Assembly: GCA_964016885.1 (NCBI GenBank)
Contig: OZ024742.1
Span: forward strand, 255,006,001 to 255,070,000
DNA from: Eledone cirrhosa
Taxonomy: Eukaryota
DNA length: 64,000 bases
Direction: 5' to 3'
Made by a program: the position numbers and the translations under genes. A model generated the notes under the pieces. The model did not search any database. It saw only the letters and a program-made list of their open reading frames with translations, and was not told where the DNA came from. Below are positions 1 to 64,000 of this stretch, one piece after another (the stretch's first letter is position 1; each line of letters opens with the position of its first letter).

Positions 1-3000
1 CTTCTAGTCAAATGGCCGATTCTAAAGAATCAATCACGTGACATAGAGGCTAGTTAGAAGGAATGGGATGGTAAGATGACTGACGCCTACTAACACCCCA
101 AAAAAAAATTTAGAAGTGGTTTTGGCAGGTTTGCTCGACAAATCAGTGATTTGGAGATAAATATAGATAATTTAATATATCAACTAACATAGGCGCACAG
201 ATGCACGTCCATGCCAGCAAATACACAGGTTATGTCATAGTACCTAGGTGGTTCAATGCAGGAGGGTGCAGAACAATAATATAAAAGACGTAAAATAAGA
301 AAATATTTTAAAAAAAATTTAAAAAATTTTTTTTACTTACTTACTTAAATTTTCACTCCAACTAATTAGTTTCTGCAATGGGATAAAGACAGTTACATAA
401 TCCAACTGTCGAGAATTCATTGCGTCATCAGGGAGTCTATTCTCAGCTGAGTCTCCAGGCAATGCGCGGACACTGGCGGCTCATATAAAAATAATAATAA
501 TTCGGTAGAAAGAACAGCTGGCGAGGACTGGATTCTATGTACTGAAATTCTCACTGCTTCTAGTCAAATGGCCGATTCTAAAGAATCAATCACGTGACAT
601 AGAGGCTAGTTAGAAGGAATGGGATGGTAAGATGACTGACGCCTACTAACACCCCAAAAAAAAATTTAGAAGTGGTTTTGGCAGGTTTGCTCGACAAATC
701 AGTGATTTGGAGATAAATATAGATAATTTAATATATCAACTAACATAGGCGCACAGATGCACGTCCATGCCAGCAAATACACAGGTTATGTCATAGTACC
801 TAGGTGGTTCAATGCAGGAGGGTGCAGAACAATAATATAAAAGACGTAAAATAAGAAAATATTTTTTAAAAAATTTTTAAAATTTTTTTTACTTACTTAC
901 TTAAATTTTCACTCCAACTAATTAGTTTCTGCAATGGGATAAAGACAGTTACATAATCCAACTGTCGAGAATTCATTGCGTCATCAGGGAGTCTATTCTC
1001 AGCTGAGTCTCCAGGCAATGCGCGGACACTGGCGGCTCATATAAAAATAATAATAATTCGGTAGAAAGAACAGCTGGCGAGGACTGGATTCTATGTACTG
1101 AAATTCTCACTGCTTCTAGTCAAATGGCCGATTCTAAAGAATCAATCACGTGACATAGAGGCTAGTTAGAAGGAATGGGATGGTAAGATGACTGACGCCT
1201 ACTAACACCCCAAAAAAAATTTAGAAGTGGTTTTGGCAGGTTTGCTCGACAAATCAGTGATTTGGAGATAAATATAGATAATTTAATATATCAACTAACA
1301 TAGGCGCACAGATGCACGTCCATGCCAGCAAATACACAGGTTATGTCATAGTACCTAGGTGGTTCAATGCAGGAGGGTGCAGAACAATAATATAAAAGAC
1401 GTAAAATAAGAAAATATTTTTTAAAGAATTTTAAAAAAATTTTTTACTTACTTACTTAAATTTTCACTCCAACTAATTAGTTTCTGCAATGGGATAAAGA
1501 CAGTTAAATAATCCAACTGTCGAGAATTCATTGTGTCATCAGGGAGTCTATTCTCAGCTGAGTCTCCAGGCAATGCGCGGACACTGGCGGCTCATATGAA
1601 AATAATAATAATTTGGTAGAAAGAACAGCTGGCGAGGACTGGATTCTATGTACTGAAATTCTCAATGCTTCTAGTCAAATGGCCGATTCTAAAGAATCAA
1701 TCACGTGACATAGAGGCTAGTTAGAAGGAATGGGATGGTAAGATAACTGACGCCTACTAACACCCCAAAAAAAAATTTAGAAGTGGTTTTGGCAGGTTTG
1801 CTCGACAAATCAGTGATTTGGAGATAAATATAGATAATTTAATATATCAACTAACATAGGCGCACAGATGCACGTCCATGCCAGCAAATACACAGGTTAT
1901 GTCATAGTACCTAGGTGGTTCAATGCAGGAGGGTGCAGAACAATAATATAAAAGACGTAAAATAAGAAAATATTTTTTAAAATATTTTAAAAAAATTTTT
2001 TACTTACTTACTTAAATTTTCACTCCAACTAATTAGTTTCTGCAATGGGATAAAGACAGTTACATAATCCAACTGTCGAGAATTCATTGCGTCATCAGGG
2101 AGTCTATTCTCAGCTGAGTCTCCAGGCAATGCGCGGACACTGGCGGCTCATATAAAAATAATAATAATTCGGTAGAAAGAACAGCTGGCGAGGACTGGAT
2201 TCTATGTACTGAAATTCTCACTGCTTCTAGTCAAATGGCCGATTCTAAAGAATCAATCACGTGACATAGAGGCTAGTTAGAAGGAATGGGATGGTAAGAT
2301 GACTGACGCCTACTAACACCCCAAAAAAAAATTTAGAAGTGGTTTTGGCAGGTTTGCTCGACAAATCAGTGATTTGGAGATAAATATAGATAATTTAATA
2401 TATCAACTAACATATGCGTACAGATGCACGTCCATGCCAGCAAATACACAGGTTATGTCATAGTACCTAGGTGGTTCAATGCAGGAGGGTGCAGAACAAT
2501 AATATAAAAGACGTAAAATAAGAAAATATTTTTTAAAAAATGTTTAAAAACTTTTTTACTTACTTACTTAAATTTTCACTCCAACTAATTAGTTTCTGCA
2601 ATGGGATAAAGACAGTTACATAATCCAACTGTCGAGAATTCATTGCGTCATCAGGGAGTCTATTCTCAGCTGAGTCTCCAGGCAATGCGCGGACACTGGC
2701 GGCTCATATAAAAATAATAATAATTCGGTAGAAAGAACAGCTGGCGAGGACTGGATTCTATGTACTGAAATTCTCACTGCTTCTAGTCAAATGGCCGATT
2801 CTAAAGAATCAATCACGTGACATAGAGGCTAGTTAGAAGGAATGGGATGGTAAGATGACTGACGCCTACTAACACCCCAAAAAAAAATTTAGAAGTGGTT
2901 TTGGCAGGTTTGCTCGACAAATCAGTGATTTGGAGATAAATATAGATAATTTAATATATCAACTAACATAGGCGCACAGATGCACGTCCATGCCAGCAAA

Positions 3001-6000
3001 TACACAGGTTATGTCATAGTACCTAGGTGGTTCAATGCAGGAGGGTGCAGAACAATAATATAAAAGACGTAAAATAAGAAAATATTTTAAAAAAAATTTT
3101 AAAAATTTTTTTTACTTACTTACTTAAATTTTCACTCCAACTAATTAGTTTCTGCAATGGGATAAAGACAGTTACATAATCCAACTGTCGAGAATTCATT
3201 GCGTCATCAGGGAGTCTATTCTCAGCTGAGTCTCCAGGCAATGCGCGAACACTGGCGGCTCATATAAAAATAATAATAATTCGGTAGAAAGAACAGCTGG
3301 CGAGGACTGGATTCTATGTACTGAAATTCTCACTGCTTCTAGTCAAATGGCCGATTCTAAAGAATCAATCACGTGACATAGAGGCTAGTTAGAAGGAATG
3401 GGATGGTAAGATGACTGACGCCTACTAACACCCCAAAAAAAAATTTAGAAGTGGTTTTGGCAGGTTTGTTCGACAAATCAGTGATTTGGAGATAAATATA
3501 GATAATTTAATATATCAACTAACATATGCGTACAGATGCACGTCCATGCCAGCAAATACACAGGTTATGTCATAGTACCTAGGTGGTTCAATGCAGGAGG
3601 GTGCAGAACAATAATATAAAAGACGTAAAATAAGAAAATATTTTTTAAAAAATGTTTAAAAACTTTTTTACTTACTTACTTAAATTTTCACTCCAACTAA
3701 TTAGTTTCTGCAATGGGATAAAGACAGTTACATAATCCAACTGTCGAGAATTCATTGCGTCATCAGGGAGTCTATTCTCAGCTGAGTCTCCAGGCAATGC
3801 GCGGACACTGGCGGCTCATATAAAAATAATAATAATTCGGTAGAAAGAACAGCTGGCGAGGACTGGATTCTATGTACTGAAATTCTCACTGCTTCTAGTC
3901 AAATGGCCGATTCTAAAGAATCAATCACGTGACATAGAGGCTAGTTAGAAGGAATGGGATGGTAAGATGACTGACGCCTACTAACACCCCAAAAAAAAAT
4001 TTAGAAGTGGTTTTGGCAGGTTTGCTCGACAAATCAGTGATTTGGAGATAAATATAGATAATTTAATATATCAACTAACATATGCGTACAGATGCACGTC
4101 CATGCCAGCAAATACACAGGTTATGTCATAGTACCTAGGTGGTTCAATGCAGGAGGGTGCAGAACAATAATATAAAAGACGTAAAATAAGAAAATATTTT
4201 TTAAAAAATGTTTAAAAACTTTTTTACTTACTTACTTAAATTTTCACTCCAACTAATTAGTTTCTGCAATGGGATAAAGACAGTTACATAATCCAACTGT
4301 CGAGAATTCATTGCGTCATCAGGGAGTCTATTCTCAGCTGAGTCTCCAGGCAATGCGCGGACACTGGCGGCTCATATAAAAATAATAATAATTCGGTAGA
4401 AAGAACAGCTGGCGAGGACTGGATTCTATGTACTGAAATTCTCACTGCTTCTAGTCAAATGGCCGATTCTAAAGAATCAATCACGTGACATAGAGGCTAG
4501 TTAGAAGGAATGGGATGGTAAGATGACTGACGCCTACTAACACCCCAAAAAAAAATTTAGAAGTGGTTTTGGCAGGTTTGCTCGACAAATCAGTGATTTG
4601 GAGATAAATATAGATAATTTAATATATCAACTAACATAGGCGCACAGATGCACGTCCATGCCAGCAAATACACAGGTTATGTCATAGTACCTAGGTGGTT
4701 CAATGCAGGAGGGTGCAGAACAATAATATAAAAGACGTAAAATAAGAAAATATTTTAAAAAAAATTTTAAAAATTTTTTTTACTTACTTACTTAAATTTT
4801 CACTCCAACTAATTAGTTTCTGCAATGGGATAAAGACAGTTACATAATCCAACTGTCGAGAATTCATTGCGTCATCAGGGAGTCTATTCTCAGCTGAGTC
4901 TCCAGGCAATGCGCGGACACTGGCGGCTCATATAAAAATAATAATAATTCGGTAGAAAGAACAGCTGGCGAGGACTGGATTCTATGTACTGAAATTCTCA
5001 CTGCTTCTAGTCAAATGGCCGATTCTAAAGAATCAATCACGTGACATAGAGGCTAGTTAGAAGGAATGGGATGGTAAGATGACTGACGCCTACTAACACC
5101 CCAAAAAAAAATTTAGAAGTGGTTTTGGCAGGTTTGCTCGACAAATCAGTGATTTGGAGATAAATATAGATAATTTAATATATCAACTAACATAGGCGCA
5201 CAGATGCACGTCCATGCCAGCAAATACACAGGTTATGTCATAGTACCTAGGTGGTTCAATGCAGGAGGGTGCAGAACAATAATATAAAAGACGTAAAATA
5301 AGAAAATATTTTTTAAAAAATTTTTAAAATTTTTTTTACTTACTTACTTAAATTTTCACTCCAACTAATTAGTTTCTGCAATGGGATAAAGACAGTTACA
5401 TAATCCAACTGTCGAGAATTCATTGCGTCATCAGGGAGTCTATTCTCAGCTGAGTCTCCAGGCAATGCGCGGACACTGGCGGCTCATATAAAAATAATAA
5501 TAATTCGGTAGAAAGAACAGCTGGCGAGGACTGGATTCTATGTACTGAAATTCTCACTGCTTCTAGTCAAATGGCCGATTCTAAAGAATCAATCACGTGA
5601 CATAGAGGCTAGTTAGAAGGAATGGGATGGTAAGATGACTGACGCCTACTAACACCCCAAAAAAAATTTAGAAGTGGTTTTGGCAGGTTTGCTCGACAAA
5701 TCAGTGATTTGGAGATAAATATAGATAATTTAATATATCAACTAACATAGGCGCACAGATGCACGTCCATGCCAGCAAATACACAGGTTATGTCATAGTA
5801 CCTAGGTGGTTCAATGCAGGAGGGTGCAGAACAATAATATAAAAGACGTAAAATAAGAAAATATTTTTTAAAGAATTTTAAAAAAATTTTTTACTTACTT
5901 ACTTAAATTTTCACTCCAACTAATTAGTTTCTGCAATGGGATAAAGACAGTTAAATAATCCAACTGTCGAGAATTCATTGTGTCATCAGGGAGTCTATTC

Positions 6001-9000
6001 TCAGCTGAGTCTCCAGGCAATGCGCGGACACTGGCGGCTCATATGAAAATAATAATAATTTGGTAGAAAGAACAGCTGGCGAGGACTGGATTCTATGTAC
6101 TGAAATTCTCACTGCTTCTAGTCAAATGGCCGATTCTAAAGAATCAATCACGTGACATAGAGGCTAGTTAGAAGGAATGGGATGGTAAGATAACTGACGC
6201 CTACTAACACCCCAAAAAAAAATTTAGAAGTGGTTTTGGCAGGTTTGCTCGACAAATCAGTGATTTGGAGATAAATATAGATAATTTAATATATCAACTA
6301 ACATAGGCGCACAGATGCACGTCCATGCCAGCAAATACACAGGTTATGTCATAGTACCTAGGTGGTTCAATGCAGGAGGGTGCAGAACAATAATATAAAA
6401 GACGTAAAATAAGAAAATATTTTTTAAAATATTTTAAAAAAATTTTTTACTTACTTACTTAAATTTTCACTCCAACTAATTAGTTTCTGCAATGGGATAA
6501 AGACAGTTACATAATCCAACTGTCGAGAATTCATTGCGTCATCAGGGAGTCTATTCTCAGCTGAGTCTCCAGGCAATGCGCGGACACTGGCGGCTCATAT
6601 AAAAATAATAATAATTCGGTAGAAAGAACAGCTGGCGAGGACTGGATTCTATGTACTGAAATTCTCACTGCTTCTAGTCAAATGGCCGATTCTAAAGAAT
6701 CAATCACGTGACATAGAGGCTAGTTAGAAGGAATGGGATGGTAAGATGACTGACGCCTACTAACACCCCAAAAAAAATTTAGAAGTGGTTTTGGCAGGTT
6801 TGCTCGACAAATCAGTGATTTGGAGATAAATATAGATAATTTAATATATCAACTAACATAGGCGTACAGATGCACGTCCATGCCAGCAAATACACAGGTT
6901 ATGTCATAGTACCTAGGTGGTTCAATGCAGGAGGGTGCAGAACAATAATATAAAAGACGTAAAATAAGAAAATATTTTTTAAAAAATGTTTAAAAACTTT
7001 TTTACTTACTTACTTAAATTTTCACTCCAACTAATTAGTTTCTGCAATGGGATAAAGACAGTTACATAATCCAACTGTCGAGAATTCATTGCGTCATCAG
7101 GGAGTCTATTCTCAGCTGAGTCTCCAGGCAATGCGCGGACACTGGCGGCTCATATAAAAATAATAATAATTCGGTAGAAAGAACAGCTGGCGAGGACTGG
7201 ATTCTATGTACTGAAATTCTCACTGCTTCTAGTCAAATGGTCGATTCTAAAGAATCAATCACGTGACATAGAGGCTAGTTAGAAGGAATGGGATGGTAAG
7301 ATGACTGACGCCTACTAACACCCCAAAAAAAAATTTAGAAGTGGTTTTGGCAGGTTTGCTCGACAAATCAGTGATTTGGAGATAAATATAGATAATTTAA
7401 TATATCAACTAACATAGGCGCACAGATGCACGTCCATGCCAGCAAATACACAGGTTATGTCATAGTACCTAGGTGGTTCAATGCAGGAGGGTGCAGAACA
7501 ATAATATAAAAGACGTAAAATAAGAAAATATTTTAAAAAAAATTTAAAAAATTTTTTTTACTTACTTACTTAAATTTTCACTCCAACTAATTAGTTTCTG
7601 CAATGGGATAAAGACAGTTACATAATCCAACTGTCGAGAATTCATTGCGTCATCAGGGAGTCTATTCTCAGCTGAGTCTCCAGGCAATGCGCGGACACTG
7701 GCGGCTCATATAAAAATAATAATAATTCGGTAGAAAGAACAGCTGGCGAGGACTGGATTCTATGTACTGAAATTCTCACTGCTTCTAGTCAAATGGCCGA
7801 TTCTAAAGAATCAATCACGTGACATAGAGGCTAGTTAGAAGGAATGGGATGGTAAGATGACTGACGCCTACTAACACCCCAAAAAAAAATTTAGAAGTGG
7901 TTTTGGCAGGTTTGCTCGACAAATCAGTGATTTGGAGATAAATATAGATAATTTAATATATCAACTAACATATGCGTACAGATGCACGTCCATGCCAGCA
8001 AATACACAGGTTATGTCATAGTACCTAGGTGGTTCAATGCAGGAGGGTGCAGAACAATAATATAAAAGACGTAAAATAAGAAAATATTTTTTAAAAAATG
8101 TTTAAAAACTTTTTTACTTACTTACTTAAATTTTCACTCCAACTAATTAGTTTCTGCAATGGGATAAAGACAGTTACATAATCCAACTGTCGAGAATTCA
8201 TTGCGTCATCAGGGAGTCTATTCTCAGCTGAGTCTCCAGGCAATGCGCGGACACTGGCGGCTCATATAAAAATAATAATAATTCGGTAGAAAGAACAGCT
8301 GGCGAGGACTGGATTCTATGTACTGAAATTCTCACTGCTTCTAGTCAAATGGCCGATTCTAAAGAATCAATCACGTGACATAGAGGCTAGTTAGAAGGAA
8401 TGGGATGGTAAGATGACTGACGCCTACTAACACCCCAAAAAAAAATTTAGAAGTGGTTTTGGCAGGTTTGCTCGACAAATCAGTGATTTGGAGATAAATA
8501 TAGATAATTTAATATATCAACTAACATAGGCGCACAGATGCACGTCCATGCCAGCAAATACACAGGTTATGTCATAGTACCTAGGTGGTTCAATGCAGGA
8601 GGGTGCAGAACAATAATATAAAAGACGTAAAATAAGAAAATATTTTAAAAAAAATTTTAAAAATTTTTTTTACTTACTTACTTAAATTTTCACTCCAACT
8701 AATTAGTTTCTGCAATGGGATAAAGACAGTTACATAATCCAACTGTCGAGAATTCATTGCGTCATCAGGGAGTCTATTCTCAGCTGAGTCTCCAGGCAAT
8801 GCGCGGACACTGGCGGCTCATATAAAAATAATAATAATTCGGTAGAAAGAACAGCTGGCGAGGACTGGATTCTATGTACTGAAATTCTCACTGCTTCTAG
8901 TCAAATGGCCGATTCTAAAGAATCAATCACGTGACATAGAGGCTAGTTAGAAGGAATGGGATGGTAAGATGACTGACGCCTACTAACACCCCAAAAAAAA

Positions 9001-12000
9001 ATTTAGAAGTGGTTTTGGCAGGTTTGCTCGACAAATCAGTGATTTGGAGATAAATATAGATAATTTAATATATCAACTAACATAGGCGCACAGATGCACG
9101 TCCATGCCAGCAAATACACAGGTTATGTCATAGTACCTAGGTGGTTCAATGCAGGAGGGTGCAGAACAATAATATAAAAGACGTAAAATAAGAAAATATT
9201 TTTTAAAAAATTTTTAAAATTTTTTTTACTTACTTACTTAAATTTTCACTCCAACTAATTAGTTTCTGCAATGGGATAAAGACAGTTACATAATCCAACT
9301 GTCGAGAATTCATTGCGTCATCAGGGAGTCTATTCTCAGCTGAGTCTCCAGGCAATGCGCGGACACTGGCGGCTCATATAAAAATAATAATAATTCGGTA
9401 GAAAGAACAGCTGGCGAGGACTGGATTCTATGTACTGAAATTCTCACTGCTTCTAGTCAAATGGCCGATTCTAAAGAATCAATCACGTGACATAGAGGCT
9501 AGTTAGAAGGAATGGGATGGTAAGATGACTGACGCCTACTAACACCCCAAAAAAAATTTAGAAGTGGTTTTGGCAGGTTTGCTCGACAAATCAGTGATTT
9601 GGAGATAAATATAGATAATTTAATATATCAACTAACATAGGCGCACAGATGCACGTCCATGCCAGCAAATACACAGGTTATGTCATAGTACCTAGGTGGT
9701 TCAATGCAGGAGGGTGCAGAACAATAATATAAAAGACGTAAAATAAGAAAATATTTTTTAAAGAATTTTAAAAAAATTTTTTACTTACTTACTTAAATTT
9801 TCACTCCAACTAATTAGTTTCTGCAATGGGATAAAGACAGTTAAATAATCCAACTGTCGAGAATTCATTGTGTCATCAGGGAGTCTATTCTCAGCTGAGT
9901 CTCCAGGCAATGCGCGGACACTGGCGGCTCATATGAAAATAATAATAATTTGGTAGAAAGAACAGCTGGCGAGGACTGGATTCTATGTACTGAAATTCTC
10001 ACTGCTTCTAGTCAAATGGCCGATTCTAAAGAATCAATCACGTGACATAGAGGCTAGTTAGAAGGAATGGGATGGTAAGATAACTGACGCCTACTAACAC
10101 CCCAAAAAAAAATTTAGAAGTGGTTTTGGCAGGTTTGCTCGACAAATCAGTGATTTGGAGATAAATATAGATAATTTAATATATCAACTAACATAGGCGC
10201 ACAGATGCACGTCCATGCCAGCAAATACACAGGTTATGTCATAGTACCTAGGTGGTTCAATGCAGGAGGGTGCAGAACAATAATATAAAAGACGTAAAAT
10301 AAGAAAATATTTTTTAAAATATTTTAAAAAAATTTTTTACTTACTTACTTAAATTTTCACTCCAACTAATTAGTTTCTGCAATGGGATAAAGACAGTTAC
10401 ATAATCCAACTGTCGAGAATTCATTGCGTCATCAGGGAGTCTATTCTCAGCTGAGTCTCCAGGCAATGCGCGGACACTGGCGGCTCATATAAAAATAATA
10501 ATAATTCGGTAGAAAGAACAGCTGGCGAGGACTGGATTCTATGTACTGAAATTCTCACTGCTTCTAGTCAAATGGCCGATTCTAAAGAATCAATCACGTG
10601 ACATAGAGGCTAGTTAGAAGGAATGGGATGGTAAGATGACTGACGCCTACTAACACCCCAAAAAAAATTTAGAAGTGGTTTTGGCAGGTTTGCTCGACAA
10701 ATCAGTGATTTGGAGATAAATATAGATAATTTAATATATCAACTAACATAGGCGTACAGATGCACGTCCATGCCAGCAAATACACAGGTTATGTCATAGT
10801 ACCTAGGTGGTTCAATGCAGGAGGGTGCAGAACAATAATATAAAAGACGTAAAATAAGAAAATATTTTTTAAAAAATGTTTAAAAACTTTTTTACTTACT
10901 TACTTAAATTTTCACTCCAACTAATTAGTTTCTGCAATGGGATAAAGACAGTTACATAATCCAACTGTCGAGAATTCATTGCGTCATCAGGGAGTCTATT
11001 CTCAGCTGAGTCTCCAGGCAATGCGCGGACACTGGCGGCTCATATAAAAATAATAATAATTCGGTAGAAAGAACAGCTGGCGAGGACTGGATTCTATGTA
11101 CTGAAATTCTCACTGCTTCTAGTCAAATGGTCGATTCTAAAGAATCAATCACGTGACATAGAGGCTAGTTAGAAGGAATGGGATGGTAAGATGACTGACG
11201 TCTACTAACACCCCAAAAAAAAATTTAGAAGTGGTTTTGGCAGGTTTGCTCGACAAATCAGTGATTTGGAGATAAATATAGATAATTTAATATATCAACT
11301 AACATAGGCGCACAGATGCACGTCCATGCCAGCAAATACACAGGTTATGTCATAGTACCTAGGTGGTTCAATGCAGGAGGGTGCAGAACAATAATATAAA
11401 AGACGTAAAATAAGAAAATATTTTTAAAAAAATTTAAAAAATTTTTTTTACTTACTTACTTAAATTTTCACTCCAACTAATTAGTTTCTGCAATGGGATA
11501 AAGACAGTTACATAATCCAACTGTCGAGAATTCATTGCGTCATCAGGGAGTCTATTCTCAGCTGAGTCTCCAGGCAATGCGCGGACACTGGCGGCTCATA
11601 TAAAAATAATAATAATTCGGTAGAAAGAACAGCTGGCGAGGACTGGATTCTATGTACTGAAATTCTCACTGCTTCTAGTCAAATGGCCGATTCTAAAGAA
11701 TCAATCACGTGACATAGAGGCTAGTTAGAAGGAATGGGATGGTAAGATGACTGACGCCTACTAACACCCCAAAAAAAAATTTAGAAGTGGTTTTGGCAGG
11801 TTTGCTCGACAAATCAGTGATTTGGAGATAAATATAGATAATTTAATATATCAACTAACATAGGCGCACAGATGCACGTCCATGCACGCAAATACACAGG
11901 TTATGTCATAGTACCTAGGTGGTTCAATGCAGGAGGGTGCAGAACAATAATATAAAAGACGTAAAATAAGAAAATATTTTTTAAAAAATTTTTAAAATTT

Positions 12001-15000
12001 TTTTTACTTACTTACTTAAATTTTCACTCCAACTAATTAGTTTCTGCAATGGGATAAAGACAGTTACATAATCCAACTGTCGAGAATTCATTGCGTCATC
12101 AGGGAGTCTATTCTCAGCTGAGTCTCCAGGCAATGCGCGGACACTGGCGGCTCATATAAAAATAATAATAATTCGGTAGAAAGAACAGCTGGCGAGGACT
12201 GGATTCTATGTACTGAAATTCTCACTGCTTCTAGTCAAATGGCCGATTCTAAAGAATCAATCACGTGACATAGAGGCTAGTTAGAAGGAATGGGATGGTA
12301 AGATGACTGACGCCTACTAACACCCCCAAAAAAATTTAGAAGTGGTTTTGGCAGGTTTGCTCGACAAATCAGTGATTTGGAGATAAATATAGATAATTTA
12401 ATATATCAACTAACATAGGCGCACAGATGCACGTCCATGCCAGCAAATACACAGGTTATGTCATAGTACCTAGGTGGTTCAATGCAGGAGGGTGCAGAAC
12501 AATAATATAAAAGACGTAAAATAAGAAAATATTTTTTAAAGAATTTTTAAAAAATTTTTTACTTACTTACTTAAATTTTCACTCCAACTAATTAGTTTCT
12601 GCAATGGGATAAAGACAGTTACATAATCCAACTGTCGAGAATTCATTGTGTCATCAGGGAGTCTATTCTCAGCTGAGTCTCCAGGCAATGCGCGGACACT
12701 GGCGGCTCATATAAAAATAATAATAATTTGGTAGAAAGAACAGCTGGCGAGGACTGGATTCTATGTACTGAAATTCTCACTGCTTCTAGTCAAATGGCCG
12801 ATTCTAAAGAATCAATCACGTGACATAGAGGCTAGTTAGAAGGAATGGGATGGTAAGATGACTGACGCCTACTAACACCCCAAAAAAAAATTTAGAAGTG
12901 GTTTTGGCAGGTTTGCTCGACAAATCAGTGATTTGGAGATAAATATAGATAATTTAATATATCAACTAACATAGGCGCACAGATGCACGTCCATGCCAGC
13001 AAATACACAGGTTATGTCATAGTACCTAGGTGGTTCAATGCAGGAGGGTGCAGAACAATAATATAAAAGACGTAAAATAAGAAAATATTTTTTAAAATAT
13101 TTTTAAAAAATTTTTTACTTACTTACTTAAATTTTCACTCCAACTAATTAGTTTCTGCAATGGGATAAAGACAGTTACATAATCCAACTGTCGAGAATTC
13201 ATTGCGTCATCAGGGAGTCTATTCTCAGCTGAGTCTCCAGGCAATGCGCGGACACTGGCGGCTCATATAAAAATAATAATAATTCGGTAGAAAGAACAGC
13301 TGGCGAGGACTGGATTCTATGTACTGAAATTCTCACTGCTTCTAGTCAAATGGCCGATTCTAAAGAATCAATCACGTGACATAGAGGCTAGTTAGAAGGA
13401 ATGGGATGGTAAGATGACTGACGCCTACTAACACCCCAAAAAAAAATTTAGAAGTGGTTTTGGCAGGTTTGCTCGACAAATCAGTGATTTGGAGATAAAT
13501 ATAGATAATTTAATATATCAACTAACATAGGCGTACAGATGCACGTCCATGCCAGCAAATACACAGGTTATGTCATAGTACCTAGGTGGTTCAATGCAGG
13601 AGGGTGCAGAACAATAATATAAAAGACGTAAAATAAGAAAATATTTTTTAAAAAATGTTTAAAAACTTTTTTACTTACTTACTTAAATTTTCACTCCAAC
13701 TAATTAGTTTCTGCAATGGGATAAAGACAGTTACATAATCCAACTGTCGAGAATTCATTGCGTCATCAGGGAGTCTATTCTCAGCTGAGTCTCCAGGCAA
13801 TGCGCGGACACTGGCGGCTCATATAAAAATAATAATAATTCGGTAGAAAGAACAGCTGGCGAGGACTGGATTCTATGTACTGAAATTCTCACTGCTTCTA
13901 GTCAAATGGCCGATTCTAAAGAATCAATCACGTGACATAGAGGCTAGTTAGAAGGAATGGGATGGTAAGATGACTGACGCCTACTAACACCCCAAAAAAA
14001 AATTTAGAAGTGGTTTTGGCAGGTTTGCTCGACAAATCAGTGATTTGGAGATAAATATAGATAATTTAATATATCAACTAACATAGGCGCACAGATGCAC
14101 GTCCATGCCAGCAAATACACAGGTTATGTCATAGTACCTAGGTGGTTCAATGCAGGAGGGTGCAGAACAATAATATAAAAGACGTAAAATAAGAAAATAT
14201 TTTTTTAAAAATTTTAAAAAAATTTTTTACTTACTTACTTAAATTTTCACTCCAACTAATTAGTTTCTGCAATGGGATAAAGACAGTTACATAATCCAAC
14301 TGTCGAGAATTCATTGCGTCATCAGGGAGTCTATTCTCAGCTGAGTCTCCAGGCAATGCGCGGACACTGGCGGCTCATATAAAAATAATAATAATTCGGT
14401 AGAAAGAACAGCTGGCGAGGACTGGATTCTATGTACTGAAATTCTCACTGCTTCTAGTCAAATGGCCGATTCTAAAGAATCAATCACGTGACATAGAGGC
14501 TAGTTAGAAGGAATGGGATGGTAAGATGACTGACGCCTACTAACACCCCAAAAAAAAATTTAGAAGTGGTTTTGGCAGGTTTGCTCGACAAATCAGTGAT
14601 TTGGAGATAAATATAGATAATTTAATATATCAACTAACATAGGCGCACAGATGCACGTCCATGCCAGCAAATACACAGGTTATGTCATAGTACCTAGGTG
14701 GTTCAATGCAGGAGGGTGCAGAACAATAATATAAAAGACGTAAAATAAGAAAATATTTTTTAAAGAATTTTTAAAAACTTTTTACTTACTTACTTAAATT
14801 TTCACTCCAACTAATTAGTTTCTGCAATGGGATAAAGACAGTTACATAATCCAACTGTCGAGAATTCATTGTGTCATCAGGGAGTCTATTCTCAGCTGAG
14901 TCTCCAGGCAATGCGCGGACACTGGCGGCTCATATAAAAATAATAATAATTTGGTAGAAAGAACAGCTGGCGAGGACTGGATTCTATGTACTGAAATTCT

Positions 15001-18000
15001 CACTGCTTCTAGTCAAATGGCCGATTCTAAAGAATCAATCACGTGACATAGAGGCTAGTTAGAAGGAATGGGATGGTAAGATGACTGACGCCTACTAACA
15101 CCCCCCAAAAAAATTTAGAAGTGGTTTTGGCAGGTTTGCTCGACAAATCAGTGATTTGGAGATAAATATAGATAATTTAATATATCAACTAACATAGGCG
15201 CACAGATGCACGTCCATGCCAGCAAATACACAGGTTATGTCATAGTACCTAGGTGGTTCAATGCAGGAGGGTGCAGAACAATAATATAAAAGACGTAAAA
15301 TAAGAAAATATTTTTTAAAAAATCTTTAAAAAATTTTTTACTTACTAACTTAAATTTTCACTCCAACTAATTAGTTTCTGCAATGGGATAAAGACAGTTA
15401 CATAATCCAACTGTCGAGAATTCATTGCGTCATCAGGGAGTCTATTCTCAGCTGAGTCTCCAGGCAATGCGCGGACACTGGCGGCTCATATAAAATAATA
15501 ATAATTCGGTAGAAAGAACAGCTGGCGAGGACTGGATTCTATGTACTGAAATTCTCACTGCTTCTAGTCAAATGGCCGATTCTAAAGAATCAATCACGTG
15601 ACATAGAGGCTAGTTAGAAGGAATGGGATGGTAAGATGACTGACGCCTACTAACACCCCAAAAAAAAATTTAGAAGTGGTTTTGGCAGGTTTGCTCGACA
15701 AATCAGTGATTTGGAGATAAATATAGATAATTTAATATATCAACTAACATAGGCGCACAGATGCACGTCCATGCCAGCAAATACACAGGTTATGTCATAG
15801 TACCTAGGTGGTTCAATGCAGGAGGGTGCAGAACAATAATATAAAAGACGTAAAATAAGAAAATATTTTAAAAAAAATTTTAAAAAATTTTTTTACTTAC
15901 TTACTTAAATTTTCACTACAACTAATTAGTTTCTGCAATGGGATAAAGACAGTTACATAATCCAACTGTCGAGAATTCATTGCGTCATCAGGGAGTCTAT
16001 TCTCAGCTGAGTCTCCAGGCAATGCGCGGACACTGGCGGCTCATATAAAAATAATAATAATTCGGTAGAAAGAACAGCTGGCGAGGACTGGATTCTACGT
16101 ACTGAAATTCTCACTGCTTCTAGTCAAATGGCCGATTCTAAAGAATCAATCACGTGACATAGAGGCTAGTTAGAAGGAATGGGATGGTAAGATGACTGAC
16201 GCCTATTAACACCCCAAAAAAAAATTTAGAAGTGGTTTTGGCAGGTTTGCTCGACAAATCAGTGATTTGGAGATAAATATAGATAATTTAATATATCAAC
16301 TAACATATGCGCACAGATGCACGTCCATGCCAGCAAATACACAGGTTATGTCATAGTACCTAGGTGGTTCAATGCAGGAGGGTGCAGAACAATAATATAA
16401 AAGACGTAAAATAAGAAAATATTCTTAAAAAAATTTTTAAAAGATTTTTTACTTACTTACTTAAATTTTCACTCCAACTAATTAGTTTCTGCAATGGGAT
16501 AAAGACAGTTACATAATCCAACTGTCGAGAATTCATTGCGTCATCAGGGAGTCTATTCTCAGCTGAGTCTCCAGGCAATGCGCGGACACTGGCGGCTCAT
16601 ATAAAAATAATAATAATTCGGTAGAAAGAACAGCTGGCGAGGACTGGATTCTATGTACTGAAATTCTCACTGCTTCTAGTCAAATGGCCGATTCTAAAGA
16701 ATCAATCACGTGACATAGAGGCTAGTTAGAAGGAATGGGATGGTAAGATGACTGACGCCTACTAACACCCCAAAAAAAAATTTAGAAGTGGTTTTGGCAG
16801 GTTTGCTCGACAAATCAGTGATTTGGAGATAAATATAGATAATTTAATATATCAACTAACATAGGCGCACAGATGCACGTCCATGCCAGCAAATACACAG
16901 GTTATGTCATAGTACCTAGGTGGTTCAATGCAGGAGGGTGCAGAACAATAATATAAAAGACGTAAAATAAGAAAATATTTTTTAAAGAATTTTTAAAAAC
17001 TTTTTACTTACTTACTTAAATTTTCACTCCAACTAATTAGTTTCTGCAATGGGATAAAGACAGTTACATAATCCAACTGTCGAGAATTCATTGTGTCATC
17101 AGGGAGTCTATTCTCAGCTGAGTCTCCAGGCAATGCGCGGACACTGGCAGCTCATATAAAAATAATAATAATTTGGTAGAAAGAACAGCTGGCGAGGACT
17201 GGATTCTATGTACTGAAATTCTCACTGCTTCTAGTCAAATGGCCGATTCTAAAGAATCAATCACGTGACATAGAGGCTAGTTAGAAGGAATGGGATGGTA
17301 AGATGACTGACGCCTACTAACACCCCAAAAAAAAATTTAGAAGTGGTTTTGGCAGGTTTGCTCGACAAATCAGTGATTTGGAGATAAATATAGATAATTT
17401 AATATATCAACTAACATAGGCGCACAGATGCACGTCCATGCCAGCAAATACACAGGTTATGTCATAGTACCTAGGTGGTTCAATGCAGGAGGGTGCAGAA
17501 CAATAATATAAAAGACGTAAAATAAGAAAATATTTTTAAAAATATTTTAAAAAAATTTTTTACTTACTTACATAAATTTTCACTCCAACTAATTAGTTTC
17601 TGCAATGGGATAAAGACAGTTACATAATCCAACTGTCGAGAATTCATTGCGTCATCAGGGAGTCTATTCTCAGCTGAGTCTCCAGGCAATGCGCGGACAC
17701 TGGCGGCTCATATAAAAATAATAATAATTCGGTAGAAAGAACAGCTGGCGAGGACTGGATTCTATGTACTGAAATTCTCACTGCTTCTAGTCAAATGGCC
17801 GATTCTAAAGAATCAATCACGTGACATAGAGGCTAGTTAGAAGGAATGGGATGGTAAGATGACTGACGCCTACTAACACCCCAAAAAAAATTTAGAAGTG
17901 GTTTTGGCAGGTTTGCTCGACAAATCAGTGATTTGGAGATAAATATAGATAATTTAATATATCAACTAACATAGGCGCACAGATGCACGTCCATGCCAGC

Positions 18001-21000
18001 AAATACACAGGTTATGTCATAGTACCTAGGTGGTTCAATGCAGGAGGGTGCAGAACAATAATATAAAAGACGTAAAATAAGAAAATATTTTTTTAAAAAT
18101 TTTTAAAAATTTTTTTACTTACTTACTTAAATTTTCACTCCAACTAATTAGTTTCTGCAATGGGATAAAGACAGTTACATAATCCAACTGTCGAGAATTC
18201 ATTGCGTCATCAGGGAGTCTATTCTCAGCTGAGTCTCCAGGCAATGCGCGGACACTGGCGGCTCATATAAAAATAATAATAATTCGGTAGAAAGAACAGC
18301 TGGCGAGGACTGGATTCTATGTACTGAAATTCTCACTGCTTCTAGTCAAATGGCCGATTCTAAAGAATCAATCACGTGACATAGAGGCTAGTTAGAAGGA
18401 ATGGGATGGTAAGATGACTGACGCCTACTAACACCCCAAAAAAAAATTTAGAAGTGGTTTTGGCAGGTTTGCTCGACAAATCACTGATTTGGAAATAAAT
18501 ATAGATAATTTAATATATCAACTAACATATGCGCACAGATGCACGTCCATGCCAGCAAATACACAGGTTATGTCATAGTACCTAGGTGGTTCAATGCAGG
18601 AGGGTGCAGAACAATAATATAAAAGACGTAAAATAAGAAAATATTTTTAAAAAAATTTTTAAAAAATTTTTTACTTACTTACTTAAATTTTCACTCCAAC
18701 TAATTAGTTTCTGCAATGGGATAAAGACAGTTACATAATCCAACTGTCGAGAATTCATTGCGTCATCAGGGAGTCTATTCTCAGCTGAGTCTCCAGGCAA
18801 TGCGCGCACACTGGCGGCTCATATAAAAATAATAATAATTCGGTAGAAAGAACAGCTGGCGAGGACTGGATTCTATGTACTGAAATTCTCACTGCTTCTA
18901 GTCAAATGGCCGATTCTAAAGAATCAATCACGTGACATAGAGGCTAGTTAGAAGGAATGGGATGGTAAGATGACTGACGCCTACTAACACCCCAAAAAAA
19001 ATTTAGAAGTGGTTTTGGCAGGTTTGCTCGACAAATCAGTGATTTGGAGATAAATATAGATAATTTAATATATCAACTAACATAGGCGCACAGATGCACG
19101 TCCATGCCAGCAAATACACAGGTTATGTCATAGTACCTAGGTGGTTCAATGCAGGAGGGTGCAGAACAATAATATAAAAGACGTAAAATAAGAAAATATT
19201 TTTTAAAGAATTTTTAAAAACTTTTTACTTACTTACTTAAATTTTCACTCCAACTAGTTAGTTTCTGCAATGGGATAAAGACAGTTACATAATCCAACTG
19301 TCGAGAATTCATTGTGTCATCAGGGAGTCTATTCTCAGCTGAGTCTCCAGGCAATGCGCGGACACTGGCGGCTCATATAAAAATAATAATAATTTGGTAG
19401 AAAGAACAGCTGGCGAGGACTGGATTCTATGTACTGAAATTCTCACTGCTTCTAGTCAAATGGCCGATTCTAAAGAATCAATCACGTGACATAGAGGCTA
19501 GTTAGAAGGAATGGGATGGTAAGATGACTGACGCCTACTAACACCCCAAAAAAAAATTTAGAAGTGGTTTTGGCAGGTTTGCTCGACAAATCAGTGATTT
19601 GGAGATAAATATAGATAATTTAATATATCAACTAACATAGGCGCACAGATGCACGTCCATGCCAGCAAATACACAGGTTATGTCATAGTACCTAGGTGGT
19701 TCAATGCAGGAGGGTGCAGAACAATAATATAAAAGACGTAAAATAAGAAAATATTTTTTAAAATATTTAAAAAAAATTTTTTACTTACTTACTTAAATTT
19801 TCACTCCAACTAATTAGTTTCTGCAATGGGATAAAGACAGTTACATAATCCAACTGTCGAGAATTCATTGCGTCATCAGGGAGTCTATTCTCAGCTGAGT
19901 CTCCAGGCAATGCGCGGACACTGGCGGCTCATATAAAAATAATAATAATTCGGTAGAAAGAACAGCTGGCGAGGACTGGATTCTATGTACTGAAATTCTC
20001 ACTGCTTCTAGTCAAATGGCCGATTCTAAAGAATCAATCACGTGACATAGAGGCTAGTTAGAAGGAATGGGATGGTAAGATGACTGACGCCTACTAACAC
20101 CCCAAAAAAAAATTTAGAAGTGGTTTTGGCAGGTTTGCTCGACAAATCAGTGATTTGGAGATAAATATAGATAATTTAATATATCAACTAACATATGCGC
20201 ACAGATGCACGTCCATGCCAGCAAATACACAGGTTATGTCATAGTACCTAGGTGGTTCAATGCAGGAGGGTGCAGAACAATAATATAAAAGACGTAAAAT
20301 AAGAAAATATTTTTTAAAAAATCTTTAAAAAATTTTTTACTTACTTACTTAAATTTTCACTCCAACTAATTAGTTTCTGCAATGGGATAAAGACAGTTAC
20401 ATAATCCAACTGTCGAGAATTCATTGCGTCATCAGGGAGTCTATTCTCAGCTGAGTCTCCAGGCAATGCGCGGACACTGGCGGCTCATATAAAATAATAA
20501 TAATTCGGTAGAAAGAACAGCTGGCGAGGACAGGATTCTATGTACTGAAATTCTCACTGCTTCTAGTCAAATGGCCGATTCTAAAGAATCAATCACGTGA
20601 CATAGAGGCTAGTTAGAAGGAATGGGATGGTAAGATGACTGACGCCTACTAACACCCCAAAAAAAAATTTAGAAGTGGTTTTGGCAGGTTTGCTCGACAA
20701 ATCAGTGATTTGGAGATAAATATAGATAATTTAATATATCAACTAACATAGGCGCACAGATGCACGTCCATGCCAGCAAATACACAGGTTATGTCATAGT
20801 ACCTAGGTGGTTCAATGCAGGAGGGTGCAGAACAATAATATAAAAGACGTAAAATAAGAAAATATTTTTAAAAAAATTTTTAAAAATTTTTTTACTTACT
20901 TAAATTTTCACTCCAACTAATTAGTTTCTGCAATGGGATAAAGACAGTTACATAATCCAACTGTCGAGAATTCATTGCGTCATCAGGGAGTCTATTCTCA

Positions 21001-24000
21001 GCTGAGTCTCCAGGCAATGCGCGGACACTGGCGGCTCATATAAAAATAATAATAATTCGGTAGAAAGAACAGCTGGCGAGGACTGGATTCTATGTACTGA
21101 AATTCTCACTGCTTCTAGTCAAATGGCCGATTCTAAAGAATCAATCACGTGACATAGAGGCTAGTTAGAAGGAATGGGATGGTAAGATGACTGACACCTA
21201 CTAACACCCCAAAAAAAAATTTAGAAGTGGTTTTGGCAGGTTTGCTCGACAAATCAGTGATTTGGAGATAAATATAGATAATTTAATATATCAACTAACA
21301 TATGCGCACAGATGCACGTCCATGCCAGCAAATACACAGGTTATGTCATAGTACCTAGGTGGTTCAATGCAGGAGGGTGCAGAACAATAATATAAAAGAC
21401 GTAAAATAAGAAAATATTTTTTAAAAAATTTTTTAAAGATTTTTTACTTACTTACTTAAATTTTCACTCCAACTAATTAGTTTCTGCAATGGGATAAAGA
21501 CAGTTACATAATCCAACTGTCGAGAATTCATTGCGTCATCAGGGAGTCTATTCTCAGCTGAGTCTCCAGGCAATGCGCGGACACTGGCGGCTCATATAAA
21601 AATAATAATAATTCGGTAGAAAGAACAGCTGGCGAGGACTGGATTCTATGTACTGAAATTCTCACTGCTTCTAGTCAAATGGCCGATTCTAAAGAATCAA
21701 TCACGTGACATAGAGGCTAGTTAGAAGGAATGGGATGGTAAGATGACTGACGCCTACTAACACCCCAAAAAAAAATTTAGAAGTGGTTTTGGCAGGTTTG
21801 CTCGACAAATCAGTGATTTGGAGATAAATATAGATAATTTAATATATCAACTAACATATGCGCACAGATGCACGTCCATGCCAGCAAATACACAGGTTAT
21901 GTCATAGTACCTAGGTGGTTCAATGCAGGAGGGTGCAGAACAATAATATAAAAGACGTAAAATAAGAAAATATTTTTTAAAAAATCTTTAAAAAATTTTT
22001 TACTTACTTACTTAAATTTTCACTCCAACTAATTAGTTTCTGCAATGGGATAAAGACAGTTACATAATCCAACTGTCGAGAATTCATTGCGTCATCAGGG
22101 AGTCTATTCTCAGCTGAGTCTCCAGGCAATGCGCGGACACTGGCGGCTCATATAAAATAATAATAATTCGGTAGAAAGAACAGCTGGCGAGGACAGGATT
22201 CTATGTACTGAAATTCTCACTGCTTCTAGTCAAATGGCCGATTCTAAAGAATCAATCACGTGACATAGAGGCTAGTTAGAAGGAATGGGATGGTAAGATG
22301 ACTGACGCCTACTAACACCCCAAAAAAAAATTTAGAAGTGGTTTTGTCAGGTTTGCTCGACAAATCAGTGATTTGGAGATAAATATAGATAATTTAATAT
22401 ATCAACTAACATAGGCGCACAGATGCACGTCCATGCCAGCAAATACACAGGTTATGTCATAGTACCTAGGTGGTTCAATGCAGGAGGGTGCAGAACAATA
22501 ATATAAAAGACGTAAAATAAGAAAATATTTTTAAAAAAATTTTTAAAAATTTTTTTACTTACTTAAATTTTCACTCCAACTAATTAGTTTCTGCAATGGG
22601 ATAAAGACAGTTACATAATCCAACTGTCGAGAATTCATTGCGTCATCAGGGAGTCTATTCTCAGCTGAGTCTCCAGGCAATGCGCGGACACTGGCGGCTC
22701 ATATAAAAATAATAATAATTCGGTAGAAAGAACAGCTGGCGAGGACTGGATTCTATGTACTGAAATTCTCACTGCTTCTAGTCAAATGGCCGATTCTAAA
22801 GAATCAATCACGTGACATAGAGGCTAGTTAGAAGGAATGGGATGGTAAGATGACTGACACCTACTAACACCCCAAAAAAAAATTTAGAAGTGGTTTTGGC
22901 AGGTTTGCTCGACAAATCAGTGATTTGGAGATAAATATAGATAATTTAATATATCAACTAACATATGCGCACAGATGCACGTCCATGCCAGCAAATACAC
23001 AGGTTATGTCATAGTACCTAGGTGGTTCAATGCAGGAGGGTGCAGAACAATAATATAAAAGACGTAAAATAAGAAAATATTTTTTAAAAAATTTTTTAAA
23101 GATTTTTTACTTACTTACTTAAATTTTCACTCCAACTAATTAGTTTCTGCAATGGGATAAAGACAGTTACATAATCCAACTGTCGAGAATTCATTGCGTC
23201 ATCAGGGAGTCTATTCTCAGCTGAGTCTCCAGGCAATGCGCGGACACTGGCGGCTCATATAAAAATAATAATAATTCGGTAGAAAGAACAGCTGGCGAGG
23301 ACTGGATTCTATGTACTGAAATTCTCACTGCATCTAGTCAAATGGCCGATTCTAAAGAATCAATCACGTGACATAGAGGCTAGTTAGAAGGAATGGGATG
23401 GTAAGATGACTGACGCCTACTAACACCCCAAAAAAAAATTTAGAAGTGGTTTTGGCAGGTTTGCTCGACAAATCAGTGATTTGGAGATAAATATAGATAA
23501 TTTAATATATCAACTAACATAGGCGCACAGATGCACGTCCATGCCAGCAAATACACAGGTTATGTCATAGTACCTAGGTGGTTCAATGCAGGAGGGTGCA
23601 GAACAATAATATAAAAGACGTAAAATAAGAAAATATTTTTTTAAAAATTTTAAAAAAATTTTTTACTTACTTACTTAAATTTTCACTCCAACTAATTAGT
23701 TTCTGCAATGGGATAAAGACAGTTACATAATCCAACTGTCGAGAATTCATTGCGTCATCAGGGAGTCTATTCTCAGCTGAGTCTCCAGGCAATGCGCGGA
23801 CACTGGCGGATCATATAAAAATAATAATAATTCGGTAGAAAGAACAGCTGGCGAGGACTGGATTCTATGTACTGAAATTCTCACTGCTTCTAGTCAAATG
23901 GCCGATTCTAAAGAATCAATCACGTGACATAGAGGCTAGTTAGAAGGAATGGGATGGTAAGATGACTGACGCCTACTAACACCCCAAAAAAAAATTTAGA

Positions 24001-27000
24001 AGTGGTTTTGGCAGGTTTGCTCGACAAATCAGTGATTTGGAGATAAATATAGATAATTTAATATATCAACTAACATAGGCGCACAGATGCACGTCCATGC
24101 CAGCAAATACACAGGTTATGTCATAGTACCTAGGTGGTTCAATGCAGGAGGGTGCAGAACAATAATATAAAAGACGTAAAATAAGAAAATATTTTTTTTA
24201 AAATTTTTAAACATTTTTTTACTTACTTACTTAAATTTTCAGTCCAACTAATTAGTTTCTGCAATGGGATAAAGACAGTTACATAATCCAACTGTCGAGA
24301 ATTCATTGCGTCATCAGGGAGTCTATTCTCAGCTGAGTCTCCAGGCAATGCGCGGACACTGGCGGCTCATATAAAAATAATAATAATTCGGTAGAAAGAA
24401 CAGCTGGCGAGGACTGGATTCTATGTACTGAAATTCTCACTGCTTCTAGTCAAATGGCCGATTCTAAAGAATCAATCACGTGACATAGAGGCTAGTTAGA
24501 AGGAATGGGATGGTAAGATGACTGACGCCTACTAACACCCCAAAAAAAAATTTAGAAGTGGTTTTGGCAGGTTTGCTCGACAAATCAGTGATTTGGAGAT
24601 AAATATAGATAATTTAATATATCAACTAACATATGCGCACAGATGCACGTCCATGCCAGCAAATACACAGGTTATGTCATAGTACCTAGGTGGTTCAATG
24701 CAGGAGGGTGCAGAACAATAATATAAAAGACGTAAAATAAGAAAATATTTTTTAAAAAATTTTAAAAAAATTTTTTACTTACTTACTTAAATTTTCACTC
24801 CAACTAATTAGTTTCTGCAATGGGATAAAGACAGTTACATAATCCAACTGTCGAGAATTCATTGCGTCATCAGGGAGTCTATTCTCAGCTGAGTCTCCAG
24901 GCAATGCGCGGACACTGGCGGCTCATATAAAAATAGTAATAATTCCGTAGAAAGAACAGCTGGCGAGGACTGGATTCTATGTACTGAAATTCTCACTGCT
25001 TCTAGTCAAATGGCCGATTCTAAAGAATCAATCACGTGACATAGAGGCTAGTTAGAAGGAATGGGATGGTAAGATGACTGACGCCTACTAACACCCCAAC
25101 AAAAATTTAGAAGTGGTTTTGGCAGGTTTGCTCGACAAATCAGTGATTTGGAGATAAATATAGATAATTTAATATATCAACTAACATAGGCGCACAGATG
25201 CACGTCCATGCCAGCAAATACACAGGTTATGTCATAGTACCTAGGTGGTTCAATGCAGGAGGGTGCAGAACAATAATATAAAAGACGTAAAATAAGAAAA
25301 TATTTTTTAAAGAATTTTTAAAAACTTTTTACTTACTTACTTAAATTTTCACTCCAACTAATTAGTTTCTGCAATGGGATAAAGACAGTTACATAATCCA
25401 ACTGTCGAGAATTCATTGTGTCATCAGGGAGTCTATTCTCAGCTGAGTCTCCAGGCAATGCGCGGACACTGGCGGCTCATATAAAAATAATAATAATTCG
25501 GTAGAAAGAACAGCTGGCGAGGACTGGATTCTATGTACTGAAATTCTCACTGCTTCTAGTCAAATGGCCGATTCTAAAGAATCAATCACGTGACATAGAG
25601 GCTAGTTAGAAGGAATGGGATGGTAAGATGACTGACGCCTACTAACACCCCCCAAAAAAATTTAGAAGTGGTTTTGGCAGGTTTGCTCGACAAATCAGTG
25701 ATTTGGAGATAAATATAGATAATTTAATATATCAACTAACATAGGCGCACAGATGCACGTCCATGCCAGCAAATACACAGGTTATGTCATAGTACCTAGG
25801 TGGTTCAATGCAGGAGGGTGCAGAACAATAATATAAAAGACGTAAAATAAGAAAATATTTTTTAAAATATTTTAAAAAAATTTTTTACTTACTTACTTAA
25901 ATTTTCACTCCAAATAATTAGTTTCTGCAATGGGATAAAGACAGTTACATAATCCAACTGTCGAGAATTCATTGCGTCATCAGGGAGTCTATTCTCAGCT
26001 GAGTCTCCAGGCAATGCGCGGACACTGGCGGCTCATATAAAAATAATAATAATTCGGTAGAAAGAACAGCTGGCGAGGACTGGATTCTATGTACTGAAAT
26101 TCTCACTGCTTCTAGTCAAATGGCCGATTCTAAAGAATCAATCACGTGACATAGAGGCTAGTTAGAAGGAATGGGATGGTAAGATGACTGACGCCTACTA
26201 ACACCCCCAAAAAAAATTTAGAAGTGGTTTTGGCAGGTTTGCACGACAAATCAGTGATTTGGAGATAAATATAGATAATTTAATATATCAACTAACATAG
26301 GCGTACAGATGCACGTCCATGCCAGCAAATACACAGGTTATGTCATAGTACCTAGGTGGTTCAATGCAGGAGGGTGCAGAACAATAATATAAAAGACGTA
26401 AAATAAGAAAATATTTTTTGAAAAATTTTTAAAAACTTTTTTACTTACTTACTTAAATTTTCACTCCAACTAATTAGTTTCTGCAATGGGATAAAGACAG
26501 TTACATAATCCAACTGTCGAGAATTCATTGCGTCATCAGGGAGTCTATTCTCAGCTGAGTCTCCAGGCAATGCGCGGACACTGGCGGCTCATATAAAAAT
26601 AATAATAATTTGGTAGAAAGAACAGCTGGCGAGGACTGGATTCTATGTACTGAAATTCTCACTGCTTCTAGTCAAATGGCCGATTCTAAAGAATCAATCA
26701 CGTGACATAGAGGCTAGTTAGAAGGAATGGGATGGTAAGATGACTGACGCCTACTAACACCCCAAAAAAAATTTAGAAGTTGTTTTGGCAAGTTTGCTCG
26801 ACAAATCAGTGATTTGGAGATAAATATAGATAATTTAATATATCAACTAACATAGGCGCACAGATGCACGTCCATGCCAGCAAATACACAGGTTATGTCA
26901 TAGTACCTAGCTGGTTCAATGCAGGAGGGTGCAGAACAATAATATAAAAGACGTAAAATAAGAAAATATTTTTTAAAGAATTTTTAAAAACTTTTTACTT

Positions 27001-28012
27001 ACTTACTTAAATTTTCACTCCAACTAATTAGTTTCTGCAATGGGATAAAGACAGTTACATAATCCAACTGTCGAGAATTCATTGTGTCATCAGGGAGTCT
27101 ATTCTCAGCTGAGTCTCCAGGCAATGCGCGGACACTGGCGGCTCATATAAAAATAATAATAATTTGGTAGAAAGAACAGCTGGCGAGGACTGGATTCTAT
27201 GTACTGAAATTCTCACTGCTTCTAGTCAAATGGCCGATTCTAAAGAATCAATCACGTGACATAGAGGCTAGTTAGAAGGAATGGGATGGTAAGATGACTG
27301 ACGCCTACTAACACCCCCAAAAAAAATTTAGAAGTGGTTTTGGCAGGTTTGCTCGACAAATCAGTGATTTGGAGATAAATATAGATAATTTAATATATCA
27401 ACTAACATAGGCGCACAGATGCACGTCCATGCCAGCAAATACACAGGTTATGTCATAGTACCTAGGTGGTTCAATGCAGGAGGGTGCAGAACAATAATAT
27501 AAAAGACGTAAAGTAAGAAAATATTTTTTTAAAAAATTTGTTAAAAATTTTTTACTTACTTAAATTTTCACTCCAACTAATTAGTTTCTACAATGGGATA
27601 AAGACAGTTACATAACCCAACTGTCGAGAATTCATTGCGTCATCAGGGAGTCTATTCTCAGCTGAGTCTCCAGGCAATGCGCGGACACTGGCGGCTCATA
27701 TATAAATAATAATAATTCGGTAGAAAGAACAGCTGGCGAGGACTGGATTCTATGTACTGAAATTCTCACTGCTTCTAGTCAAATGGCCGATTCTAAAGAA
27801 TCAATCACGTGACATAGAGGCTAGTTAGAAGGAATGGGATGGTAAGATGACTGACGCCTACTAACACCCCAAAAAAAAATTTAGTAGTGGTTTTGGCAGG
27901 TTTGCTCGACAAATCAGTGATTTGGAGATAAATATAGATAATTTAATATATCAACTAACATAGGCGCACATATGCACGTCCATGCCAGCAAATACACAGG
28001 TTATGTCATAGT
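1..28012 (-). repeat. Tandem array of ~556-bp monomers (~50.4 copies, open at the window start), each carrying a hammerhead ribozyme; retrozyme-like satellite
   Basis: CTTCTAGTCAAATGGCCG recurs at 1, 557, 1113, 1668, 2224, 2780, 3336, 3892 and onward. Monomers differ by only a few SNPs and A/T-tract indels. No ORF of 60 aa or more in the ORF track. Confidence 0.98.
355..436 (-). ncRNA. Type I hammerhead ribozyme (monomer 1; repeated every ~556 bp)
   Basis: Minus strand reads ACUCC CUGAUGA C-GCAAUG [AAUUCUC GACAGUU GGAUUAUGU AACUGUC UUUAUCC] CAUUGC-A GAAAC UAAUUA GUU^ GGAGU. Stem I 5 bp, stem II 6+7 bp, stem III within the palindrome AACUAAUUAGUU, cleavage triplet GUU. Confidence 0.85.
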
Positions 28013-28263
28013 CCTCGCCAGCTGTTCTTTCTACCGAATTATTATTATTTTTATATGAGCCGCCAGTGTCCGCGCATTGCCTGGAGACTCAGCTGAGAAT
28101 AGACTCCCTGATGACGCAATGAATTCTCGACAGTTGGATTATGTAACTGTCTTTATCCCATTGCAGAAACTAATTAGTTGGAGTGAAAATTTAAGTAAGT
28201 AAGTAAAAATTTTTTTAAAATTTTTTAAAAAATATTTTCTTATTTTACGTCTTTTATATTATT
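28010..28263 (+). repeat. Inverted partial monomer terminating the array (reverse complement of monomer positions ~275-529)
   Basis: AGTCCTCGCCAGCTG...CTTTTATATTATT is the reverse complement of the monomer. The junction has a 3-bp AGT microhomology at 28010-28012. Confidence 0.95.
28103..28184 (+). ncRNA. Hammerhead ribozyme in the inverted terminal copy
   Basis: ACTCC CTGATGA (28108-28114) CGCAATG...CATTGCA GAAAC (28166-28170) TAATTA GTT GGAGT. Confidence 0.85.
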
Positions 28264-28274
28264 ATTATATATAT

Positions 28275-30900
28275 CATCATCATCATCATTATCATCGTTT
28301 AACATCCATCTTCCACGCTTGCATGGGTTTGGATGGGAGTTTTCCCACTTGAGGCAAGATTGGTTGTCTTGCTCGTGTATGAGTGTCTGGTGGGTTTTCT
28401 ACTGCTGGATGCCCTTCCTAACACCAACCACGTTTACAGTGTGGACTGGGAGGTTTTTACCGTGTTACCTACACGGTCACATTACAGCGTGGACTGTGTT
28501 TTATTTTCGTGAAACCTACACGACCTCATTTATTTCGGACTGGATGTTGTGGTACCAACATAATTTTACATCGAAAGGGGTGGTGTATGGGTTGGGGGGG
28601 GGGTTATTTTTGTTAGAGGTGCCTACTGACTGTAGGTTTCGCTTTGTACTTAAGCAAGGCGGGTCTTCTGTATTACTGTGTAGCGCCAAAGATCTCGGTC
28701 CAGTGACATTGTCTTGGAGAGGTGTAAGTGTGTGAGGTTGGAATTTATCAAGTCGTCCCAGGTTTTTCTGGGTCTGCCTACTCCGTGGCTACCGTCTATT
28801 TTTATCGTCCTGCACTTTTTTATACGGCTGTCGTCTTTCATGCGCATCACGTGACCATACCAACGTAGCCTTCTCTCGAGTAAACAACATCTGATTCCTC
28901 TTCTCACTTAGTTCATTTATGCTTTTCCGTTCACGTATATTACTATTTCACATCCAACGGAGCATGCAAGCTTCGTTCCTCTCCAGTCTGCGTATATCCT
29001 CTGCACACAATGCCCAAGTCTCACTGCCATGTAACATTGCTGTTCGTATGCAGGCATCTAACAGCCTGCCAATCATTTTTAGAGAGAACCCTTTAGCGGC
29101 CAATAGTGGTATAAGCTCTCTGAACTTTTTCCATCCCGTTCTGACTCTTGCTACGGTACTTTCAGAGCACCCTCCACCACTGCTTGGTTTACTATCCGGG
29201 TGACCATAGTGTGTCCCACCGTTCCAGATGCTTTCAGCATTTCAGCAACTATTTCCGAAGGCCCAGCCGCCTTGCCTGACTTCATGTCTTTGATCGCCTT
29301 ACTTATTATACTACCTTCAGCTTGCACTGCTGGTCCCTCTATTGGATCGATGTGGGGGGAGACTGTCTTTCTCCCAATTATTTTCCTCTTTTAGTAGCCT
29401 TTCGTAGTGACACTTCCAAGCTACCTTCTTATCAGCGTCAGTGATGGCAAGTATACCATTATCATTAAGGACACACTTCTCCCCGACAATATCACGGTTT
29501 TCCTTGACACATTGCCTAGCAATCCTGAACACCTCACGTTTTCGGTCCTCGCGTTGTAGAACATGCTTGAACTTTCTTTCCTCTGCTTCCCTTCTTGCGA
29601 AGTACACATGTCTCCTAGCTTCCCTCCTTGCCACTTGATAGTCTTCTCTACTTCCCCCATCCCGCTATACTTTCCAAGCCTGCTGTTTGGCCTTGATCGA
29701 CTCCTCCACCTTACTGTTCCACCACCACATTACTCTTCTCCTGCCTATAGGTCTGCTCCAGCCACAGATTTCATCTGTCGCCTTCAGCAGGTTAGCTTTC
29801 CGGAATTCCCACTGTTCCTCTATATTGTACGACTCTAATTGCTCTTCCTTACTGTCAAAAGCATCAAGTAATATGCTTTTAAATTTATTACTGGCTGTGG
29901 GGTCCTTTAACTTCCATATTTTTCTCCTGAGGATAGTCCTCCTCTGTTGTCGGATACGTCTCGTCCTGACTATGAGGTCGCTAACTATGAGGCTATGTTG
30001 GGAGGTGCATTCTTCATGGGGGAGGGATTTGGTGTTTACAACAGACACTCTGTCTCGTCTTCTGGTAAGGATATAATCTATCTGACTGGCGTGTTCCCCT
30101 GATCTGTAGGTGATCAAGTGATTGTCTCGTTTTTTGAAGTTTGTGTTACAGATAGTTAGATTATTTGCGTCACAGAATTCCAGGATTCTGGAGCCTTCTT
30201 CATTTCTAGTACCAAACCCATAGCCTCCATGGATTCCGTCATAGCCGTCACAGTGTTGTCCAACGTGACCATTTAGATCGCCAACAATAATTATATAGTC
30301 ACTGTCGGTTATTTGGGAGGTAATGAGCATTAAAGTCTCATAGAATCTGTCTTTTATAATGCCAGGCAGTCCGGATTGGGGTGCATATGCAGATATAATT
30401 GTCACATTAGTTCTATTGAGGAGAAGTCTATTTACGTCTATTATCTTATCTGCCCACTTTTCTGCTACCATGATTCCCACTCGACCCAGTCCATTGTCAT
30501 TTCCCACCCACAAAAGGTTATAGCATCGTTCTTTACCCACAATGAATCTAGCAGACCCACCCCTCCAACTGGTCTCTTGAATACAGCAAACATCAACCTC
30601 CTTACGTTCAAGCATCTCTACAAACTCGTTAGAGCAACCTTTTAAGGTACCTACATTCATGGTACCAACTCCGAAGTTTGGGATTGCATTTGGTGGGTGG
30701 GGAGGACAGGGCGCAGGGAGGGGTGAGGGAGATGGGGCTATGTTAGTCGTCCGCGGCCTAAATAAAGAGGAGTCATTGCATTCTCGTCCAGCAGCATGAG
30801 GTGAATTTGTCTTTGGCATTGTCACTGAGTGTCCAGATTTTTCAGACTCTCCAGAATTCCGTAGTCCATCCATCATATCGAAAGGCAACCAGGTCTAAAC
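28275..30900 (-). mobile_element. RTE-clade LINE, decayed, RT catalytic core internally deleted
   Basis: APE endonuclease ORF 29665-30888; C-terminal RRLRWYGHVMR...GRPRKTW at 28650-28907; (GAT)n 3' tail near 28275-28295. The sequence jumps from early RT to GGGCSES...ARVRTGW near 29195. Confidence 0.9.
29665..30888 (-). pseudogene. APE-type endonuclease domain of the RTE LINE
   Basis: Motifs GTMNVGTL, CCIQET, ISAYAPQ, VGDLNGHVG, SQIDYIL, SQHSLIV. Confidence 0.9.
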
Positions 30901-31539
30901 TTAAGTGATAACATGGGCCGCTGACTTATGATTGGTCCAAGTAATAATAATGGTAGTGAGTGGGGGAGGAATCTGGGGTAGTTAGCAAGAAGGTTATAAA
31001 ATAAAATTCACGAAATTTTGGCCATAATCGAACGAGCATATAACTGTAATAAGGGAAGATTTGTGGGATTTTAAAATACAAGAAGATTATTTGAATGATC
31101 AAACAGAATTATCGAATAACATTGAAAAAGAAGAAAACAAAAAGGAAAAGGTTGTATTCTGGACGATATGATACAGATAGATGAATGGACAAGGGGACAG
31201 GGAGAGACGAGAAAATAGAATTCGTACATTACATTTCACAGAAGATCGAGCGAGCGATGTAGCCAAGAATATGGGTCGACAAATTTAGTTTATGTTTATT
31301 TTATGTTTGAAGAGAGAGGGATGGGATTGAGAGAGAGCCAGCAGGCAAGTATACAATGTATGAGGGGGGGGGGGGGGTAGTAGGGAACAGGAAGGTTAAT
31401 TTATGAAATCCTAGAATTTCGACAATATTTAAACGAGTGAGGAAGTTATTTTATAAAAATAAAAATTGAGAGAAGTTTATAGAATAAAATCCACAAATTT
31501 TGGGCCTTAATTGGCGAGCATATAACTAATATATATATA

Positions 31540-31895
31540 TAACAGCTGATCACCTTTGAGCCTAAATAGATAAAGCAAACTGTTCTTCTGAGTTTAGCAT
31601 TATTTGCAAATATTCCAATATCATTATCAATATTTAAACACATCTACTCAGTTTTTGCAATGTTTAGTTCTAGGCCAACAGTGTGTGCTTTGTATATTAT
31701 GTGATTTAAATGATCTTGTGCTTTCTGTATTGAATGCATAATTAAAACAATGTCATCTTCGAATGCCAGGTTTGATAACTTGATACCAGATATAAGCTCA
31801 ATGCCGTCTTCAGGATGAGCTCCTTTTTTTTAAATGTGGTCGATAATGATGAAAAATATATACGTTGCTAAAGTATCTCCTTGTAATATGCCTTT
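31540..31895 (-). mobile_element. Old non-LTR RT fragment
   Basis: Minus-strand translation gives GILQGDTLATYIFFIIID and LAFEDDIVLI (degenerate QGD and xADD motifs). Confidence 0.6.
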
Positions 31896-32537
31896 ATCTA
31901 CTTAGGCTCAAACGTCATCAGCTGTAATTGCACTGGTGAGGAAGACATACTTCACAGAAGAGTATTAGCCTATAAGGCAATGAATGACCTTCAAGCGATT
32001 TTGAAAGCAAGCATTGTATTCATCTGAAGTTACAGATGAATAATACACTATGTCTACCAGTGTTTCTTTATGGCTGTGAGACACGGATCGTGCATGCGCA
32101 AAAACTAGCAGTGAACACATTTCACACAAATTGTCTGTGCATCATCTGTGGCGTAACATACTAAGATCGTATAATAAATGCAAAAATTTCCGCATGCACA
32201 GTGCAGTCATATCTCTATGCTCAGGTTTGAAACCGGCGATTGACATGGATTGGTCATCAATTCTGTCATCCAATTAACAACTAACAACTTCTATGCTGAA
32301 CAGGAGGTTGCTGCAAGAGACAAAGACCAAAGACCACATTCCAAAGAATGTTCACAAAAGAACTGAATGCATAAGTCATCAGAAGGCCAATGATAGAAAT
32401 GCTTGGGCAGCTTTTATTTTATCTCCCCCATGACATTATGATATTATTTTAATATGGTTTATGTATGTGCACATATTTCTCTGTGTTCTATTATTTCATT
32501 TGAAATAATAAATATTGATTGATTGATATATATATAT

Positions 32538-32866
32538 ATATAATAGAAAACGAAAAATCAGTGATGCATCTGAACTCAATTTATTGTGTGTTACAATTGT
32601 TTCGCCGGCGGACAGCTCGAGACGTGATCGTTGTGTGGATCTGTCTGATTCTGGACCCGCAGGTTCGACGGATACGTCTAATGATTTCGGAGCATGACGC
32701 GATCATTGTGTGGATCTGTTTGATTCTGGACCCGCTGGTTCGACGGACACGTCTAATGATTTCGGAGTATATTCTCTCACGTCTCGAGCTGTCCGCCGGC
32801 GAAACAATTGTAACACACAATAAATTGAGTTCAGATGCATCACTGATTTTTCGTTTTCTATTATAT
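32538..32866. repeat. 90-bp inverted repeat (32538-32627 / 32777-32866) enclosing a 75-bp-period direct duplication; PLE-pLTR-like fold-back element
   Basis: Arms are reverse complements by eye; direct copies at 32626-32693 and 32701-32768. Confidence 0.9.
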
Positions 32867-32939
32867 CATACTCTGCTCTGTATGAGCATAGAGTGCTCAA
32901 CCGGCATACCGCCTATGGAAGCATCTTAGCTACCATCAG

Positions 32940-33005
<66 letters not shown>

Positions 33006-33079
33006 GTGTGTATGTTAAAAGTAAAGAGAAATAAAGCAAATGACACAGTACATATATATATATGTACATATAGCATCAT

Positions 33080-34745
33080 TATCATCATGGTTTAATGTTA
33101 GTCTTTCCACACTTGCATAGGTTAGATGAGTTGTCCCATTGTGAGACAAGCCAGATCAGATGACTGTGTTTTATTTATACAGCGCTGATTTTGGACTGGT
33201 TTCTATGTTTGGATGCCCTTCCTAATGTCAACCACATTTACAGTGTGTACTGGGTGCTTTTTGTCATGACACCTACATGACCACTTTACAGTGAGGACTG
33301 GGTGAATTTTGTTGTGCTACCAACGCCAACAATTTACAGTGTGGAGTGTGTGCTTTTAGTCGTGGCACAAAAATTACCACTTTCCAGTGTGAACTGGGGG
33401 CTAGGGTACATCTGGCAAAGGTGCAGTGTGAGGGTGTGGATGGTGTATGGAAGAGGGTAAGAAAGGTAACGTAAAGGAAGGTGGTGAATACTAGATGTGT
33501 GCTTCAACACTTACCCATGGAAGGTGAGTCTTCTATATTAATGCATAATTCCAGAGATCTCGATCCTGTATCATGGCCTTTGGGAGGTTCAAGTTTACAA
33601 GGTCAGCTGTTATCACCTTATCACAAGGTATCCTAGGTCTTCCTACTCCATAGCTTCCATCAACTTTGAGTGCCCTGCACATTTCTATGCAGCTGTCATC
33701 CTTCATATGCATCACAAGTCCATACCACCACAATCTTCTCTCCTGGTGAGACAACTGCAGGAGAGGTATTTAACTAAGAGTAAGCCATTATATCTATCAG
33801 TTGTGGATCTAGTGAAGGCCTTCAACAGGGTCCCATGCTCTATAATCTGGAAGCTATGTGTAGACAAATGACTTGTAGGGGTTGTGCATGCCATGTATAG
33901 AGGAGCAGCCAGCATAGTGAGAGTTGGCAATGATTATTGTGATGAGTTTGAAGCACAGGTGGGAGTCTACCAGGGATCAGTCCTCAGCCCGCTTCTGTTT
34001 ATCATTGCCCTTTAGGCCATCATTGAGGAGTTTTAAATTGGCACTCCAGGGGAGCTCCTATTTGCTGATGACCTCTGTGCTCATAGCTGAATCTGCAGGA
34101 AAGTTAGTGGCAACATTTCAAGCATGGAAGAAGAACCTAGAGTTGAAAGGCCAAAAAGTAAATTTAGCAAAGACAAAAATCCTAGTAAGTAGGAACGAAG
34201 ATTATACCATCAGGAAAATGACATTGTTTGATGTATCATAAAGGGTTTGGCATAAATTCCATAAGGTGCATTCAATATAAACTATGGATGCACAAGTGAT
34301 GTAGTGGGATTGTAGGCAGGCTAATAGAAAAGATAAATTTTAAATGTAGCAGATACACTGGAGAAATGAGCACCAATAGCACACATAAAATAGATTTTCT
34401 CAGCTGCCAGGGGATCTCCATAGAAGTTGTTGACAGCATTTACTACCTAAGCAATCTAATTAGTAGTGGGGTGGATGTGCTGAAAGTTTGATAGCTAGAA
34501 TAAGAACAGGCTGGAAGATGTTTAGAGATTACCACTGCTAACAACAAAATGGTATTCTCTCAGATGGAAAAGTAGACTCTATGATACGTCTGTGCAATCT
34601 GAAATGTTATATGGCAGTGAAACATGGGCCTTGACTGCATGCAGAAGACCTGCGTGGCTAGAAAGAAATGAGTTGAGTATTCTCCAATGGATGTATAATG
34701 TTAGTGTACATAAACGACATAACATAAGCAAACTGAGAGAAAAAC
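33080..34745 (-). mobile_element. RTE LINE with 5' inversion (3' part minus 33080-33745; RT part inverted on plus 33746-34745)
   Basis: Minus ORF QERRLWWYG...GRPR plus 3' UTR; plus-strand decayed RT from VRQLQE through QGSVLSP to LREK. Confidence 0.8.
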
Positions 34746-35140
34746 AATGGCAGTGACTGCAGAGGACATGCGTTGACTGGAGAGAAATTAAGCAACCATG
34801 TTTCGTTGGATGTGCAATGTAAATGTGAGAGAAAGGTAGAGCTTGAATAAGCTGAAAGAGAAGCTGGGTTTAAGAGGAATCTGAGATGGTGTGCAGGAGA
34901 GAACACTGCATTGGTATGGTCATGATGGGCATGGACAATGACCAATGGGTGAAGAATTGCCAGAAAATCCCAGTGGAAGGAAGCCGCAGTTGAGGAAGTC
35001 CAAGAAAGACCTGGGCAGAGATTGTAAAGAGATGACGAAGGAACATGACAAGTGGAAGGATGCCATACTGAAAAGAACCTGTCCTACTCATGCAAGCATG
35101 GAGAAGTGAACGTAAAAGCGATGATGCAGATTATGATGAT
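34746..35140 (+). mobile_element. RTE LINE 3' fragment
   Basis: Homologous to the 3' end of the 58095-60320 copy; ends in a GATGATG tail. Confidence 0.75.
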
Positions 35141-35149
35141 GAACATCAT

Positions 35150-35900
35150 CATTATTTTACATCTGATTTTCTCTTCTCACAAGGGTGGGACGAGTCCTCT
35201 TCAGCACAGCATCTCTCCATTTCTCATGGTCCTTCGTTATCTTCTCTCTGAGCTTTAGTGATATAAAGTCAGTGCTCACCACCACCGCCATGTTTTCTGT
35301 AGTCTTCCTTCCACTGGGATTACTTGGTACTTCTTTACCCTTGCTTGGTTGTTTATGCACATTGGCATTGCACATCTATTAGAGCATGCTATGCTTTCTT
35401 CATTTCTCTCCAGCCTTCGCATATCCTCCACAGTTGCTGCCCATATCTCACTACCATGCAGCATCGTGCATCTCACACAGGCATTCTACAACCGACCTTT
35501 CATTCACAGGGAGAAACCCTTCATTGTCAACAGAGGAAGCAGCTCCGTAAACTTTTTCCACCCTGTCCTTATTCTAGATTCTATGGTCTCGGAGTATCCT
35601 ACTCACTTGCTAATTGGTTCACCTAGATATCGGAAGCTATCAACCACCTCTATAGATCCTACCTGCATTTGAAAAATTTGCCTATCACTAACACTTCTAC
35701 TATCAATTTTGCCTGAACATCTACTGCTTAAAAAGTTTTCCTTTCCTGTTAGTTTGCCTGCTTTCCCACTATACCTCACGTGTACCCAATATTTGCATTG
35801 TGTACATCTTATAGAGTTTATGCCTTTTCTACATATCGAGCATGGCCATTTCCATGGTGGAATCAGAGTCTTGTACTCTTTTGTACTTATCAATACTTTA
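35150..35900 (-). mobile_element. RTE LINE 3' fragment
   Basis: KWPCSICRKGINSIRCTQCKYWVH, VVDSFRYLG, MLHGSEIWA. Confidence 0.85.
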
Positions 35901-35999
35901 GATGATATTTGTTTGAATACATATATGTATATATATATCATATATGTGTATATATATATATCATCTATGTATATATATATCATCTATCTATATATATAT

Positions 36000-36505
36000 C
36001 ATCATTATCATCATTGTTTTAACATCCACTTTCTCTGCTAGCAAAGGGTTGACAGGCCTACATAAACCAAACCAGTACTGAAGTGGAGCCTCTGTTCTCC
36101 TACACAAGCCAGGCACTTGTATCTTGCTAATGTATGGTTTCACGTTCTACCGAGTGCAGAGGAGGAGTATTCATGTCTTTCACATACCTGTGGGTCCTCC
36201 TAAACTTTTGTTTTTCAAGATTTCTACAGCTGGATGCCTTTCCTATAATCAACCGCTAAAGAGGCTGTCATATTCTTGACAGGACTGAAGATTCATCAAA
36301 ACTCTTTGTTTGAGAAGTTTTCTATGGTTGGATGCCCTTCCTATCATCAACCACTTTACAGCATGTACTGGGTGTATTTATTCTTTATATCACCGAACAC
36401 TAGGGAGGCTGTCATGTTCTTGACATGACTGAACTGTCCTTCCAACACTTTGTTTGGTAGGCTCTCCATGGGTGAGTATCCTTCCCATCAGTAACCACTT
36501 CACGG
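36000..36505 (-). mobile_element. RTE 3'-UTR / RTE-dependent SINE-like fragment
   Basis: CATCAT tail followed by GTTTTAACATCCACTTTCTCTGCTAGC, and GGATGCCCTTCCTA...AACCACTTTACAG motifs shared with 28290-28450 and 33080-33300. Confidence 0.65.
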
Positions 36506-36529
36506 GGGTATGTGTGCGTGTGTGTGAGT

Positions 36530-36615
36530 GTATATATATATATATATATATAAAAACATATTATATATATATATAAACATATTATATATATATATAAACA
36601 TATATATATATAAAC

Positions 36616-36694
<79 letters not shown>

Positions 36695-36718
36695 ATATTA
36701 TATATATATATATATATA
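36530..36718. repeat. (TA)n microsatellite with TAAACATAT interruptions
   Basis: Direct reading. Confidence 0.95.
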
Positions 36719-36915
36719 TTTCGTTTCTGAATTTGTTTAGCAAGATTCTTTATCTGAAAACATGTGTTGAAACCGATATTGTTATACTTTGGGAGGGTCA
36801 TGTTGCCAATAAGAAACACACGCACCAGTTGATTTCACTTCAATTTATTACAAATTAAATTTATAAATTTCCGGTTGGTTGGTTGGTTCCACAACCAGAT
36901 GATTGTTCATATATT

Positions 36916-36958
36916 GTCAAAGTTCTTTCGTCACACATTCTGTGACCTCTTCTGTGAC
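36916..36958 (-). ncRNA. pLTR hammerhead, core-mutated copy (CAGAAGA)
   Basis: GUCA CAGAAGA G-GUCACA GAAUG UGUGAC GAAAG AA CUU UGAC. Confidence 0.6.
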
Positions 36959-37153
36959 TGGGGATTCTTTTCTTTGTTTTTGTGCCTCTCCTTTGTTCTG
37001 TCCTACGCCATCTTGTTTTTGTGTGTGTTGTGTGCTTACTTTGCGCATGTGTCACATCCGGATGCCTGTGTGTGTTTATATTTGTTTATTTATTTGTTTA
37101 TTTACATGTTACTGGTTGGTTGTTTGTTCTATGTGTGTGTTTTCATTTTGTCC

Positions 37154-37807
37154 TTAATTGTAAGTTGTAATGTTGCTGTTCCATTCATGTTTTCTATTTA
37201 ATTTTGGTTGGAGTTCATTTATGTGTATTGCCTCTGTGATTTTTGCGTCTTTTCTGTGTGTAGATTCTATTTTTATTTCTATGTTCTCTAATTTACCCTT
37301 ATGTTCTATTTTAGCATGTTGGTGGAGTACAGATGATTCTTTACTATCTTGAAGCTCTCGCCAATGTACATTTATCCGTTCCCCTTTACTATGAGCTGTC
37401 TCACCTATGTACACTATATTCTTATATCTACATTGTCCTTCAGTACATCTTATGCTATATACTACATTTCTAGTTTTACAGTTAATATGGGGGCTTAATT
37501 TACAGATTATACATTTGTTATCTATACAGGGAGGTCTTTTAAAAGGGTATGTATTGCTAATAAGTGTTTTTATGGAGGTACCTGGTCTTTCTACTATCTT
37601 AATATTGAGTTTATGTTTATCTAGGGCCCTTCTAAATGTGTAAGCTAATTCAACTCTAGGGGTTGTATCGATGAACATTACACTCTGGTATTTATTGCTA
37701 TCATACCATGAATTTATTCTATTAACCTTATTCCTAGTTATTTCTATTCTATTCCAAAATGTGCTTCTATACGAGGGGCAGGTCCCATTTGTATCATTAT
37801 TTACCAT
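37154..37807 (-). pseudogene. PLE linker Zn-motif and GIY-YIG endonuclease
   Basis: VVYSIRC-x-C-x-YIGET, R-x3-H, EAIHI, LN. Confidence 0.9.
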
Positions 37808-37894
37808 GTTTTCCTATTTGGTTCTGGCTCCTCTATATACTCTGATTTTATCTCACTGATTGTAACCAGAGAACTGCATTTGGTGGATGAAGTG

Positions 37895-38563
37895 TTATAT
37901 GTTTCTCTCTAGTTCTTTGGGGTTGCACATGCGGGACACGTTTCTCATCACCCGTACCAAATCCGCAATCATTATGTTGATTTTGGTATGGTCCGAAACA
38001 GCTGACTTTCGGTGGATCATATATTTGGAAGTCATGGGTTTGGCATAAGGGGAATGGAGGATTTGTTTTTTGTTATTAATGGTATCTAACCAGAGCGCTG
38101 TGTCTAGTACAGGTAATCGAAGGTTGGGGTGTTTGCTTGGGTAGTCTATAGTAACTCTTATACTCTGGTGGATGGAGTTAGCTATTTGCTGGATGCTTTC
38201 CATGGTGTTTTTCTCTAATTCCTGACTGTTCTCTAGTGGGGATGTTTTTACTACGATGCTTATATCATCAACGTAGCGGGAGTACATTATCAGGGTTAAG
38301 GGGTTGCTCTCTTCTAATTGTTCTTTAAGTTTAAGTTTAAGTCTACTGTCCCACCATACCATGAATAGGTTAGCTATGTCTCCTGCAATGCTAACACCAA
38401 TGGTTGCTCCCTCCTCTTGGGCATATGTTTTTCTATTAAATTTGGACATATGTTCCTTAAGGGTTAATTTTATACTGGCTCCCACCGCATGTGCAATCAT
38501 TTTCTTTAGTTCATCGTGGTTTTGGGGGGGGGGGTCCGTATCGCTCTGGTCTACCCGTTCCAT
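37895..38563 (-). pseudogene. PLE reverse transcriptase (C-terminal motifs and thumb)
   Basis: QEEGATIG, RYVDD, LPVLDT, YAKPM. Confidence 0.9.
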
Positions 38564-38753
38564 CTAATGTATGGGTTTTCTTGGCCATTGAAGTAATGGT
38601 AGGTGGTCTGCCTCTTGCTGGTCTTGTAGGGCACAGGCTGCTAAGGCCATATGTATCTAGATAATCATTACTATAGGTAAGTTTAAGTAGGGGTCCCAGC
38701 TCACTGGTATCAATCCTACGGAATTCAAAATTGCTCTCACTGATCAGTTCTAC

Positions 38754-38971
38754 GCCCCATCATTGAAATGTCCCCAGATATATGTGACAGCACGGAGGAT
38801 CTCCTCGGCAGAATCGGCGAGAGTAACCGATATAGGGACCTAACAAACTGCATAATAAGTAGTATGAATGTTGTGTCTCTGTATCCATCTATTGACGTAG
38901 ATTTTGCTGTGGAGAAATGCGTAGAAATGATCAGTGAGAGCAATGTTGAATTCCATGGGATTGATAGTAGT
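38754..38971 (+). pseudogene. Inverted PLE RT motif-A fragment
   Basis: ISSMNVVSLYPSIDV; its last ~50 bp are an inverted duplicate of 38703-38753. Confidence 0.8.
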
Positions 38972-39790
38972 ATGTATATATATATACATACATGCGCACA
39001 TATATATATATATGTACGTATGGATTCACCGAACATTTATTATAATGCTCGGTGTGTTTGTAAACAAACATCCCGAATTAAGCCGTACAGTGTCTAGCAA
39101 CCATCGTTGCTCATTTGTTCAAACCTGACAAAGGAAGGCTGTACTAGTTTCAAGCTTATTAGCTATCGTCAGCAACGTATACCTTCCAGCCAGATGATTG
39201 AACGTCTGAAAGTATATACTTTCCTTATGCATATTACAAACACACCGAGCATTATAATAAATGTTCGGTGAATCGATACGTACATATATATATATGTGCA
39301 TGTATGTATATATATATACATACTACTGTACGTCTGTATACATATATGTATGTACGTATACATACTTATATTTAAGTAACAGCCGTACTAAGAGTGAGAA
39401 ATGAAATTTTGTTTCATTTTTTCCGTTTATCGTTTCCGGTACCGCGGCTGATTAACTCACTCGATATGCAAATTAGGCTGCTCAGCCGTTAATATGAATA
39501 AGGAAAGTATATACTTTCAGACGCTCAATTCTCTGGCAGGAAGGTCTACGTTGCTGACGATAGCTAATAAGCTTGAAACTAGTACAGCGTTCCTTTGACA
39601 GGGTTGAACAAATGAGCAACGATGGTTGCTAGACACTGTACGGCTTAATTCGGGATGTTTGTTTACAAACACACCGAGCATTATAATAAATGTTCGGTGA
39701 ATCCATACGTACATATATATATATGTGCATGTATGTATATATATATACATACTACTGTACGTCTGTATCCATATATGTATGTACGTATAC
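38967..39790 (+). mobile_element. Non-coding HHR element (~429-bp period, partial tandem) with an inverted 5' copy; retrozyme or non-autonomous PLE
   Basis: 39234-39372 repeats at 39663-39790; 38967-39236 is the reverse complement of ~39489-39755. Confidence 0.8.
39548..39590 (+). ncRNA. Minimal type I hammerhead ribozyme (inverted copy at 39136-39178, minus)
   Basis: ACGUUG CUGACGA U-AGCU AAUA AGCU-U GAAAC UA GUA^ CAGCGU; palindromic stem III ACUAGU. Confidence 0.85.
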
Positions 39791-39814
39791 ATACTTATAT
39801 ATATATATATATAA

Positions 39815-40530
39815 TATTTCGTTTCTGAATTTGTTTAGCAAGATTCTTTATCTGAAAACGTGTGTTGAAACCGATATTGTTATGCTTTGGGAGGATCATG
39901 TTGCCAATAAAACACACACACACCAGTTGCTTTCACTTTAATTTATTATAAATTAAATTAAAAAATTTCCAGTCGGTTGGTTGGATTCACAACCAGACGA
40001 TTGTTCATATATTGTCAAAGTTCTTTCGTCACACATTGTGTGACCTCTTCAGTGACTGGGGATTCTTTTCTTTGTTTTTGTGTCTCTCCTTTGTTCTAGA
40101 ATAGAAAATAGAAAACATGAATGGAACAGCATCATGACAACTTACAATTAAGGACAAAATGAAAACACACACACACATAGAACAAACAACCAACCAGTAA
40201 CATGTAAATAAACAAATAAATAAACAAATATAAACACACACAGACACTCGGATGTAACACATGCGCAAACTAAGCACATAACACTCACAAAAACAAGGTG
40301 GCGTAGGACAGAACAAAGGAGAAGCACAAATACAAAGAAAAGATTCCCCAGTCAGTGAAGAAGTCACAGAATGTGTGACGAAAGAACTTTGACAATATAT
40401 GAACAATCGTCTGGTTGTGGAACCAACGAACCGGAAATTTATAAATTTTATTTATGATAAATTGAAGTGAAAGCAACTGGTGCGTGTGTTTCTTATTGGC
40501 AACATGACCCTCCCAAAGCATAACCATATA
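39815..40530. mobile_element. Pair of PLE pLTR copies in divergent orientation (39815-40096 minus; 40097-40530 plus), same family as 36718-37200
   Basis: High identity to 36718-37200; the plus copy starts with the NRKHEWNS...TYN* coding tail; flanked by (TA)n. Confidence 0.9.
40014..40056 (-). ncRNA. PLE pLTR minimal hammerhead with intact core (mutated copy at 40351-40393, plus)
   Basis: GUCA CUGAAGA G-GUCACAC AAU GUGUGAC GAAAG AA CUU^ UGAC. Confidence 0.8.
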
Positions 40531-40534
40531 TGTT

Positions 40535-40665
<131 letters not shown>

Positions 40666-40720
40666 GTGAGGTTTTTTTTACAAAATGAAAAATAACCGAG
40701 GTGTCCTACACGAGTGAAAG

Positions 40721-41012
40721 TATAAAGAAAAAGAGATGAAATCGAAAATGCAACTGGAGTCTTATTTTTTTTTTAAATATATATATTTATTTGGTTCCTT
40801 TACCGGTTTCGCAGTTCTTCTGCTTTTCAAAAGGTGAGTTGAGATGGAGGGTCTGTGGTTTTTCTCCCATCAGATGTGAGAAAAACCACAGACCCTCCAT
40901 CTCAACTCACCTTTTGAAAAGCAGAACTGCGAAACCGGTAAAGGAACCAAATAAATATATATTTTTTTTTAAAAATAAGACTCCAGTTGCATTTTTGATT
41001 TCATCTCTTTTT

Positions 41013-41019
<7 letters not shown>
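40721..41019. repeat. ~300-bp near-perfect palindrome centred at 40872, one hammerhead per arm
   Basis: Arms are reverse complements with small indels; centre CATC-A-GATG. Confidence 0.92.
40910..40944 (+). ncRNA. Minimal hammerhead, U3-A8 core variant (partner at 40797-40834, minus)
   Basis: CCUU UUGAAAA GCAG AA CUGC GAAAC CG GUA^ AAGG; the minus copy has loop II AAGAA. Confidence 0.75.
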
Positions 41020-41047
<28 letters not shown>

Positions 41048-41087
41048 AATATATAAACATATTATATATATACATAGATATATAAAC

Positions 41088-41169
<82 letters not shown>

Positions 41170-41180
41170 AATATATATAC
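41016..41180. repeat. (TA)n microsatellite
   Basis: Direct reading. Confidence 0.95.
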
Positions 41181-41431
41181 ACGTGTGTGTTTGTGCGTGT
41201 GTATACTTACATATACACACACATAGAAATATCTAGATTACACTTAAATAAGAAGAACGTGCCAGAAGACTTAATTTCTCTTGAAACTGTCCATTCTTGA
41301 GTTCAAAAGACCAGAAATTGTCCACGAGAGTCTGAGAGATTCAATAGAATGAGACACAAGCTAAAATATAAACTAAAAACTGACGAGTGAATACTTCAAA
41401 AATCTGAAATCTTTTTTTCCTCATTTTTTTG

Positions 41432-41433
<2 letters not shown>

Positions 41434-41491
<58 letters not shown>

Positions 41492-41559
41492 GCCATTATT
41501 GTTGTTATTATTATTATTGCTACTACTACTACTACTACTACTATTACCATAACCAACAC

Positions 41560-41595
<36 letters not shown>

Positions 41596-41655
41596 TCACC
41601 ATCACCACCACCAGCATCACTCCACCACAACCACCACTAATACTACTACTAGTAG
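41434..41655. repeat. Compound (ATT)n/(ACT)n/(ACC)n microsatellite
   Basis: Direct reading. Confidence 0.95.
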
Positions 41656-41785
41656 TCATTTATTGTGAATGTTGTTCAATGTAGGTACTTTCTATATAGC
41701 ACCTTATTGTTTGTAAACGTGATGTTTAGAGTAAACATTTGTTCAATTAGCTTATATTTATGTTTTGATGTTTTAGTATGTTTTA

Positions 41786-41836
<51 letters not shown>

Positions 41837-41863
41837 CACACAAACACATATATGTGTGTATGT

Positions 41864-41895
<32 letters not shown>

Positions 41896-41969
41896 GCAGA
41901 TGTATGCTTGCCCCACCCCCATATATATATATATATGTATATATTCATATATATATTCATATATGTATG

Positions 41970-42028
<59 letters not shown>

Positions 42029-42052
42029 CATATATGTGTGTGTGTGTGTGTG
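41786..42052. repeat. (TA)n/(TG)n low-complexity tract
   Basis: Direct reading. Confidence 0.9.
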
Positions 42053-42640
42053 CTTTCTGTTACTTGGCAAAGAATTAACATGTCTAATGAATAAGAACAG
42101 AAGAAAGAGAATGAAAGGTTAATAGAATCTGACAGAAGAAATCAAGTGGGAAGAGAAGGGGAAAGGAAGAAAAACTAAATGAGACATAAACATATATGTG
42201 TGTATGTATATATATGTAAAACATATATATATATGTGTGTGTGCGTGTATTAGTAGTACTGGTGCTGTAATTTTGTAGTGGTGGAGCCGCAAGGAAACAA
42301 ACCTGGCATACACTGTTAAGCGTTTGGCACTAGGAAGGACATCCAGCAGAAGAAAGCAAGCCAAAATGAAATGTATGAGCAAGACATGATCTGCTGACAT
42401 GCCCGTCTCACTTCAGAACGTGACAGCCCTTATAACCTAAAGATGGAAAATAGGCATAATATGGTGATGAGAATATTATATATATATAATTAAATATTGA
42501 TTATTCTCTAATACTTAAACATCTCAATGAATGGATAAAATATATAGATAAAATGTCAATTAGGGAAGCAATATCACATTTTAAATTTAAGTGAAAAAGG
42601 TCTCTTTATGGGAGTATAAGTCAAACAGATCAAAATAAAT

Positions 42641-43073
42641 TTTAGTCTATCTCACTTATATATATCGATCTCCATGCCAAGGTTTCATTTGTGGAAGAAG
42701 TAACTATTGGAAAAGAACAATTTTTGAAGAATTCACAAATTCGTCAGGGGAGTATTCTTCAATTCAAAGAGATCATATTTATCATGAAATTTTACATATC
42801 GTTGCCAGTCCAGCAATTATGTAATTGAAACGTTACATGAACAAATGTCTCTTAATATTAGGAATACATGACAGGCCTACAATACTGTTAGCAATAGCAG
42901 CCAAAAGCCCGTCTGATACAGCTCAACAGATCAGATAAATATGGTCTCATTGAATTGAAGGATACTCCACTAATGAATTTGTGAATCCTTCAAATGTTAG
43001 TCTTTTTTAATAGTTGCTTCTTCCACAAATGAAACCAAGTAGGGAGATCGATATATAAGTGAGATAGACTAAA
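42641..43073 (+). mobile_element. Old fold-back element: ~65-bp inverted repeat (42641-42708 / 43009-43073) with a degenerate hammerhead at 42961-43049
   Basis: CUCCA CUAAUGA AUUUGUG...CACAAAU GAAAC CAA GUA GGGAG. Confidence 0.6.
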
Positions 43074-43122
43074 GTTTTCTTTTTTCATCTATCCATAAAC
43101 AGAGTTTTTTAATTTAAATTAA

Positions 43123-43229
<107 letters not shown>

Positions 43230-43696
43230 GGGAAGAAGACGCACGAGGTGGTAGAAGGTCATGAAATCGCTCCCGTAAGTTTTTGATTTTAACATATTTA
43301 AATCAATTGTGAAATAACAATTCTTAGTACAAATAATGCATAAACAACCGAATCAAGTCTCATAAAATTTTGGATCCATAATATATTGTTATATCGCTCA
43401 AATATTCAATTTTGTATTATATATTTTATATTCAAAAAAGAAAATGGTTATAAATGGAAGAAGAAACCCCCTCTGTCTACACTATATAGAACAGCCAAAT
43501 AACAGCAATTTCACCAACACCAGAAACTTGATACACCACCTACCCCATCACCCCGCTGTGTACACTAAATATAACAGCCAGATGACGGCAATTTCACCAC
43601 TACCACCACCACCAATCCCAGCATCATAATAATAATTACTATTATTATTGTCTCAAGTTTTAACAAAATGTTTAATTTCAATTTTACGGGAATATC

Positions 43697-43840
43697 TCAA
43701 CACATATATTAAACATACGCGACACAAACGTATAGATACTACAGATCAAACAAAACTAGTCTATTCAACACAGATATTAAACATACGCGACACAAACGCA
43801 TAGATACTACATATTAAAAAAAAACTAGTCCACTCAACAA
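43697..43840. repeat. 68-bp tandem duplication (2 copies)
   Basis: TCAACAC...ATTAAACATACGCGACACAAACG starts at 43697 and 43765. Confidence 0.85.
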
Positions 43841-44229
43841 AACTCAGTAACGACAACGCCACCGCCGCCACCACTCCATCCATCATTGCTACCACTACCC
43901 CATCACCGCCGCCACCACTCCTTCATTGCTACCACCACTATTCCCCTGTTAACTTAAGAAAGGGGAAGGTGGCGGTATCACTAGACAAGGGAGAGGCTAG
44001 CAAAAGATATAAATAGATTGACTTAGTGACCTGGCCACCGGCCAAACGTTAACAACTATGGCACTGCTGGCTCCCCCCTTCCTCACCAACAATATAAAAA
44101 GCCCCAGCACCACCACCGACATAGCCAACAACAATAACAGGCAACTTCAGCAAAATGTATATTATATTATTGTAATGCACTGGGTGATTGCTGGCCTTGT
44201 GCCTGGAGTGGAGACAATTATTATTATTA

Positions 44230-47200
44230 ATAATTTCATTCTTAAGCCACGCAATGCTCACATTAAGGAACCACTCATGATAATAACAATTTTTAAAAAA
44301 CAACAAAAAAGAAAACCCCGTGACCAAGAAATACCGGGATGGTGGACGGCGGGGAATAGCCGTGTCTCTAGGGGAGAACGACCCCTCTAGTCTTGGTTGA
44401 CACTCGTTCTAGAAGTGGCAACACGAAATGATTACCCATTGGCGGATAAGGATAAAACGCGACAAAATAAAGTAAATGTCTAATGATGAAATCTCATACC
44501 GGATCGGCCGTCACCCGGGTAAAAAAGGGCCGCGTCCCTCAGAGAGGAACCAGACTGGGGTCGAAAAATCAGCTAATGGTTCAAACCTTCCCATCACTTC
44601 GGAGCTGGAGACCTCCCATAACCGGAATACTCCTACTGTTGGCCCTCCATGCTCACCACCAAGAAATCCAAAGAAAAAGAGAGAAAAATGGTCAAGGGAA
44701 GATAATAAAGAAGTCCTTGAGGCTTTCTACACTGCCATGTACTACCCATCAAATACATCGAATACAGAACAGACATATATCAACTGGAACAAGAAACATC
44801 CCGAAAACAGAGGCTATATTGACAGTAACAAACTAGCCAATATACGAAGAAATATTGTAAAAAAAAAGTTACTAACTGATATAGAAATTGATCAGATCAA
44901 GCTATTAGCACAAAGTCAGCGAAGGGAAAATGAAACATGTGTCAGTGAAAACGAGGTAAATTGTAACACTTCGAATCCCAGGGTTGGGGCGGAATCACTG
45001 GCAACAGAACAAATTAAAGTAAGGATCGAAAAAGTGGAGGGAGTGCATGCTCAAGATGAAACTCCAAATGAAAATAGTGAGATCGTAAATGATAAAGAAA
45101 TGAATGAGAATGAACTTGCCAACTTGAAGGATGAAATTATGATCGAATGGATGAAAATGAAAGAATCTGACATGGGGCAACGAGACACCCTCCCTAAGAT
45201 CCAGAACTCCAAACAGAACCAAAAGATAATACACAAGACTAACATAATTCTCAAAAACATTATCATCACAAACAAACTAAACATTACTGATTTAAATCAT
45301 CTCTATTATGCATCGGCTAAAGTCACCACTCACTTATGTGGAGTGAAGATTAAAAAACAAAGGAATTCCCACAAGAAATCTACTTGGCAAGAGAACATCA
45401 ATCGCCAAATAAACCTTCTCCGATCTGACATAGAAATTTTAACAAACTATAAAGTAGGAGAACATGTTAAACAAACTAAACTTAGAAAATTGAAAAGAAA
45501 GTACAGTATAAAATCAACAAGTGACATAGACATGCTGATGGAAATAATCAAGCAAAAAGTGTCGGCCAAAGCTGCTCGTACAAGGCGCTTTGAAAAACGA
45601 TCTAGATTCTATAAGGACAATAATATGTTCAAAACAACCAAAGAAACTTCTACAGTAAAATTGGTAAGTCAACAATAACTGCTAAATCAATACCACCCAA
45701 GGAGAAAGTGCAAGAATTCTGGGAAAAGATCTGGGCCGAAGAAGAAGTTCATAACATACATGCCCCATGGATAGACAGACAAATGAAAGATACAGCTCAC
45801 CTTGAGGAACAAATATGGGAAAATATAACAATTGTACAGTTGCGCTTGGCTCTAAGAAAAACCAGCAAATGGAAATCCCCAGGAAAAGACAAAATACAAA
45901 ATTTTTGGATAAATGCTTTCACAGAGTCTCATGAGCTGTTAGCCCAACTTTACAATGAAATAGTTAAGGAGCCAGAAAAGATACCATCATGGCTAGTTAA
46001 CGGCATTACATTCCTGCTTCCGAAGAATAATGAGACAAACAATCCCCAAAATTACAGACCGATAACCTGCTTGACCACAATGTATACAATTTTAACATCA
46101 GTCCAAACTGAATACACATATGACCACCTGATAACAAATGACCTATTTCCCATTGAGCAGAAAGGGTGTAAACAAGGCTCATATGGCTGTAAGGATCAGC
46201 TTTTGGTTAACAAAATGATACTGGAAGATTGTCATAATAGACACAAAAATCTATCAATTGCTTTGATATAAAATGCATTCGATAGTTTGCCACACAGTTG
46301 GATTGAAAAATGTTTAGCGATTTTCAAAATATCCCCCGTTGTCAGGAGGTTTTTGTCATTCAGTATGAAGACATGGAAAACGACACTCCTTTTGAATAGT
46401 GAAACAAAATCACTGGAAGCTGGAGAAGTTAATATTAATTGTGGAAACATTCGAAAATTCTTAACCATGCACAGCATGCATCACCCTAAGGCAGATATAG
46501 CTAGAATATATCTCCCATGGAAAGAAGGGGGACGTGGGTTAGTCTTGTTAGACATTGCGTTGAAAACTGCAACAATTGTATTATCTACATATCTAAGGGA
46601 ATCACATGGTTGGATGATCAAACTCGTTTTGAAACACGAAAGCATCAAAAGATGCACAAAGATACAGTAATGGACTACAAATTTCAGAAGTCCCATTTAC
46701 TGCTGAAATGGAAAACACAGAAAAAGCAAAGCAGGTAAAAGTAACTGCAAAGAAAGAACTGCTACAGAAACTGGCTAAGAAATGGCAAGAAAAGCCTCTG
46801 TATGGAAAATACCCAGAACGAGCTAACAATCCTGATGTTGACAAAACTTTAACCCATCAGTGGTTGGCATCCTCTGGACTGAAATCGGAGACTGAAAGAC
46901 TGATTATATCAGCACAAGATCAGTGTCTGCCAACAAAAATTACCAAGCCAACATAATAAAAAATGGATGCAGCCCATTATGCCGTGTATGCAAAAAACAA
47001 CCAGAGACCATTGACCATATAATTTAAATGTGCAGTCCTATAGCGCCAACCGACTACCTAAACAGGCATGACAGAGCTGCACAATACATACATTGGATAA
47101 TGTGTAAGCATTTTAACCTGCCCCATCAAAAGAATTGGTGGAGCATCAACCACCTCCCATACTTGAAAAAGATCACATCTCAATCTTGTGAAACATTAGC

Positions 47201-47688
47201 ATCCAAACAGACCGAAAACTAGATGCAAATAGACCTGATATAATATTGAAGGACTTTAAAAAGAGGGTATGCCTGCTAATTGATATGTCCGTTCCAATAG
47301 ACAAGAATGTATATATAAAAACATTTGAAAAATTGAGCAAGTATAAGGACCTGGAGATAGAAATTGGAAAAATGTGGAAATTGAGAACTAAAACAATACC
47401 AGTGGTTGTAGGCGCTCTGGGAATGATACCTAAGGGGTCTAATAATTACTTATCGCAAATCCCAGGAAACCCGCGTATAGGAGAAATACAAAAGATAGTA
47501 CTAATGGGAACTGCCCATATACTAAGGAAGATTCTGTCAATATAAGTACATCACAAGTCTAAACACTAAAGATGCATGTGTGAGTATGTATGTTCTTTCT
47601 TGAACATGGCGGACCTTGTTGTCTCTTGAGGTCACTGGTTGTGACTTGGTGATAACTCGTATGAACATAAAGCAAGATAAATGCAACT

Positions 47689-47689
<1 letters not shown>
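44230..47689 (+). mobile_element. R4/Dong-like non-LTR retrotransposon (RT + CCHC + restriction-like endonuclease), frameshifted, RT core deleted
   Basis: WKSPGKDKIQNFW, YRPITCL, EQKGCKQGSYGCKDQLL, PHSWI, GGRGL, CRVC...ETIDHI...C, RHD, RPDII..D...LIDMSVP, KLSKYKDL; ends in (TAA)n; QGD and YxDD region missing near 46440. Confidence 0.9.
44476..45678 (+). pseudogene. N-terminal part of the Dong/R4 ORF
   Basis: REKWSREDNKEVLEAFY and WQENINRQINLLRSDI motifs; continues by frameshift into RT at 45708. Confidence 0.75.

Positions 47690-47765
<76 letters not shown>
47690..47765. repeat. (AAT)n tract between the Dong 3' end and the Tx1 3' end
   Basis: Direct reading. Confidence 0.95.
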
Positions 47766-47766
<1 letters not shown>

Positions 47767-48010
47767 TTTTCTTTATTAACCACAAGGGATTACATAAAGT
47801 AGACATTAAGGACAGTACAGGACAATACAGGACGGTACAAATGGGCATTTCTGCGTGTAAAAAAAAACGGAGGTTGAAATAAAATAACAAAGAAAAATTT
47901 CCCAATAGGGGGGAGACTTCCGAGGGACATTTGTGGAGAAAGCCCATTAAAAGACCACAGTGGCCCTGACCACCAGGGCAAGTGCCCTCTCCCAGTTTTC
48001 CACCTTTAAT

Positions 48011-51000
48011 TTACAGACACATACTCAGAGAAGGCCCATTCATTCGGGCCATACTTGCTTCTCTCACCCATCTTTCAACAAAATGCTGGGAAGAGAGCAC
48101 TTCCCTCTCTACCCTGATTTTCCTTTTCAAATGAAATTTGAAAAAGTTAATCAGGGCATCACCAAAGAGGTAAGTGCTCGTCTTCAGCCCTTTCAAACGT
48201 GTCCACCATACTATCTCTTTCGCCATGGCCACCAGACAGATAAAAACTGCCTGCCCTTCCCGGCTAAAGGAGGAGGGCGGGGCAATCCTCACGATGGACT
48301 CAGCTGATAGCTGGATCCGTCCTACACGTGACAGCAGGTGTTCGACATAAACCCACAAGTCAGCAATTCTCGGACACTGGACGAGTGCGTGCAGGACGGT
48401 TTCCTCGCCCTGTAATGCATCTCGGACATGCCCGGCTGACGGCACCTCCATGCCTGTAGAGTTTATCCCGAACTGGCAAAGCTCCCCGGTAGCACTACCT
48501 GGCCAGGGATTTCTGGAAGTTGTCCATAGGCCCCGTCCCGAAAGTCCTTCCGAAGAGATTGGCTAGTTGATTTTCGTCGACGCCTAGAGTTTCTCCAAGT
48601 ACGTCGTCGCTCTTCCCCTCCACTAATCCCCTAAAGAACCTCAAGATGGAGTTTCCACCGATCACATTGCCCGATTGGTCGAGGGCTGCGAGCGCCTGAA
48701 GACATTCCAGTCTCCAAGCGCTCGCTCTCGGTCTTCGCTTAACCCAGGACTGCAACTCCGTCAAGGAGACGAGCTGGGGAAAAACGTGTCTAGCAAACGG
48801 CGACCACACCTGATCACCGTCGAGGAAGAGGTGGAGATGTCGTAGCCTGAGCGCGTGTCTGCGCATCATCAGCCACGGCATGCCCAGCCCTCCACGTAGC
48901 GGGTGTTGACAGAAGATAGATCGCCTGACCATCGGAGCGCGTCCCATCCACAAGAAGCGAAAGAACAAACGCTCCAGCGCAGTCAGGCGGGGCTTAAGAC
49001 AAGGTACGACGGTAGGCGGTAGTAGATGACGGACGCGATGTACGCGTTAGCCACCTCCGCTCGACCTTTCAGGGCTAGCTCCCTCTCGGCCCATTTCTGG
49101 GTGAGAGAAGGCACCCTACTCGTCACCTCGTCCCAGTTTTTGTCCGTCTGGAGGTCTGGACCGAACCAGACCCTAGCAATTTAATCGGTCCGTCCGTCCA
49201 GCGCCCGACGACGCTGTTGGAGGGCATGGACCTGCCTCTCCAGGTGCCGAGCTGCAGGCCCACTGACTTTTCCTGGTTGATCATTGCTACTGTCACCGTT
49301 TCGTATTCTCTTAGTGTAGTGCCGATCGCCTCGATGTATTTGGCGTTCGACACCACTACGGTGACATCGTCCGCATATGCTGACACGGATCTTCCGCATC
49401 CTAGTTTGCGCGGGACCCCCCTCAACGTCTCCAGTTTGTGCAGTAATGGCTCGAGAGTCAATACGTACAATAGGGACGAGAGGGGACATCCTTGGCGGAC
49501 AGAGCGCATGATGTTGAACGGTTCCCAAAGGTGACCGTTCATTCTCACTACAGAGCAGATGTCGCTGTGCATGGCAGCCATCCAGCCTCTGAAGACGGAC
49601 CCAAAGCCAGCCGCCCTCAGGACTGCCGCTAGGTAATGATTTTCGACCCTATCGAAGGCTTTCGACTGATCTAAATTGATCAAAGACCCACCCGTGCCAG
49701 GTTCCCTAGCTACCCTCTCTACGATGTATCGCATGAGGTGGAGGTTGTCGTGGATGGATCTGTCGGGAATGGCGCATGTCTGTGCCTCTCCCACCAGACC
49801 ACCAACGACAAGCGCCGACCTCTTTGCTAGTACCTTGGCCAAAATCTTGAACTTTGTGTTTAGCAGAGTTATGGGCCTAAAATGATCTATGTTATCTCCC
49901 TTGTTCGGATCCTTTCTCAGCAGCGCTACCGCTCCTCGGCTCACAGAGCTAGGAATTCTCCCATTCTGTTGCCAGTTGCAGTAGACGTCCGCCAAGAGGC
50001 CTCCGAACAAGTCTGGCATTTGTACGTAAAGTTCATAGGGCAGACCATCCAAACCAGGCGATTTACCCCTTGGGCAGCCAGTCATTGCCTCCCGTACTTC
50101 AGCGGTTGTTATCAGCTTTTCGCAACACTCCACCTCAGTGGCCGAAAGCCGCGGCAGTCCGTCGAGGTAGACACTAAAGTCCATCCCTCGATCCGGCCCG
50201 CCACTGCCCCCGAACAGTTGAGCGAAGTGTCGCTGAAAAGCTTCACACATTTGCCCGGGATCGAGTAGCATGCGCCCGTCGTGGTCCACCAAAGACCGGA
50301 TCGTGGCTTTGTTGCCACGACGCGCCTCCGCCACTCGGGCCCATTGAACGGCTTTCGTCCCCTCGTGTCTGAGAGCCCGCACCCTAGCTCTGACAAAGCA
50401 GCCTTCGTGCTTTGCATTGAAGAATTGGTCAAGGGCCAATTTCGCCGCAAGTACGTCGGTCGCGCCTCGTCTAATATTCTAACTAGTTCTCCCTCTGCTC
50501 TATTTTTCTCTATTGCTAAAGCCTTACTAAACCTAATGGACTCTATTCTAATCGCTCTTTTCAGAGCAAACGACGACTTGTCTTTGACGATGACCCCCGT
50601 CAACGCCCACTTAACTAGTTCGCTAATCCGTTCTCTGTAGGCCTTACGCGCTGGTAAAGACGCGTTTAGCTTCCAGTAGCCGGGTCCTCGTCTATGACGC
50701 CTAAATAAGTCAAGCACACAGATCACGAATTTGTGGTCCGTGTAGCTGACTATCTTGAATTGTGGACAGCCTATGCTTTACCTATCTATTTCCCTACAAA
50801 ATACTCTATCTAGATATGATCTGGATGACCCTATGCGATTTGTCCAAGTCCACATTGGCACATTCGGGAAATCCAATCGGTAGCTGTCAGACAGTTCAAA
50901 ACGCCTGAGCAGGTTGTTGAGGCTCTTGCACCCTCCTCCCCTATCCGCTAATCCCATACAGTCCCAGTGTGCATCTAAGATCCCGTTCCAGTCGTACACT

Positions 51001-51437
51001 AACACTAAAGAGCGGGACGTTCTAAGAAGGGTCTCCAGACATTGAAAGATATCAGGCCGCTCTGCTCCTGTCGGGGCATAGACTGCCACTAGCCTGAAAG
51101 CTTTCCCGTCTCCGCTGGTCACGTCCAGAACCACCAACTTACCTTCTGGGTCCAGGAATGTGGCCTGTATGGCGAGATCGAAACATTTCCGAAAAAGCAC
51201 AGCAACTCCACCCCCGGATCCAGGACGGCTGGGAGATGCGTACACATCGTAGCCGCCGAAGATCGGTGCGAAGGCCCGTGCTTCGGAGATTTTGGTCTCG
51301 CTGATGGCCACTACATCTATGTTTAGTGACCTGAGGTCGTTGAGCAGGTGGCCCTGCTTCCATGACGACCCCAAGCCACGCGCATTAATGCTGCCTGAGG
51401 TCATGTTGAAATGGAGTGAAAAGATGGGAAAGACCAC
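48011..51437 (-). pseudogene. Tx1/L1 ORF2 (APE - RT - CCHC), broken into several frames
   Basis: SINARGL, ISET, VYAPT, SYLDR, GPGYWKLN, KSPGLDGLPYE, FRPITLLN, DQSKAFDRV, RQGCPLS, AYADD, GGLGMP, EETVLHALVQC. Confidence 0.92.
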
Positions 51438-51714
51438 TTACCTTACTTCTCGTAGAGGAAGGATAGTTTCTCCATCCTTTTCACTGCTTGTGGCATCCTC
51501 CGGAAGATGTCCTTATAAATCCTCCTGGAGAGTGCTTGTCGGAAGTCTCCGATGTCTTTGGGGAATTTTTCTTTTAGTGTCGTGTGCGTTTTCTGTGTGA
51601 TGCGAGTGATTTGTATGTGTGGAGGTGGTGTGAACTTTTGGGTTGTTGTGTAGTCTTTTTCTGTGATGCTCGTGTTGTGTTGGATGTAGTGTAATAATTG
51701 GTTGTTGTTCAAAT

Positions 51715-52836
51715 TTAATGCTGTGTAGTGTGTATCGTTTTGTTTGTTTTGTTTTGTTTGCTTTTGTTGTGGGTTTTTTTTTTCGTTTCGCTTTTTAGTG
51801 ACTTTTGTGGTGTTGGTGATGGTGGTGTTGGGGTTAATGATGGTGATGGTGTTGCTGTGTGTGGTGATGGGGTTGGTGATGCTGGTGTGGATGGTGGCGT
51901 AGCTGTCCTAACCTTTTTGTTTGATAGTTTATTTGTTTCCCTCTGTATTTTGTTTTTGGAGGGGGAAGGAAGAGGAAATTTTTCTCTTTTGGTTTTTTCC
52001 TGTACCGTTTCCCACTCCTCGTCGTCACAATCTGTCTCCAGTTGCGATAGGTCGGGGAGTGGAAAATCCTCCACAGGCGTTGGTTTTGGTTGTGGCGTGG
52101 TGGATGGTATAGGCGCTGGTGCTAGTTCTGGCGCGTTGGGTGGTGGTGGTGTTGGTTTTGCTAGTGTTGCTGGGGTTGTTGCTTTTACAGTTGCTTCTGT
52201 TGTTGCTGCCATTTCTGCTGCTGGTGATGTTGATGGTTGAGTTACTGGTGTGGGTAAGAGAGGTGGCCTCAACCTTTTAGCCTGAGGGCAGAAAGCCTTT
52301 AGGTGGGTTCCTTCACTACAAACGACACACCTAAGCCTTCTGCTCTCGATGATTACGGTGAGGTGGCTGCCGTCAGTGAGGTCTATTACCTCTGGCTTCT
52401 CCTCAATGCTTTTTTGGTCCGCTTGGATCAGGAGCTCTATCCCAGATCTAGACCAGTTCTCCTGCATTTCTTTCGCTATTTCGATTATCTTGGTGTTGGC
52501 CTCGATGCCGGCGAAGACGGCAGCCATTAGCCAGGGAATTTCGATGGCCGGTGGAACGTGGGTCACCCTGATCTTCACGAGTCTCTGGCCACAATAGCTT
52601 GGGACGAGTGTGAAGTCGTCACTTCTTAATGGGTCCATGGAGTGTTCTCTGGCCTCCTGTGGTGTTCCACCGAACACGTCCACGGTTCCATATTTCTGCC
52701 CACGTCTGATGTTGGTTTTTTTGGCCCACACATGTCCCAAAGCTTTTTGGATTTGGGACTCGGATGCCCGTTCCACTCGGCGTGATTTTATGTTAATCGT
52801 CCGATAAGACAGAGTGCATAGGCGCCGATGCTCCAT
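51715..52836 (-). CDS. Tx1/L1 ORF1 (nucleic-acid binding, zinc knuckle); probably extends upstream into 52883-53338 through a frameshift
   Basis: VKIRVTHVPP, CVVCSEGTHLKAFC (CX2CX4HX4C), Pro/Thr-rich tail. Confidence 0.8.
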   Translation of the reverse strand: MEHRRLCTLSYRTINIKSRRVERASESQIQKALGHVWAKKTNIRRGQKYGTVDVFGGTPQEAREHSMDPLRSDDFTLVPSYCGQRLVKIRVTHVPPAIEIPWLMAAVFAGIEANTKIIEIAKEMQENWSRSGIELLIQADQKSIEEKPEVIDLTDGSHLTVIIESRRLRCVVCSEGTHLKAFCPQAKRLRPPLLPTPVTQPSTSPAAEMAATTEATVKATTPATLAKPTPPPPNAPELAPAPIPSTTPQPKPTPVEDFPLPDLSQLETDCDDEEWETVQEKTKREKFPLPSPSKNKIQRETNKLSNKKVRTATPPSTPASPTPSPHTATPSPSLTPTPPSPTPQKSLKSETKKKTHNKSKQNKTNKTIHTTQH

Positions 52837-53551
52837 TTTATTTGGTGGGGGAGGGGGAGGCTGACCCTGTACCCATCTCTCTTTACCATTCTCTTGGTTT
52901 ATCTAATTCCTCCTGAGTTACCTGGAGTGTTTCGCATTTTTTGGCTGCCTTCGCAAATGAGTCGATGTTATTCTCATTGTTGTTGTTGCTGTTGTTGTTA
53001 TTGTTATTTTTGTTATTGTTATTTTTAGTTTCAGTTGTGGTGGTGGTAGCGTCAGTGGTGTTCGGTGTGGAAGAGTACATTCTGGGTGAATCCATTTCGA
53101 TGTCACGAGATAATTTATATTTTTCTTTTGTTTCTGTTGTCGCTGTGGTGGTGGTAGGGGTGGCGGCTTCAACACCTACAGTCATTGGTAATGGCGGGAA
53201 ATGAATGTCTGCATGAGACAAATTTAAAATATTGCTACTGCTTATATTTTTAGTTTTGGCAAACGTAGTAATATTTATAACGATGGTGTCGGTGTGAGGT
53301 GTTAGTTTGTGAGGAAGGTGTGACTGTGAGTCGTCCATGATTTATTCAAATAAATTTTTGTTTGATAATTATAAAAGTTTAAATTTTGGGATCAAGGCCC
53401 CAATCTTTTTTAGTGTCCTTTTCAGAAAACAATGTATGTGCACTTATATACAGTTAATAATAAAAAATTTCCATAAATGGCAATTTTAAACAACTGAAAA
53501 CAACAAACCTTTGCGGAGCTCACGATAATACGATTTCCTACGTAGGTCGCC

Positions 53552-53586
<35 letters not shown>
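53552..53586. repeat. (AAT)n right flank of the Tx1 element
   Basis: Direct reading. Confidence 0.9.
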
Positions 53587-53588
<2 letters not shown>

Positions 53589-53804
53589 TTAATAAAGATG
53601 CTGATGTTACATAAATCGTTTATTCATTATAATTATTTCAATGGTTCTCCCATGCAATCCAGATGTAATTCATCCATTTGTTGTTGTTACGAGAATGGTA
53701 TTCTCAGATGAAATTCGATTTTGTAATATGCCACCAACAGGAAAAAAACACACGTTCTGATTGCTCCTGTTTTTACCAAAACAATCTCTTCGGAACATAT
53801 ATAT

Positions 53805-55670
53805 AGGTTAGTCGTTAGTGATATCTCAGTAAGCAAGAAACGGAATGTGACATACAGGAAGGTGTGGAAAGAGAGGTCTGGAATATAAAAGAACTTTCAC
53901 TAAAATACAAATTTAGGAAAGCCCTTCAAGATGTGTATGACGAAAAAGAAGACGATTTAGAGTCGTATGACATAGATGATAACTGGAATTTCTTAAGTCA
54001 CTACTTACTGCAGTTTACTGAAGAAACTTGTGGCTTGAGCAGAGCTCCAACCAGACAGAGAGTGACCTGGTGGCGGAACAGCATGGTAGATAGGGCCATT
54101 AGAGACAAAAGACTAGCATGGAATACTTGGAAAAATGGTAGGAGTAGAGAAGGATATACAACCGCTAAGAGAGAAGCTAGACGTCAGGTGTACTTAGCAC
54201 ACGGAGGCTGAGAGTAGGAGGTTTGCCAATGTTCTGCGACGGGAAGATCGTATATGTGCGGTATTCCGCATTGCAAGGAAGTGTATCAGTGCAAATCAGG
54301 ATGTTATTGGAGATAAATATCTGGAATGATGCCTGTGTACTTAGTGTCACGAATGATCAGAAAAAGGAGGCCTGGAAATGTCATTATGGGAGACTGATGA
54401 ATGTGGAGAACGAATGGGTGATCGTTGCTGAGATGCTGAAGGCATCAGGGGACGTAGGCACTAAACTGGTTGCACGCATCATCAACGGGCTATATATGCA
54501 GGTGTCTTATCCCAAAGACTGGTGCAGCAGTATTCTCATAAATTGCTACAAAGGTAAATGGGATGTTCTGGAGTGGAGCAATTATAGGGGCATAAAACTG
54601 ATGGAGCAGGTTATGAAAGTGGCAGAAAGGATATTAGCGCAACTCATTAGAGAAAGGATCAAACTAGATGAGATGCAGTGCCTGGGAAAAGTACAACAGA
54701 AGCCCTTTTCTTAGTGAGACAATTACAAGAGAGGTTCTTAGAGAAGAATAAGCCACTATATTTAGCTTTGGTGGTCCCTAAGGAAACTAGGTGTTGAGGA
54801 ATGGCTTGTGAGCACAGTGCAAGCTTTGTACAGAGGTGATGTCAGTAAAGTGAGAGTAGGAATGGAGTTTAGTGAGGAATTCCAGATTCAAGTAGGAGTA
54901 CTTCAGGGTTCGGTCCTCAGCCCACTCTTGTTCATTATAGTGCTCCAAGTCATAACAGAGGAGTTTAAGACTGGCTGTCCATGGGAACTTCTCTATGCTG
55001 ATGATCTGATTCTTATAGCAGAATCAGGAGAGGAGCTAGATAATAAATTCTGGCTATGGAAACAGCAGTTGGAATCAAGAGGAATGAGAGTGAACCTAGC
55101 TAAGACAAAAGTGTTGATGAGTAGAATGGAGGACAAAACTCTGATTCCGCCATGGAAATGGCCATGTTCGATATGCAGAAAAGAACTGGCATAAATTCTA
55201 TAAAATGTACACAATGCAGATCCTGGGTACACAAGAGATGTAGTGGGATAGCAAGCAAACTAACAGGTAGGGAGAAATACGTATGCAGTAGATGTACAAT
55301 GAAATTTGACAGTAGAAGTCGCATTGATAGACACATATTTCAAATGCAGGTGGGTGCTATAGAAGTGGTTGATAGCTTCCGGTACCTCGGTGATCACATT
55401 AGCTTGGGAGGGGGGTGTTCCGAGGCCATAGTATCTAGAATAAGGATGGGTTGGAAGAAGTTTAGGGAGCTGCTTCCTCTACTGCCGAAGAAGTGTTTCT
55501 CCCTGCGTATGAAAGGCCGGTTAAATGATGCCTGTGTGAGATGCGCGATGTGACATGGTAGTGAGACATGGGCAGCAACCGCAGAGGATATGCGACGGGT
55601 GGAGAGAAATGAGGCAAGCATGCTCCGTTGGATATGCAATGTCAATGTGCGTGGATGTGGAAGATAGACC
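53805..55670 (+). mobile_element. RTE LINE fragment, decayed
   Basis: VTWWRN, NYRGIKL, LQGSVLSPLLF, LLYADDL, KWPCSIC, FRYLGD. Confidence 0.9.
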
Positions 55671-55919
55671 TTAATTGATGAAGATGATATATATATATAT
55701 ATATGAGAGAGAGGGAGAAAGAGAGAGATATATAAAGAGTGACGGTGAGATATATATATATATCAAAAGAAAAGTTGCTCCAAAAATGAAAGAGACAAGA
55801 AATTGTTATTTCTTTTTCATGTTGATATGTCTGTCATATCAAATGGTGTTAACTACGAACCACAATAGAAATAATATTACTATTGCCCTTAACCAACCTC
55901 TGTTAACTCTAAACTAAAT

Positions 55920-55920
<1 letters not shown>

Positions 55921-55989
<69 letters not shown>

Positions 55990-55996
55990 CCTCCCT

Positions 55997-56058
<62 letters not shown>
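55921..56058. repeat. (CT)n/(CCCT)n microsatellite
   Basis: Direct reading. Confidence 0.95.
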
Positions 56059-56061
<3 letters not shown>

Positions 56062-56179
56062 AGACACGCAGTGACTAACAACAGAATGTTTTAAGTCAGC
56101 ATGTCTGACATATATGCGTAGCTTGTGAATAAAAAAATTGAAGGGGTTGATCCTCCCAAAGATCTTTTGTAATGTATCG

Positions 56180-56346
56180 TCGTATTGGCTAATTTCATCG
56201 TCTTATTGGCTAATCAACCAATGAGTGTAATTGTTGCTCAAAAGCATCCGCCACTTCGTTTGCACGTTTATTTATCGTTTCGCTTTCGAATCTTCCTCCT
56301 GTACTTCGTCGTTTATCATCAAAATATTTTTCTCGTTTTGGTAAGT
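56180..56346 (+). promoter_or_regulatory. Candidate CCAAT-box promoter, short first exon and 5' splice donor
   Basis: TATTGGCTAAT twice plus AACCAATGA, a locally CpG-rich pyrimidine-rich stretch, then TG|GTAAGT at 56340/56341 followed by very AT-rich intron-like DNA. Confidence 0.4.
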
Positions 56347-56769
56347 TAAATTGTTAATTTATATATGATTTTTTAAATTTATATTAACTTTTTTTTTCAG
56401 TTCGTTATAACATGCTTATAATATTGGTTGTATCATATTTACTTGTATATTTGTACATATTATTGTTCATTTTATGTGAGATTATTTTATTATTATTATG
56501 TTAGACTATTTGTATGTAATATTTAATTTTTATTAATTCAACTATAACAATTATTATGTAAAATATATTTATTTAATATTGATTGTTTTTTGTAGTTGTT
56601 TATATTAAAAGTCTGAACATATTTTTTATACATCTTACAATAATATTTATAAGATCCTTTATAAAATAACAATTATATAATCTAATTACATTACAACGAT
56701 AATTTATTATTAATATATACCATGTTTAACTAGAGTTATTACAAGCGTTGCCTTAAAAAAATATTAAAG

Positions 56770-57202
56770 TAGACCTGAAAAATGTGCAAGCTCAAAAGAG
56801 CCACAGAATGTTATAATAAACCTTCAAAAATGTGGGACTAGAGTTGTTGCTCAAAAATATTGTAATCATTATCTATCGTACACTCTGTGGCATCCTTTTA
56901 TAAAAAAAGAGACTCATAACAAACTCAATTATTTAAGTGAATTTATAATATAGAATTCGGTTTAAGTGCATTTCGTATTGATCATTACTAAACATCTAAT
57001 ATGAGATATTGAACATTAGCTTAAATAATTATCGTGTCGTTTTGAGTTCGTTATGAGTTGTTTCTTTTTTATAAAAGGATGCCACAGAGTGTACGATAGA
57101 TAATGATAGCAATAGTTTTGAGCAACAACTCTAGTCCCACACTTTTGAAGGTTTATTATAACATTCTGTGGCTCTTTTGAGCTTGCGCATTTTTCAGGTC
57201 TA
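56770..57202. repeat. ~155-bp imperfect inverted repeat (56770-56927 / 57041-57202)
   Basis: TAGACCTGAAAAATG...ACTCAA versus TTGAGT...CATTTTTCAGGTCTA. Confidence 0.85.
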
Positions 57203-57747
57203 GTATATATATGTACACATAAGGTGTGGTACTTTGCTTGAAGCATTGTGGAATATAAGATACATATACAAATACAAAATACGTTTTATTATTTGGAAGC
57301 CCAACGATGCATGTTAGGTAAACATGACAAGGTAATAATAAGAAAAACGAACACAGTGAATTAAATTAAAAGAGTGGACAATTGGAATTTATCTTAGAAA
57401 TGTTTATTAATCCCAAATATTTCTGGATTTACCATCCATTATCAAGGGGAGTCCATAGCGGGGACCACAGAGAGAAACCTGAGAAATGGTGTGAGCAGCT
57501 GTTGGAACACTTTAATATTTGGGATTATTAAAAATTGCTAAGGTAACTTTCTATCGCCCTTAATCTTTAACTATACTACACAGTGTTGTTTTTTTTCTTC
57601 TTATCCTACTTTCTTATGCATTTTTACCAAAATTTCATTGTTGGGCTTCCAAATAATCAAACATATTTTGTATTCATATTTGTATCTCACACACACACAC
57701 ACACACACACACACCCACCCCCACACACACATACACACACGCGCGCG

Positions 57748-57827
<80 letters not shown>

Positions 57828-57852
57828 TGGTAACACAACAGTTAGTTCACCA

Positions 57853-57895
57853 TACCGAGAACAATTGTTTCACCTTAGCGGATCTTCAGTTCGTA
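57853..57895 (-). ncRNA. Minimal hammerhead in a small element flanked by (TA)n
   Basis: UACGAA CUGAAGA U-CC GCUAA GG-U GAAAC AAUU GUU^ CUCGGUA; palindromic AACAAUUGUU; stem I has a proximal mismatch. Confidence 0.6.
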
Positions 57896-57969
57896 CTGGT
57901 CATAGTTATACGCTGAGTGTTCTACTACTAGGGATATTACCTTCCAGTGTTCTACCTCTCTCTCTATAT

Positions 57970-58038
<69 letters not shown>

Positions 58039-58094
58039 GGTCAAAGGCTGTAGAAAATTAAGGAGGCAAAGATGTTGATTTTCAGTATTTCGTA

Positions 58095-60320
58095 TATTAA
58101 TAACTATTAAAATATAAATTTAGCAAAGCCCTTCAAGATGTGTATGACGAAAAAGAAGACGTTTTAGAGTTGTATGACATAGATAATAACTGGAATGACT
58201 TGCGTGACAACTTACTACAGGCTACTGAAGAAACTTGTGGTTGGGGCAGGGCTCCAACCAGACAGAGAGTGACCTGGTGGTGGAACAGCACGGTAGATAG
58301 GGCCATTAGAGACAAAAGACTGGCATGGAAGGCTTGAAAAAAATAGTGGGAGTAGAGAAGGATACACAGCCGCTAAGAGAGAAGCTAGACGGCAGCGGTA
58401 CTTAGCACACGGGGAGGCTGAGAGTAGGTGGTTTGCCAATGTTCTGCGACGGGAAGATCAGAGGCGTGCGGTGTTCCGCATTGCAAGGAAGTGTGTCATT
58501 GCAAATCAGGATGTTATTGGAGATAAATATGTCTGGAATGATGCCTGTGTACATAGTGGTCACGAATGATCGGAAAAAGGAGGCCTGGAAATGTCACTAT
58601 GAGAGACTGATGAATGTGGAGAATGAAGGGGAGAGAGAGAAATTACCCCCAGTAGACCCGACAGAGAGACCAGCTATTGAGATTGATGAATATAGTGTAC
58701 AAGATGCAATTAAGGAAATGAAGAATGATAAGTCTGCTGGACCGTCGGGGTTAGTTGCTAAGATGCTGAAGGCATCAGGAGAAGTAGGCACTAAACTGGT
58801 TGCACGCATCATCAATCAAGCTATATATGGTGGTGTCATACCCAAAGACTGATGCAGCAGTATTCTCATAAATTGGAGAGGAGCAATTATAGTGGCATAA
58901 AGCTGATGGATCAGGTTATGAAACTGGCAGAGAGAATATTAGCGCAACTGATTAGAGAAGGGTCAAACTAGATGAGATGCAGTTTGGTTTTGTGCCTGGG
59001 AAAAATAGAACAGATGCCCTCTTCTTAGTGAGGCAACTACAAGAGAGGTTCTTAGAGAAGAATTAGCCATTATACTTAGCTTTTGTTACTAGAGAAGGCC
59101 TTTGATAGGGTACCCCGATCAGATCTGGTGGTCCCTAAGAAAACTAGGTGCAGAGGAATGGCTTGTAAAGACAGTGCAACTATGTACAGGGGTGCTGTCA
59201 GTAAAGTCAGAGTAGGAATGGAGTTTAGTGAGGAATTCCAGATACAAGTAGGTGTACATCAGGGTTCGGTTCTCAGTCCACTCTTGTTCATTATAGTCCT
59301 CCAAGCCATTTAAGACTGGATGCCCATGGGAACTTCTCTAAGCTGATGATCTGGTTCTTATAGCAGAATCAGTAGAGGAGCTAGAGAATAAATTCTGGGT
59401 ATGGAAACAGCAGTTGGAAGCAAGAGGACTGAGAGTGAACCTATCTAAGACAAAAGTGTTAAGTAAAAAAGAGGACTATACTCCGATTCCATCAGCGAAA
59501 TGGCCATGTTCGATATGTAGGAAAGAACTGGCATAAATTCCATAAAATGTACGCAATGCAGATCTTGGGTATACAAGAAATGTAGTGGGATAGCAGGCAA
59601 ACTAACAAGTAGGGAAAACTACGTATGCAGTAGATATACAGGGAAAGTTGGCAGTAGTAATCGCAGTGATAGACACATGTTTCCAATGCAGGTGGTTTCT
59701 ATAGTAGTGGTTGATAGCTTCCGGTACCTAGGTAATCAGATTATCATGGGAGGAGGATGTTTTAAGGCCATAGTATCTAGAATAAGGACGGGTTGGAAGA
59801 AGTTTACGGAGCTGCTTCCTCAGTTGACAAAGAAGGGTTTCTCCCTGCATACAAAAGGACGGTTGATGTTTGTGTGAGATGCGCAATGCTGCATGGTAGT
59901 GAGACATGGGCAGCAACTGCAGAGGATATGCGACGGCGGGAGAGAAATGAAGGCAGCATGCTCTGTTGGATGTGCAATGTCAATGTGCGTGAACGATCAA
60001 GCATAGACGAGTTGAGAAAGAAACTGGGTTCAAGAGGGATAAGTTGTGGTGTGCGGGAGAGAAGACTGAGATGGTATGGACATATGATGTGCATGGAGGA
60101 TGACCGCTGGGTAAAAAAGTGCCAAGAAATCCCAGTAGAAGGAAGACGCAGTAGAGGTAGACCACGAAAAACATGGGCGGAGGTAGGGAAAGCAGATCTC
60201 AGATTACTGAAACTCACGGAAGAGATGACGAAGGCCTGTGACAAGTGGAGAGATGCTGTGTTGAATAGGACCCGTCCAACCCTTGCAAGCAGGGGAAAGC
60301 GGAGGTAAAATGATGATGAT
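58095..60320 (+). mobile_element. RTE LINE, 5'-truncated, decayed, 3' end present
   Basis: KSAGPSGL, EKAFDRVPR, HQGSVLSPLLF, RRLRWYGHM, GRPRKTW; TGATGATGAT tail. Confidence 0.92.
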
Positions 60321-61989
60321 TAATAATTCTGTATTTCGATGCAACACAATATATTTGAGCTATGAAATCTGAGTTGTTATAAAATAGATTACTTCATACA
60401 GCTAGGGAATATTGTAATGGCATCTCATCAGAGAAAACATAATTATTATTTGTGTAAGTGAGAAATGTGATATTCATATGTAAACACTCAAACAGTATCA
60501 GTGGAAGCTAACCAATCAGTGCTTAAGGTTTGGTGAGCTGATTTAGGATTTGTTAGTCAACCAATCATTGAAGCACATTCATACATTATTCTTAGGGATT
60601 GACTATGATTGTCCATTCATGTGACCAGTTGTGGATGATTTATAGATGTGACATGCTTATATTGTTGTTGAGAAAGATAAGGAGTAAGTAAAGCTATCAG
60701 TGACTGGTAATTTAGGTCCCTTTGATGTATGTCCAAATGATTCTTGGTGGGATTCTAAAAAGTTCAGTCAGCCTTTATTAATGATATGTTAATGATATTT
60801 TGTTCAAAATAAGTTAATTTCTTGTGAAGAGAGATGTGAGTTATAGAGTCACCTTTCTAAAGGTAATTATAACAAAGGGATATCTTTGATATATGATGAT
60901 TTAATGAAGAATTATATGTATTAGTTATATATATTATATATGGGTATATCATATATTTGAGAGGCATTTCCGTTAAAAAATTACTTTTTTTTATGCTACT
61001 ATTATCTCATATATATTATTACTACTGCATCAACGTGGAAAAATTATGAGTATTCTGGATAGAGGGCTATTCATATTTATTTTAAGCATTCTGGAACATA
61101 TGTGTTTTTAGGTAATAGGGTTTATTTAGAGAGTATGGTTTTGGAGATCAGTGGGCTGGATAGCTGGATATATAGGGTAGCTAGGAAGAGAGATAGATTG
61201 GTATTTAGAAATTGATTCATTATGTGATATATACATTGTGTTTGGGAATGTTTTTAGTGTCATGAGTAGGCAGTTAAAAATCTAGTCATGTCTAGAGTTT
61301 AAAAAGTTGGTCCTGGTCATAATTTCCAGTGAGCAAAGTTCATATTAATTTTACTCTGCTTCAGCTGCAACATATTCATTTGTGAGTTTGGTTGTTTTTT
61401 TTTAATATTAAGGTTTTCAGTTTGTGGAAAGGTTTGAAGAGTTTAGAGTGAAGGTTGAGCCTCACATCTAGGACGTTAGCAACTTTATCGTTTTGTGTGA
61501 ATTATATTTTCAAGCCCATGTTTTAAAAGAAAAATCTTATCGCCTTTCTTCTTTGAAACAGTTGTCGTCAGTTGAAGTTTTGGACTATTAGTAAGGTGTC
61601 ATATATATATATATTTTGAAGATGCAGGATTTAATGATTACGACATTTAACTCACACTTTATTTCACATTACTTCGTCTACACAGCTGGAAAAAAAAAGG
61701 TTGTACCTGTGGATCAAAGGGTGAGCCTTATCACACACTCTGTTACATTGAATCGCCTGAAAAATTATGTTAAGGGTACAGATGTCAGAGGAATGTTTAT
61801 ATGTTAATTTCACAAACAGTCTGCACTATATGTGTAACAACAAGAACTCTCAACAGTGGGGCTGAAAGAGATCCAACAACAATATCTTGTTAACATGTAA
61901 AAATCTATGTATTTACATTTTTAATCAAACCTCTTATTATTTCTATACGTACAGGTGTATATTTATAGTAGATCTCAGTTCTATAGTGC

Positions 61990-62270
61990 ACATCATACAT
62001 CCATTTATTCATGCTTGTATGGGTTAGATGTGTCTTCTCCAGCTGTCCCCACCTATTGCATTCCTTCATCATCTCCTGTATGGGGATTGGTGTTTTGAGA
62101 TCAGCTCTAACTATCTCTGCCCAGGTTTTCCTTAGTCTTTTGCTATTGCATATTCCTTACACTGGCATCTCCTTGCACTTCTTCACCCAACGATTATCAT
62201 CCATATGCAACACATGCCATTACCAGTGCTATCTTCTCCCTTGCACATTACATCCTATTCCTCAATTGAA
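61990..62270 (-). mobile_element. RTE 3'-end fragment
   Basis: Reverse-complement similarity to 60050-60310. Confidence 0.65.
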
Positions 62271-62944
62271 TATATAATATTTTCATTATTTTTTAATATA
62301 TTTTTACTTCGCAGTGTTGGCCATAAAACTATTTATAACTAACACAAATCCAACCTTTTAGGATTTTTTTGTATTTAATTTCTAAAAAGGTTTTGACTAA
62401 AATATATTGAAAATAAAGTTAGGAAAAACAGAAAGAAATCTATTCGTTGATCTCGCTTTTATATATATTTGGTAATGTTGGTATGAATGTTACTATTGTG
62501 TTGTTGTAAACATTGATATTTGGCAAAAAATAACAAACACAAATACAAACAATAATAATAATAAATAAACAAATATTAGATACGTCTCGAGTGTATTTCA
62601 GATTTAGTTTCACAAAAGATGAGTTCTGTCAGTCATTAGTCTCTTATTTCATGCTTATTACACAAAAGCTAGCCCCAAGGGACCTTTGGTAATTTTCAGC
62701 TGCATAGGTGTGTATTACAAATACAACTAAATGAACATACATACACATAAACACTCACTCACAAGTAGCACTAAATGAAGCAGCATATACACATTCCCAA
62801 ATGTAGCATCATGATTTGAATGTCTAACATAGAAGAGAAATTGTATTAAATGTTCTTTCAGCTCCTGTTATAATATATTTCTCAATGACTGGTTGATATG
62901 GCATTCATATAATTAAATGTACTTTTATATGCATTCACAAGGAT

Positions 62945-63066
62945 ACAATACACACACAGACACACATACACACACAGACACACACAGACACATACACACA
63001 CACATACACACATACACACACATACACACACACATACACACAACATATATATATATATATATATAA
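62945..63066. repeat. (CA)n/(TA)n microsatellite
   Basis: Direct reading. Confidence 0.95.
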
Positions 63067-63239
63067 CAAAGAGGGTGTTGTAAGGTACCAGGTGGAACAT
63101 AACGTAACAGAGTACTCAATACTTATGGTAGTAGAGTGGGTAATAGGAAAAGAGTCAAGACCCCGACAGCTGAGCTGTGGCCGTTTTGATAGCTAGATCA
63201 GACTCTTTTCCAATATTATGTTAGAATGCCCCCCCCCCC

Positions 63240-63537
63240 CATCAGTCACTAATGACCATGGTTTTTACACATAGAAAATTTCCCGCCTGGGGAAGGTTTG
63301 TTAGTGGAAGACCAGCAGTTGCCCATGCATACCACTCTCCTCTCTCCACGCCACTGATGTTATCCAAGGGAAAGACAATGGCTCATATAGCTCAGCACTA
63401 GTAACATCACAAGTAATTTCTACAGCTGAGTGAACTGGAACAATATGAATCAAGGACACAACGCATTACCCAATCTGAGAATCTAACTCATAAACTCTCA
63501 ATTGCAAGGCCAAAGCTCTAACCACTAAGCCATCCAC
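63240..63537 (-). mobile_element. tRNA-derived SINE, decayed
   Basis: Minus-strand head TGGCTTAGTGGTTAGAGC (A box)...GAGTTAGATTC (degenerate B box), then TTGTGTCCTTGA typical of SINE bodies. Confidence 0.6.
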
Positions 63538-63550
63538 TTTCATTATATAT

Positions 63551-64000
63551 ATGCATATATCCACACAGAACCTGTTCCAAAATCGTAGATCCCAACCCAC
63601 ACAAAGGAATAAAATCTACAACCCGGAATATCAACAAACGGAACCACAATACGTCCGAAACTTCTATACAAGACCGCACAACAAAAGGGAAAATGCCATT
63701 AGATATAATAATACCCATGAAAAAAAATTCCAGAAAAATCATTTTTTTAGACCAAGGCTACAGGACCCACGACACCCGGTGGCACAAACCGATTTTGAAA
63801 ATCCGAAAATAATCAACCTTTCAAATACAAACCTCTCAGCCCAACAAGTTAAAATTCTCTCCAAAGGACTGAAATTCACACCAACACCACAATACTCTAA
63901 CCTCAATGAGATAAATGACGATATCTCACACTTCTGTAGAAAATTACGTCTCACAGAGGAATTTTTTGACAAGGAGAAAAACGACCAATCAATTGTACGG
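63551..64000 (+). CDS. N-terminus of a second Penelope-like element ORF (Neptune/Poseidon-like); runs off the window
   Basis: Stop-free frame from ATG 63551 reads ...KIINLSNTNLSAQQVKILSKGLKFTPTP...DISHFCRKLRLTEEFF, matching the PLE pre-RT motif INLS...LxKGLxFxPTP...FxRxLRL. Confidence 0.8.
   Translation, partial: MHISTQNLFQNRRSQPTQRNKIYNPEYQQTEPQYVRNFYTRPHNKRENAIRYNNTHEKKFQKNHFFRPRLQDPRHPVAQTDFENPKIINLSNTNLSAQQVKILSKGLKFTPTPQYSNLNEINDDISHFCRKLRLTEEFFDKEKNDQSIVR

What the first reader, a model, noticed from the sequence alone, without database searches (positions are those of the whole stretch)
1..28263. A 28-kb or longer satellite made of ~50 tandem hammerhead-ribozyme units (retrozyme mega-array)
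Seen: every ~556-bp monomer carries on the minus strand all elements of a type I hammerhead (e.g. 355-436), namely stem I ACUCC/GGAGU, CUGAUGA, stem II, GAAAC and an NUH triplet (GUU). Known: HHR tandem repeats occur as newt satellite 2, Schistosoma Sm-alpha, cricket pDo500 and metazoan non-LTR retrozymes. Retrozymes self-cleave to monomers, form circular RNAs and are thought to be mobilised by Penelope-like elements. Inference: a read-through minus-strand transcript would be cut into ~556-nt monomers or circles. The copy number, homogeneity and neighbouring PLEs suggest an undescribed ribozyme-satellite/PLE system in this host.
Basis: partly seen in the sequence, partly recalled or inferred. 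Interest (0 to 1): 0.92.

Follow-up and report, generated by a model that had tools for sequence, protein, structure and literature searches.

The report
Hammerhead retrozyme array with Penelope ends
This 30-kb repeat is one of thousands of scattered copies of a 556-base non-coding element carrying a predicted self-cutting RNA motif; its ends match those of Penelope-type jumping genes, so it likely rides their enzyme and this copy likely grew long afterwards, though long arrays of this kind are already known.

Summary
Confirmed: 50 minus-strand units of about 556 bp, each with a type I hammerhead. The array starts only 2,061 bp before the window (30.3 kb, 53 full units) and ends in an inverted partial unit. 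It is not a lone satellite. The genome holds 4,434 exact matches of a 22-nt hammerhead motif, mostly in 1-4-unit insertions, plus diverged subfamilies and another 34-unit array. Stem II covaries across five subfamilies; a C·A mismatch at its base and a GUU site are conserved, and Rfam misses the motif. Copies sit in (AT)n and have two fixed 3' ends about 120 nt apart. Head-to-head insertions carry one short and one long end (70 of 72 classifiable), the Penelope-like 'tail' signature, also seen in an autonomous element of this genome. No homologous partner was found; the neighbouring element is unrelated in sequence. 5' ends are enriched just after the predicted cut (18 vs 6.7), hinting at partial cleavage in vivo. 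Block duplications point to local growth after insertion. Retrozyme arrays of 62-300 units are published, so size is not new; the insertion anatomy is the useful part. Cleavage, expression and circles are untested.

The parts
1..28012 (-). Main arm: head-to-tail 551-556-bp retrozyme units. It continues 2,061 bp upstream of the window to the long (tail-bearing) 3' end in an (AT)n tract; 30,073 bp, 53 full units, mean pairwise divergence 0.63%, with block duplications.
28010..28266 (+). Inverted (head-to-head) arm: unit nt 387-556 plus 1-88, with one hammerhead at 28102-28184. It ends at the short 3' site (about 28260) in an AT-rich tract and overlaps the main arm by 3 nt.
355..436 (-). Type I hammerhead of the first unit: stem I, CUGAUGA, C10.1(424)·A11.1(374) mismatch, 6-bp stem II capped by a 7x7 internal loop and a hairpin, GAAAC, palindromic stem III, GUU; predicted cut between 360 and 359.
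   Evidence: sequence; fold; pair counts
411..444 (-). Possible pseudoknot between GAGAA (444-440, upstream of stem I) and UUCUC (415-411, loop on stem II). Conserved complementarity only; no double changes.
   Evidence: helix 1: 95.6% of cells paired, 0 pairs changed on both sides; inference
157..279 (-). 'Tail' of about 120 nt between the short 3' end site (unit nt 81, window 279) and the long one (unit nt 198-203, window 162-157); both sites end in UAUAU-like letters. Repeated in every unit.
178..232 (-). Long hairpin inside the tail, just upstream of the long end; candidate reverse-transcriptase binding element (inferred).
   Evidence: 2 of 32 predicted pairs change on both sides between subfamilies
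36623..40659 (-). Neighbour, not part of the array: decayed Penelope-like element (RT fragments, C-X4-C-XX-C linker, C-terminal GIY-YIG) with direct and inverted pLTRs in (TA)n. It shows the same one-short/one-long end pattern but no homology to the retrozyme.

Best explanation
The array is one insertion of a non-coding, hammerhead-bearing 556-bp element present in thousands of copies, likely pasted by the reverse transcriptase-endonuclease of a Penelope-like element and likely lengthened afterwards by local duplication. Steps: (1) The minus strand would be transcribed as multimers (untested). (2) The hammerhead is predicted to cut after GUU, probably slowly given the C·A mismatch, giving a mixture of cut, uncut and perhaps circular RNA (inferred). 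(3) A PLE enzyme would nick both strands of an (AT)n tract and prime from each, one strand at RNA nt 81 and the other at nt ~200 (inferred; the two fixed ends and their one-each pairing are shown). (4) The two cDNAs run through intact ribozyme junctions, stop at variable points and join head-to-head over 0-5 nt of overlap in 26 of 45 cases (anatomy shown, mechanism inferred). (5) Typical products have 1-4 junctions per arm (shown). A few, including this one, likely grew to 34-53 units by unequal exchange while keeping both original ends.
For: Dispersal: 4,434 exact matches of a 22-nt hammerhead motif against 0 for the control; 8,105 matches of the short-end motif. Target: 159 of 165 short or long ends run into (AT)n. 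End rule, subfamily A: 39 short+long vs 1 short+short, 5 unclassifiable, of 45 inverted among 72 loci, p=3.7e-11; independent set 14 vs 0, 8 unclassifiable, of 22 inverted among 32 loci. Subfamilies B/C: 17 vs 1, 11 unclassifiable, 13 single-arm, of 42 loci. An autonomous PLE here shows short+long in 9 of 11 divergent pairs, 2 unclassifiable (my count). Two internal RT start sites and extension of both strands are shown in vitro for an anole PLE (PMC11167929). Both arms share subfamily alleles in 315 of 330 cases; divergence is 0.83% within an arm, 1.26% between arms, 6.07% between loci. Stem II: 98.1% of cells paired, one pair seen as CG, UA, AU and GC. 5' ends in nt 1-15 after the cut: 18 observed vs 6.7 expected, p=2e-4, over 161 passages. 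Local growth: 7-, 4- and 3-unit block repeats and more diverged units at the inverted end; the 34- and 9-unit arrays also keep both ends.
Against: No autonomous partner: the unit shows no pLTR-type homology in 38 loci of the first PLE family or 60 further PLE/GIY-YIG loci; the only clear hits were adjacent retrozyme insertions; end similarity to 4 PLE families was at best p=0.048 over 10 uncorrected comparisons. The tail (~120 nt) is longer than the 30-40 bp in the literature and the ~58 nt of the local PLE. Rfam does not recognise the motif. A 10.1-11.1 mismatch led to rejection in a published survey (PMC3088659), and 8 of 9 predicted Xenopus retrozymes did not cleave in vitro. The 5'-end excess is weak in single sets (5 vs 1.8, 3 vs 0.6, 1 vs 1.1, 7 vs 2.2, 2 vs 1.0), the bin was chosen after seeing the data, and the region is A/U-rich, so RT pausing or alignment blur could contribute. 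Arms could be homogenised by gene conversion. Covariation rests on 18 hand-picked rows of related subfamilies; the number of pairs changing on both sides was reached by 97 of 500 shuffles. Target-site duplications cannot be read inside (AT)n.
Confidence: 0.8

Rival explanations
1. The 53-unit array was written in one event by rolling-circle reverse transcription of a circular monomer, with only minor later rearrangement.
For: Both original ends are intact. Units are 99.4% alike. One small insertion has 5 full units over both arms with no difference in scored columns (L233). 177 of 212 distinct within-insertion variants occur in one locus only. The circle-template model is the published one (PMC7229834).
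Against: Dispersed arms fall off steeply: 59, 27, 6, 2 arms crossing 1, 2, 3, 4 junctions. Shared-variant blocks repeat along the array. Some arms mix subfamily alleles (e.g. L030), and excess stops near the cut suggest some linear templates.
Confidence: 0.15
2. The hammerhead is a slow or dead relic kept only as part of the RNA fold that the PLE protein binds; the element moves as uncut multimeric RNA.
For: C·A mismatch at the most conserved pair of stem II. About 89% of passages (143 of 161) run past nt 1-15 of a junction. Hammerhead mutants did not affect insertion by the anole PLE in vitro.
Against: Core, mismatch, stem III and GUU are nearly invariant across subfamilies about 70% alike while stem II covaries. 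5' ends cluster just after the predicted cut, some within 3 nt of it (L047, L206, L034).
Confidence: 0.2
3. The head-to-head form arises by self-priming on an antisense transcript (proposed for rotifer Penelope elements) or by cDNA fold-back, not by priming on both target strands.
For: Published proposal (PMC3846280, passages). A few junctions are palindromic (e.g. L079, L085, L038).
Against: Most arms end at unrelated unit positions with 0-5 nt overlap. Fold-back does not explain why the two outer ends are one short and one long in 70 of 72 cases.
Confidence: 0.15
4. The unit is the detached pseudo-LTR of an autonomous PLE family that I did not sample.
For: 24 of 57 Xenopus retrozyme families match known TEs, nearly all PLEs, at their termini. 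This genome has several PLE families and only the best-scoring candidates were fetched.
Against: The 30 loci taken by the short-end motif gave retrozyme subfamilies where examined. No retrozyme arm among the 72 loci continued into a PLE reading frame. Local PLE hammerheads are minimal and unlike this one.
Confidence: 0.2
5. It is an ordinary chromosomal satellite with a chance hammerhead-like motif.
For: Homogeneous tandem array with signs of unequal exchange; no Rfam hit.
Against: 0 of 3000 shuffles match; covariation; thousands of dispersed copies with fixed ends.
Confidence: 0.02

Closest known systems
Metazoan non-LTR retrozymes (coral, mussel, axolotl: PMC7229834; vertebrate survey: bioRxiv 10.64898/2026.07.22.740005)
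   Same: Non-coding, low-GC, head-to-tail units with one type I hammerhead each; thousands of copies, mostly short oligomers, a few long arrays; structured unit RNA (z=-3.3); short stem III with palindromic loop; co-occurrence with PLEs.
   Different: 556-bp unit (above the 150-450 bp of the 2020 paper, inside the 51-972 bp of the 2026 preprint). C·A at the stem II base (axolotl has U·U), branched stem II, GUU site. No PLE pLTR homology found. Fixed two-site ends and head-to-head arms are not described for retrozymes in the parts of these papers that I read.
Endonuclease-positive Penelope-like elements, Neptune/Nematis type, and their 'tail' (PMC8557442, PMC3846280, PMC11167929)
   Same: Partial tandems, inverted 5'-truncated copy, extension at one end only, microsatellite targeting, two internal start sites.
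   Different: No coding capacity; tail about 120 nt rather than 30-40; full-size hammerhead rather than the minimal PLE type.
Newt satellite 2, Schistosoma Sm-alpha, cricket pDo500 (newt via PMC7229834; the others recalled, no call)
   Same: Tandem repeats carrying type I hammerheads.
   Different: No sequence comparison was made; transcription and cleavage are shown for newt repeats and untested here.
Non-autonomous Chlamys elements such as MRC1 (PMC8557442, passage)
   Same: Non-autonomous PLE passengers with multicopy head-to-tail insertions.
   Different: Those resemble their autonomous partner at the 3' end and mostly lack hammerheads; here no partner match was found.

Membership tests
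Type I hammerhead ribozyme | Core CUGANGA, GAAA, UH with stems I-III in type I order | tested here: met
   (47 of 50 copies)
Type I hammerhead ribozyme | Standard pair at 10.1-11.1 | tested here: not met
   C·A in all 18 aligned rows of five subfamilies; a U·U exception is published
Type I hammerhead ribozyme | Stem covariation among relatives | tested here: met
   stem II 2 of 6 pairs change on both sides; stem I one-sided only; stem III invariant
Type I hammerhead ribozyme | Tertiary contact between stem I and loop II | tested here: inconclusive
   5-bp complementarity conserved, no double change
Type I hammerhead ribozyme | Match to an Rfam hammerhead model | tested here: not met
Type I hammerhead ribozyme | Site-specific self-cleavage | not testable with these tools
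   only indirect: excess 5' ends after the site
Non-LTR retrozyme | Non-coding tandem units, one type I hammerhead each, GC under 50%, no LTR arrangement | tested here: met
   no tRNA; reading frames inside the array were not listed by tool
Non-LTR retrozyme | Many dispersed monomer-to-oligomer copies | tested here: met
Non-LTR retrozyme | Accumulation of unit-length linear and circular RNA | not testable with these tools
Non-LTR retrozyme | Target-site duplication | tested here: inconclusive
   ends lie in (AT)n, so a duplication cannot be read
Non-autonomous PLE passenger | Inverted 5'-truncated copy and tail at one end only | tested here: met
   70 of 72 classifiable inverted insertions
Non-autonomous PLE passenger | Microsatellite targeting shared with PLEs of the genome | tested here: met
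   159 of 165 ends; PLE ends in (AT)n
Non-autonomous PLE passenger | 3'-end homology to an autonomous PLE | tested here: inconclusive
   none in 98 sampled PLE/GIY-YIG loci; sampling limited to top-scoring candidates
Autonomous PLE | RT plus GIY-YIG reading frame | tested here: not met
   556-bp unit is too short; PLE protein matches in retrozyme loci lie outside the arms

The most novel reading that the evidence does not exclude
A retrozyme with no kinship to any PLE terminus has evolved its own 120-nt landing pad that places one RNA on both active sites of a PLE dimer, so each insertion is written twice from one molecule, once from each strand. A deliberately slow hammerhead (C·A mismatch, GUU) keeps most junctions intact so that multimers or circles can be copied, and long arrays that keep their insertion ends record how a ribozyme retroelement becomes a satellite.
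Probability: 0.3. Interest if true: 0.8.

Novelty: new variant of a known kind. Interest (0 to 1): 0.58.

Why it matters
Which enzyme moves animal retrozymes is still argued from co-occurrence and terminal homology; a 2020 review says their repeats show no motif that identifies the partner (PMC7761336). Here the insertion ends themselves carry the PLE signature at high count, and give exact predicted start sites (nt 81 and ~200) for an in vitro assay. The one-short/one-long rule, shared by retrozyme and autonomous PLE, bears on the unresolved origin of PLE inverted structures. The hammerhead variant is invisible to Rfam and would fail descriptors that demand a 10.1-11.1 pair, so similar families may be undercounted. 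The array size alone is not remarkable.

Tried and rejected
Rfam at gathering and at E<=10: no hit. tRNA origin: none in 1-1700. RNA evidence: no RNA holder listed. Contigs of three runs of unrecorded kind were laid on window 150-700; all three show the head-to-tail joint, one from a second coded organism at depth about 3, which I do not use as evidence. Partner search: the window's PLE family, 30 GIY-YIG loci and a second PLE family with 887-aa frames gave no homology. An apparent likeness of the short end to one PLE end was not significant (p=0.24-0.37). PF26215 is not in the search library. A 4.9-kb period on C3 looked like retrozyme-as-pLTR but is a tandem duplication with no long genuine reading frame. 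The idea that an array-typical allele is private to this array was rejected: 415 matches genome-wide, at a CpG-type site, so source versus sink is unresolved. Circle versus linear template: inconclusive. Pfam and PDB gave little for the PLE protein. Literature searches for an octopus hammerhead, for a C10.1·A11.1 hammerhead, for retrozyme ends or targets and for PLE twin priming listed nothing on these points; I saw listings only, the library lacks most subscription journals, and the preprint's supplements were closed and PMC supplements were not opened, so prior description cannot be excluded. Earlier notes: none for this genome or sequence. L193/L194 look like one duplicated locus: both were kept (unclassifiable class) and L194 was dropped; L155 (overlapping L149) was dropped, L149 and L155; L163/L164 are near-identical single-arm loci, both counted.
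Full report
OBSERVATION. The first 28 kb is a tandem array of 551-556-bp units, 36-37% GC. Fifty minus-strand hammerheads were extracted, in 8 distinct sequences. 47 of 50 keep core, stem I and the core-adjacent stem III pairs; 38 of 50 also keep all of stem II and the palindromic loop III. A loose descriptor found nothing in 3000 shuffled units. Rfam finds nothing. Atypical features are a C10.1·A11.1 mismatch, a stem II capped by a 7x7 internal loop and a hairpin, and a GUU site.

EXTENT. The window lies on a 379-Mb contig of a 3.0-Gb genome. The host is likely an octopus relative: the best homologue of its PLE protein is an Octopus vulgaris protein at 69% identity. The array starts 2,061 bp before the window and ends with an inverted partial unit at 28010-28266, about 30.3 kb in all, with 54 cleavage sites and 53 full units in the main arm. 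Both outer ends lie in AT-rich tracts.

A DISPERSED FAMILY. A 22-nt hammerhead motif has 4,434 exact matches, the reversed control none; the short-end motif has 8,105. A subfamily about 70% alike has 2,876 first-look candidates. I analysed 72 loci (57 taken in position order from the first 100 matches on C1, 15 best BLAST hits), then 32 young loci, 42 loci of other subfamilies and 8 multi-unit loci. Most arms cross 0-4 ribozyme junctions (23, 59, 27, 6, 2 arms for 0-4). Arrays of 34 and 9 full units exist elsewhere.

THE RIBOZYME IS UNDER STRUCTURAL CONSTRAINT. Five stem II versions occur. On 18 hand-picked rows, stem II is 98.1% paired; one pair appears as CG, UA, AU and GC, another as UA and GC. 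Cells with double changes: 37 against a shuffled mean of 12.9. The count of such pairs was less exceptional (97 of 500 shuffles) and the rows are related. The C·A mismatch is in all 18 rows. A 5-bp complement between the stem I extension and the loop on stem II is conserved but shows no double change, so the pseudoknot is a hypothesis; such contacts are common in hammerheads (PMC3088659, passages). That paper rejected hits with a 10.1-11.1 mismatch and notes U·U as the best-tolerated one, so activity here is likely reduced. That GUU cleaves more slowly than GUC is recalled, not from a call.

THE ENDS. Counting from the cut, arms end at nt 81 (short) or nt ~198-206 (long), and 159 of 165 such ends run into (AT)n. 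45 of 72 loci are head-to-head inversions: 39 have one short and one long end, 1 two short ends, 5 an unclassifiable end (p=3.7e-11). The independent young set gave 14, 0 and 8 of 22 inversions; subfamilies B/C gave 17, 1 and 11 (most of these loci were selected for having a long end). The window array and the 34- and 9-unit arrays obey the rule. 26 of 45 junctions overlap by 0-5 nt. This is the PLE signature: an inverted truncated copy and a 30-40-bp tail at one end (PMC8557442 and PMC3846280, passages), shown in vitro to be the stretch between two internal RT start sites of an enzyme that nicks and extends both strands (PMC11167929, parts 1-2 of 4). The abundant PLE family of this genome (19,596 candidates; frames over 1000 aa with RT, zinc-finger linker and C-terminal GIY-YIG, hence Neptune/Nematis type) has a ~58-nt tail, and 9 of its 11 divergent end pairs are short+long, 2 unclassifiable (my count). 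A hairpin inside the retrozyme tail has 2 doubly changing pairs among 12 rows and is a candidate binding site.

NO PARTNER FOUND. The unit has no homology to the window's PLE, to 38 loci of that family or to 60 further PLE/GIY-YIG loci, apart from adjacent retrozyme insertions. Short-end similarity to four PLE families was not convincing. Closeness to PLEs follows from the shared target. Only top-scoring candidates were sampled, so a homologous partner may still exist.

TEMPLATE. Units differ by 0.83% within an arm, 1.26% between arms and 6.07% between loci. Both arms carry the same subfamily allele in 315 of 330 cases, and most within-insertion variants are private. This fits one RNA per insertion but also conversion or a homogeneous RNA pool; L018 has arms 1.8% apart and L030 mixes subfamily alleles. 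5' ends are enriched just after the predicted cut: 18 vs 6.7 in nt 1-15 pooled over five sets (p=2e-4), individually weak and absent in one set for that bin, with a few ends within 3 nt of the site. For nt 1-30 an earlier count gave 5 vs 2.0 (p=0.055) in the position-ordered set and 6 vs 1.5 in the young set. About nine in ten passages run through. I read this as partial cleavage in vivo with mostly intact or re-ligated junctions; pausing in an A/U-rich structured stretch is the alternative.

GROWTH OF THE ARRAY. Units 29-35 repeat as 36-42, 14-17 as 18-21, 8-10 as 11-13, and the five units nearest the inversion carry more differences. With the steep fall in dispersed arm lengths this favours unequal exchange after insertion. 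Near-identical blocks mean the assembled count could be off by some units.

COMPARISON AND NOVELTY. It works like, and by every structural feature testable here is, a metazoan non-LTR retrozyme (PMC7229834, parts 2-4 of 6). That paper reports up to 62-mers; the 2026 preprint reports 180 and 300 units, lengths of 51-972 bp, PLE-terminus homology for part of the Xenopus families, and cleavage in only 1 of 9 tested elements (10.64898/2026.07.22.740005, parts 1-3 of 5; supplements closed). So the mega-array is ordinary. What differs is the hammerhead variant, the ~120-nt tail, the missing PLE homology, and the counted end rule, which I did not find described for retrozymes or the passages read (PMC7761336). 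Earlier AI notes on other genomes describe similar PLE-type ends on non-coding elements; these are unchecked and lower the uniqueness rather than add support.

VERDICT. Real, a new variant of a known kind; interest 0.58. Confidence 0.8 that it is a PLE-mobilised retrozyme insertion enlarged locally, about 0.7 that the hammerhead cleaves, about 0.6 for priming from both target strands.

Noticed in passing
window 39548-39590 (+) and an inverted copy near 39140-39180: A separate minimal hammerhead (CUGACGA core, 4-nt palindromic loop III) in a small inverted element nested in the PLE; the same motif recurs at other loci.
   Followed up: no
L017, L023, L026, L035, L060, L079, L080, L121, L128 and others: At least eight further hammerhead types occur in the fetched loci, many with palindromic loop III, several in inverted pairs and some with long branched stem II. 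The genome likely hosts many more PLE-dependent ribozyme elements.
   Followed up: no
L225-L227 (G000:C1:301308221-301327581): Second long array of the same family, 34 full units, 0.89% internal divergence, with both PLE-type ends intact.
   Followed up: partly
L015:4701-5667 (about 45 kb upstream of the window): An independent short insertion of the same family, and a diverged subfamily copy at L015:705-1317.
   Followed up: partly
L189, L190, L224 (C3 near 139.32 and 139.52 Mb); L193 and L194: A 4.9-kb tandem duplication containing one retrozyme insertion appears twice 200 kb apart, and two loci 850 kb apart share the same junction; segmental duplication or uncollapsed haplotypes.
   Followed up: partly
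L265-L294: A second abundant PLE family with many 887-aa open frames, RT plus C-terminal GIY-YIG, long (CA)-rich terminal repeat and no hammerhead in its own repeat by my scan.
   Followed up: partly
L121:2588-6088: The long PLE frame has an asparagine-rich N-terminal region, reminiscent of N-rich inserts in rotifer Penelope elements.
   Followed up: no
window 28300-36300, 44476-47545, 48011-52902, 53800-60300: Decayed non-LTR retroelements fill the rest of the window: RTE-like pieces, an element with a restriction-like endonuclease motif, and an L1/Tx1-like element; labels are my reading of the frames, not tested.
   Followed up: no

Follow-up and report, generated by a model that had tools for sequence, protein, structure and literature searches.

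A tandem array of hammerhead-bearing repeats in Eledone cirrhosa ending in an inverted arm of the Penelope-like type

The tandem array and its monomer

The window, that is the whole 64-kb stretch of Eledone cirrhosa DNA analysed here, is occupied in its left part by a tandem array of ~556-bp monomers (positions 1-28012, ribozyme-sense on the minus strand), which exits the window's left edge and is 28 kb or longer. The array consists of pure head-to-tail units, with 49 complete monomers lying between anchors and partial monomers at both ends. Its 50 anchors are spaced 552-556 bp apart and correspond to at least 50 monomers, with identities of 96.8-99.3% to one monomer. Columns of the monomer are numbered from window position 27724 (column 1); the monomer positions used in an earlier note on this DNA equal the column minus 48. 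Substitutions between monomers (mean 7.2) are located mostly within one A/T tract at columns 345-390, and outside this tract the monomers deviate from the consensus at 0-5 sites. The tract itself, found for example at window 14191-14236, is self-complementary, lies just 3′ of the ribozyme and holds most of the variation.

The GC content of the array is 0.36-0.375, that is below 50%, and no LTR organisation is present. Examination of the monomer in all six frames revealed no long ORF and no ORF with reverse transcriptase (RT) and GIY-YIG domains, and it is thus not an autonomous Penelope-like element (PLE). There are 38 distinct sequences among the 49 monomers, with groups of identical monomers and repeated blocks, as well as an exact repeat of 3,647 bp at a seven-monomer spacing within the array. 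The identical blocks and the 3,647-bp repeat clearly show segmental duplication at the DNA level, although assembly could contribute to the pattern.

The hammerhead motif

Each monomer has one hammerhead motif on the minus strand, 50 in the window as called from motif sequence, the last of the array being found at 27570-27651. A minimal type I hammerhead is also present on the plus strand in the inverted arm at the array's end (28103-28185), where it gave the best scan score (13), with a predicted cut after 28180. The motif is composed of a 5-bp stem I, the CUGAUGA box, a C.A mismatch followed by a 6-bp stem II with an extra hairpin, the GAAA box, a palindromic stem III and a GUU triplet. Both the CUGAUGA and GAAA boxes are kept in all of the array motifs (50/50), of which 37 are identical and nine have a further change in stem II. 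GUU is a poor hammerhead triplet. Judged from its sequence, the predicted ribozyme may be weak or dead, given this triplet and the C.A pair at the base of stem II.

The fold of the arm hammerhead has a z value of -2.7, with stems I and II partly formed. As a circular molecule, the ribozyme-sense monomer folds better than shuffles (z -4.6), the value for the opposite strand being -2.6 (40 shuffles each). No hammerhead match to Rfam was obtained in the window at the gathering threshold, nor was there one among the 102 matches with E-values up to 5 in the region 27700-44000. In a recent preprint, eight of nine predicted Xenopus dimers did not cleave, according to its available text (bioRxiv 10.64898/2026.07.22.740005). 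A search of metagenome contigs with a 19-nt hammerhead pattern yielded seven loci, all of which were rejected as short chance matches in DNA of 50-66% GC.

The array end and its inverted arm

The array terminates in a partial monomer (27724-28012, minus strand, columns 1-289) with 287/289 positions identical to the consensus, which forms the 5′ start of the ribozyme-sense arm. It is joined to an inverted arm of 254 bp (28010-28263, plus strand), running from column 21 back via column 1/556 to column 323 with its ribozyme-sense directed outward. The inverted arm is therefore head-to-head with the array, which is the PLE-type arrangement. At the inner junction (28010-28012) a 3-nt microhomology, AGT, is common to both arms. 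The earlier note had the array stopping at monomer position ~241 and joining through AGT to the reverse complement of positions 529 to 275, and these coordinates were reproduced, with the forward array end at 28012 (column 289) being its position 241. An overlap of at least 3 nt occurred in 6% of 100,000 random forward/reverse joins of the monomer, and the AGT microhomology is thus weak evidence by itself. If AGT is assigned to the forward side, columns 290-322, exactly 33 nt, are found in neither arm. A hairpin across these 33 nt is no stabler than shuffles (z -0.4).

At its outer end, the inverted arm meets an (ATT)/(AT)/(CAT) microsatellite (28264-28296), the presumed target, whose CAT part also serves as the 3′ tail of the neighbouring LINE. 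A similar tail was noted at 35976-36018 (family D11). Over its final 7 nt the arm keeps the phase of the adjoining ATT repeat; in a post hoc test, a value of at least 7 was reached at 7 of the 556 monomer positions. An AT-rich microsatellite target, as in PLE insertions, was found at the one array end that lies in the window.

Compared with the 49 monomers, the inverted arm has three differences to the four closest and 12 to the adjacent monomer. It is without the four private substitutions and the 4-bp deletion of the adjacent monomer, and its last 186 nt have zero deviations from the consensus; for private changes, four in the adjacent monomer versus none in the arm gives a p value of only ~0.12. 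At columns 445 and 497, ~98% and ~95% respectively of the contig depth of sequencing run X1 has the other letter, with the arm possessing that of the array, and most family copies in the mapped runs differ from the window's array at several positions. As the arm carries the array's alleles at these two columns, arm and array derive from one template variant and not from two independent insertions.

Four of 22 runs were mapped on one monomer with the stretch corresponding to the outer end masked (14136-14241), and the junction was not among the three joints listed, the listing extending neither to 167 loose ends nor to 1,046 pieces; in so abundant a family, a single junction may also fall under the 1% floor. 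An opposite-strand joint in three reads of run X20, at 14346/14368, is given without orientation and was left aside. In run X4, one contig ends in (TA)n at column 205, not near column 323 or 290. The many loose ends in run X20 were rejected as element ends, since their positions coincide with AATT sites, and they were interpreted as chimeras of a restriction library.

Retroelements of the flank

The microsatellite is abutted by the 3′ end of a decayed non-LTR retrotransposon (28275-30894, minus strand), which we take to be RTE-like, with an ORF at 29665-30894 possessing the Exo_endo_phos_2 domain (E-value 3.8e-08). More decayed LINE-type retrotransposons, recognised by eye from pieces of RT and endonuclease ORFs, lie at 44476-46670, 48011-53341, 53822-55553, and 58406-60308.

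Six other elements with inverted arms, here designated B to G, were identified within 30 kb, five of these having a callable hammerhead strand. Element B (32538-32866, or 32538-32941 at its widest) is a head-to-head arm pair with a half-hammerhead, its 90-bp arms being 100% identical and placed around a 75-bp tandem duplication; it may have a 75-nt extension. Element C (36716-40543, minus strand) is a decayed PLE retaining pieces of RT and GIY-YIG-like ORFs; it has three pLTRs, two of them direct and the 5′ one inverted, with a hammerhead in each. Its hammerhead strand is that of the RT and GIY-YIG-like ORFs and its inverted pLTR is without the ~53-nt tail. The GIY-YIG ORF of this element was uncalled by Pfam, with an atlas lead only (13-18% of cluster members). 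Nested in element C is element D (38966-39803), a non-coding hammerhead element possessing an inverted arm, a 141-bp partial unit and a full 429-bp unit with a ~47-nt tail, as well as a palindromic stem III. Element E (40661-41019), a near-perfect head-to-head arm pair between (TA)n runs, has the U3-A8 variant of the hammerhead in both arms, the left one with a 60-nt tail, while element F (42572-43132) is a head-to-head arm pair with a hammerhead and no tail seen. Element G (56761-57212) has 170-bp inverted arms of 92% identity with no hammerhead found in the scan, and is either MITE-like or a PLE remnant. There is also an isolated degenerate hammerhead-like motif (57850-57895, minus strand) between (TA)n runs and without an inverted arm.

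The scan of the flank detected six hammerheads, namely three in C, two in D and one in F, with none in 16 of 20 shuffled sequences. Elements C and D were called by scan in both arms and F by scan in one arm with the core motif in the other; E was called by eye and B from the 3′ half only, with G left out of the polarity count. All five callable elements are head-to-head with the ribozyme 3′ ends outward, the same polarity as the array end, the chance of which is 1/16 for the four firm elements. The inverted arm of C, D, and E ends 47-60 nt before the end of the sense arm, which is PLE-tail-like, and the arms overlap rather than abut. The outer end of the inverted arm lies at a (TA)/(TAA) run in B, C, E, and F; that of D ends in PLE body sequence instead. 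Two candidate features were rejected, these being a conserved distance from the ribozyme cut to the arm end (54-176 nt across the six elements) and a conserved tail hairpin (z below -2 in one of six). No similarity to the monomer was found in the 36-kb flank, including the pLTR of element C. The neighbours are other families, and what they show is a habit of this genome's hammerhead retroelements, not of the 556-bp family.

Origin of the array end

In the available text of the papers concerned, PLE insertions are said often to show three features, namely an inverted, 5′-truncated copy at their 5′ end, 30-40 bp of tail at one of the two ends, and a preference for microsatellites (PMC8557442). 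Head-to-head is given as the usual arrangement, the tail there measuring 31 bp, and the mechanism proposed is self-priming on an antisense template (PMC3846280). Purified PLE protein nicks preferentially at ATT and extends both target strands, initiating at two internal RNA sites which bound the tail, with ribozyme cleavage being dispensable (PMC11167929). The pLTRs of PLEs are reported to carry minimal dimer-type hammerheads with palindromic helix III, the U3-A8 variant and low in vitro activity, and hammerhead pairs are described 100-700 bp apart on opposite strands (PMC4209133).

The explanation we favour, with a probability of about 0.68, is PLE-mediated insertion of a unit of the non-LTR retrozyme type with expansion at the DNA level afterwards. 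The 556-bp unit would be a non-coding, hammerhead-bearing parasite of Penelope-like retrotransposons, with a PLE RT/GIY-YIG protein acting in trans to nick the AT-rich microsatellite. Synthesis of cDNA would be primed on both target strands near the 3′ end of the unit, at a point ~83 nt downstream of where the ribozyme cuts. One of the cDNAs would give rise to the short inverted arm and the other to a sense arm of one to a few units. The two cDNAs would be joined head-to-head via AGT, and the sense arm would grow to at least 50 copies by unequal exchange or segmental duplication. Direct support comes from the geometry, the hammerhead motif, the abutting microsatellite, the same polarity of the neighbours and the blocks duplicated at the DNA level; from these to a PLE enzyme, an RNA template and a given number of founding units is a step that we infer.

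An origin by retro-insertion had already been proposed in the earlier note and is supported by the head-to-head polarity of the neighbours together with the published descriptions of PLE ends, as is its suggestion of later amplification at the DNA level by the identical monomer blocks. The note had also regarded the 33 nt as lost. These are indeed in neither arm, but a deletion is not required: the two arms of a PLE both begin close to the 3′ end of the unit and join wherever they happen to stop, as seen with the overlapping arms of C, D, and E. Of the twin-priming/PLE geometry which it placed at the ribozyme-sense 5′ end, the PLE-type head-to-head arrangement stands, while twin priming of the L1 style is not needed. 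The statement that ribozyme and inversion independently give the same strand was overstated, their agreement being by itself a one-in-two coincidence. In the available text of PMC3846280, the head-to-head ends of PLEs are attributed to a self-primed antisense template, and the strand of the template is hence not settled independently by the geometry.

Between the start of the sense arm and the outer end of the inverted arm lie only 33 nt of the monomer, a proximity with a chance of ~6%. Twin priming is a concept from L1 elements, in whose 5′ inversions the inverted segment has its outer end, in RNA order, next to where the direct segment begins, leaving a small gap. Such priming on a single RNA, by a PLE or LINE enzyme and with either a linear multimer or a ribozyme-made circle as template, would have the second strand primed at column 323 and the long cDNA halted 33 nt before reaching it, making the 33 nt a true loss. 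It predicts two breakpoints almost adjoining each other along the RNA (33 nt of 556), a feature which PLE-mediated insertion as favoured above leaves to chance, and it could also draw on the LINE 3′ end sitting on the same microsatellite and on the fold of the ribozyme-sense circular monomer, which is better than that of shuffles. However, the arms of C, D, and E overlap and do not abut, and the hairpin across the 33 nt is unremarkable, leaving this alternative unlikely, if the first to be considered. A literature search for Penelope with twin priming returned nothing on PLE mechanism, as judged by title.

It is also improbable that the arm arose by a DNA-level event at the satellite edge, in which a template switch or break repair produced an inverted copy or an in-place inversion through the 3-nt overlap and the A/T-rich microsatellite. 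The array clearly rearranges at the DNA level, and array-specific alleles and short microhomologies are equally expected from such an event. Nevertheless, the adjacent monomer is what a local fold-back would be expected to copy, yet the arm differs from it at the 12 places mentioned and does not have its private substitutions and 4-bp deletion, while an in-place inversion requires a break exactly at the border of array and flank. The shared polarity of five out of five neighbours is left unexplained in both cases, and a DNA-level template switch is disfavoured.

A more doubtful possibility is that the 33 nt absent from both arms represent the PLE tail, the size of the gap matching that published for such tails. 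Both strands would have been primed on one circular RNA made by the ribozyme, with the long cDNA rolling round it and stopping at the protein-bound tail, so that the founding insertion was already a multimer. Were this true, the junction would preserve the trace of a rolling-circle retrotransposition from which a satellite was seeded, and the two RT start sites would be at columns 323 and ~290. Rolling-circle synthesis on a circular RNA, which the earlier note considered possible, is neither needed nor supported here.

An assembly or library artefact, namely a fold-back chimera at the repeat edge, is very unlikely, for although the junction is absent from the joints listed in the four runs and array edges are difficult to assemble, the arm departs in sequence from the adjacent monomer, and what comes after it is unrelated flank and no mirror of the array. 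The junction is real as described and its arm is of the array-consensus type.

Relation to known hammerhead repeats

Among known repeats, the array comes close to the non-LTR retrozymes of metazoans, for which units of 150-450 bp as first described, arrays of up to 62-mers (in coral) and circular RNAs are reported, with PLEs as the likely mobilisers, in the text available of PMC7229834. The preprint extends these to units of 51-972 bp and arrays of up to 300 units (in a beetle), with similarity to pLTRs and expansion by unequal crossover (bioRxiv 10.64898/2026.07.22.740005). As far as these two sources were accessible, they base the link between retrozymes and PLEs on co-occurrence and on similarity to pLTRs, and not on the ends of insertions. 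Like the retrozymes, the array is built of tandem units that are non-coding, low in GC and furnished with a single type I hammerhead. Its 556-bp unit differs in being above the first range while falling inside that of the preprint, and its predicted hammerhead differs in having a GUU triplet and the minimal form typical of PLEs.

With PLE insertions the array end shares the head-to-head inverted 5′-truncated copy, microhomology at the junction, an AT-rich microsatellite target and a minimal hammerhead with palindromic helix III. Unlike these, the array is without an ORF and its sense arm is a satellite of at least 28 kb and not a partial tandem, and no related autonomous PLE was found for the monomer in the 36-kb flank. 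The hammerhead satellites of newts, schistosomes and cave crickets (PMC7229834, PMC4209133; W-elements PMC8490949) are similar in having long arrays with a hammerhead in each unit, whereas an inverted terminal arm is not mentioned for them in the portions of these papers available. Twin-priming inversions of L1 resemble the array end in their near-abutting breakpoints with a small gap; they differ in that no poly(A) tail, L1 target motif or target site duplication was seen at the visible array end and in that the neighbours follow PLE geometry. A search based on titles and the openings of abstracts, mostly of literature outside subscription, found no account of a long hammerhead satellite that terminates in an inverted arm.

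The array end is most likely a further example of a known RNA-born type of repeat, that is a hammerhead satellite with a PLE-type inverted end. Each of the ingredients has already been published and the gain is modest. If the explanation is right, the locus would offer evidence from an insertion end for Penelope-like enzymes as the movers of hammerhead tandem repeats and for the ability of these repeats to seed large satellites. It would also allow a precise prediction of how the array ends on its far side and provide candidate RT start sites.

Occurrence of the monomer in sequencing runs

In run X5, which has a second organism label, three contigs match the monomer (window 14136-14700) at ~92-99% with a depth of only 2-3, these being either trace DNA or a shared low-copy element. 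The monomer family is abundant and heterogeneous in runs X1 and X20, where one monomer matched 1,036 contigs and 5,653 reads respectively, with identities of 88-100%.
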